DNA of 64,000 nucleotides. It comes from Candidatus Latescibacterota bacterium. GTDB lineage: Bacteria > Krumholzibacteriota > Krumholzibacteriia > WVZY01 > JAKEHA01. The notes below the pieces were generated by a model that saw nothing but the letters and a program-made list of their open reading frames with translations, had not been told where the DNA came from and did not search any database. Positions 1-64,000 of the stretch are shown piece by piece (within the stretch, counting starts at the first letter, position 1; every line of letters starts with the position of its first letter). The stretch is taken from assembly GCA_963736125.1 (NCBI GenBank), contig CAVTNQ010000003.1, positions 27,899 through 91,898 on the forward strand, in the 5' to 3' direction. The position numbers and the translations under genes are program-made.

Positions 1-829
1 GATTCTCGTCGATCGAGAGCGCGTTCTTGAAATGCTCGCGCGCCTCGATGGGGCGTCCGGCGTGCAAGAGCGCGATGCCGTAGTTGTTGTGATTGACGGC
101 ACTGCCGTCGTCGGCGTCGAGCGCTTGCTTGGCACTCGCGAGCGCCGACTTGGGATTCTCGCCGCGCAGTGCGACATACGTGCGCGCCTCGCACGCCGCG
201 CCGGATTCCTTCGAGCACGAGGCCAGCACCGTTTCCGCGCGCGCTCCCTCGCCGACGGCGTCGAGCTGCAACGCGAGGGCCACGCGAATCTCGTCGGGCA
301 CTTGCGGGTTGCGGGCCACGAACGCATCCAGCAGATCGACGCCCTGCGCGTACATGCCGGCGTCGTAGTAGAGCTTCGACAAGAGCGACGCGGCCGGCGC
401 GTACGACGGATCGACGCCTAGCGCACCGTTCAAGTACGTCATCGCGAGTGCCGTCGAATCCGCCGCCGCGTATAACTCGCCCATTCGGAACGACCAGTAG
501 GGTTCGTTGGGCGCCAGCGCCAACTTCGCGCGGGTCGCCGTCAACTGGTCGACGGCCTCTTCGGGCTTGAGAGGCTTCGGTTCGTCTGTGCCGCTGCCCA
601 TTCCGGGAACGAAACCGAGCGAGCCGCACCCCGCGGTTGCGGCGAGCATGAGCCCGGAAAGGATCCAAGCGGCGGCACGCGGCGCGCCGGGCGCCGGGCG
701 TGCAAAGTCGTGCAGCAGGTTCTTCATGAACGGTGCAGTTGTTCCCAGTTGTTCCTGCTTGGCGTCGAGAAATTTCGACCCATTCCCATTACGCAAGGGC
801 CGTTCCCGCCGCCGGATTGCGCGCGTCAT
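1..829 (-). CDS. TPR-repeat lipoprotein (GltE/AglT-like), truncated by window edge
   Basis: Manual translation: MKNLLHDF...ILSGLMLAATAGC (lipobox), then TPR-like helices (EPYWSFRMGELY, AVNHNNYGIALLHAGRPIEAREHFKNALSID). ATG at 829 overlaps the upstream TGA (ATGA); alternative ATG at 727. Absent from the ORF track because it has no stop inside the window. Confidence 0.75.
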   Translation of the reverse strand, partial: MTRAIRRRERPLRNGNGSKFLDAKQEQLGTTAPFMKNLLHDFARPAPGAPRAAAWILSGLMLAATAGCGSLGFVPGMGSGTDEPKPLKPEEAVDQLTATRAKLALAPNEPYWSFRMGELYAAADSTALAMTYLNGALGVDPSYAPAASLLSKLYYDAGMYAQGVDLLDAFVARNPQVPDEIRVALALQLDAVGEGARAETVLASCSKESGAACEARTYVALRGENPKSALASAKQALDADDGSAVNHNNYGIALLHAGRPIEAREHFKNALSIDEN

Positions 830-3800
830 TTCGACCCCGTCTCGGCGGGCGGTTTGGCCGCCACCAACGGGTGTTCCACCGACGGCTCGAACAAGAATTT
901 CTGCGCCAGGCGCGGCCACAGCGTGTCGCGCGTCTTGGCGATCCACTGGCCGGGGTCTTCGGACTCGGTGCGCGTCTGCGTGAGAAGATCCGACCACACG
1001 TCTTCGCCGCGGTCGTAGAATTCCCAGCTCTGCTGATTGATCACGTCGTCGTACGCGGCGAGGTCGTCGCCCGTGAGATCCTTCGGGACGTTCGCTGGCG
1101 GCCAGCGCGTCGCCGAACTCGATCAAGCACTGACCGACGCGGTACGCCGCCGCGCGCGTGTACTCGGCGAGGTCGTAGGCCGAGCACTTGTTGTAGAGCG
1201 CGAGCGTCGACTCCAGCTTGGCCTTCTTCTTTTCCAGCGACTTCGGGAGCGGTTGCGTGAGCTTCATGGCCGCGTAGTCCGTGTGCGCTTCCTCGGCGGT
1301 CAAGTAGTCGACCTTGGCCAGGATCGCCGGCGACGCCAACTCGGGATTCGCCTTGGCGAGTGCCAAGTACGCCGCGAGGTCGGTGGGAAGAGGGGCGGGT
1401 ACACCCTTCTTCGGCTTCGCGATCGAAAGCAGTGACGAAAGCTTCGAGGTTCCGGTCGTGACACCCGCGAGTTCTTTCTCCGCGCGCACCGCGCGAATCT
1501 GCATCACCGTTTCGGTCTCGCCGGGGAAGCGCTCGATGAAGAGTGAGCGCATCTTCTCGGCACCCGCGTCGTCCTTGGCCGCGGCCAGCAATTCGGACGC
1601 CTTGAGGAGAGCCTCCGGCGCGTCGGGGTCGGTGGCGTACACGCGCGAGAAGCGCTCGTACGCGTCGGCGGCGCTGCGCGCGTTGCCGGACTTCTCGTAC
1701 GCCTGGGCGATCTGGACGGTGGCGTCGCGCGCGTACTCGCTTTTCGGGTATTTCGCGAGCAGCTGTTCCCACGCGCCCGCCGCATCGACGTAGCTCTGGT
1801 TGGCCGCGAAGCCCAACCCCGCGCGATACAACGCCAAGTCGGCGTGCGGGAAAGTGGGCCAGCCAGTGGCGACGCGCGCGAACAGCGGTGCCGCATCGCC
1901 GTCGCCCTTGTCCTTGGCCACCGCTTCGGCGTGCTTGAAGTAGCACACCGGGATCGACTTCTCGAGTGCGGTCGCGAGCGTGTCCTGCTTGGCCGCGCGC
2001 GCGAGTGCCAATGCCTTCTCGTAGGCCGCACCCGCTTGGTCGTACTCGGCGCGTTGGTAACGCGCGTCGCCCGCCATGCGCACCGCGCGCGGAGCGCGCT
2101 TGTCGGCGGGGAAGCGCTCGCCGAACAGCATGAACGCGGTAGCGGCGTCGGGGTACCAGCCGTGCGCGTAGGCGACGTTGCCCCCGCGCCACACGACGTC
2201 GGCGTCGCGCGGGTCGTTCGGATACAGACGCGTGAACTCCTTGCACGCCGCGAGCAGTTGCGCGCCGAGCGAATCGCCGCCGGCCTTCGCGTTGGCGGGA
2301 CGGACACTCTGATACCACGTGTCGGTGACGGCGACGCGCTGGAACGAGGCCTCGACGGCCAAGCCGGCGGAATCGCTCTTGGCGGCCGCGGCGAAGTGGG
2401 CGAGCGAGTTCGGGTACTGCTTCAGTCGCACCGCGGCTTCGCCCGCGACGAAGTGGATGCGGTCCGCATCGGGCGCCTTCGGCCAGTTCGTGAGATACGT
2501 CTCGTAGTTGGCGAGTGCGGTCTGCCAGCTGGCCGGATCGTTGGTCTCGCGCGCCTTCTTGTGATAGAAGGCCGCGTTCTCGCGATACGCCGACTGCGAG
2601 AAGGACTGCGCGCGCGCGTGGAGGGCTTCGTCGTCGTTGGCCTTCCACCACGGCGAGCCCGGCAAGAGGCGCGCGGCCGCGGCCAGCTTGGCTTCGCGCG
2701 CGGCGTCGGGCTTGTTCCAGCTCTTGTAGGTGTCGGCCATGCGCTCCGCGACGGCCATGGCTTGCGCATCCTGCGGATAGCGCTCGAGCCAGAGCTTGTC
2801 GCAGTCGATGGCTTCTTCGTACAGGCTCAAGCTGCGCATGAGGTGGCCGAGCGACAAGAGCACGCGCGACTCGTAATCGCGCGGGCCCAAGCTCCCGAAG
2901 TAATCGCGGAACGCACTGGCGCCGCCCGCGCGCGCGAGCGAATGGACGAGGTATTCCTCGGCCTCGTCGCGCAGGTCCATCTTCTTCGCGATCTCGGGGT
3001 TCTTCGCATAGTGGTCGATCAAGCGACGAAACGCGTCGGTCGCTTCCGTGAATTGATCCTCTTCGAACTGCGCCCAGCCGAGCTTGTACAGCGCGATCGC
3101 GGTGAACGACGGATCGGTGCCCTGGGCCGCTGCGACGAAATAGGGCACGCAGCCCGCGTAGTCTTCGTGGTCGAAGCGGTCGCTGCCCAAGCGCAGCCAC
3201 GCTTCCTGCGCGTCGGGCGCGTTCGGGTACTGCTGGACCAAACGCGTCAGGTACGTCGATGCTTCCGCCTGGCCGTCGTCGGAGAGAATCATGCCCAGGT
3301 TGAAGAGCACCGCGTCCTGGTGCGGAAAATTGGGGTCTTCGTTCAGAATGGCGCGATAGAGATCGACCGCCGGCCCGTAGTCGACGAAGGGCGCCATCGC
3401 GCGGTCCTTCATTTGATCGGACGACGGCGACTGCCCCAAGAACGACGCCATCTTGGCTTGGAAGTCGTCGCGTGCTTGCATGAGCAAGAGGTCGGCGAGG
3501 CGGAAGCGCGTCTCGCCGCGCGCGACACTTTCCGGATAGCGCGACAAGAACGTGCCGAGGTTTCCGATCGCGCGCGCGCGCAGGGGTGCGATGGCCAAAC
3601 TGTCCGCGTTGGGCTCGGTGTCGAGTGCTGCGTCGACGGCCAATTCGTACGACGCGTCCGCGACGTGGTAGTCGATGGCTTCGCGCTCGGCTTCCAGCGT
3701 CACTTCACCGCGACGCGCCACCGCGCGCGCGACGTCGCGGCGCACGACCTTCTCCTGCGCGGTGAGGCTCGCCAGATTCGAGGCCAGTATGTCGCGCTTC

Positions 3801-5731
3801 GCGACCTCGCCGGCCAAGACGGGATCATTCGCCACCGCCGCCAAGGTCGAGTCGAGGGCGGCGCCGTCGCGACGGGCGCGCGCCAGCTGGGCGCCCAAGG
3901 CCCCGCGCAACAGGCGGCTGTCGTCGGCGAAGCGAGGCCGCCACACTTCCGCGTATGAGCGATTGATGACGTCGGCGGAGCGTGTCGCAAAGAACACGAC
4001 GAGGGACTCGGCCTCGGCGGTGAGCGCTTGCTCGTCGGCCAACACCTGCGACGGTGTGGGGACGTCGGGCGGAAATTTCTCCGGCCGGTCGCGCTGCGGC
4101 CCGTCCATGTAGAAATGTCGAAGCGCTTCCATGAAGATGCGTTCGCGCTGTAGCTCGACCGCCATGTCGTGCGTGCGCGCGGCGATTTGACGCAGCGCGC
4201 CGTCGCGTGCGCCTTCGAGCTGACGGAGTGCCCCGTCGAGCCGCAGCAAGAGACTGTCGAGGTCGGTGGTCGCGCGGCCCAGTGACGCAACGATCGACGA
4301 TGCCTCCGCGCGCCCATCTTTCAAGTATGCGAGGCGGCGATCGACCTCCGCCTTTCGTTCCGCGACCACGCGCTCCTGCTGCGCCAGCTCATTCTCGGTC
4401 CGTCGTCGCTCGGTTTCGGCGGCGTGGACGCGCGTCCATTCCTCGGATGTCGGCGTGTAGCGAACCAAGATACCGGTGGTATCCCACGCGAGAGTCGCGA
4501 AGGCATCGTCGTCGCGGGGCCAGAGCTCTGCGTCGAGGTCTTTGGCGGGCGCGGTCGACGGGTCGGTGCGAAGATCGACGGACGCCGTGGCCATGGCGTC
4601 GATCTGCGCCACCAGCGCATCCGACGCCAGGCGAATCTCGTCGCGCCAATTCTGTGCGCGGCCCCACACACTCCACATGGTCGACAGATCGGGCGCGTTT
4701 TCCAACTTGTCGAGTGCGTTGAATTCGTCGGTCCAGCTGTCCTCGGCGGACTCGGCGTAGCGCAAGGCCGCGTGCCAGTAGCCGCGCTCGAGGGCCACGT
4801 CGGAGAGCGAGAGCTTCACCTCGCGCAGTCCATCGTAATTCGGGTATCGCTTGAGAACGTCGGAGAGCACCTGCCGGGCCGTGGCGGTGTCGCCTTGGGC
4901 GACCGCGACGGAGGCCAGGATGTGCGCCGCGCGTGGCGCATGCCGGCTCTCGCTGGGGACCCGTCGCAAGAGGTCGCTGGCATCGCGTTTCTGCTCGATG
5001 CGCGTGGTCGCGAGCTGAATCAAGGCGGCACCCACGAGATCGGCTTCGAGGCGACTGTGCGGTGTCACACCGCCCAGTCGTTCCCACTCGCGCGTCGGGT
5101 CGCTGCCCGTCGCTTGGCGCGCGAGGGCCTGCAAGTAGAGGTGAATCGACGCGAGCGCCTCCGACGGTGTTGTGCTCTCGAGCAACGCGAGCGCGTCGTT
5201 GGCGCGCCCGGATTCGAGCAGGAGGGATGCGCGCATCTCGTTCGCCCCGGGGAATTCGGCGGGTGCGGCTTCGGTCGCACCCGTAGAGCCTCCCGCCGTA
5301 CCGCCCAGCTGGGCGTGCTGCGCCAGCTGGCAGTAGCGAATCCATTTCCGATACGCGGAGCCGGTGGCGTTGCCGGCGCGCTCGGCCACGCGCGCGAATC
5401 CGTCCGCGTCCTCGAGTCGAAGATACGCCGCCGCCAAAAGGAACGCCGCGCGGTCCGCGCGTTCGAAGGTCGACGTGGTCGTGATGTCGATGGTCTCGAG
5501 CAGGGAGATCGCACCGCGCAGGTCGCCCTTCTGCCACAAGTCGACGGCGCGCCCCAAATTGAGCGCGTCCCATTCGTTCGGCGTTAGGGTCCGGGGAATC
5601 GGATGGGTCGGCGAAGCGGCGAGCGAATCCGCGGGTGTCGCACCTTGCGCGCGCACGACCGCCGCGTTTGCGAGCGCGACGATGGCAAGCCCGACGAGCC
5701 ACGCCGGAGCGATCTGGTAGCGCCTCCGCAC
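826..5731 (-). CDS. Very large secreted TPR/coiled-coil protein (~1634 aa), GltD/AgmU-like C-terminus; one +1 frameshift at ~1085-1087
   Basis: Manual translation from GTG 5731 (RBS GAAAGGG): signal peptide, helical/coiled-coil N-half, many TPR units with 'YP..' turns (ALYKLGWAQF, LYRAGLGF). C-terminal KKKAKLESTLALYNKC...AAAYRVGQCLIEFGDAL, continuing after a one-base shift into ERPKDLTGDDLAAYDDVINQQSWEFY (track ORF 826..1044). Confidence 0.75.
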
Positions 5732-5744
5732 GACATCGCCCTTT

Positions 5745-6551
5745 CTATCGATACCAAACGTCGGTAAGAAGTCCCATCGCCTCGCGACTCGGGTCGAGGC
5801 GTGAAAGATCGAGACCCAGGAACGTGAGGCGATCGCGCGCGGTGTCGACGGTGATGGGCACGGGCGCCGTCGGCCATCCCGTCCCTTCGAAGCTGACCGA
5901 GATCACGTGCTCGCGCGGCTCCACGAATTCGTGGTAGACCTGTGCGATGCCGCCCTGCTCGAGCGAGATACGCTGCTGGGGTGTGAGCTCGACGCGCACG
6001 ACGTCTTCGTCTTCCGCGATCACGACGGTGGTGGGGGCGTTCTTGCCCGAGAAGCCGCGCATCACGATCACGAGGGCCGTCTCTTGGTGACCGAGCACGT
6101 CTTTCTCGAGCCCCAAGAGACGCACGCGGTGCTCGGCCAAGAGGCTCTCCATCTGGGTCATCTGTCCTTCGAGCTCTCCCAATTGCGTGACACTCGTCAT
6201 CAAGCGACGCTGGGCCGTGAGGAGCGATTCCGCGCTGACGGTGTCGCGCGCCGCGGCGATCGCGGCCGACATCTGCTGCAACAGCAGGTAGCGCTGATCG
6301 AGGGTCTGAGCCTGGTCGACGTGCGTGCGCGTGGTTTGAACTTTCAAGAGATCGAGCTGGGCGCGGATGAACACGCGGTTGTCCTTCAAGAACTTCAAGC
6401 TCGTGTGCTTGGGCTCCTTGGTGTCCGCGCGCTTGACCTCGATGGTCTCGACGACACCGGTGGTGTCGGCCGCGAGTTGCGCGAATGCCGGCGAGGTGCG
6501 ACCCGCGCCCAACAGGCACGCCACGATGAGGAGAATGATTCGTGCACGCAT
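5745..6551 (-). CDS. Secreted hypothetical protein, coiled coil plus small beta domain
   Basis: 268 aa ORF, Sec signal, heptad-rich middle, C-terminal 'LEQGGIAQVYHEFVEPREHVISVSFEG' segment. Good codon bias; 1-nt gap to the upstream gene. Confidence 0.7.
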   Translation of the reverse strand: MRARIILLIVACLLGAGRTSPAFAQLAADTTGVVETIEVKRADTKEPKHTSLKFLKDNRVFIRAQLDLLKVQTTRTHVDQAQTLDQRYLLLQQMSAAIAAARDTVSAESLLTAQRRLMTSVTQLGELEGQMTQMESLLAEHRVRLLGLEKDVLGHQETALVIVMRGFSGKNAPTTVVIAEDEDVVRVELTPQQRISLEQGGIAQVYHEFVEPREHVISVSFEGTGWPTAPVPITVDTARDRLTFLGLDLSRLDPSREAMGLLTDVWYR

Positions 6552-6552
6552 G

Positions 6553-7098
6553 CTAGCCCCTCAACATCCGCACGACGTCGCCGTTGGACGCGTCGACGAT
6601 GACGAACAGCGCGGGCTGCGTGTCGGATTCGTAGACCAGCGCCCACGTGGTCGCGTCGGGCTTCTTCTCGTGAAACGCGCCGCGGACGAGGAGCATGGCC
6701 GCCAAGTGACCGTTGTAGTCGTGGCAGTATTTCTGCCCGGCCTTGGCTTCGGCGGCGGTGCGGGCGGCGTGGCTGTCGATCCAGTCCTCGGAGAGCGGCG
6801 GCGCTTCGAAGTCGAACCCGAGGTCGGCGGCTTCGAGGATCTTGCCGTCGCGGACGGAGTAGCTGCGCGCCTTGGCCTTCAAGGGCGAATAGAACAGGTA
6901 GCCCCAACGAATCGCAGTACCGTCGGGGCCGACCATCTCGTCGTTTTCCAGGTAGACGAGTTGCGCGTCGGGCGCCCACGACTGGGCCGCGTCGCGCGCC
7001 ACTTCCACCCCGGCGCGGGCCGAAAAGCGCGTCGGCTCGTCGGCCGCGGCCGAGAGCGCGCACGCGAGTAGGGCCAGGATGATCACGGTGCGGCGCAT
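6553..7098 (-). CDS. Secreted hypothetical protein, PepSY-like
   Basis: 181 aa, signal peptide, two similar alpha/beta repeats, C-terminal 'VIVDASNGDVV' typical of PepSY-like folds. Confidence 0.6.
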   Translation of the reverse strand: MRRTVIILALLACALSAAADEPTRFSARAGVEVARDAAQSWAPDAQLVYLENDEMVGPDGTAIRWGYLFYSPLKAKARSYSVRDGKILEAADLGFDFEAPPLSEDWIDSHAARTAAEAKAGQKYCHDYNGHLAAMLLVRGAFHEKKPDATTWALVYESDTQPALFVIVDASNGDVVRMLRG

Positions 7099-7123
7099 GG
7101 TGTCACTCCTCCCGATGCGATCC

Positions 7124-7978
7124 CTAGAGCAGGTACGTCACTCCGACGCTGAATTCGAAATTCAGGTTGTCGCGGCGCGTCTCCGAAACACCCGAGTTGA
7201 ACATGTAATTGCGGAACTCGAAGCGCATCGCCGTCGACTTCTTGACGAAGAAGTCGGCGCCCATCCCGTAGTTGAAACTGGTTTCGGTTTCGCCCTGCAT
7301 GATCGAGCTGCCGGCGCCGCCGGTCACGAACGGGACCAGCTGGCGACCGGGGAGAATCTTCCAGGTCACGTTCATGGCGTAAAAGAGCATGTAGAAGTTC
7401 TCTTCCTCGAGGGTGAGACCGAAGAGCGACTCCACGATTTCGGCCGGCCGCACGACGTGGGTGAAGCCGACACTGCCTTCGACTTCGGCGAACTCGAACA
7501 GGTAGTAGCCGACGCGCCCGCCGTACGAGAGCGAGTTCGACTTGCGGTCGAACGCGTAGCCGCCGACGTAGGCGGTCAAGGCGAAGCTGCCGACGCGCGA
7601 GAACAAGCGCGGGTTGGGACGAAACTCCAAGTCCGACATGTCGTCGAACTCTTCGCACAACGACGAGTGGATCCAGCCGGTGTTGGTGTCGGACAAGCGG
7701 ACGTTGTACCACTCGTCGCGCTTGGCGATGACGAGAAACTCGGAGCCTTTCGTGTAGACGCCGACGATGGCGAAGGTGTCGCCCGGTCCGCTGCGAACGA
7801 CGTTGTTGCCGTCCTTCGAGAGGCGCACTTTCTTCTCGGTCAAGACGTGCGGGCCGTTGAGCTCGGTATCCTTGGGAAACGCGGGGGTTTCGGTTTGTGC
7901 GACGCCGACGGCGGGGGTACCCGCCAAGACGACGAGGGACAGACAGACCCAGCCCCACGCGCGTGTGTTTCGGTTCAT
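7124..7978 (-). CDS. SH3b domain plus outer-membrane beta-barrel (OmpA-like porin family)
   Basis: Start MNRNTRAW at 7978. SH3-like 'VRSGPGDTFAIVGVYTKGSEFLVIAKRDEWYNV...GWI', then amphipathic strands (PFVTGGAG, FNYGMGADFF) ending FSVGVTYLL. Confidence 0.8.
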   Translation of the reverse strand: MNRNTRAWGWVCLSLVVLAGTPAVGVAQTETPAFPKDTELNGPHVLTEKKVRLSKDGNNVVRSGPGDTFAIVGVYTKGSEFLVIAKRDEWYNVRLSDTNTGWIHSSLCEEFDDMSDLEFRPNPRLFSRVGSFALTAYVGGYAFDRKSNSLSYGGRVGYYLFEFAEVEGSVGFTHVVRPAEIVESLFGLTLEEENFYMLFYAMNVTWKILPGRQLVPFVTGGAGSSIMQGETETSFNYGMGADFFVKKSTAMRFEFRNYMFNSGVSETRRDNLNFEFSVGVTYLL

Positions 7979-8016
7979 GGCGATTTCCTTGGCGTCGGTC
8001 CGAACGGTCGAACCGA

Positions 8017-8706
8017 TCAGTCGAGACTCCACAACCAGGCCGCCTGCAAGCGCAGGCTCCACTGGTCGAAACGCTCCCGCGACTCGACGATTTCGTCGCC
8101 GTTGCGGTGCGCCGTATCCAGGGAGAAACTCGTATTCTCTGCTTGCAAGGCGAGCGCCAGTTGGGCGGTCAGATTGCCACGAATTTCGATACCGACGCCG
8201 TAATCCCACTCCGAGATGGCGTCGTATGCAACCGTGATGGGGGAGCCGATGCCGGGGTCGAACGTGAGCTCTTCGGGGTCGTAGGCGAGAAACAATCGAC
8301 CGCCGTGCACCACGCCCCACAACTCCACGCCGCGATACGAAACCATGCGGCCTTCTCCTACCCACTCGAGGGCGGTGACGTTGACGCGCGGTGCGACCGT
8401 TTCGCCGGGAATGCCGCTCGCTTGCGTCGTGTGCGCCATCCACATGCGCGCACCGGTGGCGAAGCGGCCGCGGTAGACGGTCGCTTGGGCGCCGGTCTGC
8501 AGGGTCGGCGACACATCCCAGCGATAATTGTCGAGGGTCGGGTCGAAAACGAGGCCGCCGATCATGGGCCCGACACCGATGCGCCAGCGCGGGGACGCGT
8601 GGTCGTCGGGTGCCGCGATTCCATCGGCGAAGGCCGGCGTCGCAAACTGCAAACAGACGCAGGCCGCGACGGCGCCGGCGCCGAATCGCGTCCGTGCGCG
8701 CGTCAT
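8017..8706 (-). CDS. Outer-membrane beta-barrel protein
   Basis: C-terminal part of track ORF 8017..10200. True start MTRARTRF at 8706 (ATGA overlap), signal peptide, alternating beta strands, ending WSLRLQAAWLWSLD. Confidence 0.7.
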   Translation of the reverse strand: MTRARTRFGAGAVAACVCLQFATPAFADGIAAPDDHASPRWRIGVGPMIGGLVFDPTLDNYRWDVSPTLQTGAQATVYRGRFATGARMWMAHTTQASGIPGETVAPRVNVTALEWVGEGRMVSYRGVELWGVVHGGRLFLAYDPEELTFDPGIGSPITVAYDAISEWDYGVGIEIRGNLTAQLALALQAENTSFSLDTAHRNGDEIVESRERFDQWSLRLQAAWLWSLD

Positions 8707-9309
8707 GGCGTGATGGTGAGGGGGAAGCCGGTGTGCAGGATCTCTTTGTCGGACGAGATGAACGGTGTGACGATCAGCGTGTCCGGCTGGTTGGCCCGTT
8801 CGACCTCTTCGCCCGCGCCGATGTAGAGCACCAAGAAACATCCCGCCGCTGGTGAGCGCCGCGGGCGGGACCGTGGCGGTGAACGAGAGGTTCACGTCCT
8901 GCATGAGGTGATCCCAGCCGGTGATCGCGCGCGTCGCGCGCCCGGCCGTGACCGAGTTCGCGAGAATTTGGTCGACGCTCGCGGCGCACTCTTCGGTGTG
9001 GTCGTCCTTGTCGAGCGGCAAGCTCAGCGGGTTCAAGGTCGGGCTGTAGCGAACTTCCGCCACCATGAAGCCGGTGACGATGTCGCGGTAGGTGACGCGG
9101 CCGTTGACCGTCACGTTGATGGGCTGGCCGGCCGAGTGCGATTGATTCGGCTGTGGTGTGACGCTCGTCATCTCGAGCAGCGTCCAACGCTGGTCGATCT
9201 CCGGTTCACCCAGGCAACTGCCCAGCAGCAACGCCGCGAGAACCGGGAGGACGGCGACCCCTTTGGATCGCCGTCCCGTTGGACCGTGACTTCTTCCCGG
9301 CGTCGTCAT
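8703..9309 (-). CDS. Hypothetical lipoprotein (Ig-like beta sandwich); +1 frameshift at ~8836-8838
   Basis: ATG 9309, lipobox LLLGSC. After GGM the high-GC3 frame shifts to FLVLYIGAGEEVERANQPDTLIVTPF...FPLTITP-stop (8703). Confidence 0.65.
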
Positions 9310-9317
9310 GGAATTGC

Positions 9318-10964
9318 CTACTTCACCAACGCCATCTTGCCGGTGAGCTTTTGCGCGCCGACTTCGAGGCGGTAGAGGTAGATGCCCGAGCTTACGGGCG
9401 AGCCGTTCTTGTCGTGACCGTCCCAGCGCACCTCGTGCACGCCGCCGCCGATCTGGCCCGCGGCCAATTCGGTCACCAGGGCACCGCGTACGTCGTAGAC
9501 GCGCAAGCTGTAGGGCTGGTTCGCACCCGCGGGCACCGCGAAGCGAATCGTGGTGCTGGGGTTGAACGGGTTCGGCGTGTTGCCGAGTAGTGCCAAGCGC
9601 GACGGCATGGCCGGTCCGCCCGAGCCCGCCATCGCGATCGGCACGGTCACCGTGCTGGTCGAACCGTTGTCGTAGGTCGAGCGCGCGCGAACGTCGACGC
9701 GATAGGTCCCCTCGCTCCACGCGGACACGTAGTCCTGGTCCGAGAAGCGAATGGTCTGGGTACCCGCGTCGAGCTGGCCCGCTTCGTGGTGCGCGATGAC
9801 GCGGCCGTTCACCGGGTCCACGATGTCGGCGCTGACGTCGGCGTGGTCGGTCAGGGTCACGCGCACACCCGTCTCGCGATCGAGTGCCGCGGCGTCGGTC
9901 AGATCGACGCCCAGATTCAAGAGGCGTATGCCGTTCTGGCCGCCCCACTCTTCGACCAACACACCGCTGCCTTGTCCGGCGCGCGTCTGGCGCCCGGTGC
10001 GGTGGTCGGTGACGTTCGCGAACACCACGTGGAAGCTGGTCGGGCGTTTCGTATTGCCGACGAAGCTCGCCACCGGGGTCAAGGCCGAGGTGAACTTGGT
10101 GATGCGGCCCGCCTGCGGTGCCGCGGCGTACACGTTGCCGTAGTGGTCGGCGTCGAGCGACGTGATGAGACCCAGGCCGTGCGACTCGGCACCCATCCAC
10201 GCGAGCGACGAGCCCGCGTCGCGCAGGTGCACGACGCGCTGGTTGTGCGCGTCGGCCACGTAGACGTCGTCGTCGTTGACGCCGTCGTGGCGTCCGACCG
10301 CGATGGCCATGGGGCCGGCGAAGTGCGCGTCGCCGCTGCCGAGCGAACCGATGGTACCGGTCAGCGTCGCACCGTGCGTGCCGAGCGCATACCGGCGTAC
10401 TTCGTTCTTGCCGGTGTTGGCGACATACAATACGTCGTCGCCGTCATCGAACGGCGTGCCGCCGTCCGAATGCGCGACACCGTACGGGTCGTTCAGATTC
10501 TCGATCGCGTACACGGGCTCCAAGCGAATCTGTTCGAACTCGCTCACGGTGCGAAATACCAGCACGCGGTCGTTGCCGCTATCGGCGACGTAGATCAAAC
10601 CGCGGCCGTCGGTGCCCAAGCCGCGCGGCGTCTTCAAGGCGCCGAAGCTGCTGGTGGCACCGTCGAACGCGAACAAGCCCTGCCCGACTTCACCCATGAG
10701 GAGCCGGTTCCACGCCGGGTCGGACACGACTTGGAAGTAACGCGCTTCCAGATACGGGAAGCGATCGTACACGTCCACGTTGCCCACCACGACGGTGGCG
10801 TAGGGTTCGCCGAACAGGTCGCGTCCGAATTGATCGTTCGCGACTTGCTTGGTCAGCACGTCTACTTGCGCTTGCGCGAGGTAGGGTGCCGGTTGGAACG
10901 TCTCGGCGCGGGCTTCTACCGCGCCCAGAACCAGGATGCTGATGATCAATGATGTCCGGCTCAT
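9318..10964 (-). CDS. Secreted NHL-repeat beta-propeller protein with C-terminal FlgD-Ig/T9SS-type sorting domain
   Basis: NHL repeats (PRGLGTDGRGLIYVADSGNDRV; LYVANTGKNEVRRY; VYVADAHNQRV). C-terminal GNTPNPFNPSTTIRF...VYDVRG...WDG...SGIYLYRL...KMALVK. Confidence 0.85.
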   Translation of the reverse strand: MSRTSLIISILVLGAVEARAETFQPAPYLAQAQVDVLTKQVANDQFGRDLFGEPYATVVVGNVDVYDRFPYLEARYFQVVSDPAWNRLLMGEVGQGLFAFDGATSSFGALKTPRGLGTDGRGLIYVADSGNDRVLVFRTVSEFEQIRLEPVYAIENLNDPYGVAHSDGGTPFDDGDDVLYVANTGKNEVRRYALGTHGATLTGTIGSLGSGDAHFAGPMAIAVGRHDGVNDDDVYVADAHNQRVVHLRDAGSSLAWMGAESHGLGLITSLDADHYGNVYAAAPQAGRITKFTSALTPVASFVGNTKRPTSFHVVFANVTDHRTGRQTRAGQGSGVLVEEWGGQNGIRLLNLGVDLTDAAALDRETGVRVTLTDHADVSADIVDPVNGRVIAHHEAGQLDAGTQTIRFSDQDYVSAWSEGTYRVDVRARSTYDNGSTSTVTVPIAMAGSGGPAMPSRLALLGNTPNPFNPSTTIRFAVPAGANQPYSLRVYDVRGALVTELAAGQIGGGVHEVRWDGHDKNGSPVSSGIYLYRLEVGAQKLTGKMALVK

Positions 10965-10988
10965 ACCCGGCTCCTTTGTTTGGTCCGC

Positions 10989-12146
10989 CTAGAACGCTAC
11001 TTGCAGACCGGTTTCGAACACATCCGCGGAGAAATTATTGCTGTTGAAATACCGTTCATATCCGAATGTCAGCTGGGCCCGCGAGCCGAGATGACCGAAG
11101 AATCTGTGAGGGTACCATTGTATTTGGCCCCCGAAGAGGTGCGCGCCGAAGTCGCTCAGGCGATAGTCGGCGGTTTGGTAGCCGCCGACACCGCCCGGCT
11201 GCACGTACTCGCTGCGATAGAAATTCGACGGGAGCTGGGCGTAGTAGCGATAGCGATACCGGAAGACGAACTCGTCGTTGACGTATTGGTTCAGCTTGAC
11301 ACCCACCATGTGCGACGTAACACCCCAGTCGTCGCTGTAAAACCGGTAGTCGAGCTTGATGCTCGAGCGGTTGTAGATGTACTGGCTCAAGCCCACGAAG
11401 TAATCCTGGCGCATGCGCTCATTGGGATGATTCTCGGGGACGTTGGTGCCGGCGACGTACACGTTGCGGTACGGGTCTTCCTGGAGACCGGTGACACGAT
11501 TGAACTCGGCGCCCGCGCGCAGCACCGTCGTCTTGGACAGTACCTGCGTGGCGGCGACGTCCCAGTGCGTGGTGCGTCGATAGTCCGGAATGCCGGGCGT
11601 GTCGCTGTCGGCCAGGGGCTTGATGCTGTCCCAGCTGTAACTCCCGCCCACCGAGATGTTGAGGTTGTCGCCGCGAAAGCCGCGGTTGTAACCGAACGAC
11701 ACCATTTGTGCGAAGTAGTCGCTCTCCTTCGACACGTAGTAACCGGCACTGTAGCCCTCGTAGTTGACACTGCCTTCGAAGGAGTTGCGCACCTTCACGT
11801 AGTCCTGGTATGGATCGGCGCTGTTGGCGATGGGCCGGCTGGCCGCCGTGATGGCGTCGGCCGCTTCCTGGCTCCCCGGCGGCGCGTCGATGGCGGGGAA
11901 CACGACGCGGTCGTGCACCCACTGGAACGTCATGCCCATGTTGTTATTGAAGCGCATATCCGTCGTCACATAGTGACCGAACACGTCGACGCCGTTGACG
12001 TCGGTGTAGAAATTGAACAAGTACGACGCCGTGGTCTCCGTGATGCCGGCGCGCGCGCACGGCACCCACGCCGCGACCGTGGCACCCGCGACGGTTGCCG
12101 CCAGCAGCAATTGCTTGCTGTGCGTATGCGTTACTTGCAGGCGCAT
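10989..12146 (-). CDS. DUF3570-family outer-membrane protein
   Basis: Beta-barrel pattern, DAITAAS motif, SxExDY, LxDPYR, ExxPxxR, RYYxQ, TADYRLS. C-terminal LQVAF. Adjacent to DUF4266 and TlpA. Start taken at MRLQV (12146). Confidence 0.8.
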   Translation of the reverse strand: MRLQVTHTHSKQLLLAATVAGATVAAWVPCARAGITETTASYLFNFYTDVNGVDVFGHYVTTDMRFNNNMGMTFQWVHDRVVFPAIDAPPGSQEAADAITAASRPIANSADPYQDYVKVRNSFEGSVNYEGYSAGYYVSKESDYFAQMVSFGYNRGFRGDNLNISVGGSYSWDSIKPLADSDTPGIPDYRRTTHWDVAATQVLSKTTVLRAGAEFNRVTGLQEDPYRNVYVAGTNVPENHPNERMRQDYFVGLSQYIYNRSSIKLDYRFYSDDWGVTSHMVGVKLNQYVNDEFVFRYRYRYYAQLPSNFYRSEYVQPGGVGGYQTADYRLSDFGAHLFGGQIQWYPHRFFGHLGSRAQLTFGYERYFNSNNFSADVFETGLQVAF

Positions 12147-12340
12147 CCGCCCCCGGCGCCCCCGGCGCCCCCGGTCGAGCCCTCGCGGGCGTCGAGCCAT
12201 TTTTGTTCGCGCATGGCTTCGTCCTTGGACGAAACCATGATGCCGTCGGCCAGGTGCTCCTTCTCGTACGGACGCACCGACGAGCAACCCGCCGCCAAGC
12301 CGAGTGATACTGCCAATACGATTCGTTGTACGCGTTTCAT
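12131..12340 (-). CDS. DUF4266-family small lipoprotein
   Basis: 69 aa: lipobox LAAGC, 'VRPYEKEHLAD', C-terminal 'REGSTGGAGGAGGGCACK'. Confidence 0.85.
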   Translation of the reverse strand: MKRVQRIVLAVSLGLAAGCSSVRPYEKEHLADGIMVSSKDEAMREQKWLDAREGSTGGAGGAGGGCACK

Positions 12341-12918
12341 CGCGAATCTCCGTTGTTGGGCATGGTGGCCGAGCCGCCCATTCCCGCCGCTTGCGGCGGG
12401 AGCTTGCGCGCGGCCATCAGCGACTCGGCCTTGCTCTTGAGCGCCGCCAGATCGCCCGCGTTGCTCGTGTGCACGACGCTCACAATCTGTCCGTCGCGAT
12501 CGAGCAGGTACGTGCACGGTACCGACGGCAGGTCGAGCGAACGCGCCAGTCCCTCGGGGCCGTCGTGCAGGACGGTCAGCGAGAGCTTCATGTCCTCGGC
12601 GAAGCGCTGGGCCTTGCGTGCGTCGGTGTCGATCGAGATCGCCACCACGCGCGCACCCTGGCCCTTCCACTCCGCGTTCCAACGGTCGAACAACGCCAGC
12701 TCCTTGCGACACGGCGCGCACCACGTGGCCCAGAAGTTCACCACCACGACGTCGCCGCGCAGCGCCGAGAGGCGCGTCTTGCCGCCGTCGAACATGGCGA
12801 GCTCGTGGCTGGCCAGGGTGGCACCCGCGTCGGCCCCCGCCGCGGCGCGACCGCCGGTCGTCCCGGCGATCGCGAGCGCAACAGCCGCCGCGCCATAGAT
12901 GGTCCGTCGTTGTCTCAC
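12337..12918 (-). CDS. TlpA-family thiol-disulfide oxidoreductase
   Basis: VVVNFWATWCAPCRKE motif, cis-Pro loop SVPCTYLLDRDG, N-terminal signal. GTG 12918 with AAGGAG RBS. Confidence 0.9.
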   Translation of the reverse strand: MRQRRTIYGAAAVALAIAGTTGGRAAAGADAGATLASHELAMFDGGKTRLSALRGDVVVVNFWATWCAPCRKELALFDRWNAEWKGQGARVVAISIDTDARKAQRFAEDMKLSLTVLHDGPEGLARSLDLPSVPCTYLLDRDGQIVSVVHTSNAGDLAALKSKAESLMAARKLPPQAAGMGGSATMPNNGDSR

Positions 12919-12940
12919 GTCGAAACTCCTTCGCTTCCCT

Positions 12941-14938
12941 CTAGCGATACTGCGCACCCAACAAGACCCAGAGGTTGAACATCTCGCGCTCGGACGCATT
13001 CAACATGCTGAAGTCGTGGTGTTGGTCGGCGTTCTCGCCCACGCTCAACACGTAGTCGATCAAGGGCGAGTGACGCGGGAACGCAGGGTCCACGACGTTG
13101 CGCGGTCCCATGTCGGACTCACCCGACATGTTGACGTAGCCGCGCGGGAAGATCTGGTTCTCCATGGTCGTGTCGGGCACGGCCGTCAGGTCGAGCCCGC
13201 CTGCCGCGTCGATCGTGTCGGGCGGCATCGTGGTTGTGTAGGTCGGTTGGTGACACGAGACGCACTTGGCCGCCACGAGCGGGCCGATGTTGTCGCGATA
13301 GTTGATGTAGCGATACCCCGACGGCGGAATGTTCAGGTCCGTCGGCGGCAACGTGGCCGCGATCGGGTTCGGATTGGGATTGAAGGTCTGGTTCACCATG
13401 CGGTCCTGGTGACAGCCCGCGCACTTGGTGATCTCTTCGCCCGGGCGCATGTAGAGCCACGTGCGCTTGACCACGTAGCCGCGATCCAGCGCGTCCAGCG
13501 TCGCCCAGCTGATGGGCGTGTTGGCCGGCACACGGATGCGGAAAGATCCGTCGGGCTGAACGGGTGCGAAGCCCAACAACGCGCGCTTCTCGAATTCGTT
13601 GGCCGAGAAGTCGTTCATCTCGCCCTCTTGGGTCGGGATGCCGACGATGACCGCGATCGAGTCGATCGCGTCGACGCCGGTCGCACCCAGCAGGGGCACT
13701 TCCTGGCCGTCCGTCAAGGCACGGTTGAAGATGTCATTCGCGAGAATGGTGCCGTAGTCGAGATTCAAATCGACCGTCGTCGGAATGACGGGCGGCTTGG
13801 TATGCGGCATGAGCAGCTGCGCGTCGTACTCGTTCCAATCGGGGTCGTTATAAAGGAACGTGAGGTCGTTGATCGAGATGGTCGCCGGGCTGCCGCCGGT
13901 GCCGGCACCGGTCTGGTTCAACGTGAACGTATACAGACCGTAGTCGACGTCCGACTCGAGAGCCGCGGGCAGCGTGTACGACGCCACGTACGTGTTGCCG
14001 CCGAGCGGGAACGGGTACTTGAAGGCGCCGTACGGCCACGGCTCACCGTCGGTGTTGACCTGCGGGGTCAGCACGTTCCAGTTCATCTCCGTATTGCCCT
14101 GGGCCGGGTCGGCCGGACCCGCTTCGAGCTTCAAGACCGCGATCGGGCCCGCGTCTTCTTCGATCATGGTCGACTCGATGGCGATCAAACGACCGTCGGG
14201 AGTCGGCTGGGCATGGAAGAAGTTGCGGTTGTGCGGGCCGTACTTATGAAACGGCGCCGTGCCGTCGGGATTGGCGACGAAGAGCGGGAAGCGGTTCTGC
14301 GTACCGAAGTGCTCCCAGCGCGTGTAGATCAAGTGACCGTCGGCGTCGAGCGTCGGGTCGAAGTCGTCACTCATGTTGAAGCTGACTTGCACCATGTTCG
14401 AGCCGTCGTTGTCGCAGATGTACATGTTCTCGGCCGGCGCGTGGTTGTACTCGTCCATGTGACGCGCGCGCGAGCTGGTGAACATGATGCGACCGTCTTG
14501 CAGATACAACGGGTCGAAGTCGTGACCGCCGCCGCTGGTGACCTGGCGCAGGCCGGTCCCGTTGGCGTTGATCTCGTAGATGTTGCGGTTGCCGCCGCCG
14601 GGCGGGCGCATCGAGAAGAGAATCTTCTTCCCGTCGAACGACACGCACGGGTCGCTGATGGCCGCACCGACGAAGTTGGTGATCGGCGTCACGACACCTT
14701 CCGGCGAGATGGGCGAAAGCTTGTAGAGGTTGCCTTCCGCCCAGCTTCGGTTCAGCGTCTCTTCACCCTTGGTCTTGACGAAGACGAGCGCCGCGGTGGT
14801 TTCCTCCTGGACGATGACGTCGTCCGGAGCGCTGTCGCGACAACCGAACCCCGATAGCACGAGCGTTAGCAACGCGCCGACGAGGGTCGGTGTGGCGACA
14901 CCAGAGGCGAAGGTCTTTCTAGTGGTTGCGAATCTCAT
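12941..14938 (-). CDS. HzsA-related lipoprotein (TolB-like propeller, HZS-alpha-like middle domain, two CxxCH haem motifs)
   Basis: Lipobox SGFGC. PD40-like repeats (DPCVSFDGKKILFSM; DFDPLYLQDGRIMFTSSR; LIYTRWEH). 'APVQPDGSFRIRVPANTPI' middle-domain motif. CAGCH (13409-13423) and CVSCH (13250-13264). Confidence 0.75.
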   Translation of the reverse strand: MRFATTRKTFASGVATPTLVGALLTLVLSGFGCRDSAPDDVIVQEETTAALVFVKTKGEETLNRSWAEGNLYKLSPISPEGVVTPITNFVGAAISDPCVSFDGKKILFSMRPPGGGNRNIYEINANGTGLRQVTSGGGHDFDPLYLQDGRIMFTSSRARHMDEYNHAPAENMYICDNDGSNMVQVSFNMSDDFDPTLDADGHLIYTRWEHFGTQNRFPLFVANPDGTAPFHKYGPHNRNFFHAQPTPDGRLIAIESTMIEEDAGPIAVLKLEAGPADPAQGNTEMNWNVLTPQVNTDGEPWPYGAFKYPFPLGGNTYVASYTLPAALESDVDYGLYTFTLNQTGAGTGGSPATISINDLTFLYNDPDWNEYDAQLLMPHTKPPVIPTTVDLNLDYGTILANDIFNRALTDGQEVPLLGATGVDAIDSIAVIVGIPTQEGEMNDFSANEFEKRALLGFAPVQPDGSFRIRVPANTPISWATLDALDRGYVVKRTWLYMRPGEEITKCAGCHQDRMVNQTFNPNPNPIAATLPPTDLNIPPSGYRYINYRDNIGPLVAAKCVSCHQPTYTTTMPPDTIDAAGGLDLTAVPDTTMENQIFPRGYVNMSGESDMGPRNVVDPAFPRHSPLIDYVLSVGENADQHHDFSMLNASEREMFNLWVLLGAQYR

Positions 14939-15008
14939 GATGTTCTCCTTGGCGCCTCCCGCCGCTCGTCACGCCCACTCGGGCGAGCTTCGCGGCCGGA
15001 AACCGCAG

Positions 15009-15698
15009 CTACCTTCCCAGACTCCTGAAAAATGCGAAGCCGATTGTGTATTCCCTGTAGTCGTAGGCGACGGTGCCCTCGGTGTGAAGCTGTTGGCCGA
15101 GGACGGTGGCGCCGCGCATTTCGGCGCGAATCGCCACGTCGTCGCGGATATAAAACTCGAGACCGCCGCCGGCGGTTAATGCGTTCTTGCTCACGGGGTC
15201 GGCGTTGATGGCCTGCCCCGGATACACCGTCATCATCCCGTAACCCAGCGTTCCGTACGGCTGAAAGCGCCCCGACAGGGGATAGCGCAAGATGACGTTG
15301 AAGGTGTGCATCAGCGCGTGCAGCGACGAAGCCGGGTCGTGGCCGAACGAAACTTCGTAGCCCAGCCACGTGTTGGGGCTGTAACCCACGCGAAACGCGA
15401 AGAGGTCGTCGGACCCCAACTTTCCATACGCGGGGCTGAACGAAATGCGGTGCTTGAACCGGTTCTTGTCGTTGGTGACCCTGAAGCCGGCGTTTTCCAT
15501 CGACGGAACCAGATAGATCAGGCCATTGCCGGTGTGGCTCGAATCCGCGGCCGTGGCGGGCACTGTTTCCGGCGCGGCAGAAACTGCCGACGTGTCGACG
15601 ACGGCGGCGAGCGAATCGGGCTCGGCCGCGAACGCTGCGTTCGACGCGAGCGACGCCGCGACCAGCGACGTAAGTGCCATGATGTTGCGCGCGCTCAC
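15009..15698 (-). CDS. Outer-membrane beta-barrel protein (OmpA-like porin family)
   Basis: C-terminal part of track ORF 15009..16382. GTG 15698 with GGGAG RBS overlaps the upstream TGA. Strands QPYGTLGYG, AGGGLEFYI, EYTIGFAFF. Confidence 0.75.
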   Translation of the reverse strand: MSARNIMALTSLVAASLASNAAFAAEPDSLAAVVDTSAVSAAPETVPATAADSSHTGNGLIYLVPSMENAGFRVTNDKNRFKHRISFSPAYGKLGSDDLFAFRVGYSPNTWLGYEVSFGHDPASSLHALMHTFNVILRYPLSGRFQPYGTLGYGMMTVYPGQAINADPVSKNALTAGGGLEFYIRDDVAIRAEMRGATVLGQQLHTEGTVAYDYREYTIGFAFFRSLGR

Positions 15699-16141
15699 TT
15701 GTATTCTCCCGCTTCGATCCACGCCAGGATCGCGAGGTAGTCGGGGTCGCTCAACTCGGTGAAGGCGAACCCGCCCGCGTGTCCCGGTCCGCCGCACTCG
15801 GGTGCGAGCGGCTTCATGATCAACGGACTTGCGACCGGGTCGTGGCCGTTCACTTGAAGGCGCGCCTGGTCGAAGTCGAATTGGACGTTCTTGTTTCCGT
15901 TGGGTGATAGCTCGAAGGTTCCTCGGATCCCGCCGCCATGACAGGTCGCGTTGTCGCACCCGTGCGCCGAGAGGATCGAGTCGATGCTGGCCGCGAACGT
16001 ACCGTAGTCGAGGACATAGGCTTGCCCGCCCGTCGGCGGCGTCGGATCCGTCGGCGAAGCCGTGTCGCAACCGCTCGCGACGGCGACGGCGACAGCCGTC
16101 GACCCGACGAGCAGCGCCGACATGGCGCGATGCTTCCTCAT
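15695..16141 (-). CDS. Small lipoprotein with CX4CH putative haem c motif
   Basis: ATG 16141 (GAGG RBS), lipobox VASGC, CDNATCH, then SPLIMKPL...GHAGG...YLAILAWIEAG, resembling planctomycete/myxobacterial cytochrome c domains. Confidence 0.65.
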   Translation of the reverse strand: MRKHRAMSALLVGSTAVAVAVASGCDTASPTDPTPPTGGQAYVLDYGTFAASIDSILSAHGCDNATCHGGGIRGTFELSPNGNKNVQFDFDQARLQVNGHDPVASPLIMKPLAPECGGPGHAGGFAFTELSDPDYLAILAWIEAGEYK

Positions 16142-16434
16142 GATTCCTCGTGCGTTCACGTCGTGTTCTTTCGTTTGCATCGAGCTTCTCGTCGCGACGG
16201 CCATCGGTGGCCGCGTGCCGTGTTCCAAAAATGGACATCACGGCGCATCGCAGTGCATTTTGCGCGGCGGAAGCGAGGAAACCGGCACCGGGTCGACCGC
16301 CGTGCAGTCTCACGATGCCTTGGTTCTCCGCATACCGACGCGGCGAGCCCGCGACAGGAAAACCCGTCCGGTATTCGTGCAAGGTCTAAGCCAGAGTGAG
16401 GGAGGGAAGGAGATTGGCCGCTGGCGGCCGCGAA

Positions 16435-17484
16435 CTAGAAGTAGTGCAGCGTAATCGTGCTTACAGTTCCTGATTCGATCTTGAAGCGCGAGCGAAGGGA
16501 TTCTTCCACCCACACGACGAAACCGCCGTCGGCGCGCGGTTCGACGACCACGATCGCGAACTCGTCGTGGGCTTTGGCGAGCGCGCGCGCCTTCTCTGCG
16601 CCCAGGACGAACAAGCCGGTGTCCCACGCGTCGCACAAGGTTGCGGTCGGCGAGACCACGGTGACCGAGACGAGTCCTTGCGCCGGCCATCCGGTGCGCG
16701 GGTCGATGATGTGCCCGTAGCGTTTTCCGTCCACGTCGACGAATTGCTCGTAGCTACCCGAGGTCGAGATCGCATCGTTGTGGAGCTGGATTGTCCCGAG
16801 GTACGGGAAGCGGTTCGACGGGTCGCGGATGCCGACCGTCCAACCGCTTTTTCCCACCGCATCGCCGAGTGCGGCCATGTTGCCGGAGAGATCGACCAGC
16901 GCGTCGGTGACACCGGCGCGGCGCAATCCTTCCGCAACACGGTCGACGCCGTAGCCCTTCGCGATTCCGCCGAGGTCGATCTTCGTGTTGGGATTCGTGA
17001 AGCGGATCGTCTTGCGCGTGGGGTCGAAGCGCATCTTGTCGGGGCCGACACTCGCGAGCGCCTTCGTGATTTCGGCCTGGGAGGGGACGCGTCGCGGCCC
17101 GCCCAAGAAACCCCACAGACGCACCAACGGCTCGACGGTGATGTCCATCGCACCGTCGCTCGCGCGCGTCACGCGCTGGGCGAGATCGAGCACGGTCGCG
17201 ACTTCCGGGTGCACGACGACGTCGTTCCGGCTGGCGTCGCGATTGATGCGCGCGACCTCGCTGGTCTGCGTCCAGTTGCTCATCAAGGAGTCGACGCGGT
17301 GCAGCTCGAGCAGGCTTCGATACGCGAGGTCGGCGACGGCGGACGAGTCGGTGGTGACGAGTGTCAGCGTGGCCCACGTCCCCATGGTTTGGGTGCGAAA
17401 GGCGATTGCGCGCTTCGTGGGTTCGCCCGCGGACGCGGACGCAATAGCGACGAGGGCGAGGGCGACGACGAGTCGACGAATCAT
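16435..17484 (-). CDS. apbE: FAD:protein FMN transferase
   Basis: TMGT, DLGGIAKGY, AISTSGSYE, HIIDPRTG, SVTVV...DAWDT motifs; signal peptide. Confidence 0.93.
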   Translation of the reverse strand: MIRRLVVALALVAIASASAGEPTKRAIAFRTQTMGTWATLTLVTTDSSAVADLAYRSLLELHRVDSLMSNWTQTSEVARINRDASRNDVVVHPEVATVLDLAQRVTRASDGAMDITVEPLVRLWGFLGGPRRVPSQAEITKALASVGPDKMRFDPTRKTIRFTNPNTKIDLGGIAKGYGVDRVAEGLRRAGVTDALVDLSGNMAALGDAVGKSGWTVGIRDPSNRFPYLGTIQLHNDAISTSGSYEQFVDVDGKRYGHIIDPRTGWPAQGLVSVTVVSPTATLCDAWDTGLFVLGAEKARALAKAHDEFAIVVVEPRADGGFVVWVEESLRSRFKIESGTVSTITLHYF

Positions 17485-17489
17485 GGACG

Positions 17490-18755
17490 CTAGACTAACG
17501 CTGCGCCGCGGGTCCTGTCACCGATTACCCCGCCGCCTGGCGCGGCGGGGGCCCCATCGGCGACACCCGCGGCGGGACGCTCGGAGGTCGCGTCGGCCGC
17601 GGACGAGACGGCCACGAACTGGACGATGCCTAACACCATGACGACGGCACCGGCCGGAAACACCCAGCGCAGTTCGAACGCGTCCATCATGAAACCACCC
17701 AAGAGTGCTCCCACCAGCATGCCGAGGCTGTGCGCGACCGTCATTAAAGCCATGACACTCGCCATGGCATCGGAGCGGGAGCCCTTCTTCGCCGCGAGCG
17801 CCATCAGCGCGGGCATGCAGATCCCGCCGCCGACACCGAAGCACACCGACGCCAGCATGAAGGCACGATGGCTATCGGCCCATTGAAAGGCGAGTATCCC
17901 GTAGGCCGCGATGACGCCGCCCGTAACCACGAGCAGTGTCCGGTTGGCGCGGTCGGCGAGGATTCCCATCGGTATGTTGAGCACCCCCGCGCTCGCGATC
18001 CCGAGTGTGATGACGAGTCCGATCGACGCACTCGAGAGCGAAAGCTTGAAAGCGGCATACAAGGGCACGAAGGCCCAGATGACGCCGACGCACACCACGT
18101 ACGCGAAACGAAACGCGAATAGACTCGCGAGGGCGGGGTCGCGCAGCAATTGGTGCCACGCGCCGGGACGCGTCGACTCGCGGTGCGCTCGTTCGTTCGC
18201 GGCCGGCGGCAGAAAACACGCGCACGCCACGAATCCCAACAACGCGAGAGAACCCATGATCCAGAACGTGGCGTGGAAGCCCCAACGGTCGTTGACCAAT
18301 CCGCCGACGACGGGACCGAGGCTCATCCCGACTAGCACGACGGTCCCGTACAGCCCCATGATGCGGCCTTCGCGTCCCTCGGGCGCCAAGTCGGCCGCGT
18401 AGGCCTGGAACACCGGGATCAGCATGGCCGACGCCACCCCGTGCAGCAGCCGAACCACGATCAGAGCCGCGATGCTGTCGAGGTAAGCGAGTGCAATCGA
18501 GATGATCGCGTACGCCAGGAGCCCCACGGTCAAGAAGGTCTTGCGTCCCTTGCGATCCGAGAGGTGGCCGAAGACGGGGAGGAAGAACGCGCGCGACATC
18601 GCGTACGCGCCAAAGATGAGTGCTATGTGGAAACCGCTCGCACCCAATTGATGGGCATGCACCGGCAAAAGCGGGACGACGATGCCGACCCCGATCACCG
18701 TGGCGAACACGGAGAAAAAGAGGGTAACGAGGATTCTGCGATTCGCGGTATCCAT
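17490..18755 (-). CDS. MFS transporter (drug:H+ antiporter-like)
   Basis: 12 hydrophobic segments, motif A GHLSDRKGRK, GPVVGG motif C. Start taken at MDTANRR. Confidence 0.88.
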   Translation of the reverse strand: MDTANRRILVTLFFSVFATVIGVGIVVPLLPVHAHQLGASGFHIALIFGAYAMSRAFFLPVFGHLSDRKGRKTFLTVGLLAYAIISIALAYLDSIAALIVVRLLHGVASAMLIPVFQAYAADLAPEGREGRIMGLYGTVVLVGMSLGPVVGGLVNDRWGFHATFWIMGSLALLGFVACACFLPPAANERAHRESTRPGAWHQLLRDPALASLFAFRFAYVVCVGVIWAFVPLYAAFKLSLSSASIGLVITLGIASAGVLNIPMGILADRANRTLLVVTGGVIAAYGILAFQWADSHRAFMLASVCFGVGGGICMPALMALAAKKGSRSDAMASVMALMTVAHSLGMLVGALLGGFMMDAFELRWVFPAGAVVMVLGIVQFVAVSSAADATSERPAAGVADGAPAAPGGGVIGDRTRGAALV

Positions 18756-18864
18756 CGAGAAACGGTTGCCGTCTTGCCGGGGCACAAGAAGCGGAGGCAA
18801 AACTGACGCCATTTCCCGAAGGCGGGAGGGATTTTTTTGCCGCGCGGCCGCGCGCAGCCGATTC

Positions 18865-21800
18865 CTACTTCAAGAGCACCATCTTGCGGGTTTCGTCGAA
18901 GCCGGTCGCCCTCATTCTATAGAAGTAGACGCCCGACGAGACCGTCTCGCCACCGTCGCCGCGCCCGTTCCATCGCACCGTGTGGACGCCGGCCGGCCGG
19001 TTTCCACTCTCCAGGGTACGAACCAGCCGCCCGGCTGCGTCGAACACGGTGATCGAGACATGCGACGAGGCCGCCAGCTCGAAGCGAATCTCGGTCTCCG
19101 GGTTGAATGGGTTGGGGGTGTTCTGGAACAAGCGCGTGCGATACACGACGGGTTGGGTTCCCGTCGACGGCGACGCGGTCGCCTCGCTGGAGTAACCACC
19201 CGCGTAGCCGTCGTCGTCGATCGCGTTGACCCGGTAGTAGGTCTGCGTTCCCACCGGGCCGATGACGTACGACGACATCGGGGACGCGACGAACGCGACG
19301 AAGTTGGCGGCACTCGGGACGAAGCCGCTCGTCAAGTCGGCGTAGATCGCGTATTGCGCGACGTCCGCTTCGGGACTCCCGTCCCAGTCGAGCACGCGAT
19401 TGGGTCCCGACCACAGCAAGGTCGCGTTCTGGAGATAAGCGGGCTGATCCATCGCGAATGCGTGCGCGCCGTAGCGACCCATGTCGCCGCGCGACCCGTC
19501 GGGGTCGTTGTACGAAGCCCCCGTGCGGCCGCGGTCGATGCACGGCGAGTGAACGCCCAAGTGATAATCGGTGAGAGTCGTGTCGACGAACAGCGGATTG
19601 GACGAGATCGAAGCGGCACCGGGCACGCACCCGGTGTAGAGCCCGCCGGTCGCGTTCCACACGTTGTTGAAGTCGAGCAACGTCGGTGCCGCGCCCGCGC
19701 ACGCGATGCCGGCGCCCGTCGAGTTGGTGACGATGTTGTTGAAGACGGGAATCGCGGCCGCCGACAGGTTGATGCCGCCCGCGCCCGCGCCGGTCGCATT
19801 GCGATCGAGTGTGTTGCCCGCGACCACCCCGCTGGTGGCGCTCGAGACACCCAATCCGCCGCACACGTTGGCCGCCGAATTACCGACGAAGAGGTTGTGC
19901 GTCACCGAGAGCGTGCCGTCGCCGTAGAGTCCGCCGCCGAAGGTCGCCGTGTTCCACTCGATGCGGCACTCGCTCACCTCGCTCGACACCGACCCCGACA
20001 GCCAGACGCCCCCCGCCAGTAGCGACGTGTTGCGCCGCACCGTGACCCCGTGAATGGCGCCGCTGGTGGCCTTCATCGCGATGCCGCCGCCGCCCATGCT
20101 CGACGCGTTGTACGCAACCGTGCCGCCGTCGATGGTGACGTTGGTCGAGTTCTCGATCAGGATCCCGCCGCCGGTCTGCCCGCCGCCATTGTGGTGGATG
20201 ATGTTGTTCGCGAATGCGAAGTTGTTCGCGCCCAAAAGGTACACGCCCGAGCCTTCGGGCTGAAGGACCCCCGTCGTCAATACGTGGTTGTTCGCGATGG
20301 TGGAACCGGAAATCGTCCCGCTGCACTGATCGAGGTACGCCGCGCCGCCCTTGGTGGCGACGTTGTCGTGGATGTTGCAATTGACGATGCTCACGTTCGA
20401 TTGGTACGCGTACACGCCGCCGCCGAAACCGATCTGCTCCTGCGGTCCCGTCGTGCTGTTGCGGATCTCGCAATTGCGAATCGTCACCGTGCTCTGGTAC
20501 ACGCGCACCGCGCCGGCGTAGTTCGCGGCGGCGGGAAAGAAGTCCGCCTTGCCGTCGCCGTTCTCGATCAGGAATCCGTCGATGCCCGCGCCGTCGGAAG
20601 TCGGATAGAAGTCGATGATGCCGGCAAGGTCGATCGACGTCTTGCCGGTCGCGAGGTTGCGCGCGGTGAACGATGAATTCCACGCGCCCTGCAGCGTCAC
20701 ACCGTGGTCGACGCCGAGCGCAAAGGCGGGAAGTGACATCGTCGGAACCAGCACGGTGTCCCCGTCGGAGGCGGCGGCCATCACGTCGGCGAGTGCCGTA
20801 CCGGCATTCGTGGGGGTCAGGAACGGAAACACGTTGCCGCCGCTGGGCGAGAAGTAGTGGCGTCGCGTAGGTAGAATCTCGAACGCGTCGGTCAAGGTCG
20901 CCGCCTGACCGTCGCGGTTTCGAACGACCACGTCGACGGGCCCGAGTGTCGCTTGATTGAACACCGTGGCCCACACCTGCAGTGTGGTCGAATTGACGAG
21001 AAACGTCGTGTGCACGAACACGTCGGGCCCGAGGTCGGCTTGGACGCCCGCGACGAAGTGCGAGCCGGTCAGCGTCAGCGTGACTTCCGTCCCCACGAGT
21101 CCCGTGCCCGGTGTGGCGAAGGTGAGGGTGGGAGACGGCAGTGGTGCCGGCGGCGGCGGGGCGCACGGAGTGGCGGCGTCCCAGCCGATCATGGTCTTGG
21201 TGTACTGGCACAGGCTGTTTTCGTTCGAACGCATCATGCACGGGTGCGACAGCGGGTTGCAGTCCTCGCAGTTGGCGTTGGGACCGCCGTACGCGCTGCA
21301 CGAGCTCGTGCACGACGAGCACCCGCCCGTGTATTCGTCGCACGCGCCGAAGATGTGCCCGCTCTCGTGCGAAACGACGACGTCGGAAGTCCACCCGGGC
21401 GTTCGATAGAGGCTCCAGAAATAGGGCCCGTAGATCCAGGCGAACGCGTAGCCGCCGTTGGCGAACGACGACGGCGCACCGATGGGGTTGTAGGCGATGA
21501 AGGCGGAGTACGCACTGTTCGACCTGGTACGTCGCCTCTTGCCAGTTGTTGAATGCGTCGACCTTGCTGAAGTGGTTGCCGCTGGTGTAGCCCATCTTCG
21601 TCATCACGTTGGACGCCCACGTCGAAACGAAGTCGTTGTTGTGCAGCGACGGCTCCACCCACTGCTGGCAGCGCGGGTCGAGAGCGGACACGTGATTGAC
21701 GAGAAAGGTGACCGAGCAGTCGCGGTGGCCGGTCGCACGCCCGCTCCACCACAAGAGCCCGACGATGGTCGCGTCCATGTAGTGCTGCATGTCTTCGGGC

Positions 21801-22447
21801 TTCCACGTCCACGCATCCGGGTCGGCGCCGGTGCCGTCGCTCTCGACCAGGAAGAACGTCACGGCGACCGTACCCGTCATCTTGTCGGCGTAGGTCAAGA
21901 CCGACGACCCGTCGCGCGCATTGCGCGACAAGATGCCGCGCGCTTCCAACGTCGGTTCGTCCAGGCCCGCGCCGCGCAGATTCTCGAGAATGTCGGAGGG
22001 GTTGGGTTCGTCGCGCGCGAAGGCGTCGGGCGCGCGCGTGGCGTCCGCATCCGGCGCGAGGGATTGCATCTCGTCGAACTTGCGGCGGTCGTACCGCCCG
22101 CTCACGACCGTGTTGAAGGTCTCGATCGCGGAGACCGACGGGTCGTCGGTCATGTCGTAGAGGTTGGCTGCGGTTTCGCTCCAGCGGATGTCGCGAATAC
22201 CGCCCTGGCCCACGAGCTTGGCGGCGGTCGCCGGGTCGACCCAACCGATCATGATCGACGGCGGCACCATGACGCCGACACGCCCGCCGTTCTCCTGCAC
22301 CAGCGCGCGCGCGCGATGCAACGACGCGATGTCGGGCGCGTCGACGACGACGAGGGTCAGGCCGTCGAGGTCGGAGGCGGCGAATACGGAGTGGGCGAAC
22401 GCGAGAGCGAGGCAGACGACGATCAGGCACGTCGAGCGCTTGAGCAT
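18865..22447 (-). CDS. Secreted multidomain Zn-metalloprotease (HExxHxxGxxD) with IPT/Ig, right-handed beta-helix, FN3-like and FlgD/T9SS-type CTD; +1 frameshift at ~21523
   Basis: N-part is track ORF 19880..22447 up to WQEATYQ. The next frame is open from ~21520: SAYSAFIAYNP...HESGHIFGACDEY...CMM joins track ORF 18865..21237 (GG-rich beta-helix repeats; FQNTPNPFNPETEIRF...SGVYFYRM...KMVLLK). Confidence 0.75.
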
Positions 22448-22484
22448 GAAGTTGGGCCTCCGAGACTGCTGTGAGGCCTCAATT

Positions 22485-23792
22485 CTAGCACGTCGCGCGC
22501 TGCAATCGCCAGCGCGCGTAGGTTTCCTTGGACGGGTTGAAGTAGCCGTAGTGCAGGTGGGGAAAACGCTCCTTTAGCCGCCGCATGAACACGCCGAGGC
22601 CGAAGCCCTCGCGCACCGTTCCCGCGGGCAGGCGTTCGCGGTACAGCGCGGGGTCGATGTTCAAGTTGCGCATCTGGATCAGGTCCAGGTCGGCATCCTC
22701 TATAAAGGAGGAGATGGCCTCCAGCTCGTCCTCGGTATCGGTCACACCGGGGAACACCAGGTAATTGATGGAGCGAAAGCGATCGTGGCGCCGCATGACG
22801 CGCAAGGTCTCGCGCACGTCGTCGAAGACATACTTCTTGGGGCGATAGTACGCGGTGTAGACGTCATCGCGCGCACTGTTCATCGAAACGCGAATGGCAT
22901 CCAAGCCGGCGCCGCACATCGCGTCGACCACACTGGGAAGGCTGCCGTTGGTGTTGACGTTGACCGTTCCGTGCGACGTGCGGGCGCGAATCTGCCGCAC
23001 CGCTTCGGGCAGTAGCTCGCGACCCAAGAGCGGCTCTCCTTCGCACCCCTGTCCGAAACTCACCACCCCTTCGGGTACGCGCTCGATGTGAGCGACGGCC
23101 AAGTCGGCGATCTCTTCCGGCCGCGGAGCGCGTCGAATGCGGTCGTGGCTCGCGCGAAACTCGCCGTCGGGTTGGAGCGAGATGCACCCGATGCACTTCG
23201 AGTTGCACGCGACACTGGTCGGAATGGGCGCTTCGTGGCGACCGATGAAGAAATTCTGTGCGGCGCGGCATCCGTATGTGAGCGCACATGTCTGGAGTTG
23301 CTGCACGACGAGATTGTCGGGAGATTGCGCCAGGCCTTTGGCGACTTGCTTCGCAAGTCGGTTCCGGTCGAAGCGCCACGGGTCCTGGCGCACGTCTTCG
23401 TCGACGCGCACACCGGTGGCCCAAAACTGCCCGTCCGCGAAGCCGACCGCCGAGTAGGCGAACAAGGGAAGCGCGGGGGCGTCGTCGAGTGCGCGGTACG
23501 CGGGATGGAGGAACATGGTCCACGCGGGGGCCAAGAACGCCGCGACGGCCGACGCGCCGTCTTCGTCCCACTCGACGGCAGTCCTGCTCGCCGGGTCGAG
23601 GCCGATCGCACGCCGCTGGGGGAGCAAAAACAGCTCGCTCCCGCGCGGCAGCGGAACCAACTCGTCGTCGCGCACCGCTCGAGGAGCTCCGCCGCCCACC
23701 CCCGCCAAGAGCAACTCGGAGTGGTCGAGGATGGATCCGTCGGGGCGCGCATAGACCATGCGCACGGGTTCTTTCGGTCGCGCGAGTGCCAT
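22485..23792 (-). CDS. Radical SAM protein, unknown function
   Basis: CNSKCIGC (CxxxCxxC), SFGQGCEGEP, NTNGS, TIM-barrel motifs. Confidence 0.88.
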   Translation of the reverse strand: MALARPKEPVRMVYARPDGSILDHSELLLAGVGGGAPRAVRDDELVPLPRGSELFLLPQRRAIGLDPASRTAVEWDEDGASAVAAFLAPAWTMFLHPAYRALDDAPALPLFAYSAVGFADGQFWATGVRVDEDVRQDPWRFDRNRLAKQVAKGLAQSPDNLVVQQLQTCALTYGCRAAQNFFIGRHEAPIPTSVACNSKCIGCISLQPDGEFRASHDRIRRAPRPEEIADLAVAHIERVPEGVVSFGQGCEGEPLLGRELLPEAVRQIRARTSHGTVNVNTNGSLPSVVDAMCGAGLDAIRVSMNSARDDVYTAYYRPKKYVFDDVRETLRVMRRHDRFRSINYLVFPGVTDTEDELEAISSFIEDADLDLIQMRNLNIDPALYRERLPAGTVREGFGLGVFMRRLKERFPHLHYGYFNPSKETYARWRLQRATC

Positions 23793-23840
23793 AGCCCGAC
23801 TCTATCACACCGCCGCACGCCCGTGGTATGCTGCGCGACC

Positions 23841-24362
23841 ATGGAAGACGCGCGCTATCCCATCGGTCCCTTCGATTTCAAGCAGCAGGTCACGATGGAC
23901 AAGATTCGTTTGGCGATCGACGAGATCGCCGCGTGCCCGGCCGCACTGCGCAACGCGTTGCGCGGTTTGGACGACGCCAAGCTCGACACGCCCTACCGCG
24001 ACGGCGGATGGACGGTGCGACAAGTCGTGAACCACGTTCCCGAGAGCCACATGAACGCGTACATCCGCATCAAATTGGGACTCACGGAAGACCGTCCCAC
24101 CATCAAGCCGTACGAACAGCAGTTGTGGGCCGAACTGCCCGACGCGCGCGGACCCATCGGCGCGTCGCTGACACTGCTCGACGCACTGCACGAACGCTGG
24201 GTGCGTCTCTTGAAGTTGCTCGACGAGTCGCAATTTCGTCGCGTCATCGTCCACCCCGAAAACGGCGAGATGTCGCTCGGCCTCGTCGCCCTCCATTACG
24301 CGTGGCACGGTAAGCACCACGTCGGCCACATCACCTCGTTGCGTCGGCGCATGGGCTGGTAG
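23841..24362 (+). CDS. bstA: YfiT/BstA-family (DinB superfamily) thiol S-transferase
   Basis: RYPIG, LDTPYRDGGWTVRQVVNHVPESHMNAY, PTIKPYE, YAWHGKHHVGHI. Confidence 0.88.
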   Translation: MEDARYPIGPFDFKQQVTMDKIRLAIDEIAACPAALRNALRGLDDAKLDTPYRDGGWTVRQVVNHVPESHMNAYIRIKLGLTEDRPTIKPYEQQLWAELPDARGPIGASLTLLDALHERWVRLLKLLDESQFRRVIVHPENGEMSLGLVALHYAWHGKHHVGHITSLRRRMGW

Positions 24363-24371
24363 CTGGACCCG

Positions 24372-27083
24372 TTGGAACTTCGCTCCGGCACGCTGCTCCT
24401 CCATTATCGACTCGTCGAGAAACTCGGCGAGGGCGGCATGGGTGTGGTATGGCGCGCGACCGATACCACACTCGACCGCGACGTCGCGATCAAAGTACTC
24501 CCCGACGTATTCGCCAGCGACCCCGATCGTGCGGCCCGCTTCGAGCGCGAAGCGAAAGTTCTCGCGTCGCTGAACCACGACAACATCACCACCATTCATT
24601 CGGTGCACAAAATCGACAGCGTGCGCTTTCTCGTGATGGAGCTCGCGAAGGGCGAAGACCTGGCGACGCACCTCGCCAGAGGACCGCTGACGCTCGACGA
24701 AACCATCCACATCGCGCGCCAGGTCGCCGAAGCACTCGAGTCGGCGCACGAGAGCGGTGTGGTGCATCGCGATTTGAAGCCGGCCAACATCACGGTCACA
24801 CCGGACGGAAAGGTCGAGCTGCTGGACTTCGGGCTGGCGAAGGCGCTGGATGTTTCGGTCTCCGGTTCGAGCTCGGACCTCTCGAAGTCGCCGACGCAAG
24901 TGAGCGGGCATACGATGGCGGGGATGATTCTCGGCACCGCGGCCTACATGTCGCCCGAGCAAGCGCGCGGCAAGGCCGTCGACCGCCGCGCCGATATTTG
25001 GGCCTTCGGGTGCGTCGTCTACGAAATGCTCACCGGCAAGAAGGCCTTCGACGGCGAAACCGTCACCGACGTGCTCGCGGCCGTCGTCACGCGCGGGCCC
25101 GATTGGTCCGCGTTGCCTGCGAATACGCCGCGACGTCTGCGTTCGCTCATGGAGCGCTGCCTCGAAAAAGACCCGAAGAAGCGACTGCGCGACGCCGGCG
25201 AGGCGCGCATCGTGCTGGACGACATCGTCGCGAATCCGAACGAGCCCGCGGTGGCGGTCGCACCGGCCGCGGCACCGCCGCGCAAGCAGCGCCCGCTGTG
25301 GCGACGTCTCTTGTGGTGGGCCGCGGTGGCGACCACCCTCTTCGTCGTCGCACGCGCGACGGTCCGCGTCGACAAGATGATCCCGCCGTCCTTCGTGAGT
25401 GTGACGCTGCCGCGCGCCGACGTCGCCGATGCCGGCATGGAGAACCTCTTGATGGACATCTCGCGCGACGGACGGACACTCGTTTATTGCGCCCGACGCG
25501 AGGGTATCGTGCGGCTCTATGTGCGCTCCTTCGACGAACGCGAAGCGGTCGAGCTAGCCGGAACCGAGAATGCATCGAACCCCTTCTTCTCGCCCGACGG
25601 GCAGTGGATCGCCTTTGCCGCCGACGCCAAGCTCAAGAAGGTCTCGGTGCGCGGGGGACCGGTGTTCGATTTGTATCAACTCCACGAAGGGCATCGCGCC
25701 GGCGTGTGGCTCGACGACGGCACGATCATCTGCGTCCCCAGCTTCGCGTCGCCGCTCGTGCGCATTCCCGCGGGAGGCGGTAGCGGAACGGCCGTCACCG
25801 TGGTGGACACCGCCAAAGGTGAACGCACGCACCGCTGGCCGGGTGTGTTTCCGGGCGGTGAATGGGTGTACTTCACGGTGGGCAACAAGCGCAACCCGGG
25901 CGACTACGAGGACTCCGAGATCGCCACGGTTTCGCTCAAGACCGGCGAGCGGCGCACGTTGTACCAGGGCGCGAGCATGGCGCGCTACGCGAAGCCCGGC
26001 CACATGCTGTTCTCGAAGGGTGGTGTGCTCATGTCCGCGCCCGTCGACCCCGAGAATCCGAGGCTCCTCGGCCAGCCGGTGCCCGTACTCGACAAGATCG
26101 CGGGCGAGCAGACCAGCGGTGCCGTGCACATCGCGACCTCGGACAACGGCACGCTCGCGTTCGTCACCGCGCGCGAAGGCGAATATGACATGCGGCTCGC
26201 GTGGGTCGACCGCACCGGGCGAGTCGACGTGTTGGCCGCACCCCCCCGGCGCTACGTGGCACCGCGTGTGTCCCGCGACGGCAAGCAGATTTTGGTCACG
26301 GTGGGCCCTGCGTTCGGGCGGGGCGATCTGTGGCGCTACGACGTCGATCGCGAGACGCTGACGCGCATCACCTTCGACGATCGTTCGGTCATCCCGATGT
26401 GGATGCCGGATCAGCGACACTTCATCTTCAGCCGCGAAGACGGCCCGTTCAAGGTCATGCTGGCGTCGACGCAGGGCGAGCCCAACGAGCACTCGATCTT
26501 TTCGCGTCAATTGCCGGCCTATATTTCCGACGTGAGTCCCGACGGGGAGTGGGTGGTGATCAGCGATTGGGGTTCGCCCGAGTCGGATATCTCCATCCTG
26601 TCGACGCGGGGAGGAGACTTGATCCCCGTGGTGACGGATCCGTTCGGGCAGTTCGGCGGAATGATTTCGCCCGACGGCAAGTGGATCGCGTACACGTCCA
26701 GCGAGACCGGCGTCTACGAGGTTCACGTACGGCCGTTCCGTCGACCCGGGAACCGCTTTCAGGTGTCATCGGGCGGGGGCATCCACGCCATGTGGGGTCC
26801 GACGTCGAAGGAGATTTGCTACCTGTCGGGTGTGTCGATGATGTCGGTCTCGATCGACATGCAGGGTGACGTCGTCAACGTAGGCCGACCCAAGAAACTG
26901 TTCGATCTCCAACCCAACGCGCGCCTGCAAGTCGACTATCGCGACTTCGACATGACGAGCGATGGTAGGCGCTTCGTCGCCACCTACATCGCCAATCCGG
27001 AATTGGCTCGCCGTCGCATCGACGTCCTCATCAACGCCAACGAACTCCTCAAGCGCGCCGAGAAGAAGGGCGTGGCGGAGTAG
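24372..27083 (+). CDS. Ser/Thr protein kinase with TM helix and TolB-like (PD40) beta-propeller
   Basis: LGEGGMGVV, VAIK, HRDLKPAN, DFGLAK, GTAAYMSPEQ; TM at WWAAVATTLFVVA; SPDG repeats. Confidence 0.92.
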   Translation: MELRSGTLLLHYRLVEKLGEGGMGVVWRATDTTLDRDVAIKVLPDVFASDPDRAARFEREAKVLASLNHDNITTIHSVHKIDSVRFLVMELAKGEDLATHLARGPLTLDETIHIARQVAEALESAHESGVVHRDLKPANITVTPDGKVELLDFGLAKALDVSVSGSSSDLSKSPTQVSGHTMAGMILGTAAYMSPEQARGKAVDRRADIWAFGCVVYEMLTGKKAFDGETVTDVLAAVVTRGPDWSALPANTPRRLRSLMERCLEKDPKKRLRDAGEARIVLDDIVANPNEPAVAVAPAAAPPRKQRPLWRRLLWWAAVATTLFVVARATVRVDKMIPPSFVSVTLPRADVADAGMENLLMDISRDGRTLVYCARREGIVRLYVRSFDEREAVELAGTENASNPFFSPDGQWIAFAADAKLKKVSVRGGPVFDLYQLHEGHRAGVWLDDGTIICVPSFASPLVRIPAGGGSGTAVTVVDTAKGERTHRWPGVFPGGEWVYFTVGNKRNPGDYEDSEIATVSLKTGERRTLYQGASMARYAKPGHMLFSKGGVLMSAPVDPENPRLLGQPVPVLDKIAGEQTSGAVHIATSDNGTLAFVTAREGEYDMRLAWVDRTGRVDVLAAPPRRYVAPRVSRDGKQILVTVGPAFGRGDLWRYDVDRETLTRITFDDRSVIPMWMPDQRHFIFSREDGPFKVMLASTQGEPNEHSIFSRQLPAYISDVSPDGEWVVISDWGSPESDISILSTRGGDLIPVVTDPFGQFGGMISPDGKWIAYTSSETGVYEVHVRPFRRPGNRFQVSSGGGIHAMWGPTSKEICYLSGVSMMSVSIDMQGDVVNVGRPKKLFDLQPNARLQVDYRDFDMTSDGRRFVATYIANPELARRRIDVLINANELLKRAEKKGVAE

Positions 27084-27137
27084 GTCGAACGCGCACGCGT
27101 GGTCCGTCCAGGCGTTTCTACCGAAAGGGAAACCAGA

Positions 27138-29783
27138 ATGACGAGTTGGATCGGGAAATCGATCGCGCATTATCGCGTCACCACACAAATCGGCGCGGGC
27201 GGAATGGGGGAAGTGTATCGCGCGAAGGATTCGCGCCTGGGTCGCGACGTCGCCATCAAGGTGTTGCCGGAGGCGTTCGCCGCCGATCCGGAACGGATGG
27301 CGCGCTTCGAACGCGAGGCGAAGGTGCTCGCGTCCTTGAGCCACGCTCACATTGCCGGCATTTTTGGATTGGAAGAAACGAACGGCACGCGTGCCCTGGT
27401 GATGGAACTCGTGGACGGCCCGACCTTGGCCGAACGCATCGCGAAGGGTGCCGTTCCCCTCGACGAGGCGCTTCCGATCGCCAAGCAAATCGCGGAAGCA
27501 CTCGAGTACGCGCACGAACGTTCCATCATTCACCGCGATCTCAAGCCTGCAAACGTGAAACTCAGCGACGCCGGCGTCAAGGTGCTCGACTTTGGCTTGG
27601 CGAAAGCGCTCTCCGACGAGGTGAGCGCGTCGGGCTCCGACCTCACCAAATCTCCCACGCTGACCGCGGCGTCGACCAAGCTGGGTGTCATTCTCGGCAC
27701 GGCGGCCTACATGTCGCCCGAGCAGGCCAAAGGAAAAGCAGTCGACCGTCGCGCCGACATCTGGGCCTTCGGTGCGGTGCTCTTCGAGATGCTGACGGGC
27801 CGGCAAACTTTCGCGGGCGAGACGGTGTCGGAAACGCTGGCGTCCGTCATGAAGGACGAGCCCGATTGGAAATCATTGCCCGCGTCGACGCCTTCGCGCG
27901 TGCGCGATCTGTTGCAGAGGTGTTTGGTCAAAGATCCCAAACAGCGCTTGCGCGACATCGGGGACGCGCGCATTCGCCTCGAAGAGGAATTGTCGGGTGC
28001 GCCCGACGCAACCGCGGCGACGACGGCGGCAACACCCGCGAAACGACGCGGCATCCCGGTGGTCCCGGCCGCGATCGTGGCACTCGTGGCCGCGGCGATC
28101 GGTGTGGGCGCAGGACGGGTGCTGCGAAAGCCCGCGGCGCCCCCGATGTTCCAGGCCACGCTGACGTTTCCCGATGAAATGCGCCTCGACGAAGAGAACG
28201 CGTCGGTTGTCATCTCGCCCGATGGACGAACGGTGGCGGTGGCGGCGTCGGCAAAGGATCATCCGCAACAACTCTGGCTCCGCCGTTTCGACAGCGACGT
28301 GTCGACGCCCATCGTAGGCACCAACGGCGCCACCTATCCGTTCTGGTCGCCGGACGGCCGCTTCGTCGGTTTCTTCGCCGATCGTAAGCTCAAGCGCGTG
28401 CCGACGAACGGGGGCACGGTGCAAACCATTTGTGACGCTGTCGACGCGCGTGGTGCGAGCTGGAGCGAGAAAGGCACGATCCTCTTTTCTCCGGGCCCTC
28501 TCACGGGTCTCGAGATCGTCCCGGCGTCGGGCGGGACTCCGCAATCTCTGACCACACTCGAAAAGAACGGCGAAACGCACCGCCTGCCCCGCTTTCTCCC
28601 CGGCGGGAAGCGCGCACTCTTCGTGGTGGGATCCGCCGACCTCGCTCCGGGGCATATCGAGTGTCTCGACATCGAGTCCAAGAAGCGCACGCCGGTGACG
28701 GAATGCCAGTCGGAAGCTCGCTATCTCGGAACCGGTCACCTTGCGTTCATGAAGGACAAGAATCTCGTGGTTCAGCGCTTCGACGCGTCGTCCTTGAAAC
28801 TGTTGGGCGAGCCGGTGCCAATCGCGGAGTCGGTCCAATTCAATGTCTATCGTTACACCGGCGGCTGGGACATCTCCGAGCACGGCGCGTTCGTCTACAC
28901 CACGGGTGTGGGAGTCGAGAATGGTCAGCTGACCTGGTTCGATCTCGAGGGCCAGGAGTTGGGAACTTTGGGGACTCCCAACCCCGTCATCGGGCTGGAT
29001 ATCTCGTCAGACGCGCAGCGGGTGGTGACGTCTGAGCGTGCGGAGCAGTTCGACCTCTGGATTTGGGACGTCGCGAGGGGCGTGCGCACGCGCTTCACCT
29101 TCGGGCCCGAGGCCGCCACCAATCCAATTTGGTCACGGGACGGTCGCACGATCTATTTCGGCACTGGATCGGGAACCGTCTTCGCCAAGTCCGCCGACGG
29201 CGCGGCCGCAGCCACGAAGATTTACGAACTCGCCGACACGTGGGTCGTTCCCGAGAGTATCTCACCGGACGGAAAGGAATTGCTTCTGTCGACGCAGTTG
29301 CGCGAGACGGGGACCGACATTCTGGTGATGACGTTGGGAGACTCGGCCGAGCCGCGTAAACTTTTCGCGTCACCCGCCAACGAGGACAACGCGCGGGTGT
29401 CGCCGGACGGGCGTTGGGTGCTCGTCACGAGCGACGAGTCCGGCCGGGAGGAAGTGTACGTGTATCCGTACCCGTCGTTACAGGGCCGTTGGCAAGTGTC
29501 GTCGGACGGAGGGAGCCACGGAGAATGGCTTCCCGGCGGGCGTGCGATTCTGTATCGCGCACCCGACCAGCGGCTCCTCAAAGTCGACGTGCAAGCGATC
29601 GGAGAGAGTTTTCAGATCGGGGAGGCGAAGACGATTTTCGGGAAGCGCGCGGTCCCGAATGTCGGCGAGCCTGCACACGATGGAAAACGCCTGCTCGTTG
29701 CCGTTCCGCAAGGAGGCAGCTCGCTCACGCTGCACTTGGTAACGGACTGGCGTTCGCTGTTGGCCGGACGCGGAAGCGAATGA
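27138..29783 (+). CDS. Ser/Thr protein kinase with TM helix and TolB-like beta-propeller (paralogue)
   Basis: IGAGGMGEVY, VAIK, HRDLKPAN, DFGLAK, MSPEQ; TM; FWSPDG/SPDG repeats. Confidence 0.92.
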   Translation: MTSWIGKSIAHYRVTTQIGAGGMGEVYRAKDSRLGRDVAIKVLPEAFAADPERMARFEREAKVLASLSHAHIAGIFGLEETNGTRALVMELVDGPTLAERIAKGAVPLDEALPIAKQIAEALEYAHERSIIHRDLKPANVKLSDAGVKVLDFGLAKALSDEVSASGSDLTKSPTLTAASTKLGVILGTAAYMSPEQAKGKAVDRRADIWAFGAVLFEMLTGRQTFAGETVSETLASVMKDEPDWKSLPASTPSRVRDLLQRCLVKDPKQRLRDIGDARIRLEEELSGAPDATAATTAATPAKRRGIPVVPAAIVALVAAAIGVGAGRVLRKPAAPPMFQATLTFPDEMRLDEENASVVISPDGRTVAVAASAKDHPQQLWLRRFDSDVSTPIVGTNGATYPFWSPDGRFVGFFADRKLKRVPTNGGTVQTICDAVDARGASWSEKGTILFSPGPLTGLEIVPASGGTPQSLTTLEKNGETHRLPRFLPGGKRALFVVGSADLAPGHIECLDIESKKRTPVTECQSEARYLGTGHLAFMKDKNLVVQRFDASSLKLLGEPVPIAESVQFNVYRYTGGWDISEHGAFVYTTGVGVENGQLTWFDLEGQELGTLGTPNPVIGLDISSDAQRVVTSERAEQFDLWIWDVARGVRTRFTFGPEAATNPIWSRDGRTIYFGTGSGTVFAKSADGAAAATKIYELADTWVVPESISPDGKELLLSTQLRETGTDILVMTLGDSAEPRKLFASPANEDNARVSPDGRWVLVTSDESGREEVYVYPYPSLQGRWQVSSDGGSHGEWLPGGRAILYRAPDQRLLKVDVQAIGESFQIGEAKTIFGKRAVPNVGEPAHDGKRLLVAVPQGGSSLTLHLVTDWRSLLAGRGSE

Positions 29784-29820
29784 AAGGCCGCTCGAAGTCT
29801 TTGATCGACGCGAGTAGTGG

Positions 29821-31059
29821 TTATGCAGTCGCCGACGCCGTTCCCGCCACGAACCCGCTCGACCACGCCCATTGGAAGTTGAAGCCGCCGATGCGCCCGT
29901 CGACGTCGCAGATTTCCCCGCACAAATAGAGACCGGGACACACGCGCGATTCCATCGTGTCGAGGTGCAGTTCGGAAAGTGGAACGCCCCCCGCGGTCAC
30001 TTCCGCGAAGGTGTACCCGCGCGACCCCCCGATCGGGAGTTCGAGGCTGCACACGGCAGCCGCGACGGCCCGTCGCTCGTCGCGGCGCAACGCGTCGCCG
30101 CGCGTCGACGGATCGACACCGGCGTGTTCGCACAACGCGCGCGCGAGTCGCTCCGGCAAACGCTCGCGCAGGAATCCACCGACCGACTTCGACGTGAGTC
30201 CTTGCAGCTCGCGATCTAGCGCGTCAACATCGGCGCCTGGGAGCCAATTCGCGACGAGCACGACGCGCTCGCCCGCCTCCACGGCCTGCAGGTAGTACCG
30301 ACTGATATCCAGCACGGACGGACCCGACAGACCGAAGTGTGTGAGCAATGTGGAATTCGTGAACGAGACCAGCCGCTTGCCGGTCGCGGACCGCAGTTCG
30401 ATTGTTGCGTCGAGGGTGACACCGGCGAGTGCGCACAAGAAATGATGGCGCGGGAGAGTGAGGGGAACGAGCCCGGGTGTCACGATCGGCGTGATCGAAT
30501 GACCGAGCACGCGTACCAACTGGTAGCCGAAGCCGTCGGAGCCGGACTTCGGGATGCTCTGGCCGCCGGTCGCGATGACGACGCGCGAGGTGGTTACTGC
30601 CTCCTCGCTCTCCACCGTGATTCGGAACCCGTCACGTGCTCGTTCGATCGCGACCACGCGGCGCGGGTGCAGGACTTCGACGCCGCGGTTGCGCGCTTCG
30701 ACGAGGAGTGCGTTCAAGACCGTGCGCGCGTCGTCGGTGGTCGGGAAAAGTTTGCCGGTGTCTTCGCGCTTGAGTTCGACGCCGATCTCTTCGAAGAACG
30801 CGATCGTGCGCGCGACGTCGAAGCGGCCCAGCACCTTGCGAATCGCAGGGCGCGTCGAACCGGCGAAGGCGGTTTCGTCGACGTGGTGGTGCGTCACGTT
30901 GCAGCGCCCGCCGCCGGCGATGAGGATCTTGGCACCGAGTTTGCGCGCGCCGTCGAGCACGATGACACGTCGCGACGGATTCGCGCGGCGTGCGGAAATC
31001 GCGGCCATCAAGCCGGCCGCACCCGCGCCGACTACGACGATGTCGCTCTGAGTGGGCAT
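29821..31059 (-). CDS. HI0933/YhiN-family NAD(P)/FAD-dependent oxidoreductase
   Basis: VGAGAAG, GAKILIAGGGRCNVT, ATGGQSIPKSGSDG, VTAGGV, GEICDVDGRIGGFNFQWAWSSG. Confidence 0.92.
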   Translation of the reverse strand: MPTQSDIVVVGAGAAGLMAAISARRANPSRRVIVLDGARKLGAKILIAGGGRCNVTHHHVDETAFAGSTRPAIRKVLGRFDVARTIAFFEEIGVELKREDTGKLFPTTDDARTVLNALLVEARNRGVEVLHPRRVVAIERARDGFRITVESEEAVTTSRVVIATGGQSIPKSGSDGFGYQLVRVLGHSITPIVTPGLVPLTLPRHHFLCALAGVTLDATIELRSATGKRLVSFTNSTLLTHFGLSGPSVLDISRYYLQAVEAGERVVLVANWLPGADVDALDRELQGLTSKSVGGFLRERLPERLARALCEHAGVDPSTRGDALRRDERRAVAAAVCSLELPIGGSRGYTFAEVTAGGVPLSELHLDTMESRVCPGLYLCGEICDVDGRIGGFNFQWAWSSGFVAGTASATA

Positions 31060-31073
31060 GTCGGTGGATAGTA

Positions 31074-31100
31074 CAAAAACGGCGGCACAAGTGCCGCCGT
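31074..31100 (-). terminator. Intrinsic terminator
   Basis: ACGGCGGCAC/GTGCCGCCGT stem followed by TTTT on the minus strand, downstream of the small FlgD-like gene. Confidence 0.7.
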
Positions 31101-31128
31101 CAATTGGAAGAGAAATGGAACGTGTTTG

Positions 31129-31569
31129 CTATCGGGAGATCGTGATGCGCGTCGTGCTGACGTCGTCGCCGACGATCACGTTGTAGTAGTAGACGCCGTT
31201 GGGAAGTTCGCGACCGCTGGTGTCGCGCCCGCAGAAGCCGAGCTTCTGCACGCCCGCCGGCATGTGGACGCGGGCTCCGCACACGCGCACCCCGGATTCA
31301 TCGACGACCTGAATCTCGACGTCGCAGTCGGACGGGATCTTGATTTCGATTTCGGTGCTCGGGGCGGTGAGTTCGGCGGTGGCCGGAGCGATCGCGTGGT
31401 GCAATGAGGTGGTGGTGACGGGGACGCCGTTACTCGGGGCCGCGATGTGGCTCATGTCGAGCGACGCGGCGATGCGCTGTAGCGAAAACGCTTGGCTTTC
31501 CCCCGCGAAGCAGACAGCCGCGCACGCGCATACGGTTACCATGAGCGCGGGGCGGTAGTGGATTCTCAA
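31129..31569 (-). CDS. Small secreted protein consisting largely of a FlgD-Ig/CTD-like domain
   Basis: TTG start after GGAGG, signal peptide, 'EIQVVDESGVRV...GVQKLGFCGRDTSGRELPNGVYYYNV'. Confidence 0.65.
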   Translation of the reverse strand: MRIHYRPALMVTVCACAAVCFAGESQAFSLQRIAASLDMSHIAAPSNGVPVTTTSLHHAIAPATAELTAPSTEIEIKIPSDCDVEIQVVDESGVRVCGARVHMPAGVQKLGFCGRDTSGRELPNGVYYYNVIVGDDVSTTRITISR

Positions 31570-31716
31570 GATGCGGATCCTCCGTCTCGGCACAACGTCA
31601 ACGTCGAGCTCTACACTCCAGCAGCCGATCGGGGCGAGGCCACTGGAACTCGGTGGGATGCATGAAGTTTAGCAGAGGGAGGCGCACCCGCGCAAAGGAA
31701 ACTTTGTCGTGACCGG

Positions 31717-32295
31717 TCATGGGGAGAGAATTCTTTCGGTCCACACCCCGTGCTCGAGGTGGTAATCCAGCCGCTCGTGGAGCCGGTCCTCGTGGCCGTA
31801 CCAGAACTCGATCCGGTCGGGGACCACTCGGATCCCGGTCCAATGGGCGGGCCGCGGGATCTCCTGGCCCCGATACTGGTCTTCGAGCCTAGCCAACGCA
31901 TCGAAGAGGTGGTCGCGGGAGGCGATCGGCTCACTTTGCCGGGATGCCCAGGCGCTCAACTGCTTGGCGCGGGGCCTCGAGGCGAAATAGGCGTCGGCTT
32001 CGGCCGCGGTCACCAGCTCCACGCGCCCCTCGACCCGGACCTGGGTGTGGATCGGGCCCCACCAGAAGCACAGGGCCACCCAGGCGTTGACGGCCAGCTC
32101 GCGGCCCTTGCGGCTCTCGAGGTTCGTATAAATGACGAAACCCCGTTCGGTCGCCTCCTTGAGGAGGACCATGCGGACCGACGGCCGCGCCGCGACGGTC
32201 GCGAGCGAGAGGGCGGTCGGTTCGTGGACCCCGGCTGCCGTCGCCTTCGCCATTTCGCGGTGGAACCGTTCGACCAAATCACGAAGCTCGATCAC
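31717..32295 (-). CDS. pdxH: Pyridoxine/pyridoxamine 5'-phosphate oxidase
   Basis: RMVLLK, YTNLESRKG, QVRVEG, YFASRPR, WASRQS, EFWYG...RLHER. GTG 32295 overlaps the upstream stop. Confidence 0.93.
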   Translation of the reverse strand: MIELRDLVERFHREMAKATAAGVHEPTALSLATVAARPSVRMVLLKEATERGFVIYTNLESRKGRELAVNAWVALCFWWGPIHTQVRVEGRVELVTAAEADAYFASRPRAKQLSAWASRQSEPIASRDHLFDALARLEDQYRGQEIPRPAHWTGIRVVPDRIEFWYGHEDRLHERLDYHLEHGVWTERILSP

Positions 32296-33560
32296 GATGC
32301 CCCCTCCGGTGTGCGCGCCGGCACCCGCAGCAGGAATGCCGCACCCACGATGAAGAACAGAATCAAGGCCAGCATCGACAGCCTCGGGCTGCCGGTCGCC
32401 AGGCTGACCGCCCCCATCACCCACGGTCCCAGGACCGCCGAGAAGCGGCCGATCGTATTAAAGTAGCCGAAGAATTGGGCCGACTCGTCGGCCGGGATCA
32501 GTCGCGAATAGAATGAACGGCTCAAGCTGTTGATGCCCCCTTGCGCGAGGCCGATACCGCCCGCGAGCACGAAGAACTCCCACGGGTGCTGGATTCGATA
32601 CCCCCATACACAGATCAGGATGTAGAAGACGATCGCGATCAGGATACTGCCTCGTGCGCCGATGCGCTCCGCCATTCTACCGAACGCAATCGTCGCGGGG
32701 AAGCCGATGAACTGGATCATCAAGAGGGCGATGATCAGCGTTCCGGCAGAAAAGCCGAGCGACATTCCGTAGTCGACTCCCATGCGCACGATCGTACTCA
32801 CACCGTCGATGTAGAACCAGTAGCCGACCAAGAACAAGAGCACGACGCGGTACCGCCGCAGGTGGTGGAACGTGTCGGCGAACGAGCGCAGGCCGCGCGA
32901 CGCACTGCCGCGGGGACGATGGTCGCTCGGCGCGCTCGATACTCGCTCCCGCACCACGCGCGCGATCGGAATCGAGAACAGCGCCCACCACGCCGCGACG
33001 GTCAGGAACGACCAGCGTGCGGCGGCGGTGCCGTCGGCGATGCCGAAGCGCTCCGGCATCCGGTACATCAAGATGTTGATCGCGAAGAGCAGCCCGCCGC
33101 CCAAGTAGCCGAGCGCGAAGCCGTACGACGACACGTAGTCCGACGTCTCCGGCGTCGACACGTCGAGCAAGAGCGCGTCGTAGAAGATCATCGACGCGGA
33201 GAATCCGATGACGGCGACCACGTACACGACGGCCGCCGTCGTCCATGCGCCACTGCCGACGAAGAAGAGCATCGCCGTGGCGACGATTCCGATCGCGGCA
33301 CTCGCGAGGAGGAAGGTCTTGCGCGATCCGCCCGCGTCGGCGACCGCCCCCAGCGCGGGGGCCACGAGTGCAATCGCCAAGCTCGAGAGCGAATTGGCCA
33401 CACCGAGGTGATACGAAGACTCCGACGCGTCGACGCCGGCGCTCCAATATTGCTTGAACAATATCGGGAAGAAACCCGCCATCACCGTGGTGGAGAAGGC
33501 GGAGTTCGCCCAGTCGTAGTACGCCCACGCTCGGGCCGGTCGATCGATGCGCTTGTGCAT
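32292..33560 (-). CDS. MFS transporter, UMF1/Atg22-like family
   Basis: [41 protein letters not shown]. Confidence 0.9.
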
Positions 33561-33658
33561 GCAGGGACGCCTTAGAAAGGCGTTGGTTCGATCCGCGACG
33601 TTTCGATAGACTAGACCCCTCGCACGCCCAAGACAAGCGAAAGGAGTCGCGCGACATT

Positions 33659-35623
<1,965 letters not shown>

Positions 35624-35740
35624 CGCGCGCGGGTCCTATCCGCCGCCAGCCCACTGCGGGCGCGCCTACCGCGCCTCCGCACTAGTAGTCGCGCCCTTGT
35701 GGGCGCCCGTCGGCGGCCACAAGGGCGACACCACTGAACC

Positions 35741-36784
35741 ATGAAGACCGCGTTCCATATCGACGAAATCTACCGGCGTCACCGCAATCCCGATGGCCAT
35801 CCCGAGCGCGTCGCGCGTATCGAAGCGTTGCTCGAATTGGCGAAGCGCGCCGACCAACTCGGCGTCGAGGTGCTTGCGGCACGGCGACGGGCGACGAGCG
35901 ACGAGTTGTCGCTCGTGCACACTCCGGAGTATGTCGAAACCGTCGCGTCGACCGCGGGTCGTTCCCTCATGCTGGACCCCGACACCTTCACGGTCTCCGA
36001 ATCCTACGACGTGGCATGCCACGCCGCGGGCGCCGTCCTCGATCTGGTCGACCGCGTGGTCGCGCGCGAGTTCGACAACGCCTTCGCCGCCGTGCGGCCG
36101 CCGGGTCATCACGCCGAGAGCGAACGCGCGATGGGGTTCTGCCTTTTCAATAATGTGGCGGTGGCGGCGGCGTACGCGCTGAAGCGGCATGGCATGGAAC
36201 GCGTCCTCGTCGTCGACTGGGACGTGCACCACGGCAACGGCACGCAAGAGATCTTCTGGAGCGACCCGCGCGTGCTGTACGTGTCGCTGCACCAATTTCC
36301 GTTTTATCCCGGCACGGGGCGGTTCGAAGAGGTGGGCGAGGGCGACGGGCGCGGCTTCACCGTCAATATCCCGATGCCGGGCGGATTCGGCGACGCCGAA
36401 TGGACGGCCGCGTTTCGTCGCGTGGTGGAACCGATCGCACACACGTTCGACCCGCAACTCGTGCTGGTGTCGGCCGGCTTCGACGCCCACGCGAACGATC
36501 CGTTGGGCGGCATGCGTGTCACCGAAGAAGGCTTCGCGGGCATGGCGGACTCTCTCTTCGCGATTGCGCGCGACCACGCCGAGGGTCGTTTGATCGCTGC
36601 GCTCGAAGGCGGCTACGATATCGATGCGTTGTCGGCCGGCGTCGAAGCGGTGCTGGGTCGCTTCGGGCACGCCGCGGGTGGCGTCGAGGCGACAGGACCC
36701 GCGGCGGATGGCGGAGGAAGCGACCGTTTCGGCGAGCTATTTGCTCGCATTCGGTCGACCCAGGCGCCCTACTGGTCGTTGTAA
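35741..36784 (+). CDS. Zn-dependent histone-deacetylase-family (AcuC/HDAH-like) deacylase
   Basis: HPERVAR, RPPGHHA, GFCLFNN, DWDVHHGNGTQ, SAGFDAH, LEGGY. Confidence 0.93.
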   Translation: MKTAFHIDEIYRRHRNPDGHPERVARIEALLELAKRADQLGVEVLAARRRATSDELSLVHTPEYVETVASTAGRSLMLDPDTFTVSESYDVACHAAGAVLDLVDRVVAREFDNAFAAVRPPGHHAESERAMGFCLFNNVAVAAAYALKRHGMERVLVVDWDVHHGNGTQEIFWSDPRVLYVSLHQFPFYPGTGRFEEVGEGDGRGFTVNIPMPGGFGDAEWTAAFRRVVEPIAHTFDPQLVLVSAGFDAHANDPLGGMRVTEEGFAGMADSLFAIARDHAEGRLIAALEGGYDIDALSAGVEAVLGRFGHAAGGVEATGPAADGGGSDRFGELFARIRSTQAPYWSL

Positions 36785-36811
36785 CCGAACGCTCCCTCGA
36801 GAGGAGTGACG

Positions 36812-37675
36812 ATGGCCATCACGACACTCGTCTCCATCGCCCTTTCATTCTCGCAATGCGGCGCGCCGCAGGCGAAAGCGCTCCCGCCCGACCTGGCGTC
36901 CTTGGTCGACGCCGAACGGTCTTTCGCGCACGCCTCGCTCGAGACCGGCATTCGCGCCTCATTCCTCCATTATCTCGCGGACGACGCCGTCGTCTTTCGA
37001 CCCGACCCCGAGCCGGGGAGGAAGTACTACACCAAGCGCGCCGAGACCGGCGCCATTCTCCTGTGGGAACCCGAATTCGCGAGCGTGAGTTCGTCCAACG
37101 ATCTCGGCTACACGACCGGACCATGGGTCTTTCGCGCCGACAGCACGTCGGCGCCCAACGGCTTCGGGCACTATGTCGCGGTGTGGCGACGCGGTGCCGA
37201 CCGCGAGTGGGAAGTCGCCGTGGCCGCGGGCATCTCGCACGCCGCGATCGCGCGACCGCAGGGGGTCGCGACGTCGTCGGCCGGGAAGGCGCCCGACGTC
37301 GTCACGCAACCCGAAGCGCTGGCGGCGATCCAGCAGGAAGAACGCGATTTCGTCGAAGCCGCCGCGCGCGGGATCGAAGACGCCTTCGACATGTGGGGAG
37401 CCGACGACGTACGCCTGTTTCGCGACGGGGAACTGCCGACGGTGGGGCGGGACGCGGCGCGTGCGCTGCTCATGAAGCAGCCCGGAACGCGCCGCATGCA
37501 GACGACAGCCGCCGAAGCCTCGCGCGACGGTGACCTGGGTTTCACCTACGGACGTTGCGACTTGACGTACAACGAGAAAGTTTCGACGAGCTATTACCTG
37601 CGCATTTGGAAGCGAATGCCGGACGCGACGTGGAAGATCGTGTTGGACCTGGATAGTCCCGCGGGGGAGCCGTAG
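36812..37675 (+). CDS. Secreted tandem DUF4440/NTF2-like domain protein
   Basis: Two repeats with W.P....S...DLGYT.G and Y..VW(R/K)R...W motifs; N-terminal signal. Confidence 0.8.
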   Translation: MAITTLVSIALSFSQCGAPQAKALPPDLASLVDAERSFAHASLETGIRASFLHYLADDAVVFRPDPEPGRKYYTKRAETGAILLWEPEFASVSSSNDLGYTTGPWVFRADSTSAPNGFGHYVAVWRRGADREWEVAVAAGISHAAIARPQGVATSSAGKAPDVVTQPEALAAIQQEERDFVEAAARGIEDAFDMWGADDVRLFRDGELPTVGRDAARALLMKQPGTRRMQTTAAEASRDGDLGFTYGRCDLTYNEKVSTSYYLRIWKRMPDATWKIVLDLDSPAGEP

Positions 37676-37691
37676 CAGTCGGGGACGCTCG

Positions 37692-38468
37692 CTACCACAG
37701 CCGCGTCAGCACATCGATCCCGTCCACCACCAAGTCCGGCGCCACTCCACTCTCCGCTACCTGGTCCTCGCGGTACTTCCCAGTCTTCACCAATACGCCG
37801 CGAATGCCGGCCGACTGCGCGCCGGCGACGTCGTTGTAGATGTCGTCGCCGACCATGACGACGTCTTCGGCTTCGAGGCCCAAGTCGGCGAGGGCGGCGT
37901 AGTACATCGCGGGCGACGGCTTGCCGATCACGGCCGCCGCCCTGCCGGTCGCGTATTCGAGACCGGTGACGAAGGCACCGATGTCGAGCGCCAGACCGCC
38001 GTCGAGCTGCCAATAGCGGCCCTTGTGTAAGGCGACGATTTCCGCGCCCGCCATGATGTCGCGGAACAGCTCGCTCATGAGGTCGTAGTTCCAAGCACGT
38101 CCGATGTCGCCGATGACGACGGCTTGGTACGGCGTGCGGGTGGCCAGGCCGGTGAACTCGCCCCGAATCGACGGCGAAATGACCAGCTTCACGCGCTCGA
38201 TCCCGCCCGCGCGCAAGAGCGACGCGGCCGCCGCCGGGGTGGTCACGAACTCCGACGCGTCCACGTCGAACCCCATGCTGAGCATCGTCGACGCCATCTG
38301 CTCGCGCGTCTTGGTGGTGGTGTTGGTGACGAAGCGAATCGGAATGCCGCGTTTGCGGAACTTCGTGAAGGCTTCGATCGCGCCGGGAAGCGGGCGTTCC
38401 CCGACGAACCACACGCCGTCCATATCGGCGAGGAGCCCTTTGATGCTGCCGATGTCGTCGATATTCAC
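37692..38468 (-). CDS. HAD-IIA hydrolase (TIGR01458/LHPP-like)
   Basis: DMDGV, FVTNTT, GKPS, MVGDD..NDV.GA, VKTGKYR. GTG start 38468. Confidence 0.88.
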   Translation of the reverse strand: MNIDDIGSIKGLLADMDGVWFVGERPLPGAIEAFTKFRKRGIPIRFVTNTTTKTREQMASTMLSMGFDVDASEFVTTPAAAASLLRAGGIERVKLVISPSIRGEFTGLATRTPYQAVVIGDIGRAWNYDLMSELFRDIMAGAEIVALHKGRYWQLDGGLALDIGAFVTGLEYATGRAAAVIGKPSPAMYYAALADLGLEAEDVVMVGDDIYNDVAGAQSAGIRGVLVKTGKYREDQVAESGVAPDLVVDGIDVLTRLW

Positions 38469-38476
38469 GTGTCCAT

Positions 38477-39745
38477 CTACCTCCGGTTTGCCGTGATCAA
38501 GCGCGCCCCGCGCTTGCGGGTGAAGTACGCGAATCCCCATTGCACCATGACCAGGACCTTGTTGTCGAACTCGATTAGATAGCTGATGTGAACGAACAGC
38601 CACAAGAGCCAGGCTGGAAACCCGGAGAAGCGCGCGGTTCCCAGGTCGCACACGGCGGCATTGCGGCCGATGACCGCCAGCTGACCCTTGTCGCGATAAT
38701 GAAACGGTCGATCGACACGACCCAGGATGCGTCGCGCGACGTACGCGCCCTCCTGCATCGCGACCGGTGCCAGCCCAGGCAGCGGTCGGTCGTCCGGCCC
38801 GACGACGTGCGCGAGGTCGCCGATCACGTACACCTGGGGATGATCGGCGAGTGTCAGGTGCGGCGTCACGCGAATGCGCCCGCCGCGATCGCGCTCGGCG
38901 CCGAAGCGGTTCGCGACCACGTCGCCGAAGGCGGCCGTCGTAACGCCGGCGGCCCACAGGACGGTGGCCGCGGCGATACGCTCGGCGCGATCGCCGCGTC
39001 GGACGAGGACGCCGTCGCGGTCGACGTCCGTCACCAGGGCACCCGTCACCACGTCGACGCCGAGGTGCTCGAGCGATCGCGCCGCTTTCGCGGCGAGGTC
39101 GCTCGGGAAGGCGGGGAGGATTCTCTCGCCGCCTTCGAGGAGCATTACCCGGGTCGCGCGGGGGTCGAAGGCGCGGAAGTCGCGCACGAGCGTCCCGCGC
39201 GCCAGCTCGGCCACGGCACCCGCGAGTTCGACACCGGTCGGGCCGCCGCCGATCACCACGAAGGTGAGTAGCCCCGCGCGCCGAGCGGCGTCGATTTCCA
39301 ACTCGGCACGCTCGAAGGCACCCAGCACGCGGCTGCGAACCTCGAGCGCGTCTTCGACCGACTTGAGCCCCGGCGCGCGCTCCGCCCACTCGTCGTGGCC
39401 GAAGTACGACGTGCGCGAACCGCTCGCGATCACCAGTGCGTCGTAGTCGAGCGAAGCGGTGTCACGCAGGACGACGCGGCGCTCGTCGGGCAAGACGTCG
39501 ACGGCGTCGTCTTGGACCACGCGCGCGCGGCGCCCGCGCTTCAACACGGAGCGAATGGGCGACGCGATGTCGCCGGGCGACAGTCCACCGGTGGCGACTT
39601 GGTAGAGGAGCGGTTGGAAGAGGTGGAAGTTGCGTCGGTCGACGACGGTGACGCGCGTCCCCGCGGAAGCGAGCACCTTGGCCGCGTACAACCCGCCGAA
39701 TCCGCCCCCGACGATGACGACGCGAGGATCGTCGTGCGGCTTCAT
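38477..39745 (-). CDS. ndh: Type II NADH dehydrogenase (NDH-2)
   Basis: GGGFGG, FQPLLYQVATG, GGGPTGVELAG, WAAGV, GLAPVAMQEG, YRDKGQLAVIGR. Confidence 0.92.
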   Translation of the reverse strand: MKPHDDPRVVIVGGGFGGLYAAKVLASAGTRVTVVDRRNFHLFQPLLYQVATGGLSPGDIASPIRSVLKRGRRARVVQDDAVDVLPDERRVVLRDTASLDYDALVIASGSRTSYFGHDEWAERAPGLKSVEDALEVRSRVLGAFERAELEIDAARRAGLLTFVVIGGGPTGVELAGAVAELARGTLVRDFRAFDPRATRVMLLEGGERILPAFPSDLAAKAARSLEHLGVDVVTGALVTDVDRDGVLVRRGDRAERIAAATVLWAAGVTTAAFGDVVANRFGAERDRGGRIRVTPHLTLADHPQVYVIGDLAHVVGPDDRPLPGLAPVAMQEGAYVARRILGRVDRPFHYRDKGQLAVIGRNAAVCDLGTARFSGFPAWLLWLFVHISYLIEFDNKVLVMVQWGFAYFTRKRGARLITANRR

Positions 39746-39761
39746 TGCGAATACGGCGTCG

Positions 39762-40613
39762 CTAGCTGATCCCTTCGGACCAGCCGGCTTCGGCGTCGAG
39801 GGGGAGTCGCTCGGCGGCGCGCGCCCATACGTCGAGCACGAGTGCGCCGAGCAGGATGAACATGGCGAGCAGGTACATCCATGTAAGGAAGAGCGCGCCG
39901 CCCGCGAGTGCGCCGTAGACGGCGTGGCGTCGCGAAATGGCGACCGTCACCGATGCTCCCAGCTTTTGGAACACGGCCCACACAGCCGCCACCGCCAAGG
40001 CGACGATCACCGCGCGCAGCGCCCGCGGTCGTCGGGCCGGAATCGACATGTAGAGAATCAAGAGGAACACCGCGAACGACCCCATCGAGAACGCGCGCCG
40101 CGGGACGCTGACCCACGACGTGAGCTCCGAGAGCCCCGGCGCCGAGAGCAGAAGCTGGAATACGTAGTCGCCGACCGCGGCGACCGAGAAAAACAACATC
40201 GCACCCATCACGTAGGCGAGGGTCAGCAGGCGGCGCTTGAGGAAGCCGACCTTGCGACGCGAGCCCATCGCACCGTTGATGCTCCATTCGAGCGATTCGA
40301 ACAGCCCGGCTGCCACGAAGAACAGGGAGATCAAGCCGAGGATCCCGAAGCCCTGCCAACTCTGGACGAGATCGGCGATATGCCCGAGTACCGCTTCGCC
40401 GGCCCCGGGCGGGAGAAGCCCGAGCAGCGTGTCGTAGAGGTTGCTGTTGGTGACGGGCTGGTTGCGGAACACCCAGCCCGCGACGGCGGTGGTGATGAAC
40501 AGAAACGGGATCAGTCCGAGGAGCAAATGAAAGGCGAGCCCGGCCGCCATCAGCGGCACCAAACGCTGACCGAACAGCACGCGAACCTCGTGCAGGACTC
40601 GGCCGACCGTCAA
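39762..40613 (-). CDS. YihY/BrkB-family membrane protein (start uncertain)
   Basis: AAGLAFHLLLGLIPFL, six TM segments, YGALAG...WMY. The start must lie downstream of the nrdB terminator. Confidence 0.75.
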   Translation of the reverse strand: MTVGRVLHEVRVLFGQRLVPLMAAGLAFHLLLGLIPFLFITTAVAGWVFRNQPVTNSNLYDTLLGLLPPGAGEAVLGHIADLVQSWQGFGILGLISLFFVAAGLFESLEWSINGAMGSRRKVGFLKRRLLTLAYVMGAMLFFSVAAVGDYVFQLLLSAPGLSELTSWVSVPRRAFSMGSFAVFLLILYMSIPARRPRALRAVIVALAVAAVWAVFQKLGASVTVAISRRHAVYGALAGGALFLTWMYLLAMFILLGALVLDVWARAAERLPLDAEAGWSEGIS

Positions 40614-40721
40614 AAAAGCGTGGAGCAGGGTGACACCTCGAAAGATTCCGCGAAGTATATCGCGAGGCCGCGCGTCGCCAAAGCAGAATGTGAGTACGAA
40701 TTCGGCGCCGGTATGCCCCAC

Positions 40722-40756
40722 AAAGCAAAACGCCCCGCCGGGCGAGGGCGGGGCGT
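40722..40756 (-). terminator. Intrinsic terminator of nrdAB
   Basis: ACGCCCCGCC/GGCGGGGCGT stem then TTTGCTTT on the minus strand, 30 nt after the nrdB stop. Confidence 0.75.
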
Positions 40757-40784
40757 CGACCACGCGGCGGTTACGCCGATGGGC

Positions 40785-41801
40785 CTACTCCTCCCAGCTC
40801 AAGACGCCGCCCGTCTTGTACTCCGTGACGCGCGTCTCGAAGAAGTTCTTTTCCTTCTTCAGGTCGATGACCTCGCTCATCCACGGGAACGGGTTGGCGA
40901 CGTTGTAGAGCTTCGGGAGGTTGATCCGTTCCAGCCGGCGATCCGCCACGTACTTGACGTACTGGTGGATGGCGTCGGAGTTGAGCCCCAGGATGCCCTT
41001 GGGCAGGCAGTCGCGCGCGTAGGCGTGCTCGAGTTCGACCGCGCGCTTGATGTTGGCGACCAACGTCGCCTTGAAGTCCTCGGTCCAGATCTCCTGATTC
41101 TCGAGCACGATATTGTTGATGAGGTCGCAGCCGAAGGCGAGGTGGACGGACTCGTCTCTCAAGATGAACTGGAATTGCTCGCCGACACCGACCATCTTGT
41201 TCTGGCGCAGGAACGACAGCATCATGACGAAGCCCGCGTAGAAGAAGATGCCTTCCATGATGACGTAGAAGCCCACCAGGTCGTGCACGAACTTCTGGAT
41301 GTTGTCGCGCCCCTCGGTTCTGAAGTTGGGGTCGAGAATCGACTTGGTGATGTCGATCACGAAGTCGTCCTTGGCCTTGATACTCGGGATGCTCATGTAC
41401 ATGCTGTACACCTCGTCGGGGTCCAAGCCCAGCGTGTCGCAGCAATAAATGAACGTGTCGGTGTGGATCGCCTCTTCGAAGGCCTGGCGCAACAGGTACT
41501 GCCGGCACTCCGGATTGGTGATGTGGCGGTACACCGTGAGCACGATGTTGTTGGCGGTCAGGCTCTCGGCGGTCGAGAAGAAGCCCATGTTCCACAGGAC
41601 GAGGCGACGTTCGTGCGACGAGAGCGCATCCGGGCTGCGCCACATCTCGACGTCCTTCTGCATGTTCACTTCTTCGGGCGTCCAGTTGTTGGCAACCCCG
41701 TCTTTGTAATGCTTCCGCGCCCAGTTGTACTTCATGGGCAGGATCTTGTTGGGATCCGTGGCGGAGCAATTCAGGAGAAGTTTTTCGGCCGGTCGTTCCA
41801 T
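40785..41801 (-). CDS. nrdB: Ribonucleotide reductase small subunit, class Ic-type (R2c) signature
   Basis: GFFSTAESL, EEAIHTDTF (Phe at the radical Tyr position), EGIFFYAGF, DESVH, C-terminal NFFETRVTEY. Confidence 0.93.
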   Translation of the reverse strand: MERPAEKLLLNCSATDPNKILPMKYNWARKHYKDGVANNWTPEEVNMQKDVEMWRSPDALSSHERRLVLWNMGFFSTAESLTANNIVLTVYRHITNPECRQYLLRQAFEEAIHTDTFIYCCDTLGLDPDEVYSMYMSIPSIKAKDDFVIDITKSILDPNFRTEGRDNIQKFVHDLVGFYVIMEGIFFYAGFVMMLSFLRQNKMVGVGEQFQFILRDESVHLAFGCDLINNIVLENQEIWTEDFKATLVANIKRAVELEHAYARDCLPKGILGLNSDAIHQYVKYVADRRLERINLPKLYNVANPFPWMSEVIDLKKEKNFFETRVTEYKTGGVLSWEE

Positions 41802-41846
41802 GATTCTGATGTCTCCTTGATGCGGCTGTTCTAGCTCACGCCTCGA

Positions 41847-44612
41847 TTATTGACATGCCTCGCAGGTCGGGTCTTCGAGCGAGCACGCTTTGACGACCTG
41901 GGTTGCGGGCACCGTCTCGGGGGCCACGTGCGCAGCACCGGTCGTGAACTTCTTGCTCTTCGAGTCGAGCGTCGACTTCTCGATCGACGACGCCCCCAAC
42001 GTGCGCAGATAGTACGTCGTCTTCAAACCCATCTTCCACGCCAGCATGTACGCGTCGGAGATCTGCTTGCCCGACGTGCTGGTCGTGAAGATGTTGACCG
42101 ACTGGCTCTGGTCGATCCACTTGCCGCGGTAGGCGGCGTGTGTCACGACCCACGCCGGGTCGATCTCGAACACTTCCTTGTACTTGGCGCGCACCTGGGC
42201 CGGGATTTCCTGGATGGCCTGGACACTGCCGTCGTAGAACTTGACCTTCTCCATCATGTCCTCGTCCCACAGACCGAGTTCCTTCAAGTCGCTCACCAGG
42301 AAACGATTGATGATGGTGAACTCTCCGCTGAAGTTCGACTTCACGTACATGTTCTTGTAGATGGGTTCGATCGAGGGCACGCAACCCGCGATGTTGGCGA
42401 TGGTCGCCGTGGGTGCGATCGCCATCATGTTGGAGTTGCGGATGCCGTGTTTCTTCACCATCGCGCGCACCGGCTTCCAATCCATCCACGAGCGCCGCTC
42501 GACGCCGGTCGCGAGACCGCGCTCTTCTTCGAGCAGGTCGAGCGTGTCGATGGGGAAGAGCCCGCGATCCCACTTGGACCCGACGAACGACTCGTACACG
42601 CCCTTCTCCTCGGCCAGCTCGGCCGAGGAAAGAATGGCGTGGTAGGAAACGAACTCCTGCAAGTGGTCGGACAAGGCGACCGCCCCGTCGCTGTCGAAGG
42701 GGAGGTTCAGCAAGTAGAGCGCGTCCTGCAGACCCATCACACCGAGCCCGATGGGTCGGTGGCGGAGATTGGCGCGCCGCGCCTCCTCGGTGGGATAGAA
42801 GTTCAAGTCGACCACGTTGTCGAGCATCCGCACCGCCATCTTGATGGTGTACTTCAACCGGTCGTGGTTCAGCTTTCCGTCTTCGACGTGGCGCGACAAA
42901 TTGACCGAGCCCAAGTTGCACACCGCGGTTTCGTCTTGCGACGTGTTGAGCGTGATCTCGGTGCACAGGTTCGAGCTGTGCACGACACCGACGTGGTCTT
43001 GCGGCGAACGCACGTTGCACGGGTCCTTGAACGTGATCCACGGGTGGCCGGTTTCGTACAACATCGTGATCATGCGGCGCCACAAGTCGACCGCACGCAA
43101 CTTCCGGAACAAACGAATCTCGCCCGCGTCGGCCATGCGTTCGTACGCCTGGTAGCGGAGCTCGAAGGCGCGACCGTAGAGGTCGTGCAGGTCCGGGGTC
43201 TCGTCGGGCGAGAAGAGGGTCCACGGTCCGTCCTCGAGCACGCGCTTCATGAAGAGATCGGGAATCCAGCTGGCCGTGTTGGTGTCATGCGTGCGACGGC
43301 GCTCGTCGCCCGTGTTCTTACGCAATTCGAGGAAGTCCTCGAAGTCGTAGTGCCAGCACTCGAGGTAGACGCAGGTAGCACCGCGGCGCTTGCCGCTGCG
43401 ATTGATGGCGGCGGTGGTGGCATCGACGATCTTCAAGAACGGCACCACACCCTGGCTGCCGACGTTGGTGCTCTTGATCTGGGCACCCGTGCCGCGGATG
43501 TTGGTCCAGTCGTTGCCGAGGCCACCCGACCATTTCGAGAGCTGCGCGTTGTCGCCGACGCACTTCAAGATGTGCGAGAGGTCGTCTTTCACCGTCGTGA
43601 GATAGCACGAGCTCATTTGTGGGTGGTTGGTACCCGAATGGAAGAGCGTCGGTGTCGACGGGACGTAGTGCAAGGACGAGACGACGTCGTAGAACTTGAG
43701 CGCCCAGTCTTCGCGGTCCTTGGGCTCGTTCATGGCCAGCCCCATCGCGATGCGCATCCAGAAATACTGCGGCGTCTCCATGATCTCCTGCTGCAAGCTC
43801 TTCAAGAAGTAGCGGTCGTAGAGGACCTGCGCGCCCAGATACGTGAAGAGGGTGTCGCGTTCGGGGCGCAACTCGGCGCCCAAGCGCGCCAGATCGAACT
43901 CGAGCATGTGCGGGTCCAGTCGGCCCGCGTCGACGCCGGCCTTGATCTTCGTGGCGAAGCCCGCGCGGTGCGCGTCGGCGAATCCTTCCGTGAATTCGTC
44001 CATCCCGAGCACGGCCTTATATAGGTCGTTGAACAGGAAGCGGGCCGCGAGCGTCGAATAGATCGGATCGCGCTCGATGCGGGCACGGATCGCCATGATG
44101 ACGGCCTGATTGATCTCCGAGGTCTTGATGCCGTCGTAGAGTCCCAACTTGGTGTCCCGCAGGATGCCGATGACGTCGATCGAGTCTTCCAGGCCGACGC
44201 AGCAGTTGGTGATCGCCTTCTCGATCTCGCCGATGTTGAACTCGACCGTCTCGCCGCTGCGCTTGACGACCTTGATCTCGCGACGATCGATCTTCTCGAG
44301 GAGCTCGTCCTGCTTGTGGCGACGGACCGCCTCGCGCTCTTTGCGATAGAGGATGTAGGCCTTGGCCACCTCGAACAGCCCGCGCTCGGCGAGCATCATT
44401 TCGACGACGTCCTGGATGTCTTCGACGCCGGGGATGCGTTCGTCGAACTTCTGTTCGATGAGCTCGGTGACGTCGTCGGTGACCGAGGAATAGAATTCGG
44501 AAGCGACGGTGACGCCGGTCGCCGAGCAGGCTTTCTCGATGGCGTGCTCGATGCGAGTGCGGTCGAAGTCGACAATCGAACCGTTGCGCTTCTTGATCTT
44601 GCTGATTTCCAT
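41847..44612 (-). CDS. nrdA: Ribonucleotide reductase large subunit with two ATP-cones
   Basis: KIKKRNG and VVKRSG ATP-cones, PSTPTL, SSCYL, SNLCTEI, IAPTATI, KTTYYLRT, C-terminal CEAC. Confidence 0.96.
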   Translation of the reverse strand: MEISKIKKRNGSIVDFDRTRIEHAIEKACSATGVTVASEFYSSVTDDVTELIEQKFDERIPGVEDIQDVVEMMLAERGLFEVAKAYILYRKEREAVRRHKQDELLEKIDRREIKVVKRSGETVEFNIGEIEKAITNCCVGLEDSIDVIGILRDTKLGLYDGIKTSEINQAVIMAIRARIERDPIYSTLAARFLFNDLYKAVLGMDEFTEGFADAHRAGFATKIKAGVDAGRLDPHMLEFDLARLGAELRPERDTLFTYLGAQVLYDRYFLKSLQQEIMETPQYFWMRIAMGLAMNEPKDREDWALKFYDVVSSLHYVPSTPTLFHSGTNHPQMSSCYLTTVKDDLSHILKCVGDNAQLSKWSGGLGNDWTNIRGTGAQIKSTNVGSQGVVPFLKIVDATTAAINRSGKRRGATCVYLECWHYDFEDFLELRKNTGDERRRTHDTNTASWIPDLFMKRVLEDGPWTLFSPDETPDLHDLYGRAFELRYQAYERMADAGEIRLFRKLRAVDLWRRMITMLYETGHPWITFKDPCNVRSPQDHVGVVHSSNLCTEITLNTSQDETAVCNLGSVNLSRHVEDGKLNHDRLKYTIKMAVRMLDNVVDLNFYPTEEARRANLRHRPIGLGVMGLQDALYLLNLPFDSDGAVALSDHLQEFVSYHAILSSAELAEEKGVYESFVGSKWDRGLFPIDTLDLLEEERGLATGVERRSWMDWKPVRAMVKKHGIRNSNMMAIAPTATIANIAGCVPSIEPIYKNMYVKSNFSGEFTIINRFLVSDLKELGLWDEDMMEKVKFYDGSVQAIQEIPAQVRAKYKEVFEIDPAWVVTHAAYRGKWIDQSQSVNIFTTSTSGKQISDAYMLAWKMGLKTTYYLRTLGASSIEKSTLDSKSKKFTTGAAHVAPETVPATQVVKACSLEDPTCEACQ

Positions 44613-44741
44613 GGGACTCCTAGCGGCCGTGGGGCCGAAATCCGCTTTAACTTGCTATCTATTAACGGGTTAGAGAATCAATCGGGGCTGGGAGTCGCTC
44701 CCCGTCGGTGGACCGGCCCACGTAACTCGTTGCGGCTATTG

Positions 44742-44789
44742 ACGCAACATGTTGGGTGGGTCGGGTCACTGACCCCCTACCGATTGAGG
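44742..44789. promoter_or_regulatory. Tandem NrdR-box-like operators
   Basis: ACGCAACATGTTGGGT (44742-44757; palindromic core CAACATGTTG) and a weaker core CTACCGATTG (44777-44786). Cores are 32 bp apart and overlap the predicted nrdA start site. Confidence 0.7.
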
Positions 44790-44796
44790 TTCGGCC

Positions 44797-44825
44797 ATAT
44801 TACGAACGCCCTATAGGCGCGTCAA
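44797..44825 (-). promoter_or_regulatory. Sigma70-type promoter of nrdAB
   Basis: TTGACG (44825-44820), 17-bp spacer, TAATAT (44802-44797). Confidence 0.7.
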
Positions 44826-45085
44826 GTGATTCTCCCGGTTGTGAAATGTTTATCTTCGTTGCGTCTATCTTATTGACAATTATCAAGATAAGCACCTTTC
44901 GACGCGCCGGCAATGTGGAATCTTGGTGGATGACGCGTGGACAAGTTTGGGCCGGGTGTCAGGCGATGACGGCACTCGCCCTCCACCACTCTCACGCACG
45001 ATTGGAATCACCAGAGTGCGCTCGAGTGAGTTCCGTTCGAGTGCCGTCATCGCCTGCACCCGCAGCATCGAGTAACATGATCGCC

Positions 45086-45796
45086 ATGCCCTCCATAGCC
45101 GACAACGTCGCCCGCATTCGCGAGCGCGTCGACGCTGCCTTGCGCCGCGCCGGTCGCGAGGGCGACGCCGTCACGATCGTAGCGGTTACGAAGACCTTTG
45201 GTGAGGAAATCGTGCGCGAGGTCATCGACGCCGGCATCAGCGACATCGGCGAGAATCGCGTGCAGGAAATGCTGTCCAAGCAGGACGCGATCGGCGTCGG
45301 CGCGTGCCGCTGGCACTTGGTCGGACCGCTCCAGCGCAACAAGGCCGGCAAGGTGGTCGGTCGCGCGGAGCTGATCCACGCCATCGACGGCGTTCGTATC
45401 GCCGAAACGGTCGACCGCATCGCGCGTGAGCGCGGCGCTCGCGTGCACATCTTGCTCGAGGTCAACACGTCGGGCGAAGCGAACAAACACGGTGTGCCTC
45501 CCGACGACGTCCAGGCCGCGGGGCAAGCCCTGGCGCGCATGGAGTCGTTGGTGTGGGACGGCTTGATGACGATCGGGCCCACATCGGGCGGGGCCTCCGA
45601 AACGCGAGCGTGCTTCCGACTCCTCGCGGAACTCGCGCGCGGGCTGCGCGCGACCACGGGATGCGCACTCCCCGTCCTTAGCATGGGAATGAGCGACGAC
45701 TTCGAGACCGCGATCGAGGAAGGGTCGACCTTGGTGCGGGTTGGGAGGGGCATCACCGGGGAACGATCCGCCCCTCGAGCCGCTCCAGTCGGGTGA
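45086..45796 (+). CDS. yggS: PLP homeostasis protein (YggS/PROSC)
   Basis: VAVTKT, IGENRVQE, WHLVGPLQRNK, LLEVN, GLMTI, LSMGMSDDF..AIEEGSTLVRVG. Confidence 0.95.
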   Translation: MPSIADNVARIRERVDAALRRAGREGDAVTIVAVTKTFGEEIVREVIDAGISDIGENRVQEMLSKQDAIGVGACRWHLVGPLQRNKAGKVVGRAELIHAIDGVRIAETVDRIARERGARVHILLEVNTSGEANKHGVPPDDVQAAGQALARMESLVWDGLMTIGPTSGGASETRACFRLLAELARGLRATTGCALPVLSMGMSDDFETAIEEGSTLVRVGRGITGERSAPRAAPVG

Positions 45797-45970
45797 GAAA
45801 ATTCTTACCAGTTGGAAAGGGTTCATGTATGCTGCCCGCGAAGCAGGCCCGACGGCACCTGCAATGGGTTGAGGTGTAACAGGTTATAACGAGGTGCCGA
45901 GCCGGAAGCTTGGCTCACGGTTTGCAGAAGGGCAGCGAGGTCCGATGGGACCGTTCGAGGAGGACCGACG

Positions 45971-46849
45971 ATGCGTATCACGCCGCTGGATGTTCGTAAG
46001 CAGGAGTTCCGCAAGGCCATGCGTGGCCTCGACGCAGACGAGGTGTACGCGTTCCTCTCGACAGTCGCCGACGAATACGAAGCCGTTCTCAACGACAACA
46101 AGGCGTTGCGCGAGCGGCTGCTCGAGTTGGACGACAAGGTCCAAGAGTATCGCTCGATAGAGCGCACGCTCCGCGACACGCTCCTGACCGCCGAGCGCGT
46201 CACCGTCGAAGCCAAGGACAACGCCCGACGCGAGGCGACCCTCATCGTCAAGGAAGCGCAGTTGGAAGCGCAGAAGTCGCTGCGTGATATCACGTCGGAA
46301 GGCGCGCGGCTGCGGCAGGAACTCCAGCGACTGCGCTCGCAGCGCGACGCCTACATCGCCAAGATGAAGGTCGTCGCCGAGTCGCACGTGAAATTCATCG
46401 AATCCGCCGCGCGCGATTTTCACGCCGAGGACCACGCGTCGGGCGAAGAGACGCGCGCCGAGCGCGTCGAAGCGCGCACCAAGGTGACGCCTCCCGCGCG
46501 CACGACGGGCCTGTTCGAAGCCCCGGCGCCGGGCCCCGACACGCTGCCGCAGCGAACCTCTAGCATCTTCGAAGAAAGGCCCTCCGACGCCACGCCGACC
46601 GAGGCCCTGCCCGGCTTCGGCGAAATTCTCGATCGCCTCTCGCAAGGTCAGCGCGACGTCCTGGAATCGGGGTCGAGTCTCTCGATCAACCCCGAGTCGA
46701 GCACGGCCGCTCCGCGCGCGTCGGCAACACCCGCGTCGGGCAATCCGCTCTCGGGCTCCGGCGAGTCGGAGTGGAACATGGATCAGTTCCGCCGCGACCT
46801 CCAGAACATCGCTTCGACGCTCCGACAGAACGAAGACCGCGACCGCTAA
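45971..46849 (+). CDS. DivIVA-domain protein with long low-complexity C-terminus
   Basis: MRITPLDVRKQEFRKAMRGLDADEVYAFL DivIVA N-terminus followed by coiled coil. Confidence 0.88.
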   Translation: MRITPLDVRKQEFRKAMRGLDADEVYAFLSTVADEYEAVLNDNKALRERLLELDDKVQEYRSIERTLRDTLLTAERVTVEAKDNARREATLIVKEAQLEAQKSLRDITSEGARLRQELQRLRSQRDAYIAKMKVVAESHVKFIESAARDFHAEDHASGEETRAERVEARTKVTPPARTTGLFEAPAPGPDTLPQRTSSIFEERPSDATPTEALPGFGEILDRLSQGQRDVLESGSSLSINPESSTAAPRASATPASGNPLSGSGESEWNMDQFRRDLQNIASTLRQNEDRDR

Positions 46850-46937
46850 GGCGCGCGATCGACCCCGCGTCGCGCTGTCCCGCGCGCCGTTTTGCGGTTT
46901 CTGGGCCCCTCCGCTTTTGCTATCATGCTGCCCCTCT

Positions 46938-47759
46938 ATGCACGGGCTCTACGACCGCATTCATGAAGCGGCGGCCTTCGTTCGCGCGCGAACCAAGGCG
47001 CGACCGCGCTTCGGGCTTGTGCTCGGCACGGGCTTGGGGGATCTCGCGGACGCGATGGACATCGACGCCGTCGTGCCGTACGCGGACATCCCGCACTTCG
47101 TGCGTTCCACCACTGAAGGACACAAGGGCAACCTGGTGCTGGGAACTCTGGGGGGGAAGCCGGTCGTCTCGATGCAAGGCCGCCTCCATTATTACGAGGG
47201 CTACTCGATGGAGGACGTCACCTTCCCGATCCGCGTGCTGCGCGCGTTGGGTGTCGAGGAATTGGTGGTGTTCAACGCCGTCGGCGGCATGAGCCCGCAC
47301 CTCGACTTGGGCGATCTCGTCGTCGTCACCGACCACATCAACTTGATGGGCGACAACCCGCTCATCGGCTGGAACGACGATCGCCTCGGTGATCGCTTCC
47401 CCGACATGTCGGAGCCCTACAGCCGCGCGCGCCGCGAACTCGCGGAGAGAGTGGCATTGGAATTCGGGACCCCGCTGCGTCGCGCCGTGCTGGTCGCGGT
47501 GGCGGGGCCGAATCTCGAGACGGCGGCCGAGTATCGGTTCCTTGCGCGCATCGGCGCCGACGTCGTCGGGATGTCGATGGTGCCCGAAAATCTCGTGGCC
47601 GTGCACGCCGGGATGAAGGTGCTCGGGCTGTGCGTCGTGACCGACCTGTGTCGACCCGACGCGCTCGAGAAAGCCGACATCGCGAAGATCATCGCCACCG
47701 CCAACGCGGCCGAACCGAAGTTGCGCGCGCTCGTCGCCGAATACTTGAAGCGCGCGTAG
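46938..47759 (+). CDS. punA: Purine nucleoside phosphorylase (trimeric, PNP I)
   Basis: LGTGLG, STTEGHKG, MQGRLHYYEGY, NAVGG, DHINL, GPNLET.AE, VGMSMVPE, VTD. Confidence 0.93.
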   Translation: MHGLYDRIHEAAAFVRARTKARPRFGLVLGTGLGDLADAMDIDAVVPYADIPHFVRSTTEGHKGNLVLGTLGGKPVVSMQGRLHYYEGYSMEDVTFPIRVLRALGVEELVVFNAVGGMSPHLDLGDLVVVTDHINLMGDNPLIGWNDDRLGDRFPDMSEPYSRARRELAERVALEFGTPLRRAVLVAVAGPNLETAAEYRFLARIGADVVGMSMVPENLVAVHAGMKVLGLCVVTDLCRPDALEKADIAKIIATANAAEPKLRALVAEYLKRA

Positions 47760-47771
47760 ACGCTACGATAA

Positions 47772-50700
47772 ATGAAGACTCCATTTCCGAAACTCGCGTC
47801 GAGCCAGAACGTCGCACAGGCCGAAGAGGCGATTGCGAACTTCTGGGAGCGCGAGCGCGTGTTCGAACGCAGTGTCGAAGGACGCCCCGTCGACCGCCCC
47901 TTCGTCTTCTACGAAGGACCGCCCACCGCCAACGGCCAGCCCGGAGTCCACCACGTCATCGCTCGCTTGTGCAAAGACCTCGTGTGTCGCTACCAGACCA
48001 TGAAGGGCAAGCGCGTGGTGCGCAAGGCGGGCTGGGACACGCACGGACTCCCGGTCGAGATCGAGGTCGAGCGCGAGCTCGGCATCACGCGCAAGGAACA
48101 GATCGAGGAGTACGGGATCGCGGAGTTCAATCGCAAGTGTCGCGAGAGCGTGTTCCGCTACGAAAAGGATTGGGTCGCGTTCACCAAACGCATCGGCTTC
48201 TGGCTCGACTTGGAGCACCCCTACGTCACGTACCACAACACCTACATCGAGTCGGTGTGGTGGATCCTGAAGGAGTTCTGGAAGGCGGGGCTCGTCTACC
48301 AAGGGCACAAGATCGTCCCCTTCTGCCCACGCTGCGAAACCTCGCTTTCGAGTCACGAGGTAAGTCAGGGCTATAAGGACGCATCCGACCCGTCGATCTT
48401 CGTCATGTTCCGAAGCGTCGACGCCGAAGAAGACTTCTTGGTGTGGACCACGACGCCGTGGACACTCATCTCGAACGCCGCCCTCGCGGTCGGACCGGAT
48501 CACACCTACGCGCGGGTGTCGCACAACAGGCGCACGCTGATTCTCGCCGAAGCGCGACTGTCGATGCTCGAGGGTGAATACGACGTGCTGGCCACCATGA
48601 AGGGCGCCGACTTGGTGGGCCGGCGCTACCAGCCGCTGTTCCCGTATTACGCCGACACGCCCGACGCGTTTCGCGTGGTGGCGGGGGACTTCGTGAGTCT
48701 CGAAGACGGCACCGGCATCGTCCACATAGCACCCGCCTTCGGCGAAGATGACTACCGCCTGCACCGCGAGCAGGGCGTGCCGCTGATCCAAGCCGTCGCG
48801 CCCAACGGACATTTCGTCGAACGCGTGGCCGCGTGGAAGGATCAGTTCATCAAGGACGCGGATCCGTCGATCACGCAGCACCTGAAGAAAGAGGGCCGCC
48901 TCTACCGGAGCGGCAAGATCACGCACTCCTATCCGTTCTGCTGGCGCTGCTCGACACCCCTGATGTATTACGCGCGTCCCGCGTGGTACATCCGCACCAC
49001 GGAATACAAGGATCGCATGATCGAGGCCAATCGCGGCATCAACTGGATTCCCAAGGAAGTGGGCGAACACCGCTTTGGCAACTGGCTCGAGAACAACGTC
49101 GACTGGTCTTTGTCGCGCGAGCGCTACTGGGGGACGCCGCTCAACGTGTGGACGTGCGCGTCGTGCGGGAAGCAGGACGCGGTAGGGAGCATCGCCGAGT
49201 TGCGCGAGCGCGCGGTGAATTTCCCGAGCGACGAGTCGAAGCTCGACCTCCATCGGCCCTTCGTCGACGAAATCGAACTCAAGTGCGAGTGCGGACAATC
49301 GATGAAGCGCGTCAAAGAAGTGATTGACGTTTGGTTCGACTCGGGGGCTATGCCGTTCGCCCAGTACCACCACCCCTGGGACGAGGGCAAGATGTTCGCG
49401 ACGCAATTCCCGGCCGACTATATCTGCGAGGGGATCGACCAATCGCGCGGCTGGTTCTATTCGCTGCTCGCGATTTCGGTGTTCTTGACGGGCAAGAGCC
49501 CGTATCGCAACTGCCTCACCACCGAGCTCATCCTCGACAAGCACGGCCAGAAGATGTCGAAGAGCAAAGGCAACGCGGTCGAACCGTGGGACATCCTGAA
49601 CAACGAGGGTGCCGACGCGCTGCGCTGGTACCTCGTGACCACCAGTCCGCCCTGGAGCCCGACGCGCTTCGACCGCGACGGCGTCAAAGATACGGCGCGC
49701 AAGATGCTCGAGAACCTGCGCAACGTGTACGCCTTTTTCGCCATGTATGCGAGCATCGACGGCTACGTGCACGGCCGCGACAAAGGGGCGCCGACGCAAC
49801 TCGATCGCTGGGTCTTGTCGCGCTACCACTCGACGGTGGCGCGCGTCACCGAATGCATGGACGAGTACGACGTCACGCGCGCGGCGCGTTCGCTCGAACG
49901 CTTCGTCCTGGACGAAGTCTCGAATTGGTACGTGCGCCGCTCGCGACGCCGCTTCTGGAAGGGTGCTGCGGGTCCGGACAAGACGGCCGCGTACCACACG
50001 CTCTACACCGTGCTCGACGGCGTCGCGCGCTTGCTGGCACCGCTCGTCCCCTACCTCGCGGAGGAGATGTACCTGGCACTGCGCGGCGCAACGCCGCAAG
50101 TCGGCACTACCGGCAGCGTCCATCTCGAAAACTTTCCGACCGCGGACGCGAGCGCGATCGACGCCGAGCTGGAAGCGAGCATGGAGACCGCACTCGACGT
50201 CGCTTCGCTCGGGCGTACGGTGCGCAACGACGCCGCCGTGCGCGTACGCCAGCCCCTCGCCCGCGTGCTGGTGCATGCGACCGACGCCGGCCGGCTCGAT
50301 CGCTTCTTCCCCCACGACGACGTCGTCGCACTGGTCAGAGAGGAACTCAACGTGCGCGCGATCGAGCGCGTCGACGATTTGCAGAAATTCGTGACGCTGG
50401 AGGCGACTCCGAGTTTCCCGGTCCTGGGGAAGAAATACGGCAAGCGCGTGCCCGCCGTCGCCGAAGCGATTCGCAAGCTCGACACCGAGGCGCTCCTGCG
50501 CTTCGGCGAGCGCGGGACGACTCCGCTGGCGATGGCCGACGGCGGCGACGCAGTGACGCTGTCGCGCGAGGACGCCACCGTCCTTGTGACACCGGTGGCG
50601 GGCTTCGGCGCGCGCGAGGAGCGCGGGCTCACGGTGATCGCGGACCTCGCCATCGACGAGGACTTGAAGCTCGAGGGTGCCGCGCGCGAGCTGATCAATC

Positions 50701-50927
50701 GCTTGCAGAATATGCGCAAGCAGTCGGGGCTCGACGTCACCGATCGCATTCGTTTGCGTTACGACGGGGGTGCGGTCGTGCAGCGCGTGTTCGAGTCGCA
50801 GGGCGGACTGATCGCGGCCGAGACGCTGGCGCGCGAGGTAGAGCGCGGGCCCGTCGATTGGGGCGACGGAGCGGAATTCGATCTGGACGGAGAGCGCGTC
50901 GTACTGTGGCTCCAGAAATCGGATTGA
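47772..50927 (+). CDS. ileS: Isoleucine--tRNA ligase (type 2)
   Basis: GPPTANG..HH, GWDTHGLPVE, WTTTPWTL, YPFCWRC, DWSLSRERYWGTP, WFDSG, KMSKSKGN. Confidence 0.97.
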   Translation: MKTPFPKLASSQNVAQAEEAIANFWERERVFERSVEGRPVDRPFVFYEGPPTANGQPGVHHVIARLCKDLVCRYQTMKGKRVVRKAGWDTHGLPVEIEVERELGITRKEQIEEYGIAEFNRKCRESVFRYEKDWVAFTKRIGFWLDLEHPYVTYHNTYIESVWWILKEFWKAGLVYQGHKIVPFCPRCETSLSSHEVSQGYKDASDPSIFVMFRSVDAEEDFLVWTTTPWTLISNAALAVGPDHTYARVSHNRRTLILAEARLSMLEGEYDVLATMKGADLVGRRYQPLFPYYADTPDAFRVVAGDFVSLEDGTGIVHIAPAFGEDDYRLHREQGVPLIQAVAPNGHFVERVAAWKDQFIKDADPSITQHLKKEGRLYRSGKITHSYPFCWRCSTPLMYYARPAWYIRTTEYKDRMIEANRGINWIPKEVGEHRFGNWLENNVDWSLSRERYWGTPLNVWTCASCGKQDAVGSIAELRERAVNFPSDESKLDLHRPFVDEIELKCECGQSMKRVKEVIDVWFDSGAMPFAQYHHPWDEGKMFATQFPADYICEGIDQSRGWFYSLLAISVFLTGKSPYRNCLTTELILDKHGQKMSKSKGNAVEPWDILNNEGADALRWYLVTTSPPWSPTRFDRDGVKDTARKMLENLRNVYAFFAMYASIDGYVHGRDKGAPTQLDRWVLSRYHSTVARVTECMDEYDVTRAARSLERFVLDEVSNWYVRRSRRRFWKGAAGPDKTAAYHTLYTVLDGVARLLAPLVPYLAEEMYLALRGATPQVGTTGSVHLENFPTADASAIDAELEASMETALDVASLGRTVRNDAAVRVRQPLARVLVHATDAGRLDRFFPHDDVVALVREELNVRAIERVDDLQKFVTLEATPSFPVLGKKYGKRVPAVAEAIRKLDTEALLRFGERGTTPLAMADGGDAVTLSREDATVLVTPVAGFGAREERGLTVIADLAIDEDLKLEGAARELINRLQNMRKQSGLDVTDRIRLRYDGGAVVQRVFESQGGLIAAETLAREVERGPVDWGDGAEFDLDGERVVLWLQKSD

Positions 50928-51013
50928 CACTCATTCGAGTCGATACTATCTTACGTTCGCTTTGACGCCGCTGTAATCAGGCGTAACTAATTATCCTAGA
51001 AAGGGTTGCGAGC

Positions 51014-51388
51014 ATGAACAAGAAAGATCTGCAGCGCTTCAAGAAGCTCGTCGAAGACGAACGCCGGCGTGTCGTACAGCGCATTGGTATGATCGAAGAA
51101 GAAATTCAGGGGATGGCTGCCAGCCAATCGGGCAACCAGAGCTACTCGAATCATATGGCCGACATCGGCAGCGACGCGATCGAGCAGGAGCAGGCGTTCC
51201 TGCACGCCAGCCAAGGCACCGACTATCTGATGGCGCTCGAGGACGCGTTGCGTCGCATCGAGAAGGGCACATACGGCGTGTGCGAGGACTGCAACGAGAA
51301 GATTCCGCCGCGACGGCTGGAAGCGTTCCTCGCCGCTCGACTGTGCATCAAGTGCCAGTCGAAGGCCGAGCGGATGCAGAGGAGCTAG
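51014..51388 (+). CDS. TraR/DksA-family C4 zinc-finger regulator
   Basis: NHMADIGSD acidic tip, GTYGVCEDC...RLEA...CIKC. Confidence 0.9.
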   Translation: MNKKDLQRFKKLVEDERRRVVQRIGMIEEEIQGMAASQSGNQSYSNHMADIGSDAIEQEQAFLHASQGTDYLMALEDALRRIEKGTYGVCEDCNEKIPPRRLEAFLAARLCIKCQSKAERMQRS

Positions 51389-51389
51389 C

Positions 51390-51896
51390 GTGGGGTTGTT
51401 CCTTCCCGCCGCCCTGATCGTCGTTCTCGACCAGATCACCAAACACCTGTTCTGGACCAACGGCCGTAACTACGAAATCGTCGACGGCTTCTTCAATATT
51501 ACGTTGGTGAGGAACGCGGGCGCCGCGTTCGGCGTCCTGCAGGGCGGCCGCGTCTTCTTCGTCGCGGCCAGTGCCTTGGCGATCCTTCTCATCACCTATC
51601 TCGGCGTCAAGCTCCCGCACGAAGACCGCGCGCGCCGCGTGTGTCTCGGTCTCATTCTCGGCGGTGCGATCGGCAATCTTATCGACCGCGTGCGCTTCGG
51701 CCAAGTGGTCGACTTCGTCCAGATCGGTTTTCGCGGTCACTACTGGCCCGTTTTCAACGTGGCCGACGTCGGCGTCACCTTGGGCGCGACGATGCTCATT
51801 CTGTACGCGCTCCTACCCAAGCGCGCCGGTCGTTCGATGGTAGTCGACGCCACGCGCTCCACCGCCGCGAGCGATGACTTGGCACCGCGCGCGTGA
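51390..51896 (+). CDS. lspA: Lipoprotein signal peptidase II
   Basis: DQITK, NAGAAFG, GAIGNLIDR, VVDF, FNVAD. Confidence 0.95.
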   Translation: MGLFLPAALIVVLDQITKHLFWTNGRNYEIVDGFFNITLVRNAGAAFGVLQGGRVFFVAASALAILLITYLGVKLPHEDRARRVCLGLILGGAIGNLIDRVRFGQVVDFVQIGFRGHYWPVFNVADVGVTLGATMLILYALLPKRAGRSMVVDATRSTAASDDLAPRA

Positions 51897-51933
51897 TCCC
51901 TCCGGGACGATCGGTCGCGGCCGATTGCACATC

Positions 51934-52932
51934 GTGAAACCATCGTCGCAGATTTCCATCGTGGTGGAGGAGGACGTCGTCGGCGAACGCCTCGACCGCT
52001 TCCTTGCCGCCCGCCTTCCCAGCCTCTCGCGCACGCAGGCGCAATCGCTCAACGCGGCGGGCGGTGTCCATGTCGACCAACGCGTGCGTCCCGACAGTTA
52101 TTCGCTGTCGGCGGGCGAGACGGTTGCAATCGACCTGTCGCTGCTGCCGCGTCGGAGCGCCGACCTGGCGCCCGCGCCGCAATCGCTCCCGGTCACCGTC
52201 GTCTTCGAAGACGAATCCATCGTAGTGGTCAACAAGGCGCCCGGTGTCGTGGTTCATCCAGCCCATGGCAACTGGGACGGAACGCTGGTCAACGCGCTTT
52301 TGGGAAGGGGAACGGCGCTCTCGTCGATCGGGGGCAATCGCCCGGGGGTGGTGCACCGGCTCGACAAAGATACCTCCGGGTTGATCGTGCTCGCGAAGAC
52401 CGACTCCGCGCATCGCGCGATGTCGGCGGTGATCAAGGCGCACGAGTTCGAGAAGACGTACCACGCCATCGTGATCGGTAACATGCGCGCGCGCAACGTG
52501 GCCGTCGACGCCCCCATCGCGCGACACCCCGTGCACCGACAAAGAATGACGGTGGTTTCGAGCGGCGGGCGCCCCGCGCGCACCGAGGTCTTCGTGGTAG
52601 ACACCTACTATCATTTCGACTATATTCGCGTGACCACTAAGACGGGGCGGACGCACCAGATACGCGTGCATATGGCGCACGAAGGAACTCCGCTGTTGGG
52701 AGACGCGATGTACGGCGGGCGCAAACAGCGCGCGGGCAAAGGCTCCGGTGGGGCAACGTTCGAACACATCGCGCGACAGATGCCCCGACATGCGTTGCAC
52801 GCGTCGCGGCTTTCGTTCGCGCACCCGGAGACGGGCAGTCGCGTGACATTCACGACCGCGCTTCCATCCGATATGCGCTTCGTACTCGAAGCTATCTATC
52901 GGGAAGATCGCGCGAAGGAGGTGTGGGTTTGA
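51934..52932 (+). CDS. rluD: RluA/RluD-family 23S rRNA pseudouridine synthase
   Basis: S4-like RLDRFLA, VVNKAPG, VHRLDKDTSG, TGRTHQIRVH, ALHA. Confidence 0.88.
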   Translation: MKPSSQISIVVEEDVVGERLDRFLAARLPSLSRTQAQSLNAAGGVHVDQRVRPDSYSLSAGETVAIDLSLLPRRSADLAPAPQSLPVTVVFEDESIVVVNKAPGVVVHPAHGNWDGTLVNALLGRGTALSSIGGNRPGVVHRLDKDTSGLIVLAKTDSAHRAMSAVIKAHEFEKTYHAIVIGNMRARNVAVDAPIARHPVHRQRMTVVSSGGRPARTEVFVVDTYYHFDYIRVTTKTGRTHQIRVHMAHEGTPLLGDAMYGGRKQRAGKGSGGATFEHIARQMPRHALHASRLSFAHPETGSRVTFTTALPSDMRFVLEAIYREDRAKEVWV

Positions 52933-53279
52933 AGATCACGCAACGAGAAGTCGGCAGCGCCGCCATCCTCGACCTGAACGGCAAGCTCACCGGCGGCCCC
53001 GACGCGGACGCGTTTCGCGACGTCTTCAAGTCCCTCCTCGACCAGAACAAGAAGAACATCATCGTCAATCTCGAGAAAGTTTCTTGGATCAATTCAACCG
53101 GTCTCGGGATCCTGATCCATAATTACAACACGGTGCGGCGATCGGGCGGCGACATGGTGGTCATGCACGCGTCGGAACGCATCGAGAGCATCCTCTACGT
53201 GACCAAGCTCAACCTCCTATTCAAGTCGTTCAATTCAGAGGAAGATGCAGTCCGGAGCTTCACCCAGGCGACGCGCTAG
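52929..53279 (+). CDS. STAS-domain anti-sigma-factor antagonist
   Basis: NLEKVSWINSTGLG with the phosphorylatable Ser; AAGGAGG RBS. Confidence 0.9.
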   Translation: MKITQREVGSAAILDLNGKLTGGPDADAFRDVFKSLLDQNKKNIIVNLEKVSWINSTGLGILIHNYNTVRRSGGDMVVMHASERIESILYVTKLNLLFKSFNSEEDAVRSFTQATR

Positions 53280-53307
53280 CGCGTCGCCGTAACGTCTCCA
53301 ACGACGC

Positions 53308-53754
53308 ATGGGCAAGCACAACAACGTCGAGCAGATGATCCTGAACATCCCGAGCGACTTGAAGTACCTCGGGGCCGTGGATGCCGCGATCCAGGACTTG
53401 GCGCGGGAATTCTCCTTTTCGCCCGATGCCATCAACGACGTCAGCACGGCGCTGGTAGAGGCGTGCAGCAACGCCATCGAGCACGGCAATCACTTCTCCA
53501 AGGACAAGCGCGTGGTGGTGACGCTCCGTTTCAACGGCAGCACCTTTGTCGCGACGGTCAAGGACGAAGGCACCGGCTTCGATTACGGCAAGGCCATGCG
53601 CGATGAAGCCGGTCCCGATCCGATGAGCGAGCGCGGTCGCGGTATCTTGATCATGCGCGCCTTCACCGACGATCTCCAGTTTCGGGTCGAGAACAACGGC
53701 TTGACCGTCGAGTTGACCAAGCTGCGCGGCGGCGGGGGCGACGCCGACGAGTGA
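53308..53754 (+). CDS. RsbW/SpoIIAB-like anti-sigma factor kinase
   Basis: EACSNAIEHGN (N box), DEGTGFD, ERGRGILIM. Confidence 0.9.
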   Translation: MGKHNNVEQMILNIPSDLKYLGAVDAAIQDLAREFSFSPDAINDVSTALVEACSNAIEHGNHFSKDKRVVVTLRFNGSTFVATVKDEGTGFDYGKAMRDEAGPDPMSERGRGILIMRAFTDDLQFRVENNGLTVELTKLRGGGGDADE

Positions 53755-53859
53755 CTGGGCGCCCCGCATGCGTCGGCCGGGGAACCGCTTGCGAATCGCG
53801 CGCGTAGAAGGGGAGTTCGCGACTCGCGTCCTTAGCGGGGGTCGTCGGAGCGGCTCGAG

Positions 53860-56130
53860 ATGACCGGCCCCAACACCGCCATCGTTTCCGTCCTCTACCT
53901 CGTCTGTGGCGTCGTCATCTTCCTCTTGGGGTTGACGCTGCTGCGCGTCGGGCGCTCCAGTGCCCCCACCCGCGCCGCGGCGTTGATGTTGTTCTTCGCG
54001 GGTCTGGGACCCCTCTTGAGCGGCTCGGGGCTCGTCCTCGAGCGCTCGCTGCGCGAGGGTGCCGTGCTCTACACGAGCATGGTGCAGAACTTCGAGTACC
54101 TCTGGGAGTTCTACTTCCCGTCGCTCCTGCTCTTTACGCTCAGCTTCCCGCGCGAAAACCGCCTGTTGAACCGCTACCCGGCGATCGGGGTCGTGGTGTT
54201 CCTCCCGTACATCTTTCACCTGGCCGCGATGGTGTTCGGCGATCGCATGCTCGAGCAGTTGATCCATCTGCCCAACGTTCTGCCCGGCGAGAGCGACGTG
54301 CACAGCGCCATCCGCGATATCGACCTCACGCGTTTCGACGCCATCGCCGCCGTGCTGGTGCGCATCCTGCAGCGCATCCATCGCAATTTGTTCGCGCTGG
54401 TGAACATCGTCTACGCGCTGGTCGCCCTCGATTTGCTGTGGCGCAGCCAGCGCGGCTTGAAGAACGTGCGGTTGTCGCGCCAGCTCCGTACCGTCGGGCT
54501 CGGTGTAGCGGCCAGTGTCGCGTGCTACACGTTCGCGAAGGTGTCGATCCTGACCAACTCCAGGCTGATGCCGACGCGCGTCAACCTGGCCCTTCTGAAT
54601 CTCTCGCTGGTCGCGAGCGGGGGGGCGATTGCCTACGCGGTGACGCGCCAGCAATTCCTGGGTGTGCGTCACATCATGCAGCGCGCGGTGCTCTATGGCG
54701 CCGTCGCCGCGTTGTTCGCGCTGGTCTACTTGGTGTTGGTACGTCCGGTGACGCTCTTCTTCGGACAGTACTCCGCGGCCAGCCAAGAGGCCTTCGAGAC
54801 CGGCTTCATCGTGATGGTGGTGCTGGCGTTCCAACCTTCCTTGGAGCGCCTGGAATCGTCGCTCGAGAACATGCTGCGTCGCGGGCGCGGCGATTTGGGT
54901 CGCAGCTTCAAGCTTTTGGGCGACGCGGTGGCCGCCGCCACCACGTTCGAAGGTCTCGAGGAAGTGGTGACGAAGGGGCTCAAGGACTCGCTGGACGCCT
55001 CGGAAGTGCGCCTGGCGTTTGCGTACGCGCCCGACGACCCGTTGGCGATCGCCCTGGCCGAGGTCGGAGAGCCGGTGCGCCGCCGCGACCTCTTGCGGGA
55101 CGCCGAGCCGCGTCGGCGCCGTTGGCAGCGCCCGCGCCGGCGCGCGGCCCTCGCCGCGTTGGAAGCCGCGCGACCGACGCTCGACCCCGAGCTCGTGCCG
55201 CCGCGCGTCGACGTATTCGTCCCGGTGGTGCAAGAGCGCCGGTGTGTGGCCTACGTGGCGCTGGGCGAGAAGACCTACGGGCTCACCTACGGCGCCGAAG
55301 AGTTGGGCCACCTTTCGCTCTTGTCGACGCAGATCGGTGCCGCCATGCAGAGCATTCGACTCTTGGCGGAAAGTGTCGAGCGCAAGGTGTTCGAAGAAGA
55401 GTTGAAGATCGCGCGCAGGATCCAGATGCAGATGCTGCCCGGCGAGCCGCCGTCGCTCGAGGGCTTCGAACTCTTCGGCGTGACCGTCCCCAGCCGTCAA
55501 GTCGGCGGCGACTACTACGACTTCGTCGTGGTCGACGGACGCTGGCTCGTGGTGGTGGTCGCGGATGTGTCGGGCAAGGGGATTCCGGCTTCGATTCTCA
55601 CCGCGACGCTGCAGGCCACGGTGCGTTCGAACGCCGACGCGCAAACCAATCCGGTCGGCATGATGGGGCGTTTGAATAGACTCCTGTACCGCAACACCAG
55701 CGCCTCCGAGTTCGCCACTGTGTTCTACGCCGTCGTGGACCTTGAAAACGGCCGCGCGCGCTACGCCAACGCGGGGCACGACTTCCCGTTCGTACTCGGT
55801 AACGGTGGCTCGCGGCAACTGGTCGAGAGCGGTCTCGTGCTCGGGTGCATCGACGAGTTCGAATACCACGAGAATCACTTCGACATTCCCGACGGGGGTG
55901 CCTTGGTGGTGTTCACCGACGGTGTCACCGACTCGGAGACGCGCTCCGGCGAGGCGTACGGTGCCGGTCGCTTGCGCGCGGTGCTCGAGCGACACGCGGG
56001 CGAGTCCGCGCGCGAGCTGTGCCGCCGCGTGATCGAGGATGTGCGCACCTTCGGCGACGGCGAAAACCAGGACGACTTGACCCTGGTGGTGCTGAAGCGT
56101 CGCGCCGGCGCGGGGGTGCTCGCACGATGA
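53860..56130 (+). CDS. Membrane-bound PP2C/SpoIIE (RsbU-like) phosphatase with multi-TM sensor and GAF-like domain
   Basis: ~8 TM N-terminus; VGGDYYD, ADVSGKG, NAGH, FTDGVTD, QDDLT. Confidence 0.88.
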   Translation: MTGPNTAIVSVLYLVCGVVIFLLGLTLLRVGRSSAPTRAAALMLFFAGLGPLLSGSGLVLERSLREGAVLYTSMVQNFEYLWEFYFPSLLLFTLSFPRENRLLNRYPAIGVVVFLPYIFHLAAMVFGDRMLEQLIHLPNVLPGESDVHSAIRDIDLTRFDAIAAVLVRILQRIHRNLFALVNIVYALVALDLLWRSQRGLKNVRLSRQLRTVGLGVAASVACYTFAKVSILTNSRLMPTRVNLALLNLSLVASGGAIAYAVTRQQFLGVRHIMQRAVLYGAVAALFALVYLVLVRPVTLFFGQYSAASQEAFETGFIVMVVLAFQPSLERLESSLENMLRRGRGDLGRSFKLLGDAVAAATTFEGLEEVVTKGLKDSLDASEVRLAFAYAPDDPLAIALAEVGEPVRRRDLLRDAEPRRRRWQRPRRRAALAALEAARPTLDPELVPPRVDVFVPVVQERRCVAYVALGEKTYGLTYGAEELGHLSLLSTQIGAAMQSIRLLAESVERKVFEEELKIARRIQMQMLPGEPPSLEGFELFGVTVPSRQVGGDYYDFVVVDGRWLVVVVADVSGKGIPASILTATLQATVRSNADAQTNPVGMMGRLNRLLYRNTSASEFATVFYAVVDLENGRARYANAGHDFPFVLGNGGSRQLVESGLVLGCIDEFEYHENHFDIPDGGALVVFTDGVTDSETRSGEAYGAGRLRAVLERHAGESARELCRRVIEDVRTFGDGENQDDLTLVVLKRRAGAGVLAR

Positions 56131-56546
56131 GCGACGAAACGGGACGCATCCTCGCGGTTGACCCGGGCGAGCGCCGCGTCGGCCTCGCCATCAGCGACCC
56201 GCTCGGCATCACGGCGCAGGGCTTGCCCACCTTCGATCGCAAGCACGGCGATGTATTCGCGCACTTGCGCGCGCTGGCGTCGCGCTACGAAATCGAGCGG
56301 GTCGTGGTGGGACGGCCACTCTCGCTGTCGGGTCGCGAGAGCGACTCCACGCGGCGCGCGGCCGAGTTCGCGCGCGCCATCGAAGACGCACTCTCGGTCC
56401 CGGTCGACTTATGGGACGAGCGGCTCTCGAGTGCGGAAGCGGAACGCGTGCTGGCCGGCACGCGCGCGGAGAAGGGAGCGGTCGACCGCGTGGCGGCCGT
56501 ACTCATCTTGCAGGGATACCTCGACGCGAGGCGTCGACCGCAATGA
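56127..56546 (+). CDS. ruvX: Pre-16S rRNA nuclease / Holliday junction resolvase-like YqgF
   Basis: LAVDPG..RVGLAISD, VVG.P, WDERLSS, DRVAA.LILQGYLD. Confidence 0.93.
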   Translation: MSDETGRILAVDPGERRVGLAISDPLGITAQGLPTFDRKHGDVFAHLRALASRYEIERVVVGRPLSLSGRESDSTRRAAEFARAIEDALSVPVDLWDERLSSAEAERVLAGTRAEKGAVDRVAAVLILQGYLDARRRPQ

Positions 56547-57583
56547 CCGCGGTGACGCACGGGGTGCGGCGCCCGCTGGCACTCGCCGCGACGTTGGTGG
56601 TGGTCGCGATGCTCGCGTTCGGGGCGTGGGTCGCCAAGGACATGCAGAAGCGCGGGCGGGACACCGGCGAGCGCGTTCGCATTACGGTCGGTGAGGGCGC
56701 GACTTTCTCGGCTGTCGTGTACGACCTCGCGGCGCGCGGTCTGGTACCACGCGCGTGGACGCTCAAGCTGTTCGCGCGCGTCACCGGCGACGACCGCCGC
56801 GTGCAACGCGGCACCTACGAGTTCGCCTCGGGCACACCACCCGTCGACATTCTGCGCGCGCTCGTGCACGGCGACGTGCTGGCCGTGCTCGTCACGATTC
56901 CGGAGGGATTCAACATGTGGCAAGTGGCGGGGGCCTACGACTCGGCCGGCGTCGACTCCGCGAGCCTCTTGTCCGCGCTCAACGACGCCGAGCTCGCGCG
57001 GTCGTTCGAAATTCCGGCTTCGACGTTGGAGGGCTATCTCTTTCCCGACACCTATCGCATCCCGTTCGGCACGACCGCGCGTCAGATTGCCGAGCACATG
57101 GCGGCACGCGCGCGCGAGGCGTGGAGTTCGGAGTACGAACGGCGCGCGCGCGATATCGGGATGTCGCGGCACGAAGTGCTGACCCTGGCCTCGATCGTCG
57201 AGGCGGAAGCGCACGCCCCCGACGAGCGGGCCACCATCGCGGCGGTCTATCACAATCGCTTGAAGAAGCACATGCGCTTGGAAGCGGATCCCACGGTCGC
57301 GTACGCGATGGGAGGGTTTCGCGGCCGGCTCTTCTACAAGGATCTCGAGATCGACTCGCCGTACAACACGTATCGGAACGCAGGCCTCCCGCCGGGGCCG
57401 ATTTGCAACCCGGGGGACGCCTCCATCCGCGCGACCCTCTATCCCGCCGACGGCGTCCACGCGTTGTACTTCGTCGCCCGCGGCGACGGGCGCCACGTGT
57501 TCTCGAACACGCTGCGCGAGCACAACGCCGCGGTGCGCGAAGCGCGTCGCAATCACGCGACGCGCGCGTCGAACGGGAGCTAG
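56543..57583 (+). CDS. mltG: Endolytic transglycosylase MltG
   Basis: TIPEG, LEGYLFPDTY, LASIVEAE, LEADPTV, SPYNTY...GLPPGPICNPG, LYFV. Confidence 0.94.
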   Translation: MTAVTHGVRRPLALAATLVVVAMLAFGAWVAKDMQKRGRDTGERVRITVGEGATFSAVVYDLAARGLVPRAWTLKLFARVTGDDRRVQRGTYEFASGTPPVDILRALVHGDVLAVLVTIPEGFNMWQVAGAYDSAGVDSASLLSALNDAELARSFEIPASTLEGYLFPDTYRIPFGTTARQIAEHMAARAREAWSSEYERRARDIGMSRHEVLTLASIVEAEAHAPDERATIAAVYHNRLKKHMRLEADPTVAYAMGGFRGRLFYKDLEIDSPYNTYRNAGLPPGPICNPGDASIRATLYPADGVHALYFVARGDGRHVFSNTLREHNAAVREARRNHATRASNGS

Positions 57584-57604
57584 GTGGGAGGCGGCGTCCG
57601 TTGC

Positions 57605-57633
57605 TTGACACGTTTTCGTGCGTGTGGTGTAGT
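57605..57633 (+). promoter_or_regulatory. Probable sigma70 promoter for the small gene and tRNA-Val
   Basis: TTGACA, 17 bp, TGTAGT. Confidence 0.5.
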
Positions 57634-57641
57634 CATTCGAC

Positions 57642-57827
57642 ATGGTGACCGCGCCTAGCCAGAATTCGAGTCCCAAGGCTTCGCCCCATTTTCGGTGGAA
57701 GCTTTTCGCCGTCGGTATGCTCGCGATCGTCGTCGGCTATGTTCTGCTCGCGGTTAACGACATCACGGTAGCCCCCATCTTGCTGGTACTCGGTTACTGC
57801 GTCCTGGTGCCCCTCGCGTTCCTTTAG
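57642..57827 (+). CDS. Small two-TM membrane protein, DUF3098-like
   Basis: 61 aa; VGYVLL...TVAPILLVLGY.VLVP pattern. Confidence 0.65.
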   Translation: MVTAPSQNSSPKASPHFRWKLFAVGMLAIVVGYVLLAVNDITVAPILLVLGYCVLVPLAFL

Positions 57828-57865
57828 GCCTCCCCATTCCGGCGCCCGGATCGCCTGGTCCCGTC

Positions 57866-57941
57866 GGGCGAATAGCTCAGTTGGTAGAGCGTCTGCTTTA
57901 CACGCAGAAGGTCACAGGTTCGAGCCCTGTTTCGCCCACCA
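57866..57941 (+). tRNA. tRNA-Val (anticodon TAC)
   Basis: GGGCGAA acceptor pairs with TTCGCCC. D-loop AGTTGGTA, anticodon loop TTTACAC, T-loop GTTCGAG, encoded CCA; 76 nt. Confidence 0.97.
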
Positions 57942-58075
57942 CATGCCTCAACCGTAACTTGTTTCTCCTCGTGGACTTAATTCTTGGGGTCCGCCGCGCC
58001 CCGAAGGCGGGGTCGGAGTGGGTAGACGGGAGGGCGTCTTCACGGGAACTTCGCATACGGACGCAAAATAGTGCG

Positions 58076-58105
58076 TTGACATGCCCTTTCGATCCGTGGT
58101 AGAAT
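58076..58105 (+). promoter_or_regulatory. Strong sigma70 promoter (extended -10)
   Basis: TTGACA (58076-81), 18 bp, TGn-TAGAAT (58100-05); ~125-nt 5' leader. Confidence 0.75.
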
Positions 58106-58234
58106 TTTGCCCGGTCGAGTAAGGTGTCGTTTTACCAACGGTGGAGGGAGGTGGGCTGTCGGCGAGCATTTCGCCGGCGGCAGGCTTCTCATATAAATGG
58201 GCCATCACCACAACCACTTTTTGGAGGTGTAGGA

Positions 58235-58873
58235 ATGTTGAAAGGAAAGTTCGCTGTGCTATCGCTTGCTGCGGCGGCTTTGCTGTGCCTGCAGTTCGCG
58301 GGCGTCAACACCGTCAATAGCGGTGTTGTCGATCCGTGTAATTCCACGGCCAGCGGTCCGGCGGGCGTTATCTTCGCGTGTCCGCAAAACGACGGCGACC
58401 TACTGGGCGCTGCCGGTTTGACGATCAACGTCACGGTGAAAGACAACGTCAACGCTCCGGTCGTCGGCGTTCCCGCGGCAGACATTTGGCTGATCGGTTG
58501 TAACGATCTGCTCGGTCTGTGCGGCGGAAGCGGCGCGATCAACGCGTCGGCGGCGACGGACATCAACGGTCAGACGACGATCACTGGCAAGATTGCGGCC
58601 GGCGGCTGCGATCTCGGTGGCGTTCGCGTGGTCGTTCAGGGTGTTGTCGTCGGCGCAGGTGTGTGCGCTGCTCCGTGCGTGGCAATCAAGGTCAAGTCGG
58701 CGGACATTAACAAGAACCTCGTCGTCAACCTGGTCGATTTCGCGACCTTTGGCGCAGGCTACACGTCGCCGCCGAAGCCGTACAACGAGTGCATTGATTA
58801 CACGGCACCGTTTGGTACCGTGACGTTGCCGGACTTCGCAAAGTACGGCTCGCACAATAACCACACGTGTTAG
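58235..58873 (+). CDS. Secreted Cys-rich Ig-like (Big_1-like) plus dockerin-like protein
   Basis: Signal peptide; TINVTVKD...PVVGVP...ATDINGQTT (invasin/Big_1-like); two EF-hand-like repeats DINKNLVVNLVDFATF and DYTAPFGTVTLPDFAKY. Confidence 0.7.
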   Translation: MLKGKFAVLSLAAAALLCLQFAGVNTVNSGVVDPCNSTASGPAGVIFACPQNDGDLLGAAGLTINVTVKDNVNAPVVGVPAADIWLIGCNDLLGLCGGSGAINASAATDINGQTTITGKIAAGGCDLGGVRVVVQGVVVGAGVCAAPCVAIKVKSADINKNLVVNLVDFATFGAGYTSPPKPYNECIDYTAPFGTVTLPDFAKYGSHNNHTC

Positions 58874-58947
58874 TGGGCATAGCGGCGTAAGTGACTCCTA
58901 AATCGTTTGCGACCGTGACTTTGCAGTTATAAAAGGAGTTTGTCGCT

Positions 58948-59520
58948 ATGAAGAGAGCTCTAGCAGGGGTGCTTGCAATCGCGTTCGTCGGCCTGATGGC
59001 CGCCGGTGCGACGGCGCAGGTGCCTTTCTTCCAAGTGTATTTCGACGATGACAGCAACGGTAGTTACGGTGAGACGCAGGCATACTGCGGCGCGCCTCTG
59101 GCGTCACAGAACCTGTATCTCGTCCTCCTGAACGCCAACACGTTCGTGGTGGCCGTCGACTACCAGGTGTCATTCCCCCCGGCGTTGTTGTTCGTGTCGG
59201 ATAACTATCCGACCGTTCCGGGTGGCTCGCTGAACCTCGGCGATTCGTTCCAAGGCAACGCCGTTTCGTACGGCCTGCCGCGTAGCGGGTTTTCGCCGAT
59301 GCTCGTGACCACCATGTCGACCCTTTGGACGGGCCAATGCGATTGCGCGACTCCGTCGCCGCTTGCGGCTGGCGGATATCCCGGCAAGTCATCGCCTGCG
59401 TTCGTTCGCTGGCCGGACTATGTAGAGTTTGCGGCGGTCGGTATGACGTCGTTGCTCTGCCCGGGTCCTGTGTCGACGCGTTCGACGACGTGGGGTAGTG
59501 TCAAGGCGCTGTACCGGTAG
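58948..59520 (+). CDS. Secreted cohesin-like beta-sandwich protein with C-terminal TWGSVKALYR
   Basis: Signal peptide, beta-rich, 4 Cys, conserved tail shared with the next two genes. Confidence 0.7.
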   Translation: MKRALAGVLAIAFVGLMAAGATAQVPFFQVYFDDDSNGSYGETQAYCGAPLASQNLYLVLLNANTFVVAVDYQVSFPPALLFVSDNYPTVPGGSLNLGDSFQGNAVSYGLPRSGFSPMLVTTMSTLWTGQCDCATPSPLAAGGYPGKSSPAFVRWPDYVEFAAVGMTSLLCPGPVSTRSTTWGSVKALYR

Positions 59521-59540
59521 TTTTGAACGTGATTGAAGTG

Positions 59541-59611
59541 GGCTGGATGAACCACGAGTTATCGGGTTCATCCACGACACGCGAACAGCGGTTCATCCAG
59601 CCTTCGTTTTT
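59541..59611 (+). terminator. Terminator-like hairpin with an alternative internal pairing
   Basis: GGCTGGATGAACC (59541-53) pairs with GGTTCATCCAGCC (59590-602), followed by TTCGTTTTT. A second GGTTCATCC sits at 59565-73. Confidence 0.55.
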
Positions 59612-59638
59612 AGCTCCAGTCCTGAAGGAGAAAGCGTA

Positions 59639-60199
59639 ATGAAAAAGGTTCTATTGATGACGTTGGCTCTGATGGTGTGTGCCATGCCGGCACTCGCCGA
59701 CCATATCGGCGTGTTCCAGGATACGGGCGGCACGAATTGCGTCATGACGCAGTTCCTCCCGTTCCCGACCCCGAACGCGATGTACATCGTCCACAAGTTC
59801 AACCCGGGTTCGACGGCCGCGCAGTTCAAGGTCAACGACCTGTCGGGCTTCATCGCCTCGGCGCAGACGACGCCGTACTTGGCGCTCGGCACGTGGAACA
59901 CCGACCTGTCGCTGGCTTACGGCGGCTGCGTCGTGGGTGACCACGTTCTGATGACGTTGAACTTCTTTGTTGTTACCCCTCCGGGGAACTGCGCCTCGAC
60001 CCTCCAGATCGTCCCGGCTCCGACTTCGCCGATCCCGGGTGCGGTTGCACTCGTCGACTGCGCGTCGCCGAGCGGCAATCTGAAGCCGGCGAGCGGTGGC
60101 AACATGTACTTCTTCGGTGGTTGCGTCGATCCGGCGGCTTGCCTCCCGACCGGCGTTTCGAACAAGACGTGGGGCGGCATCAAGGCCCTCTATCGCTAG
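59639..60199 (+). CDS. Secreted cohesin-like protein with C-terminal TWGGIKALYR
   Basis: Signal peptide, TAAQFKV, AYGGCV, PAPTSPIPG, VDCASPSGNL; AAGGAG RBS. Confidence 0.72.
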   Translation: MKKVLLMTLALMVCAMPALADHIGVFQDTGGTNCVMTQFLPFPTPNAMYIVHKFNPGSTAAQFKVNDLSGFIASAQTTPYLALGTWNTDLSLAYGGCVVGDHVLMTLNFFVVTPPGNCASTLQIVPAPTSPIPGAVALVDCASPSGNLKPASGGNMYFFGGCVDPAACLPTGVSNKTWGGIKALYR

Positions 60200-60229
60200 T
60201 CTAGGCTAGAGAGACCAAGATTCTGTTTC

Positions 60230-60276
60230 GAGACGCGCCCGGGTCGCTCAAACGACTCGGGCGCGTTTCTCTTTTG
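60230..60276 (+). terminator. Intrinsic terminator
   Basis: GAGACGCGCCCGGGTCG/CGACTCGGGCGCGTTTC stem followed by TCTTTT. Confidence 0.75.
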
Positions 60277-60471
60277 TAGAGGAGAAGCGGGCGCTCAATG
60301 GGCGACGTCGCGACTATTCGCGACGTCGCGAGTGACAGAAAAACCGCCACTTGTCCAACCGGCGGCGCGGGCGCGATCGGGCGACTGCGCCGCTTTTGAT
60401 TGCAGGCGGTGCTAGTTACCCGATCCCATGCGCGCGGCACATGCCTTGCAGAAGCAACCCCTTGAAAAATC

Positions 60472-60501
60472 TTGACAGTCCCGAGGAGCGGGGAGGATAT
60501 T
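60472..60501 (+). promoter_or_regulatory. Probable sigma70 promoter for the third TWG-tail gene
   Basis: TTGACA, 18 bp, GATATT. Confidence 0.45.
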
Positions 60502-60667
60502 CGGCTCGTCGAGGAGGAAGACGGGCCGAGCCCGACGGATTGCTCGAGATTCGTTTACAAAAGATGCGGCCGGCCAAGTGAGGTCCCTTCGCCCCGAGGG
60601 CCGGCGTCGGAGCTCCGTGAGGAATACGTTCATGGGGTTCACGGTTCTGGCAAAAGGAGCAAATATC

Positions 60668-61234
60668 ATGAAGAAGTTTGTGCTAACGGTTTTGGCGATC
60701 GCCGTCATGGCGGCGCCCGCCGCCGCGCAGGTCGGCGACATCAGTATTTATGCCGACGCCGCGGGGACGAGTTGCAACGTCGCCGACGTGACGGGCCCGT
60801 TCGTCTTCAAAGACGTCTTTCTGCTTCACAAGCACACCGGTGGCGCGACCGCGGCGCAGTTCAAGGTCAGCTTGACCGGCGGATCCACGATGGCGTTCTC
60901 GTCGCAGACCATACCGGCCGGGATGTTGAACCTGGGCAACGCGAACGACGACATCTCGATTGCCTATGGCGGCTGCGTGCAGGGTGACTTCCTGATTCTG
61001 ACGGTCACCTATATCGCATTCGGAACCAGCCCGGCGTGCGGGGCCATCGTGCTGGAGCCGGCGGCAACGTCGCCGATTCCAGGCGAGATCGCCATGGTTG
61101 ATTGCGCGATTCCGAGCGGCAACCTCGCGGTGGTCGGGAACGGACAGGCGAACATCAACCCGGACGTGACCTGCCAGTGCGACGTCGCGATACGTACGAC
61201 GACGTGGGGCTCTATCAAGGCGCTCTACCGATAG
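60668..61234 (+). CDS. Secreted cohesin-like protein with C-terminal TWGSIKALYR (paralogue of 59639..60199)
   Basis: Signal peptide, TAAQFKV, AYGGCV, PAATSPIPG, VDCAIPSGNL. Confidence 0.72.
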   Translation: MKKFVLTVLAIAVMAAPAAAQVGDISIYADAAGTSCNVADVTGPFVFKDVFLLHKHTGGATAAQFKVSLTGGSTMAFSSQTIPAGMLNLGNANDDISIAYGGCVQGDFLILTVTYIAFGTSPACGAIVLEPAATSPIPGEIAMVDCAIPSGNLAVVGNGQANINPDVTCQCDVAIRTTTWGSIKALYR

Positions 61235-61257
61235 CCCGGTTCGCGAATTGGATTGTT

Positions 61258-61296
61258 CGAAGGGCCTCCGTGCAAACGGGGGCCCTTCGTGTTTTG
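61258..61296 (+). terminator. Intrinsic terminator
   Basis: CGAAGGGCCTCCGT-GCAA-ACGGGGGCCCTTCG followed by TGTTTT. Confidence 0.78.
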
Positions 61297-61323
61297 CAAC
61301 CCCGCGTATCTCCGGAACTCGCC

Positions 61324-61352
61324 TTGACACGGTCCCCCGGCGCCGCTAGACT
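61324..61352 (+). promoter_or_regulatory. Sigma70 promoter for the C25 peptidase gene
   Basis: TTGACA, 17 bp, TAGACT. Confidence 0.75.
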
Positions 61353-61430
61353 TGTGTTCGACGCTACCTTTACGCCCCTAGACAACCCCTCTGGCGTAAC
61401 TTCAATTTGATTTATCAGAGAACTAGACCG

Positions 61431-64000
61431 ATGCCGGCCCGAACGTTCCTCGTCGCGACCGCCGGTGCCCTCGTGCTGTCCGTGTCGTCGGCTCGCACGG
61501 ACGCGGCGCCGAAGGGTGCGCGTGTGGCACCCGCCACCGTCGTCCAGTCGGACGCGTCGCGGGCGCGCTTCGTGGTCGACGTCCCTCGTCCGACCTTTTT
61601 GCCCTCGCCGGCACTGCCGGGCTTCGAGCGGATCGCCCTGTCGGGCTTCGAGGCCACCGGCAATCCGGGGCAGCCACCCCAGTTGTCGCGCCGCTACATG
61701 GTGGCACTTCCGCCCACCGGCACGTATGCCGTGAGCGCACGCATCCTGGCGTCGGAGCCGCTCGGATCGCACCGCTTGGAGCCCATCGCTACGCCCATCG
61801 TTATCGAAGGCGACCAAGAGATGGGCCCGACCACGAGCGAGCGCGTCGATTGGAACGAAGCGACCTACCTGGGGTGGGTCGCCCCCGACATCGCCACCTA
61901 CGACACGCCTGCGTTCATTCGACGCCAGCGCGTCCTCCCGCTCGCGGTCAATCCCGTTTTCTACGACGTCAAGACCAACGAGATCGTGGTGGCGACGCGC
62001 GTCGAGATCGACGTCCGCTTCGACGGCGGCTCGTCGTCGCGAGCGCCAGCCGCTCCCGCCGCGCGCGACGAACAATGGAACGACGTCTTCGGCCGTATGC
62101 TCGTCAACGCGCAGCAAGCACGCGCGTGGCGCGCGCCCAAGCCGGCGCTCGCGTCGAGTGCCGCCACGATGGCACGCGTCGCTCCGGGAGCGGTGAAGCT
62201 GCGCGTGCGCGACACCGGCGTGCACAAGGTCGCGGCCGCCACGTTGCTCGCCGCCGGCTTCCCGGGCGGGCAGCCGGTCGACAATTTGCGGCTGTATCGA
62301 CGCACCTACGACGACAACACGCTGACGGCGGGGGAAACCGAAGTACCGCTTTACGTGCGCGAAGGCACGGGCGGTGTCGCGGGCGTGTTCGATGCCAACG
62401 ATCTCGTCGTCTTCTACGGACTGCGTTTGCGCGACGACGCCACCCAGGGCGACACGCGCGAGCAGTACTCGTTCACCAATACGTATTGGCTGGAACCCGG
62501 GGCGGGCACACCCATGGCGACGCGCACGCCCGCGCCCGGCTTCGTCACCGCGGACACGACGACCGCATTTTTTGCCGCCACCGCGCACTTCGAAACCGAC
62601 GCCTACTTCCGCGACGGATCCACCGCGGCGTCGAACGATCTCTATTACTTCAATTCGGGCCGGGAGGCGGGGCCGGTCGACATGCCCATGACGATCGGCG
62701 CCATCCGCCCGGGCGGGAACCTCGGGATCATCGCCGAGCTGCACGGGCAGGTGTACAACCCGCCGTTGACCGCGCGCACCATCCGCCTCTCGCTCGTGAA
62801 TGGGACGGGCGAGACCGTGCTCGACGCGGCCTACACCATCAATAACAAGAACCGGCAAACCTACACGTCGGCGCCCATTCCAGCGGCCGCCGTATCCGTC
62901 GGCGCCAACCAATTTCGCGTCGCGCGTCCGCCGCTGGCGACGCGTTCCAGCGTCGAAGTGCTGATCAACTTCGTCGACGTGTCGTACGGCGCGTTGTACC
63001 GCGCGCGCGGCAACACGCTGCGCTTCAACACGGCGACGTTGGCGGGCGACACCAGCATCACCGTGACCGGTTTGTCGTCGACCACGGACTTCGAGCTGTT
63101 CGACGTCACCGCACCCACCGCACCGGTGCGTTGCATCACCGCACCGTCGAACTTCACCGCCGTGCCCGGCGGATTCGCGTTCTCGTTCCGCGAGAACATC
63201 CCGTCGCGGCGCGAATTCGTCTTGACGCCGGTCGCGCGCATGATCGACATCCCTGCCGCCGACGTCCTCCTGGACACGCCGAGTGCCATCATCGGCAGCC
63301 CCGCCGAGTCGGGCGTCGACGTGCTGGTGGTGGCGAATTCGATCTATCTCGCGCAGATGCAGACGTGGGCGACGTATCGCCGCGCGCAGGGCTACCGCGT
63401 GCTCTTGGTGGACGCCGACGACGTGTTCGACGAGTTCAACGGCGGGGTGTTGCACGCGCGCGCCATCCAGCGCTTCGCGCGTCATTTCTTCGAGCGCGGC
63501 GACGCCAGCGCCTTGGTTCTGGTCGGCGATTCGTCCGAGGACCACAAGCTGGTGCACTCCGACTCGGGCCCCAACTTCGTGCCGACCTTCACGCGCATCG
63601 ACTTCGTCAACGGCAGCCCGCCCATCGACGAGGTGGTGACCACCGACAAGCGCTTCGTCAAGCTGCCCGGACCCGGTGGCGCCCCCGCCGACGAGTACCC
63701 GGACATGATCGTGGGCCGTTTGCCGGTGGGCTCGACCACCGAGCTCGACATCGTCCTTACGAAGATCTTCGGGTTCGAAGCGCCGACCGCTTCGGAGTTC
63801 TGGCGCAAGCGCATGATCATCGTGGCCGACGACGAGTACTCGGAAGGAAGCTCGGCGTTCGGCCAGGCCTTTCGCTACTGCTTCACACCCGGCGAGAGCG
63901 GCTTCCAGGCCGGTCAGGAACAGACGGCGCAGGTCATCGAGAACTCGCTGCCCGCGGGCTACGACGTGATTCGGTTCTACTTGAAGGACTACACCTCGTC
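61431..64000 (+). CDS. Peptidase C25 (gingipain family), PorU-like; truncated by window edge
   Basis: Manual translation from ATG 61431: signal, C25-propeptide-like GNPGQPPQL..YMVALP, PorU-like VKLRVRDTGVHKV and FYG...YSFTNTYWL, then C25 core VDADDVFDEFNGG, LVLVGD, FVPT, DMIVGRLPV, IIVADD. Absent from the ORF track because it has no stop inside the window. Confidence 0.85.
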   Translation, partial: MPARTFLVATAGALVLSVSSARTDAAPKGARVAPATVVQSDASRARFVVDVPRPTFLPSPALPGFERIALSGFEATGNPGQPPQLSRRYMVALPPTGTYAVSARILASEPLGSHRLEPIATPIVIEGDQEMGPTTSERVDWNEATYLGWVAPDIATYDTPAFIRRQRVLPLAVNPVFYDVKTNEIVVATRVEIDVRFDGGSSSRAPAAPAARDEQWNDVFGRMLVNAQQARAWRAPKPALASSAATMARVAPGAVKLRVRDTGVHKVAAATLLAAGFPGGQPVDNLRLYRRTYDDNTLTAGETEVPLYVREGTGGVAGVFDANDLVVFYGLRLRDDATQGDTREQYSFTNTYWLEPGAGTPMATRTPAPGFVTADTTTAFFAATAHFETDAYFRDGSTAASNDLYYFNSGREAGPVDMPMTIGAIRPGGNLGIIAELHGQVYNPPLTARTIRLSLVNGTGETVLDAAYTINNKNRQTYTSAPIPAAAVSVGANQFRVARPPLATRSSVEVLINFVDVSYGALYRARGNTLRFNTATLAGDTSITVTGLSSTTDFELFDVTAPTAPVRCITAPSNFTAVPGGFAFSFRENIPSRREFVLTPVARMIDIPAADVLLDTPSAIIGSPAESGVDVLVVANSIYLAQMQTWATYRRAQGYRVLLVDADDVFDEFNGGVLHARAIQRFARHFFERGDASALVLVGDSSEDHKLVHSDSGPNFVPTFTRIDFVNGSPPIDEVVTTDKRFVKLPGPGGAPADEYPDMIVGRLPVGSTTELDIVLTKIFGFEAPTASEFWRKRMIIVADDEYSEGSSAFGQAFRYCFTPGESGFQAGQEQTAQVIENSLPAGYDVIRFYLKDYTS

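Follow-up and report, generated by a model that had tools for sequence, protein, structure and literature searches.

MtrCAB-type porin-cytochrome conduits pair an outer-membrane barrel with redox-cofactor proteins and lipoproteins on either side of the membrane. Gene clusters encoding ApbE, DUF3570, a thioredoxin-like protein and DUF4266 have been described as 'DsbD systems' of reportedly unknown function (Meheust et al. 2021, eLife, PMC8238504). The Agl-Glt/Nfs 'core complex' of Myxococcus xanthus, encoded by gltC, D, E, G and aglR, Q, S, is widespread, and its function outside the myxobacteria was likewise reported as unknown (Luciano et al. 2011, PMC3169522). In the outer-membrane platform of Myxococcus, three small barrels are combined with a surface lipoprotein and with a lipoprotein adhesin that contains a propeller, and TPR proteins link the platform to a TolQR-type motor (PMC11761067).

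The window analysed here, a stretch of 64,000 nt, contains 15 co-oriented genes within positions 1-17,484, all on the (-) strand and at the place given in the original prediction. The array passes left of base 1 of the window for 3.4 kb, adding five genes and bringing the total to about 20 co-oriented genes whose products are exported. We hold, with slightly better than even confidence, that these 19-20 genes are one conserved unit encoding a two-ended envelope-spanning system, a motor-coupled outer-membrane redox platform. Judged from sequence, this is probably a single, undescribed system, since the set is kept or lost as one block in the Krumholzibacteria/Eisenbacteria. In the list below, the domain calls for ApbE, g03-g08, g11, g14 and g15 are those reaching curated cut-offs.

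16435..17484, (-) strand: g01, ApbE, periplasmic FAD:protein FMN transferase with a signal peptide (PF02424, E 6e-87)
16378..16393, (-) strand: sigma-54 type -24/-12 promoter motif TGGCTTAGACCTTGCA (252 nt ahead of the g02 start codon)
15695..16141, (-) strand: g02, 148-aa lipoprotein with a C-X4/5-CH-GGG-x-RG motif (lipobox and motif conserved in 24 orthologues)
15009..15680, (-) strand: g03, small outer-membrane beta-barrel (PF13505 OMP_b-brl, 36 bits, above cut-off)
12941..14938, (-) strand: g04, di-haem lipoprotein that combines a TolB-like PD40 propeller with an HZS_alpha middle domain (PF18582, E 9e-16) and two CxxCH motifs
12337..12999, (-) strand: g05, TlpA/ResA-like periplasmic thiol:disulfide oxidoreductase, WCAPC (AhpC-TSA, E 1e-22, and Redoxin)
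12131..12340, (-) strand: g06, DUF4266 lipoprotein whose Gly-rich tail ends in CAC(K/N) (PF14086, E 1.6e-11), in ATGA overlap with g05
10989..12146, (-) strand: g07, DUF3570, predicted 16-strand outer-membrane barrel (PF12094, E 4e-42)
9318..10964, (-) strand: g08, NHL beta-propeller protein with a FlgD_ig-type C-terminal sorting domain (NHL and FlgD_ig above cut-off)
8703..9309, (-) strand: g09, lipoprotein of about 190 aa, frameshifted near 8890 (orthologues in L013, L014, L017 and L018 intact, in one frame)
8017..8706, (-) strand: g10, small outer-membrane beta-barrel of a family without a Pfam model (AlphaFold2 pLDDT 86)
7124..7978, (-) strand: g11, outer-membrane beta-barrel preceded at the N-terminus by a periplasmic SH3b domain (SH3_3 and OMP_b-brl, both above cut-off)
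6553..7098, (-) strand: g12, secreted 181-aa protein, weakly PepSY-like (PepSY matches in 7/9 family members)
5745..6551, (-) strand: g13, secreted 268-aa protein whose centre is helical and rich in heptads (kept in all loci, 32-79% identity)
826..5731, (-) strand: g14, giant periplasmic TPR protein, about 1,640 aa, GltD-like in architecture (TIGR02795, TIGR03302)
1..727, past the left window end to C3:27723, (-) strand: g15, TPR lipoprotein, 300 aa in total (TPR families)
Left of the window, co-oriented: five genes, encoding a small secreted protein, TolQ, two TolR and a GltG-type TonB-like protein (g20)

Four ATGA/GTGA overlaps had been claimed within the array. Two are clean ATGA overlaps (g05/g06 and g09/g10 only); that of g06/g07 measures 16 nt and that of g04/g05 depends on the g05 start codon, for which 12999, 12957 and 12918 are candidates. 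The remaining gaps, put at mostly under about 70 nt, are all 98 nt or less apart from the 293 nt that separate ApbE from g02, and terminator-like sites are in no excess within the array. The conserved unit extends from g02 through g20. ApbE is its variable companion, upstream of g02 in most relatives and absent in L036, L037 and L038; an MFS gene ending 5 nt upstream of ApbE is conserved in close relatives only. The sigma-54 motif sits inside the ApbE-g02 gap and is conserved across relatives: TGGC-N7-TTGC (background rate 0.023 per 500 nt) precedes g02 in the window, in L038 and in 16 of 23 relatives. Two matches to the sigma-54 pattern were observed in the window against 0.3 expected, and the genome encodes RpoN and eight GAFTGA activator proteins. 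These motifs suggest that the unit is probably transcribed from a sigma-54 promoter before g02.

Gene content, folds and motifs, co-inheritance and colinearity are matters of observation. The genes keep strictly the same order in 25 genome loci, one JGI contig and 20 metagenome contigs (about 46 loci), at protein identities down to about 30-50%; across the 25 genome loci g02-g14 are colinear at 31-92% identity with differing flanking genes. All 20 metagenome contigs of at least 9 kb carry the array, and on the JGI contig three of the junctions leading from DUF3570 into the barrel genes have stop and start codons that overlap or abut. The carriers are uncultured Krumholzibacteria/Eisenbacteria. 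Of 82 related genomes, 32 have the haem protein together with the giant TPR protein and 48 have neither, the two discordant genomes being fragmented assemblies; the Fisher test on these counts is uncorrected for phylogeny. The co-occurrence of the flavin and TPR/barrel modules, on which the original prediction was staked, is thus seen at both levels: they are present or absent together in 80/82 genomes, and wherever a related locus is long enough for both they lie colinear on one contig. We note that synteny among related genomes can partly result from common descent.

The association of ApbE, DUF3570, DUF4266 and thioredoxin genes with flavinylation, stated in the original prediction, is that of a published cluster (PMC8238504). 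In the array, ApbE scores 207 bits against NF007774, under the equivalog cut-off, and g05 matches the ResA and TlpA NCBIfam models under their cut-offs. The g06 tail, EAREGSTGGxGGAGGGCAC, is nearly invariant among relatives. The DUF3570 protein g07 carries a single variant flavinylation motif, DAITAAS, at residues 97-103, within a stretch, VDAIT[T/A/S]ASRP, that is invariant across relatives. In its AlphaFold2 model (pLDDT 75, 16 strands) the motif lies among the 32 residues that connect strands 3 and 4, on the long-loop side, and the top Foldseek matches are the BcsC barrel, OprD and OmpG. Elsewhere in the genome a second, canonical Trx-DUF4266-DUF3570-ApbE module bears the standard DALTGAS motif and is accompanied by no TPR or motor genes; the cluster DUF3570, which stands apart as a subfamily and has an invariant motif of its own, is therefore a specialised paralogue. 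The array encodes no redox protein of the inner membrane; elsewhere in the genome there is a DsbD-type membrane thiol transporter, which could be an electron source.

Two haem lipoproteins had been proposed. The CX4CH of g02 recurs in every relative as C-X4/5-CH-GGG-x-RG, suggestive of a mono-haem c protein, which g02 probably is, with an atypical binding motif; alternatively, the motif may be non-haem-binding. The protein has no Pfam or NCBIfam match, and its similarity to the g04 C-terminal domain is not significant. The HzsA-like nature of g04 was upheld: the protein aligns colinearly along the whole hydrazine synthase alpha subunit (PDB 5c2v_A, E 3.6e-20, 75 bits), both haem motifs included, and its lipobox and two CxxCH motifs are conserved among relatives. 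By sequence, g04 is a homologue of hydrazine synthase alpha, scoring 97 bits against the equivalog model NF052339 (cut-off 800); no hzsB or hzsC gene lies near it.

The count of four outer-membrane barrels (g03, g07, g10 and g11) also holds, because OMP_b-brl is found in g03 and g11, and g10 and DUF3570 have the fold in AlphaFold2 and Foldseek analyses. Foldseek matches g10, whose conserved motifs are TTQxSGIPGE and LDTAHRxG, to OmpA, Ail and OmpW with probability 1.0. The g03 profile matches the g11 barrel with 77% probability, and g11 reaches 62.4 bits against TIGR04565 OMP_myx_plus (cut-off 60). The FlgD_ig-type C-terminal domain of g08 occurs on more than 150 proteins of the genome. The protein g12 is weakly PepSY-like, most family members matching PepSY with a best E of 0.0024, below threshold; it has no sequence match in the PDB. 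Neither g09 nor g13 matches a family (g09 searched in Pfam and NCBIfam).

The giant TPR protein g14 matches the CpoB-type TPR model TIGR02795 in four stretches (144 bits, cut-off 90) and the BamD-like TIGR03302. Like g09, it carries a 1-nt frameshift in the present assembly, as judged against intact orthologues: an insertion near 1085 places its last 98 codons (826-1122) in another frame, whereas in G001 a single frame holds the intact orthologue. GltD/GltE-type TPR pairs were correctly placed in energised envelope machines, being part of the Agl-Glt/Nfs machines and of the 'core complex' (PMC3169522); g15 scores 25 bits against the GltE model NF033758 (cut-off 225). Inspection of the DNA left of the window, proposed as a check, revealed the motor that the original prediction had implied: TolQ, two TolR and a TonB-like protein are encoded just there, following g15 immediately and with gaps of 2-38 nt. 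In NCBIfam the motor genes match TolQ and TolR best, with Tol equivalog scores all far under the cut-offs. The single-pass TonB-like g20 has an AgmX/PglI C-terminal domain (NF033768, 88.7 bits, cut-off 40), and a GltG-like gene occupies the expected downstream place in 15/15 genomes. No candidate for GltC was found.

We propose that at the inner end of the system a TolQ/TolR/TolR proton channel would act with the TonB-like protein, which bears the AgmX/PglI-type C-terminal domain, these genes together with g14 and g15 having the layout of the Agl-Glt/Nfs 'core complex'. The outer end would consist of the four barrels (g03, g10, SH3b-g11 and DUF3570), lipoproteins and the sorted NHL propeller. 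ApbE would attach FMN to the DUF3570 DAITxAS site ahead of barrel insertion, electrons would be given or taken by thiol exchange through TlpA and the CxC-tailed DUF4266 lipoprotein, and the chain may be extended by the HZS-alpha-like di-haem lipoprotein and the CX4CH lipoprotein. The proton-powered motor would drive assembly, gating or movement of the outer-membrane redox platform. Co-transcription and physical coupling, like the direction of electron flow and the substrate, we infer; the earlier reading of a trans-envelope redox or energised transport machine is of the same kind.

A doubtful though reasonable alternative is that an outer-membrane flavin/thiol/haem redox module and a Tol/Glt-like motor are independent systems, adjacent and co-regulated for one condition, with neither contact nor energising between them. 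The canonical flavinylation module indeed works without motor genes in hundreds of genomes (PMC8238504), and does so elsewhere in the present genome; Agl-Glt core complexes, for their part, are described without redox genes (PMC3169522). Independence nevertheless sits poorly with colinearity that stays strict in about 46 loci to about 30% identity despite varied flanks, with all-or-none presence in 80/82 genomes, with junction genes that overlap or lie 1-38 nt apart, and with a DUF3570 subfamily that has its own invariant motif. We consider it unlikely that the array encodes a surface-transport machine of the Glt/Nfs type, serving to glide, to expose adhesins or to handle surface polymers, in which the NHL propeller or g04 would be cargo or adhesin and the redox genes would only mature or maintain g08 or g04 by haem attachment and disulfide control. 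The Myxococcus platform likewise joins barrels, a lipoprotein and a propeller adhesin to a TPR-linked TolQR-type motor (PMC11761067), g11 and g20 match OMP_myx_plus and the AgmX/PglI domain, and the best structural match of DUF3570 is the polysaccharide-export barrel BcsC. However, neither a glycosyltransferase nor a polymer-synthesis gene was seen in the array, nor were a VWA adhesin or the GltI, MglA-binding or FHA parts of a cytoplasmic platform; maturation would not need as much as three haem sites, a CxC shuttle and a covalent-flavin barrel; and the core alone does not drive motility according to Luciano et al. (PMC3169522).

A divergent housekeeping Tol-Pal system with the redox genes as passengers would read g04 as a TolB-like propeller, g11 as a Pal-like peptidoglycan-binding barrel and g14 as a CpoB-like TPR protein beside TolQ, TolR and a TolA-like protein. 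The best NCBIfam matches of the motor genes, TIGR02795 above cut-off in g14 and the TolB propeller model matching g04 are in keeping with this, but the array occurs in only about 40% of related genomes and therefore fits a housekeeping role poorly, seven other TolQ-like genes are present in the genome, and the Tol equivalog scores fall far short; we regard this explanation as highly improbable. Hardly credible to us is that g04 marks nitrogen chemistry, be it anammox-like hydrazine formation or surface hydroxylamine conversion. Its alignment with HZS-alpha spans three domains including the haem alpha-I site, and divergent HzsA-like genes of many phyla have been taken as anammox potential (PMC11828985); yet none of the about 46 loci holds an hzsB, hzsC or hydrazine dehydrogenase gene, the equivalog score is 97 bits against 800, and g04 is a lipoprotein in an outer-membrane gene set rather than in an anammoxosome context.

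The motor-coupled redox platform that we favour borders on several known systems. It shares with the cluster of Meheust et al. (PMC8238504) all four gene families, the adjacent order TlpA-DUF4266-DUF3570, a conserved CxC at the DUF4266 end and a secreted ApbE. In contrast to that cluster, g07 has one DAIT[T/A/S]AS site, with Gly replaced, instead of two flavinylated canonical [S/T]GA[S/T] sites, the thioredoxin-like gene matches AhpC-TSA/Redoxin and not PF13899, DsbD is lacking from the array, ApbE is sometimes non-adjacent, and the module is set among haem lipoproteins and three more barrels, followed by the TPR/TolQR/TonB-like machine. This haem-lipoprotein/barrel/motor context was not found in the main-text passages of that paper on DUF3570 and DUF4266, and the supplements examined contain none of PF18582, HZS_alpha, PF02472 or PF12094. 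In common with Agl-Glt/Nfs, the array has one TolQ-like gene beside a pair of TolR-like ones, and its TonB-like protein is single-pass and ends in the AgmX/PglI domain. In both, a secreted TPR protein of very large size comes before a lipoprotein with TPRs and a small secreted protein, and small OmpA-type barrels lie in one operon with these genes. Sequence membership concerns only the g20 C-terminal domain and, marginally, the g11 barrel domain; g14 and g15 are likened to GltD and GltE by architecture, with the GltE model far under cut-off for g15. The GltG-like protein of the array is without an FHA domain, cytoplasmic parts and GltC are missing, the hosts belong to the FCB group (Krumholzibacteria/Eisenbacteria MAGs) and not to the Proteobacteria, and the operon adds a flavin/thiol/haem module. 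With HzsA (PDB 5C2V chain A), g04 shares the three-domain layout of beta-propeller, middle and C-terminal domains and two c-type haem motifs at aligned positions; it differs in being a lipoprotein without HzsB/HzsC partners or anammox genes nearby, at a low similarity (75 bits) far under the family equivalog cut-off. The likeness to MtrCAB-type conduits is one of functional analogy only, without homology: here the barrel itself would bear a covalent flavin, the haem content is low (three sites), and a proton-driven motor would be attached.

The fifteen co-oriented minus-strand genes proposed in the original prediction, g01 to g15, were recovered in the order given there, filling the window from 17484 down to base 1, and the labels proposed for their products were nearly all backed by Pfam and NCBIfam: ApbE (g01), a CX4CH lipoprotein (g02), barrels (g03, g10, g11), a di-haem HzsA-like protein (g04), a TlpA-like protein (g05), DUF4266 (g06), DUF3570 (g07), an NHL protein (g08), a lipoprotein (g09), a PepSY-like protein (g12), a coiled-coil protein (g13), a giant TPR protein (g14) and a TPR lipoprotein (g15). 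Open frames were chosen by third-position G+C, the window having a G+C content of 64-66%, and signal peptides, together with the corresponding genes in relatives, guided the choice of gene starts. Inspection of the sequence to the left, read from contig C3 of the source assembly (3.5 Mb in five contigs), on which the window spans C3:27899-91898, as the original prediction had advised, placed the end of g15 at C3:27723 and revealed that the array runs on beyond base 1 with five more genes:

Array genes to the left of the window
g16: 6-nt gap after g15, same strand; secreted protein of 123 aa
g17: 2-nt gap after g16, same strand; MotA/TolQ/ExbB-type protein
g18 and g19: after g17, same strand; two ExbD/TolR proteins (PF02472)
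g20: after g19, same strand; protein of 401 aa, in which a single membrane helix at the N-terminus is followed by a long linker rich in Pro and Gly and by a TonB-like C-terminal domain

The array is taken to end at g20 because the next gene lies beyond a gap of 484 nt and neither of the two genes found there, g21 and g22, is conserved in G001, a complete genome from the organism's own genus; both were rejected as members. Also rejected were the MFS, beta-helix and radical-SAM genes upstream of ApbE, which in the related loci compared are kept in close relatives only. The MFS transporter gene (17490-18812, minus strand) stops 5 nt short of the start of ApbE; since L013 and L017, the closest relatives, are alone in having it at that place, it lies outside the conserved unit. 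Single-base frameshifts affect g14 near 1085 (within 1040-1125) and g09 near 8890 (within about 8880-8900), the former leaving the shifted frame open into g15 and creating a false ORF of 1,910 aa. As the orthologues in G001 and at loci L013, L014, L017 and L018 are intact at these sites, both frameshifts are probably indel errors of the long-read assembly.

Synteny was assessed on loci from a scan of species-representative genomes and on metagenome contigs encoding array proteins. The genome scan with g04 returned 25 loci (g04 identity 50-92%) in MAGs that mostly bear the label Krumholzibacteria, Eisenbacteria or Latescibacteria, with a few carrying another phylum label or none (one 'Gemmatimonadales'). 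Gene order and orientation from g02 to g14, as determined by tblastn with all array proteins, are identical in every locus long enough, at identities that descend to 29-40% for g10, g13 and g14. Further downstream, the GltG-like gene is found at the expected distance in 15 of 15 genomes, and the genes beyond g14 have the same sizes and order in G001. Precomputed Pfam calls on a JGI metagenome contig (L038) delineate the same array, with stop and start codons overlapping or abutting at three junctions on the way from DUF3570 into the barrel genes. When metagenomes were scanned with the DUF3570 alignment, 242 stretches proved to encode this subfamily, and all 20 contigs of at least 9 kb carry the array as far as each reaches. 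Metagenomes from soil and sediment frequently contain the system. L038 also carries, on the other strand and 3.3 kb upstream of the array, a cytochrome P460 gene (5002-5493), which was not seen in the other loci and is probably unrelated to the array.

The redox half of the array includes the components of a flavinylation cluster. ApbE (PF02424, E 6e-87) has an N-terminal signal sequence, as expected of the secreted enzyme of such clusters, and is the sole variable member of the array, not being adjacent to it in L036, L037 and L038. The g07 product belongs to DUF3570 (PF12094; 145 bits against a cut-off of 25), and g06 encodes a small secreted DUF4266 protein (PF14086; 45 bits) whose conserved C-terminus, EAREGSTGGxGGAGGGCAC(K/N), has the CxC ending of the flavinylation cluster. 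The extracytosolic thioredoxin-like protein g05 (WCAPC) scores above cut-off for AhpC-TSA, Redoxin and Thioredoxin_8, families that differ from the PF13899 named for the published cluster (PMC8238504). Another difference concerns DUF3570: published members have two [S/T]GA[S/T] sites, both flavinylated (PMC8238504), whereas no such pair was found in g07, where a single flavinylation-like site, DAIT[T/A/S]AS, occurs as VDAIT(T/A/S)ASRP with its Gly replaced, invariant in the aligned orthologues. The array would thus add a variant to the target motifs of ApbE. A canonical module is encoded elsewhere in the same genome (C1:787,947-791,000), consisting of Trx (WCVPC), DUF4266 (CGCN end), DUF3570 (DALTGAS) and ApbE, which argues that the array DUF3570 is a specialised paralogue and not the organism's sole flavinylation module.

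The structural model of g07 is a 16-strand barrel (pLDDT 75) whose closest structural neighbours are the BcsC barrel, the OprD family and OmpG. A short helix inside the 32-residue connection of strands 3-4 contains the motif. The four longest connections (12-32 residues; strands 3-4, 7-8, 9-10 and 13-14) are on one face, and the connection of strands 14-15, with 11 residues, is on the opposite face. The termini of outer-membrane barrels are typically periplasmic; if this holds for g07, the face bearing the motif would be the external or lumenal side, and flavinylation would have to precede membrane insertion. This putative order of events fits the modification by ApbE of insoluble, unassembled DUF3570 in E. 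coli, as reported in PMC8238504.

The predicted and possible haem motifs are on two lipoproteins. HzsA-like g04 is collinear with hydrazine synthase alpha (PDB 5C2V_A, E 3.6e-20) across the propeller, middle and C-terminal domains, thereby matching the three-domain organization of HzsA, and both of its CxxCH motifs align on those of haems alpha-I and alpha-II; its lipobox, CxGCH(E/Q)DR and KCxSCH are conserved across orthologues, and 610 homologues reach E 1e-10 or better. Orthologues of g02 share a lipobox followed by C-X4-CH or C-X5-CH and GGG-x-RG. Profile comparison detected no significant similarity of g02 to the C-terminal haem domain of g04, and its CX4/5CH motif is a possible haem site. 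Among the other secreted products, g10 had no match in Pfam or NCBIfam and, in profile comparisons, no sequence relation to the g03 and g11 barrels, so that its fold had to come from structure prediction; an AlphaFold2 model built from 13 orthologues (pLDDT 86) matches the OmpA, Ail and OmpW barrels. Matches of g12 to PepSY are weak but consistent, and g13 has no family assignment. The FlgD_ig-type C-terminal domain of g08 has more than 150 copies genome-wide (tblastn), one of them on the upstream beta-helix protein (18865-21237, minus strand), and looks like a general surface-sorting tag of this organism.

The motor half opens with g14, a protein of about 1,640 aa with a signal sequence and TPRs that fits GltD in architecture; NF033759, tried as a GltD model, is actually TraA. 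TPR lipoprotein g15 agrees with GltE in architecture and gene position only: it scores 25 bits against the GltE model NF033758 (cut-off 225), and generic TPR families score higher. Directly downstream of g16, the MotA/TolQ/ExbB-type protein and the two PF02472 proteins provide, at the domain level, an AglR/AglQ/AglS-type set. The C-terminal domain of g20 is recognized by NF033768 ('AgmX/PglI C-terminal domain'; 88.7 bits, cut-off 40), as in GltG, and the whole protein falls below the full-length equivalogs for GltG (28 bits against 650) and GltJ (43 against 450). The g11 barrel marginally passes TIGR04565 (62.4 bits, cut-off 60). No third TPR protein that might represent GltC was found in the array; the two proteins encoded between the barrels and g14, g12 and g13, are free of TPR. 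Membership of the Glt core is thus shown at the domain level only, by the C-terminal domain of g20 and marginally by the g11 barrel. By analogy, the motor half is considered to work like a Glt/Tol-type machine, and is not classed as a Glt core complex because of this domain-level membership, the sub-threshold GltE score and the want of a GltC candidate.

Alignment of the regions upstream of g02 pointed to a control region. The consensus of the sigma-54 -24/-12 promoter is TGGC-N7-TTGC, and this motif occurs at 16378-16393 (minus strand) in the 293-nt gap between ApbE and g02; the array has no other long intergenic gap. The window shares this motif upstream of g02 with 16 of 23 relatives and with L038 (background 0.023 per 500 nt), and half of the motif's coding-strand occurrences in the 25 genome loci (16 of 32; 44 on both strands) fall at this one position. 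RpoN (C2:614485) and eight GAFTGA activator proteins are encoded in the genome, none of the activators on the contig of the array. The position of the motif makes g02-g20 the likely transcription unit. A terminator scan gave fewer hits in the array than in shuffled sequence, and ApbE, lying upstream of the predicted promoter, would be dispensable in position. The promoter, if confirmed, offers a regulatory handle on the system. Another exact TGGC-N7-TTGC, at 8144-8159 (minus strand) inside g10 and about 165 nt upstream of g11, is found in seven related loci; since it overlaps the codons of a conserved LALALQ peptide, it may be a coding coincidence rather than an internal promoter. The g02 leader, of roughly 230 nt, contains a second conserved element, GCGCAAAATGCAC, with a GCA-N4-GCA(C) core at about 16250-16265 (minus strand). 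Located downstream of the sigma-54 motif and about 110 nt upstream of the g02 start codon, and without an Rfam match, it may serve as an operator or as an RNA element of the leader. Rfam searches for riboswitches returned none in window positions 1-24000, none credible in 16100-16480 and none at gathering thresholds in six related loci.

We judge the chances slightly better than even that the array specifies a single envelope-spanning system composed of a TolQR-like stator, g20, a TPR scaffold and an outer-membrane redox platform. In such a system, the proton-driven stator would pull TonB-like g20, which would engage the periplasmic scaffold of g14 and g15, itself linked to a platform of barrels and lipoproteins carrying the redox chain. 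Reducing equivalents could enter via the TlpA-like protein, a DsbD-type transporter being encoded elsewhere in the source genome, and might then be handed to the CxC tail of DUF4266, then on to FMN on the DUF3570 barrel, with g04 and g02 as further carriers or the catalytic end. More tentatively, and with well under even confidence, we suggest a pmf-driven, sigma-54-controlled trans-outer-membrane redox machine, in which an Agl-Glt core complex would be the mechanical partner of the flavinylated barrel/haem-lipoprotein platform; a covalent-flavin porin, gated or positioned by the TonB-like arm and the TPR scaffold, would conduct electrons between thiol/haem carriers of the periplasm and the cell surface.

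The other readings have to be set beside the distribution and affinities of the genes. That the array houses two independent systems, merely co-regulated, is a conceivable if unlikely reading; the canonical module on C1 has no TPR, barrel or motor genes nearby. In the array, the union of flavin and TPR/barrel modules on which the original prediction hinged held throughout: the two are colinear in every locus long enough and are present or missing together in all but two of the genomes compared. Among 41 relatives of the source genome, g04, g07 and g14 have orthologues in the same 15-16 and are jointly absent from 25; of the 41 relatives of an Eisenbacteria-labelled genome, 17 have g04 and 18 have g14, and the two go together by genome and by contig. 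Pooled, 32 have both, 48 neither and two, both fragmented assemblies, are discordant (Fisher P 2e-20, uncorrected for shared ancestry). Carriers make up about 40% of the genomes in each clade, which makes the array an accessory system gained or lost whole. This patchy distribution does not fit a housekeeping Tol-Pal role, and a Tol-Pal paralogue appears very improbable: apart from a CpoB-type TPR domain in g14, all scores against the Tol-Pal equivalogs (TolQ, TolR, TolA, TolB, Pal, CpoB) were below cut-offs.

A surface-transport or gliding machine, with the redox genes as maturation factors, is a reading that we regard as improbable. It would be in keeping with the 2025 structural model of the Glt machine, which puts three barrels at the outer membrane together with a surface lipoprotein and a lipoprotein adhesin that contains a propeller (PMC11761067). 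An Agl-Glt 'core complex' of seven genes is found in non-gliding bacteria (Luciano et al., PMC3169522). Least credible of all is a role in nitrogen chemistry, the likeness of g04 to hydrazine synthase alpha notwithstanding: g04 scores 97 bits against the HzsA equivalog NF052339 (cut-off 800), and no hzsB or hzsC partners were found as neighbours in any array locus compared. That HzsA-like genes of FCB-group bacteria belong here to a predicted envelope machine devoid of hzsB/hzsC calls for caution in reading them as anammox potential.

We found no description of a flavinylation module combined with a Glt/Tol-like motor in the literature on flavinylation clusters, Glt/Agl machines and Krumholzibacteria/Eisenbacteria, nor HZS_alpha or ExbD neighbours in the supplements of Meheust et al. 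as far as these were available (PMC8238504). The function of the DUF3570 flavinylation cluster is given as not known in that work (PMC8238504), and the role of the Agl-Glt core complex outside myxobacteria has been open since 2011 (PMC3169522); their linkage in one predicted operon would provide each with a concrete partner, and yields the testable hypothesis of an outer-membrane redox platform coupled to a motor. Compared with known systems, the TlpA-DUF4266-DUF3570 trio and ApbE are the counterpart of the cluster that Meheust et al. describe as a 'DsbD system' (PMC8238504), and the layout of TolQ/TolR/TolR, GltG-type TonB-like protein, giant TPR protein, TPR lipoprotein, small secreted protein and small barrels resembles that of Agl-Glt/Nfs and the core complex.

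Follow-up and report, generated by a model that had tools for sequence, protein, structure and literature searches.

A portable C-terminal tag and a PorU-paralogous C25 peptidase in a candidate envelope-assembly gene cluster of Krumholzibacteriota

The gene cluster and its regulatory elements

Five genes, g1 through g5, occupy positions 58076-64000 of the window (the whole 64,000-nucleotide stretch of DNA that was analysed). All lie on the + strand and all five begin with signal-peptide-like N-termini (Table 1), which bears out the preliminary description of five co-oriented genes for secreted proteins. The ribosome binding sites of g1 to g4 read GGAGG or AAGGAG, and the cluster region contains four sigma-70-like sites where shuffled sequences give 0.9. 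Near-consensus promoters and strong terminators had also been described; the promoters are upheld by this excess, and two strong hairpins follow g3 and g4, but the total count of terminators in the region is no higher than in the shuffles.

Table 1. Features of the cluster, in window positions
Feature	Position	Strand	Evidence or description
Promoter of g1, sigma-70-like	58076..58105	+	TTGACA, 18 nt spacer, TAGAAT, extended -10 TG; 11/12
g1, secreted Ig-like (X-module-like) plus dockerin-like, 212 aa	58235..58873	+	AF2, Foldseek, ortholog Pfam match
g2, tail-bearing cohesin-like, 190 aa	58948..59520	+	Divergent subfamily; profile-profile match to g4 family
C-terminal tag of g2, GPVSTRSTTWGSVKALYR	59464..59517	+	Translation; genome-wide consensus; ends TWGSVKALYR, then stop
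g3, tail-bearing cohesin-like, 186 aa	59639..60199	+	Homology to g2/g4
C-terminal tag of g3, LPTGVSNKTWGGIKALYR	60143..60196	+	Translation; ends TWGGIKALYR, then stop
Intrinsic-terminator-like hairpin 3' of g3	60230..60269	+	17 pairs, then T run
Promoter of g4, sigma-70-like	60472..60501	+	10/12
g4, tail-bearing cohesin-fold, 188 aa	60668..61234	+	AF2, Foldseek
C-terminal tag of g4, CDVAIRTTTWGSIKALYR	61178..61231	+	Translation; ends TWGSIKALYR, then stop
Intrinsic-terminator-like hairpin 3' of g4	61258..61289	+	Strong hairpin-plus-T
Promoter of g5, sigma-70-like	61324..61352	+	10/12
g5, PorU-paralog C25 cysteine peptidase, 1384 aa	61407..64000, on to window-equivalent 65561	+	Profile, match to PorU 6za2, tree

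Dockerin-like and cohesin-like proteins

The g1 protein ends in a conserved cysteine and carries neither the tail of its neighbours nor a CTD; its second Ca loop is degenerate. The AF2 model (pLDDT 86) shows a beta-sandwich (residues 39-156) and two helices (167-176 and 199-208), and among PDB structures Foldseek ranks the CipA X-module-dockerin dyads first (2b59_B, E 7.7e-4, probability 0.98). The alignment also brings out two duplicated segments, DINKNLVVNLVDFATFG and FGTVTLPDFAKYG. The earlier reading of g1 as Ig plus dockerin-like holds for the XDoc-like fold and for one ortholog that exceeds the Pfam Dockerin_1 threshold (24.0 bits, cut-off 22.9), but g1 itself falls short of that threshold and matches nothing in Pfam. 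That g1 is a Sec-exported X-module-plus-dockerin-like protein forms part of a best explanation that, taken whole, is given slightly better than even chances.

For g4, the AF2 model (pLDDT 79.5) has a confident core at residues 24-163, and the top 35 Foldseek matches in the PDB are cohesin modules, with E values down to 5.7e-6; cohesins are matched with moderate TM-scores, 0.43-0.52 by query and at most 0.72 by target. The g2 subfamily, kept in position as the first gene 3' of g1, is homologous to g3 and g4, as judged by an hhalign profile-profile comparison with the g4 family (probability 99.8 %, E 6e-29). The cohesin-like character ascribed to g2-g4 is sustained by the fold of g4 and the homology of g2, but not by Pfam, where the three proteins have no Cohesin match and reach neither a cohesin nor a dockerin threshold. 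Depending on the genome, the locus holds one to five single-domain cohesin-fold genes, and the cohesin-like domain, as well as paired dockerin repeats, is also found on large CTD cargo.

A portable C-terminal tag

The ends of g2, g3 and g4 had been described as a TWGx[VI]KALYR decapeptide shared by these three genes. The sequences are as reported, but the signal is longer and is not private to the three: its consensus covers about 17-18 residues, P-[VL]-x4-[ST]-W-G-x-[IV]-K-[AS]-[LM]-Y-R-COOH, with P-[VL] at -8/-7 relative to W. The genome-wide search that the preliminary description had suggested, run in six frames on the 3.5-Mb genome with WG.[IVLM]K.[LIVM][YF], gives 42 matches where composition predicts 0.13, and 41 of these end 1-5 residues from a stop codon. 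All 41 carriers have signal peptides (two are lipoproteins). BLAST sorts them into 22 clusters, of which the largest is a cohesin-like family of 16, two have three members each and 19 are singletons; Pfam names among the singletons include cupredoxin, CHRD, LTD, beta-helix and DUF7450. The tail is kept in 37/37 metagenomic homologs of g4.

Because g2-g4 are paralogous, a common C-terminus would be expected in them anyway, and the tail could be no more than the final, conserved strand of a domain they have in common, in a lineage-specific cluster of secreted paralogs with no functional system behind it. The present data argue strongly against this, and its probability is put very close to nil: the same tail recurs in 20 or more families that BLAST does not relate to one another, it lies outside the predicted fold, and the gene order of the locus is kept across two phyla (see below). 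In the g4 model the tail (residues 170-188, pLDDT ~50) appears as a low-confidence helix that is unpacked against the fold.

A helix of this kind, or a strand, might be amphipathic and hold Sec-exported proteins on the periplasmic face of a membrane, the adjacent C25 gene being incidental. The hydrophobic moment of the decapeptide is moderate (0.41-0.51 as helix, 0.43-0.68 as strand), and the two lipoproteins and one cupredoxin, a typical periplasmic protein, among the carriers would fit such a role. Its mean hydrophobicity is nevertheless ~0, and W, G, K and Y do not vary over two phyla and ~40 families per genome, which suggests that one specific protein rather than lipid recognises the tag. 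The passenger families are typically of surface or adhesin type and exchange the tag for a surface-anchoring CTD, and synteny with the PorU paralog also speaks against a mere membrane tether, which is considered improbable.

The exchange with the CTD is seen directly. The genome has 144 ORFs with an ~80-aa FlgD-Ig/T9SS CTD, and these do not overlap with the 41 tag ORFs (0/41 carriers match the CTD model), so that the earlier claim of a short tail distinct from the long CTD stands. Tandem paralogs ending in one or the other are 67 % identical over 186 aa for an LTD pair, with divergence directly after ACNP, and 56 % identical for a cupredoxin pair. Tag and T9SS type A CTD are alternatives, found on the same passenger domains.

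The two kinds of gene also lie close together, with 15/41 tail genes no more than 1 kb from a CTD gene (7.2 expected at random) and eight directly 3' of one on the same strand. This proximity favors another possibility, that the tag is an uncleaved, non-covalent docking peptide (a minimal "dockerin") which would bind an envelope receptor as a strand or short helix; the receptor might be a barrel of the PorV/PorQ type, some shuttle protein, g5 at a site other than the catalytic one, or the CTD on an adjacent T9SS cargo. Tagged proteins could then "hitch-hike", passing the T9SS translocon together with a partner that has a CTD, and the presence of one of each signal in tandem paralog pairs is in keeping with this, as are the lack of structure of the tag in the AF2 monomer model and its conservation up to the C-terminus, where as many as 5 further residues may follow and the terminus is mostly basic, as in CTDs. 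To our knowledge, however, T9SS hitch-hiking has been shown for no cargo. The conserved, small-residue-rich linker containing P-[VL] also resembles a processing site, and the conserved neighbour g5 retains an intact catalytic dyad. Docking of this sort is given about one chance in four.

A PorU paralog beside the tagged genes

The start codon of g5 is TTG at 61407 or ATG at 61431, and its product consists of a gingipain-type propeptide-like N-domain, a C25 domain and a FlgD-Ig/T9SS type A CTD. Since this CTD resembles PorU's own retained CTD, g5 would itself be a T9SS cargo. Pfam detects Peptidase_C25 (1.5e-32) and Propeptide_C25, and PorU (6za2) is matched with E 4.7e-19. The catalytic His and Cys are kept in altered surroundings, QSHMN / GCH; the signature of the g5-like clade is Q[SG]HAN / GCH, against GHG / SC[TAD] in PorU.

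A PorU-like C25 peptidase had been proposed here, and the family and lineage are correct, but g5 is a paralog and not PorU itself. It scores 184 bits against the PorU model NF033707 (cut-off 420 bits), and no porV-like gene adjoins it. The true PorU of the genome (C2:1642784-1646947) scores 549 bits and adjoins a PorV-like gene. The g5-like clade is monophyletic and separate from PorU (SH-aLRT 100).

Distribution across phyla

The tag DNA pattern is present in 201/208 Krumholzibacteriota genomes, where a reversed control gives nearly 0, and in 136/151 genomes of a second phylum (genomes labelled Eisenbacteria). Apparent tag-negative genomes carry variant tags, and no true tag-free genome was found inside the tag-bearing phyla. 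In a third T9SS-bearing phylum the tag occurs at chance level only (5/61 genomes, one match each), and its single C25 copies all fall inside the PorU clade. Both tag-bearing phyla have the g5-like clade and the tag-free one lacks it, a co-occurrence that represents very few independent evolutionary events (two related phyla against one). In at least 17/25 loci, from both phyla, no more than 3 kb separates a g5-like gene from a tag gene, usually with a dockerin-like gene alongside, and the three-part order of dockerin-like, cohesin-like and C25 genes is kept. The co-occurrence of the tail with this C25 clade, raised in the preliminary description, is thus found both in synteny and at the level of phyla. 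Only 3/41 tail genes adjoin g5, and the synteny could therefore reflect a link of g5 with the cohesin- and dockerin-like genes rather than with the tag itself.

That the tag exists, is portable and has this distribution is a matter of observation, as are the predicted folds, the paralog clade with its conserved synteny, and its co-occurrence with the tag. With high confidence the tag serves for sorting, anchoring or docking in one way or another. Most likely, on an explanation favored as a whole by a small margin over even odds, ~41 otherwise unrelated secreted proteins use it as a general, portable C-terminal signal for sorting or anchoring, and the cluster is a conserved envelope-assembly module of Krumholzibacteriota and the neighbouring phylum.

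Comparison with known systems and a proposed mechanism

The closest comparison is the T9SS type A CTD (TIGR04183 / Pfam Por_Secre_tail, FlgD_ig-like) and PorU (NF033707; PDB 6za2) of Porphyromonas gingivalis. There too a C-terminal signal is borne by many unrelated Sec-exported families, and the candidate processing enzyme here likewise belongs to the PorU lineage of C25 cysteine peptidases; CTD and tag occur in the same FCB-group organisms on interchangeable passenger domains. Whereas the CTD is an Ig-like domain of 70-100 aa, the tag has ~17 residues and is predicted to be unstructured, and its associated enzyme differs from PorU in clade, active-site neighbourhood, model score and the lack of a porV-like neighbour.

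In cellulosome anchoring by Ruminococcus flavefaciens, ScaE similarly joins a single cohesin-fold module to a short C-terminal sorting signal. Its XDoc partners (ScaB, CttA), like the Clostridium thermocellum CipA type II pair (PDB 2b59), combine an Ig-like X-module with a dockerin, and the presumed anchoring catalyst is in both cases a cysteine transpeptidase-type enzyme. The present host is a diderm, however, with no LPXTG motif, no membrane-spanning segment, no attached cellulases, a C25/PorU-like rather than sortase A-like enzyme, and sequences below the Pfam cohesin threshold. Other short C-terminal signals with dedicated enzymes are LPXTG/sortase, PEP-CTERM/exosortase, GlyGly-CTERM/rhombosortase and PGF-CTERM/archaeosortase. 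The tag is, like them, portable, lineage-restricted and multi-copy, with "choice-of-anchor" passengers (LTD, CHRD, beta-helix) and a candidate dedicated enzyme that occurs once per genome along with the signal. Those signals consist of a motif, a hydrophobic transmembrane helix and a basic cluster; the tag instead lacks any hydrophobic span, and its motif is followed by the C-terminus within 1-5 residues. Cohesin- and dockerin-like modules outside cellulosomes occur widely among bacteria and archaea, and one of them, the Archaeoglobus fulgidus cohesin (2xdh), is among the Foldseek matches of g4. Here too, isolated cohesin-fold and dockerin modules are found in an organism without a cellulosome. 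What sets the present case apart is their pairing, within a conserved and operon-like cluster, with one particular C-terminal tag and with a PorU paralog.

The cluster is most likely, if only somewhat beyond an even chance, a ScaE/XDoc/sortase-like surface module. The tag would then be a short signal of a new kind for sorting or anchoring, probably processed by the PorU paralog. By analogy with ScaE/XDoc/sortase of Ruminococcus and CTD/PorU of Porphyromonas, tagged proteins would be exported by Sec and folded with disulfides, after which the PorU paralog would recognise the tag at the outer membrane or cell surface, probably cleave the small-residue linker preceding TWG, and transfer the protein to a surface glycolipid or hold it. 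The tagged cohesin-like proteins might then anchor dockerin-bearing partners, namely g1 and three large CTD cargo proteins with paired dockerin repeats. A surface location of the tagged proteins is fairly probable; cohesin-dockerin binding within the cluster is a little short of an even bet, and that g5 recognises or cleaves the tag is slightly more tentative still. PorU-type enzymes act at the cell surface, and we know of no route by which a Sec-signal protein with an 18-aa tail and no CTD would cross the outer membrane, which counts against the mechanism. The surface layer suggested earlier, in the sense of an S-layer-type lattice, found no indication in any analysis. The tag and the PorU paralog together point to an undescribed route of envelope-protein sorting or anchoring.

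The gene cluster

The five genes that the preliminary description read as a co-oriented set for secreted proteins are indeed that (table). All five products begin with signal-peptide-like segments, the products of g2 to g4 end in the tail, and g5 carries C25 peptidase domains. The product of g1 is Ig-like (X-module-like) and dockerin-like, and those of g2 to g4 are cohesin-like, as judged from the predicted fold of g4 and from homology. Ribosome-binding sites (GGAGG or AAGGAG) precede g1 to g4, promoter-like sites stand before g1, g4 and g5 (four were found in the region vs 0.9 expected), and GC-rich long hairpins with T runs lie 3' of g3 and g4. Since tails, signal peptides, promoters, hairpins and C25 domains were all found, that first reading of the genes was accurate. 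The neighboring genes examined downstream of g5 are unrelated ORFs, and none of them gave a PorV-like, CTD or tail match. GC content passes from ~0.68-0.70 to ~0.58-0.60 across g1-g3.

Features of the cluster, in window coordinates
Feature	Position	Strand	Remarks
tRNA-Val (TAC) gene	57866-57941		directly upstream of the g1 promoter
g1	58235-58873	+	
g2	58948-59520	+	ends TWGSVKALYR
g3	59639-60199	+	ends TWGGIKALYR
g4	60668-61234	+	ends TWGSIKALYR
g5	61407 to window-equivalent 65561 (past the window edge)	+	1384 aa, read from the genome

A short C-terminal tag on secreted proteins

The terminal motif of g2 to g4 recurs throughout the genome. A six-frame scan of the 3.5 Mb with WG.[IVLM]K.[LIVM][YF] gave 42 matches where composition alone predicts 0.13, and 41 of the 42 sit 1-5 residues ahead of a stop codon; the anticipated genome-wide set of C-terminal tails was thus recovered, as 41 ORFs and far above chance. 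These tail ORFs have a median length of 213 aa (n=41). When they are aligned on the tryptophan, a consensus of about 17 residues emerges, P-[VL]-[PAS]-[TVA]-x-x-[ST]-T-W-G-x-[IV]-K-[AS]-[LM]-Y-R, often with a Cys just upstream of the conserved part and with R as final residue in 34 of the 41. A tag peptide reads, in one-letter code, ...CPGPVSTRSTTWGSVKALYR. With the tail left out, BLAST sorts the carriers into a family of 16 members, two of three members each and 19 singletons. The family of 16 is cohesin-like and includes g3 and g4, and the Pfam types among the singletons include cupredoxin, CHRD, two lamin-tail-domain (LTD) proteins, right-handed beta-helix and DUF7450.

When secreted proteins of unrelated families have in common a short, unstructured element right at the C-terminus, this is characteristic of a signal for sorting, anchoring or docking. 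AlphaFold2 predicts the beta-sandwich of g4 with confidence, but residues 170-188 (pLDDT ~50) do not pack against it. This low-confidence, unpacked tail and the unrelated carrier families led us to reject the idea that the tag is the closing strand of a domain its carriers share. A tripartite signal of the LPXTG, PEP-CTERM or GlyGly-CTERM type was rejected because the proteins stop 1-5 residues past the motif, with no transmembrane segment and basic cluster. An outer-membrane-protein beta-signal was likewise rejected, as the terminal residue is mostly R rather than aromatic and the carriers have soluble-type folds (the cohesin-like fold and the Pfam cupredoxin, CHRD and LTD domains). Hydrophobic-moment analysis of the tag did not tell helix from strand.

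All 41 tail ORFs have signal peptides, lipoprotein-type in two. The tag might also be a periplasmic membrane-association element, a reading that we think improbable. The lipoprotein at C5:88702-90264 is built of two repeated SnoaL/DUF4440-like units; the first closes with a degenerate, internal tag copy (SRTLGAMKSLYAG), while a true tag (SRTATWGAIKALYR) closes the second; the repeat suggests a duplication that took the tag along.

Relation of the tag to the type IX C-terminal domain

The genome also uses the conventional C-terminal domain (CTD) of type IX secretion (T9SS), about 80 residues long. A local CTD model, seeded from the C-termini of the C25 proteins of this genome, picks out 144 ORFs (median length 708 aa) that end in a CTD, a domain that Pfam names FlgD_ig/Por_Secre_tail; it matches 0 of the 41 tail ORFs. 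Searched against NCBIfam and Pfam, g2-g4 gave no match to the T9SS CTD models (TIGR04183, PF18962 and FlgD_ig-like).

Two pairs of related genes carry one signal each. In a tandem LTD pair, the products of C1:36100-37005 (CTD) and C1:35260-36006 (tail) are 67 % identical over 186 residues, and their sequences part immediately past a common ACNP. The cupredoxin genes C1:57147-57905 (CTD) and C1:56625-57095 (tail) are adjacent and divergently oriented, and their products are 56 % identical. Of the 41 tail genes, 15 lie within 1 kb of a CTD gene, where 500 random trials gave 7.2 on average and 16 at most; eight tail genes are directly 3' of a CTD gene and share its strand. Because the two sets of ORFs do not overlap, paralogs have exchanged one signal for the other and tail genes keep close to CTD genes, the tail behaves, as far as sequence can tell, as a "choice of anchor" alternative to the CTD.

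The same proximity to CTD genes would suit a tag that is a non-covalent docking peptide, possibly one by which its carriers hitch-hike on CTD cargo. This reading is conceivable but doubtful to us.

Several CTD genes have tail genes as neighbors. A cargo family with ~45-aa "...DIYAQRV..." repeats, of which Pfam names only the CTD, is encoded at C1:595055-598492, C1:609103-612669, C1:725805-728213 and C1:497260-499341; three of these genes are followed by a same-strand tail gene, and the fourth (C1:497260) is convergent with one. At C2:994745-996511, a T9SS CTD is carried by a peptidyl-arginine deiminase of the Porphyromonas type (PAD_porph, 7.8e-31), whose gene is divergent from a CHRD-plus-tail gene at C2:994075-994740.

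Cohesin-like and dockerin-like folds

None of g1-g4 comes up to a Pfam or NCBIfam threshold, and g2, g3 and g4 match no Pfam family at E <= 0.1, Cohesin (PF00963) included. The model of g4 (core pLDDT ~90) has the nine-stranded jelly-roll beta-sandwich of cohesin topology, and its best 35 Foldseek matches in the PDB are all cohesin modules (E 5.7e-6 to 5e-4, probability 1.0), headed by 5nrk_A (E 5.7e-6) and with a target TM-score of 0.68-0.72 for 2jh2. The g2 protein shares only 22 % identity with g3 and 34 % with g4; hhalign identifies it as a homolog of the g4 family (99.8 %, E 6e-29, a score that includes signal peptide and tail).

AlphaFold2 predicts g1 (pLDDT 86) as a beta-sandwich with two helices after it, at residues 167-176 and 199-208. 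The best PDB matches of this model are X-module-dockerin (XDoc) dyads of C. thermocellum CipA, 2b59_B first (E only 7.7e-4, probability 0.98; TM-scores of 0.27-0.35 for the top XDoc matches), then 5g5d_B, 4fl4_L and 3kcp_A. The protein contains an internal duplication, NLVVNLVDFATFG / FGTVTLPDFAKYG. FATFG comes after the first loop, DINKNLVVNLVD, which fits D-x-N-x-N-x3-N-x2-D; FAKYG comes after the second, DYTAPFGTVTLPD, which is degenerate. No Pfam family matches g1 itself, Dockerin type I (PF00404) included; its ortholog in genome G074 reaches Dockerin_1 with 24.0 bits vs a cut-off of 22.9, another ortholog scores 17.5 bits, and orthologs in other families have canonical DxNxDGxVNLSD loops. 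Of the folds first proposed for the cluster, then, the likeness of the g4 model to cohesins, that of the g1 model to XDoc dyads and the ortholog past the Dockerin_1 cut-off speak in favor, and the sub-threshold Pfam scores of g1-g4 against. Because of those scores, the labels "cohesin-like" and "Ig + dockerin-like" hold for the predicted folds and for orthologs, not as curated family membership.

Similar modules occur in CTD cargo. Paired canonical dockerin repeats, DANLDGNVTMADA ... DVDCSGLVTPRDA, are present in C2:681858-685328, C2:687361-690360 and C2:1811980-1819299, and the first two of these large proteins have at their N-terminus a cohesin-like domain homologous to g4. These two look like adaptor scaffoldins, to judge from the cohesin-like start and paired dockerin repeats within the same CTD protein.

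The peptidase g5 and the true PorU

The genome has six C25 genes, of which four encode ordinary CTD cargo of ~1570-1720 aa. The g5 protein contains Propeptide_C25 and Peptidase_C25 (PF01364; 1.5e-32 on the part within the window, 172 bits in the genome search), and its PDB matches are PorU of P. gingivalis (6za2, E 4.7e-19) and the propeptide of Kgp. With the PorU model NF033707 (cut-off 420) it scores 184.2 bits, below the threshold, vs 549 bits for the sixth C25 protein, the true PorU at C2:1642784-1646947; it is also below the "PorU2" model NF052324 (107 vs 450). The gene for true PorU is directly upstream of the best PorV-like gene, and none lies near g5, the PorV-like genes being located on C2 (728445-729413, 1641726-1642730 and 1931842-1932642). 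The CTD of g5, of the FlgD-Ig type, is recovered by the local model (TIGR04183 gives 19.6 bits vs a cut-off of 23), and its end, RGKVSKLQ, resembles RGKMSKIR of PorU and is unlike KMVLLK of ordinary cargo.

The His and Cys columns of the C25 dyad are kept in 18 of 18 g5-like sequences, in the contexts Q[SG]HAN and GCH, where PorU has GHG and SC[TAD]. In a maximum-likelihood tree the g5-like sequences form a clade of their own (SH-aLRT 100). Scores and phylogeny alike indicate that g5 is a paralog of PorU, not PorU; the expected "PorU-like C25 peptidase" stands as regards the C25 domain, the His/Cys pair and the match to 6za2, and falls as regards PorU itself.

Three further observations concern this machinery. 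A sequence in the PorU clade, L172 (G005:C131), has R at the catalytic His and D at the Cys position and a long branch; it could be a PorU without activity, or else a paralog picked by mistake. In the stretch C2:1931842-1936073, a 1112-aa protein with a variant CTD end, KTFAIRR, is encoded directly upstream of a PorV/PorQ-like barrel gene, and from this arrangement the two may be a PorZ-PorQ-type pair. The PorV-like gene C2:728445-729413 comes after a 1053-aa outer-membrane-protein-like ORF.

Distribution and synteny

Tag counts across genomes are DNA-pattern matches that miss variant tags, and the phylum names are based on MAG labels. By this measure the tag is present in 201 of 208 species genomes of Krumholzibacteriota, the phylum of the window, with a reversed-pattern control near 0, and a looser pattern is found in 136 of the 151 genomes sampled from a second phylum (MAG label Eisenbacteria). 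A third phylum, reached via a MAG labelled Zixiibacteriota, gave chance-level single matches only, in 5 of 61 genomes. Genomes that seem tag-free can have variant tags (...LSxVKxLF, TWGKIKMTYK, TWEKIRATYR, TWSAIKALYK). Genus g68 was therefore rejected as a natural tag-free control, since its cohesin-like genes bear SSLSQVKSLFQ, STLSGVKALFE and RSWGQVKQLFR, which the DNA pattern misses; so were apparent negatives of the second phylum, G306 and G309 having TTWGKIKMTYK and TTWEKIRATYR, and G376 TWSAIKALYK.

Labels of "Fibrobacteraceae" or "Latescibacterota" were rejected as proof of a wider spread. The MAG records behind L025, L027 and L039 ("uncultured Fibrobacteraceae" or "Latescibacterota") have contig coordinates equal to those of Krumholzibacteriota genomes in the GTDB-based set, and because of this match such labels are unfit for inferring tag distribution.

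Each tag-bearing genome examined has two PorU-like genes, and 26 of 26 tested genomes of the tag-free phylum have one. In reciprocal BLAST these single copies score 268-367 bits with PorU vs 111-161 bits with g5, and in the tree they cluster with true PorUs (support 99). Within the phylum, families f1, f2, f4, f8 and f9 have the order of a dockerin-like gene, one to five tail-bearing cohesin-like genes and a g5-like gene, as do several genomes from outside the phylum, and in at least 17 of 25 loci the g5-like gene has a tail gene no more than 3 kb away. Synteny and clade-level co-occurrence link the g5-like clade to tagged proteins. The supposed tie between tail and C25 clade is favored by these loci and by the tag-free phylum without a second copy; against it, the independent events behind the co-occurrence are very few, and only 3 of the 41 tail genes in this genome adjoin g5. 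That there is no system at all we think extremely unlikely.

A possible second surface-display branch

In the best-supported model, the cluster would be a diderm counterpart of the ScaE/XDoc/sortase arrangement, which it resembles in having a single cohesin module with a short signal, an XDoc-like partner and a cysteine peptidase gene alongside. Single cohesin-fold modules would bear a short C-terminal anchoring signal, with an XDoc-like ligand (g1) encoded beside them as putative binding partner of g2-g4. The PorU paralog, itself predicted to be exported by the T9SS and held at the surface through its own CTD, would recognize the tag and probably cleave in its small-residue linker. To our knowledge, C25/PorU-type cysteine peptidases are the only lineage known as "sortase" in these bacteria.

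More broadly, and tentatively, we propose as one possibility that the tail, ...PVxxxx[ST]WGx[IV]Kx[LM][YF][RK], is the address label of a second type IX-linked surface-display branch in Krumholzibacteriota, Eisenbacteria-type bacteria and relatives. In place of the 80-residue CTD there would be a signal of some 17 residues; a dedicated PorU-paralog transpeptidase ("PorU-2") would recognize and cleave this signal and attach the cargo to the surface, which the cargo would reach via the translocon directly or on CTD-bearing partners; and among the products would be a cohesin-dockerin display scaffold in the style of a cellulosome, but Gram-negative.

Significance

The tag matches no model in Pfam or NCBIfam (release of June 2026), and full-text literature searches for its motif, and for T9SS in Krumholzibacteria or Eisenbacteria, returned nothing relevant; "PorU2" in the literature was a false match only, PorU with a superscript reference. 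Known pairs of C-terminal signal and enzyme (LPXTG/sortase, PEP-CTERM/exosortase, CTD/PorU) organize bacterial surfaces, and each new pair has led to the annotation of hundreds of "hypothetical" proteins. The finding would belong to this class, as a sorting signal at the C-terminus that has its own dedicated enzyme, joined with non-cellulosomal cohesin-dockerin modules. The tag labels tens of secreted proteins per genome in two or more uncultured phyla, and its candidate enzyme is amenable to in vitro testing. A model of the tag would bring an immediate gain in MAG annotation for these bacteria, and a short, portable surface-display tag could serve engineering. If the proposal is true, the T9SS attachment machinery has diversified outside Bacteroidota, and cohesin-dockerin assembly is in use on diderm surfaces.

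What the first reader, a model, noticed from the sequence alone, without database searches (positions are those of the whole stretch)
59488..61231. Conserved C-terminal decapeptide TWGx[VI]KALYR as a putative novel sorting or anchoring signal
Seen at 59488-59517 (TWGSVKALYR), 60167-60196 (TWGGIKALYR) and 61202-61231 (TWGSIKALYR), each after a Cys and a short V/I-x-S/T-rich linker. The first protein is otherwise very divergent from the other two, so the tail is under separate selection. It would form a short amphipathic, basic helix. I recall similar TWG..K tails on secreted proteins of uncultured phyla but know of no characterised function.
Basis: partly seen in the sequence, partly recalled or inferred. 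Interest (0 to 1): 0.78.

Follow-up and report, generated by a model that had tools for sequence, protein, structure and literature searches.

The report
New short C-terminal protein-sorting tail
Three neighbouring secreted proteins end in the same ten-residue tail, which proves to be an uncatalogued address tag on about 36 unrelated exported proteins in this genome and across its phylum, encoded next to a sortase-like protease that may read it.

Summary
Three ORFs end in TWG[SG][VI]KALYR followed by a stop codon. A six-frame scan of the 3.5 Mb genome finds 36 such motifs, all 0-2 residues from a stop. Thirty-four sit on signal-peptide proteins with at least 17 unrelated bodies (cohesin-like, LTD, CHRD, beta-helix, PPC-like). 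Codons vary synonymously, so selection acts on the protein.

AlphaFold2 puts the tail outside the fold in two unrelated carriers, as a short low-confidence helix. In remote homologues of one carrier, PEP-CTERM-like signals stand at the same junction. No Pfam or NCBIfam model matched, and three paper searches found nothing relevant.

New findings:
- The C25 peptidase downstream is a deep, catalytically intact paralogue of the T9SS sortase PorU ("PorU-L"), found across the phylum.
- In 37 of 41 evaluable loci it is directly preceded by 1-3 tail-bearing genes of the window's cohesin-like family.
- The tail changes in concert by lineage (for example [ST]WSxVKxLF), which implies a shared reader.

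The tail is most likely a new membrane-anchor-less sorting or attachment signal. PorU-L is the best candidate for the processing enzyme; that step is inferred, not shown.

The parts
58076..58105 (+). Promoter-like site (TTGACA-18-TAGAAT, 11 of 12 matches, TG extension) ahead of ORF0, just after tRNA-Val (57866-57941)
   Evidence: This is a consensus match only.
58235..58873 (+). ORF0: exported Cys-rich protein without the tail. Its C-terminus has dockerin-like EF-loop motifs (DINKNLVVNLVD...). It is a conserved member of the locus.
   Evidence: Homologues lie beside the PorU-like gene in 7 other loci. A paralogue at C2:98336-98752 shows two clear D-x-[DN]-x-[DN]-G loops, but only sub-threshold Pfam EF-hand/Dockerin_1 hits (E 0.03-0.1).
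58948..59520 (+). ORF1: 190-aa exported protein, a remote member of the cohesin-like family A, ending in the tail
   Evidence: hhalign probability 96% against the family A alignment.
59467..59517 (+). Tag of ORF1: linker PVSTRST plus core TWGSVKALYR (core at 59488-59517)
59639..60199 (+). ORF2: 186-aa exported cohesin-like family A protein ending in the tail (core at 60167-60196)
60230..60269 (+). Strong intrinsic-terminator-like hairpin after ORF2 (17-bp stem, 12 GC pairs, T run)
60472..60501 (+). Promoter-like site ahead of ORF3
   Evidence: This is a consensus match only.
60668..61234 (+). ORF3: 188-aa exported cohesin-like family A protein ending in the tail (core at 61202-61231)
   Evidence: AlphaFold2 model m9e5a31fd0d97: the body at residues 22-170 is a beta-sandwich with pLDDT 80-94, and tail residues 175-188 have pLDDT below 50. 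The top ~40 Foldseek PDB hits are cohesin modules.
61258..61289 (+). Strong intrinsic-terminator-like hairpin after ORF3 (14-bp stem)
61324..61352 (+). Promoter-like site ahead of the PorU-like gene
   Evidence: This is a consensus match only.
61407..64000 (+). PorU-L: a 1384-aa exported C25 cysteine peptidase with PorU-like architecture and its own T9SS C-terminal domain. It runs off the window and ends at genome C3:93459. It is the candidate reader or processing enzyme of the tail.
   Evidence: PF01364 E=1.5e-32 on the window part. NF033707 (PorU) scores 184 bits, below the 420 cut-off, whereas the genome's true PorU at C2:1643843 scores 549. The two share only 22% identity. The His and Cys motifs are conserved across the phylum. 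Synteny with tail genes is shown.

Best explanation
TWGx[VI]KALYR is the invariant core of an ~18-residue C-terminal sorting or attachment tag. The full tag is P-[VL]-[PSA]-[TVA]-x-[TS]-[ST]-T-W-G-x-[IV]-K-[AS]-[LM]-Y-R. It has no transmembrane segment and no folded domain.

Shown:
- The tag is carried by about 36 Sec-exported proteins of many unrelated folds in this genome.
- It hangs off the folded body as a flexible, helix-prone peptide.
- It occupies the position that PEP-CTERM-like signals, and in one relative a T9SS CTD, occupy in homologous proteins elsewhere.
- It is never combined with a T9SS CTD in this phylum.
- It changes in concert across all carriers of a lineage.

Inferred:
- A single protein partner at the cell envelope reads the tag.
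- The best candidate is PorU-L, the divergent, catalytically intact paralogue of the T9SS sortase PorU encoded directly downstream.
- PorU-L would be delivered to the surface through its own T9SS CTD. It would then act like PorU or a pilus sortase: bind the tail, cut in the small-residue linker, and transfer the protein to a surface acceptor or to another subunit.
- The cohesin-like family A proteins encoded in front of PorU-L would be its principal substrates. They may form a surface scaffold that the dockerin-like ORF0 protein could dock onto.

How tailed proteins cross the outer membrane is not explained.
For: - Position and number: 36 of 36 motifs lie at the extreme C-terminus, 34 on signal-peptide proteins in 17 body clusters.
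- Structure: the tail lies outside the fold in two unrelated AlphaFold2 models. It is helical at residues 178-188 (pLDDT 67-73) and 182-186 (pLDDT below 50).
- Equivalence to known anchors: among the 150 best representatives of one carrier's body, at least 50 carry PEP-CTERM-like tails at the same '...YSLEFVV' junction, 9 more carry another TM-plus-basic tail, 9 carry TWG-like tails and 1 a T9SS CTD. The genome itself has no PEP-CTERM proteins.
- A T9SS is present: about 45 CTD proteins, a true PorU above its curated cut-off, and a PorV-like gene beside it.
- Tail and CTD are mutually exclusive: no composite in 201 genomes.
- PorU-L is widespread: 181 of 201 genomes of the phylum match at E<=1e-60. 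Each fetched homologue with both scores reported scores higher against PorU-L than against PorU, for example 317 vs 166 bits. The catalytic His and Cys motifs are conserved.
- Synteny: 37 of 41 evaluable PorU-L loci, down to 28% identity and including a genome outside the sampled set, have 1-3 tail-bearing family A genes directly upstream on the same strand.
- Other C25 genes: in other genomes, tail genes with other bodies lie directly upstream of gingipain-like C25 genes.
- Concerted variation: the tail is TWGxIKALYR here. It is [ST]WSxVKxLF in family f3 (14 copies in G001, on family A and non-family-A bodies) and SFGxVKSLFR or SWGAVKARF elsewhere.
Against: - The synteny with PorU-L involves only the cohesin-like family. 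The other ~30 carriers in this genome are scattered, so the link could belong to the family's body and not to the tail.
- PorU-L is near-universal in the phylum, so presence/absence profiling could not discriminate.
- One tail-rich genome outside the sampled set (G207, 25 tails) showed only a PorU and gingipain-like C25 genes. It is a fragmented assembly.
- There is no direct evidence that the tail is cleaved.
- No known route takes a protein with a 10-residue signal across the outer membrane to a surface-located enzyme.
- AlphaFold2 was run on monomers only, so no complex was tested.
Confidence: 0.45

Rival explanations
1. The tail is a non-covalent docking peptide, a minimal dockerin-like helix. 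It plugs into a receptor module, possibly the cohesin-like family A domains themselves, and assembles tailed proteins into a surface complex without cleavage. In this reading PorU-L is a neighbour for another reason, such as maturation of family A.
For: Family A has a cohesin fold: the top ~40 Foldseek hits are cohesins, with TM-score up to 0.74, and cohesins bind helical dockerins. The tail is predicted to be an amphipathic helix with W, I, L and Y on one face (helical-wheel reasoning). A dockerin-like protein (ORF0) is a conserved member of the locus. The invariant T/W/G/K and the concerted lineage changes fit a specific protein-peptide interface.
Against: Family A proteins carry the tail themselves. 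AlphaFold2 does not dock the tail onto the body in cis. The tail has no Ca-binding loops and is far shorter than a dockerin. The conserved catalytic dyad of the neighbouring peptidase is left unexplained.
Confidence: 0.25
2. The tail is a minimal export signal for the type IX secretion system or a piggy-back adaptor. It binds a CTD-bearing carrier (for example PorU-L) or a PorV-like shuttle in the periplasm, so that small folded proteins are carried out through the T9SS translocon.
For: Named records holding the tail are FCB-type lineages, and this genome has a T9SS. Tailed proteins are small (median 209 aa, maximum 397), while most CTD proteins span open frames of about 350-2400 aa. Tail and CTD never occur together. 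PorU-L carries a CTD.
Against: Known T9SS signals are folded 70-100-residue domains (PMC11285876 abstract). There is no precedent for piggy-back export by the T9SS. No PorV-like gene lies next to PorU-L.
Confidence: 0.12
3. The tail is a generic membrane- or LPS-binding amphipathic basic helix that tethers proteins to a leaflet of the outer membrane without any protein partner.
For: The tail has a hydrophobic face (W, I/V, L, Y) flanked by K and R, and is predicted to be helical.
Against: Ten residues make a weak anchor. Lipid-binding helices tolerate substitution, whereas T, W, G, K and Y are invariant or nearly so in the 36 copies. The motif also shifts in concert between lineages. Two carriers already have lipoprotein signal peptides. 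Conserved linkage to C25 peptidase genes is unexplained.
Confidence: 0.08
4. The tail is only the last structural element of one domain family, or a chance or recombination-spread DNA repeat, with no signal function.
For: The three window proteins all belong to one (cohesin-like) family.
Against: There are 17 body clusters. The tail lies outside the fold in two unrelated models. Codons are scrambled synonymously. The reversed-pattern control gives 0 in 201 genomes.
Confidence: 0.02

Closest known systems
T9SS type A C-terminal domain with the PorU sortase (TIGR04183 / PF18962; NF033707)
   Same: It is a C-terminal signal on Sec-exported proteins of FCB-group bacteria. A PorU-type C25 cysteine peptidase is encoded beside the substrate genes. 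The tail is mutually exclusive with the CTD on any one protein, as alternative signals would be.
   Different: The tag is 10-18 residues and flexible or helical, not a 70-100-residue Ig-like beta-sandwich. It matches no CTD model. The neighbouring enzyme is a deep paralogue (22% identity) that fails the PorU and PorU2 cut-offs. Export of tailed proteins by the T9SS is not shown.
PEP-CTERM / VPLPA-CTERM with exosortase (TIGR02595, TIGR03370)
   Same: The tail stands at exactly the same junction after the same body domain in homologous proteins. The carriers are the typical small LTD, CHRD and PPC-like surface proteins.
   Different: The tail has no PEP motif, no transmembrane helix and no terminal Arg cluster. 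The genome has no PEP-CTERM proteins. Exosortase genes were not searched for.
Gram-positive sortase-pilus operons (LPXTG pilins plus a class C sortase)
   Same: The gene order is the same: 1-3 paralogous small beta-sandwich substrate genes, each ending in the signal, followed by a dedicated cysteine transpeptidase-type enzyme. Strong terminator-like hairpins follow two of the three substrate genes.
   Different: The organism has a Gram-negative type envelope. The enzyme family is unrelated (C25, not sortase). The signal has no LPXTG motif and no membrane anchor. Polymerisation is purely hypothetical.
Cohesin-dockerin pairs of cellulosomes (PF00963 / PF00404)
   Same: The main carrier family has a cohesin-like fold. 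A helical peptide partner is plausible. A dockerin-like protein is encoded in the same conserved locus.
   Different: The tail has no Ca-binding EF loops and is about one seventh the length of a dockerin. Pfam cohesin and dockerin models do not reach threshold. Binding was not tested.
Type V pili of Bacteroidia (FimA/Mfa1, matured by C25 gingipains and polymerised through C-terminal strands). This comparison rests on my own knowledge.
   Same: C25-family peptidases act on surface-fibre subunits, and a conserved C-terminal segment mediates assembly.
   Different: Type V pilins are lipoprotein precursors with two transthyretin-like domains and donate beta-strands. Here the precursors have SPI-type signal peptides, a cohesin-like fold and a helical tail.

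Membership tests
T9SS type A CTD (TIGR04183 / PF18962) | A C-terminal domain of 70-100 residues that matches the family HMM | tested here: not met
   The three window proteins gave no hit at E<=1 in Pfam or NCBIfam. Isolated tails gave no hit at E<=10. The tag is 10-18 residues.
T9SS type A CTD (TIGR04183 / PF18962) | A compact Ig-like beta-sandwich fold | tested here: not met
   AlphaFold2 shows a short helix or disordered segment appended to the body.
PEP-CTERM (TIGR02595) | A PEP motif, then a transmembrane helix, then a basic cluster at the C-terminus | tested here: not met
   The tail has no hydrophobic stretch and ends in YR. Homologues elsewhere do carry the tripartite signal at this position.
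LPXTG sortase signal (TIGR01167) | An LPXTG-like motif plus a TM helix plus a basic tail | tested here: not met
   Neither the motif nor a TM segment is present in any of the 36 tails.
Outer-membrane-protein beta-signal | A terminal aromatic residue closing the last strand of a beta-barrel | tested here: not met
   The tail ends in R, or has 1-2 extra polar residues. The carriers are soluble beta-sandwich or beta-helix proteins.
Dockerin (PF00404) | Two ~22-residue Ca-binding EF-loop repeats | tested here: not met
   The tail has no D/N loop and no Pfam hit.
Cohesin (for the body of ORF1-3, not the tail) | A nine-stranded jelly-roll beta-sandwich resembling solved cohesins | tested here: met
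   Foldseek top hits include 4ums, 5nrm_A, 2vo8 and 2jh2_C, with E 1e-5 to 1e-4 and TM-score (target) 0.54-0.74. This is fold level only; there is no sequence-model match.
Cohesin (for the body of ORF1-3, not the tail) | Binds a dockerin partner | not testable with these tools
   This needs complex prediction or binding assays.
PorU, the T9SS sortase (NF033707), for the neighbouring gene | A score above the curated cut-off of 420 bits | tested here: not met
   PorU-L scores 184 bits. The genome's other paralogue scores 549 bits.
PorU, the T9SS sortase (NF033707), for the neighbouring gene | A C25 fold with a catalytic His/Cys dyad and its own CTD | tested here: met
   PF01364 scores 172 bits. 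The Q[SAG]H and GCH motifs are conserved in homologues across the phylum. The CTD is hit just below the cut-off and ends NYPNPF...GTYLYV.
PorU2 (NF052324), for the neighbouring gene | A score above the curated cut-off of 450 bits | tested here: not met
   PorU-L scores 107 bits.

The most novel reading that the evidence does not exclude
The tail, PorU-L, the cohesin-like family and the dockerin-like ORF0 together form an unrecognised surface-assembly system of Gram-negative FCB bacteria. A C25 transpeptidase (a second, non-PorU "sortase") would read a 10-residue helical C-terminal signal. It would then covalently attach or polymerise cohesin-like subunits into a cell-surface scaffold. That scaffold would display dockerin-bearing and other tailed proteins. 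This would amount to a cellulosome-like or pilus-like apparatus built by T9SS-related machinery, with a class of sorting signal that needs neither a membrane anchor nor a folded domain.
Probability: 0.2. Interest if true: 0.92.

Novelty: new variant of a known kind. Interest (0 to 1): 0.8.

Why it matters
C-terminal sorting signals (LPXTG, PEP-CTERM, GlyGly-CTERM, T9SS CTD) have each led to the discovery of a dedicated envelope machine. This tail marks dozens of exported proteins per genome in a whole uncultured phylum and in relatives deposited as Eisenbacteria, Krumholzibacteriota, Latescibacterota and Gemmatimonadota. No Pfam or NCBIfam model matches it, so these proteins are annotated as plain hypotheticals.

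A short tag without a transmembrane segment or a fold would be a structurally new solution to surface sorting. The conserved gene pairing found here gives a concrete, testable candidate for the machinery: tail-bearing cohesin-like genes directly in front of a PorU-like C25 peptidase. A tail HMM would immediately improve prediction of the surface proteome in these lineages.

Tried and rejected
- Presence/absence profiling of tail versus PorU-L within the phylum was uninformative. PorU-L is near-universal. The apparently tail-less families simply use variant tails that the strict pattern misses.
- G206, a tail-rich genome without PorU-L, looked like counter-evidence. Its relatives are the window's own genus, so it belongs with them and is probably an incomplete assembly in which the gene is missing (compare G144).
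There were none in this genome and none in 201 genomes at a spacing of 7-17 residues.
- Close homologues of one carrier all keep the tail (116 of 120), so they said nothing about alternative anchors. Only the exhaustive representative search reached those.
- NCBIfam on isolated tails gave nothing.
- Papers: the searches on Eisenbacteria plus type IX secretion, on PorU paralogues, and on Krumholzibacteriota/Eisenbacteria plus C-terminal secretion found nothing relevant.
- The Pfam test of the dockerin-like module gave only sub-threshold hits.
- Neighbours of the four-gene tail cluster at C1:822-828 kb showed nothing related.
- NCBI organism labels of relatives are inconsistent. Relatives in the window's genus or family are deposited as Latescibacterota and as Krumholzibacteriia. 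No phylum name is asserted here.
Full report
**Observation**

They end three same-strand ORFs: 58948-59520, 59639-60199 and 60668-61234. Each ORF is 186-190 aa with a classical signal peptide. Pfam and NCBIfam give no match for any of them.

**Genome-wide picture**

The window lies in a 3.5 Mb, 64% GC assembly of five contigs.
- A six-frame scan with WG.[VILM]K..[YF][RK] finds 36 motifs. All 36 lie 0-2 residues from a stop codon.
- Thirty-four belong to full-length proteins with signal peptides, and two of these have lipoboxes.
- After removal of signal peptide and tail, the 34 fall into 17 blastp clusters.
- One 15-member family ("family A") includes window ORF2 and ORF3. ORF1 is a remote member (hhalign probability 96%).
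- The other bodies include lamin-tail domain, CHRD, right-handed beta-helix and SnoaL-like modules.
- The logo shows invariant or near-invariant T-W-G-x-[IV]-K-[AS]-[LM]-Y-R. A weaker P-[VL]-[PSA]-[TVA]-x-[TS]-[ST] linker precedes it.
- Every codon position varies synonymously, so this is protein-level selection and not a DNA repeat.

**Distribution**

A DNA pattern for the tail plus a stop matches 125 of 201 genomes and 60 of 80 genera of the phylum. The reversed pattern scores 0 everywhere. The window's genus has 9-27 strict copies per genome.

The titles listed were MAGs deposited mainly as Candidatus Eisenbacteria. Others were labelled Krumholzibacteriota, Latescibacterota, Zixibacteria, Gemmatimonadota and "Fibrobacteraceae". 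These labels are unreliable. Several such records turned out to be genomes of the window's own phylum or genus.

**Structure**

AlphaFold2 on ORF3 (28-sequence alignment) gives a confident beta-sandwich body with pLDDT 80-94. The last 14 residues have pLDDT below 50 and form a five-residue helix.

AlphaFold2 on an unrelated carrier (C1:725035-725604, 68 sequences) gives a body with pLDDT around 95. Its tail is an 11-residue helix at pLDDT 67-73. The tail is therefore an appendage, not part of either fold.

On a helical wheel, W, I/V, L and Y share one face and K and R flank it (reasoning from the sequence). Foldseek places the ORF3 body among cohesin modules: the top ~40 hits have TM-scores up to 0.74. 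It places the second body among pre-peptidase C-terminal / collagen-binding domains.

**Equivalence to known sorting signals**

An exhaustive HMMER search with the second carrier found 890 relatives. I classified the C-termini of the best 150 representatives with rough regexes:
- 9 end in TWG-like tails.
- At least 50 end in PEP-CTERM-like signals (VPEP, then a TM helix, then RRR) that begin at the same junction after "...YSLEFVV". Nine more end in another TM-plus-basic tail.
- Several end in dockerin-like repeats.
- One ends in a T9SS CTD.

The window's genome has no PEP-CTERM-like proteins. It does have about 45 proteins with a FlgD-like T9SS CTD. No protein combines tail and CTD in this genome or in 201 genomes of the phylum. 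The tail therefore behaves as an alternative "choice of anchor".

**The neighbouring gene**

The ORF starting at 61407 runs off the window. In the genome it is 1384 aa and ends in its own T9SS CTD. The genome has six C25 peptidase genes:
- The gene at C2:1643843 is the true PorU. It scores 549 bits on NF033707 against a cut-off of 420, and a PorV-like gene lies just downstream.
- The window's gene has the same architecture but scores only 184 bits. It also fails the PorU2 model and shares 22% identity with PorU. I call it PorU-L.
- Four others are gingipain-like.

PorU-L is not a recent duplicate. In 181 of 201 genomes of the phylum it has matches at E<=1e-60, mostly full-length at 27-79% identity. 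Each fetched homologue with both scores reported scores higher against PorU-L than against PorU. The putative catalytic His (Q[SAG]H) and Cys (GCH) are conserved throughout.

**Conserved locus**

In all 17 loci of families f1, f2 and f5 that have at least 1 kb of upstream sequence and a tail gene, 1-2 genes ending in the tail lie directly upstream of PorU-L on the same strand. In each locus where a full-length upstream ORF could be compared, it belongs to family A. One evaluable locus (L027) lacks them.

In 16 of 19 evaluable loci fetched from families f3, f4 and f6-f9, the same arrangement holds, with 1-3 family A genes. It also holds in four further loci, including a genome outside the sampled set (L211). 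The total is 37 of 41.

ORF0 (58235-58873) is an exported Cys-rich protein with dockerin-like EF-loop motifs and no tail. It has homologues in seven of these loci, but the dockerin assignment is only sub-threshold.

In the window, strong terminator-like hairpins follow ORF2 and ORF3. Promoter-like sites precede ORF0, ORF3 and PorU-L. This layout is typical of abundantly expressed structural genes placed ahead of an enzyme gene.

In two other genomes, tail genes with non-family-A bodies sit directly upstream of gingipain-like C25 genes. The tail-C25 association is therefore not confined to family A.

**Concerted evolution**

Families that scored zero with the strict pattern are not tail-less. 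In f3 the family A genes upstream of PorU-L end in [ST]WSxVKxLF. Other lineages use SFGxVKSLFR, TFGGVKNLYR, SWSEIKTLYR, SWGAVKARF, SWGAVKSMYR or SWGAIKSMYE.

The f3 variant occurs 14 times in G001 and 9 times in G004, on several contigs. It is found on family A and on unrelated bodies such as 370-440-aa beta-helix proteins. All carriers of a lineage changing together is what a shared protein reader predicts. It argues against a generic lipid-binding helix.

**Mechanism**

Shown:
- Sec export, on the basis of signal peptides.
- A strictly C-terminal, flexible, helix-prone tag on many folds.
- Positional equivalence to known sorting signals.
- Exclusivity with the T9SS CTD.
- Lineage-wide co-variation.
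- Deep synteny of tail-bearing cohesin-like genes with a catalytically intact PorU paralogue.

Inferred:
- PorU-L, exported by the T9SS through its own CTD, recognises the tail.
- It cuts in the small-residue linker.
- It attaches the protein to a surface acceptor or to another subunit. This is by analogy with PorU (PMC4560394 and PMC8545088, abstracts seen) and with pilus sortase operons (my own knowledge).

The main weaknesses are these. The synteny concerns one body family. No cleavage evidence exists. Outer-membrane passage is unexplained.

The rival readings, with my estimates, are:
- Non-covalent docking onto cohesin-like modules: 0.25.
- A minimal or piggy-back T9SS signal: 0.12.
- A lipid-binding helix: 0.08.
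- No signal function: 0.02.

**Novelty**

No Pfam or NCBIfam model matches the tail, and the paper searches found no description. Earlier notes of this scan had already flagged the tail in other genomes.

This report independently reproduces the PEP-CTERM equivalence. It does not find the tail-plus-CTD composites reported for Poribacteria. It adds the PorU-L / cohesin-like / dockerin-like locus, the concerted lineage variants and the structural models.

I rate the finding a new variant of a known kind (C-terminal sorting signals). There is a real chance that it is a new class with its own C25-type sortase.

Noticed in passing
window 58235-58873; genome C2:98336-98752 (-): ORF0 ends in dockerin-like EF-loop motifs and a terminal Cys. 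A small exported paralogue consists of little more than two clear D-x-[DN]-x-[DN]-G-x-[IV] loops. Pfam EF-hand and Dockerin_1 reach only E 0.03-0.1. ORF0 homologues accompany PorU-L in seven other genomes.
   Followed up: partly
genome C5:88702-89895 (-): This 397-aa lipoprotein carrier is an internal duplication of a SnoaL-like module. The junction between the two copies keeps a decayed tail (RTLGAMKSLYAG), while the terminal copy is intact (TWGAIKALYR). A module plus its tail appears to have been duplicated, and the internal tail then drifted.
   Followed up: no
genome C1:593950-595005 (-): This protein has two tandem cohesin-like family A modules. The first is joined to the second by a poly-Pro linker in place of a tail, and only the last module carries the tail.
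   Followed up: no
genome C3:9644-10441 (+) and C5:88702-89895 (-): Two tail carriers have lipoprotein-type signal peptides (L-G-C and S-G-C). They would be lipid-anchored at the N-terminus and tagged at the C-terminus.
   Followed up: no
genome C2:839509-853255 (+): Three large gingipain-like C25 proteins (1660-1670 aa, with FG-GAP/VCBS-like repeats and a T9SS CTD) lie in a row. Their last ~150 residues are nearly identical.
   Followed up: no
locus L021 (G019:C1:2727051-2729514): In a single-contig genome of the same genus, the PorU-L homologue is split into two adjacent open frames. This is either a frameshift or a sequencing error.
   Followed up: no
window 57866-57941: A tRNA-Val (anticodon TAC) lies directly upstream of the ORF0 / family A / PorU-L locus.
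   Followed up: no
window 53860-57583: Upstream genes look ordinary from motifs read in the translations. They are a 756-aa multi-pass membrane protein ending in a PP2C/SpoIIE-type phosphatase motif (GGDYYD), a YqgF/RuvX-like resolvase, and an MltG/YceG-like protein. Downstream of PorU-L lie MurQ-, AnmK-, SpoIID- and NagZ-like cell-wall recycling genes.
   Followed up: no
loci L037-L153, L204-L212: NCBI organism labels for genomes of this one GTDB phylum are inconsistent (Eisenbacteria, Krumholzibacteriota, Latescibacterota, "Fibrobacteraceae"). Relatives in the window's genus or family are deposited under two different phylum names.
   Followed up: partly
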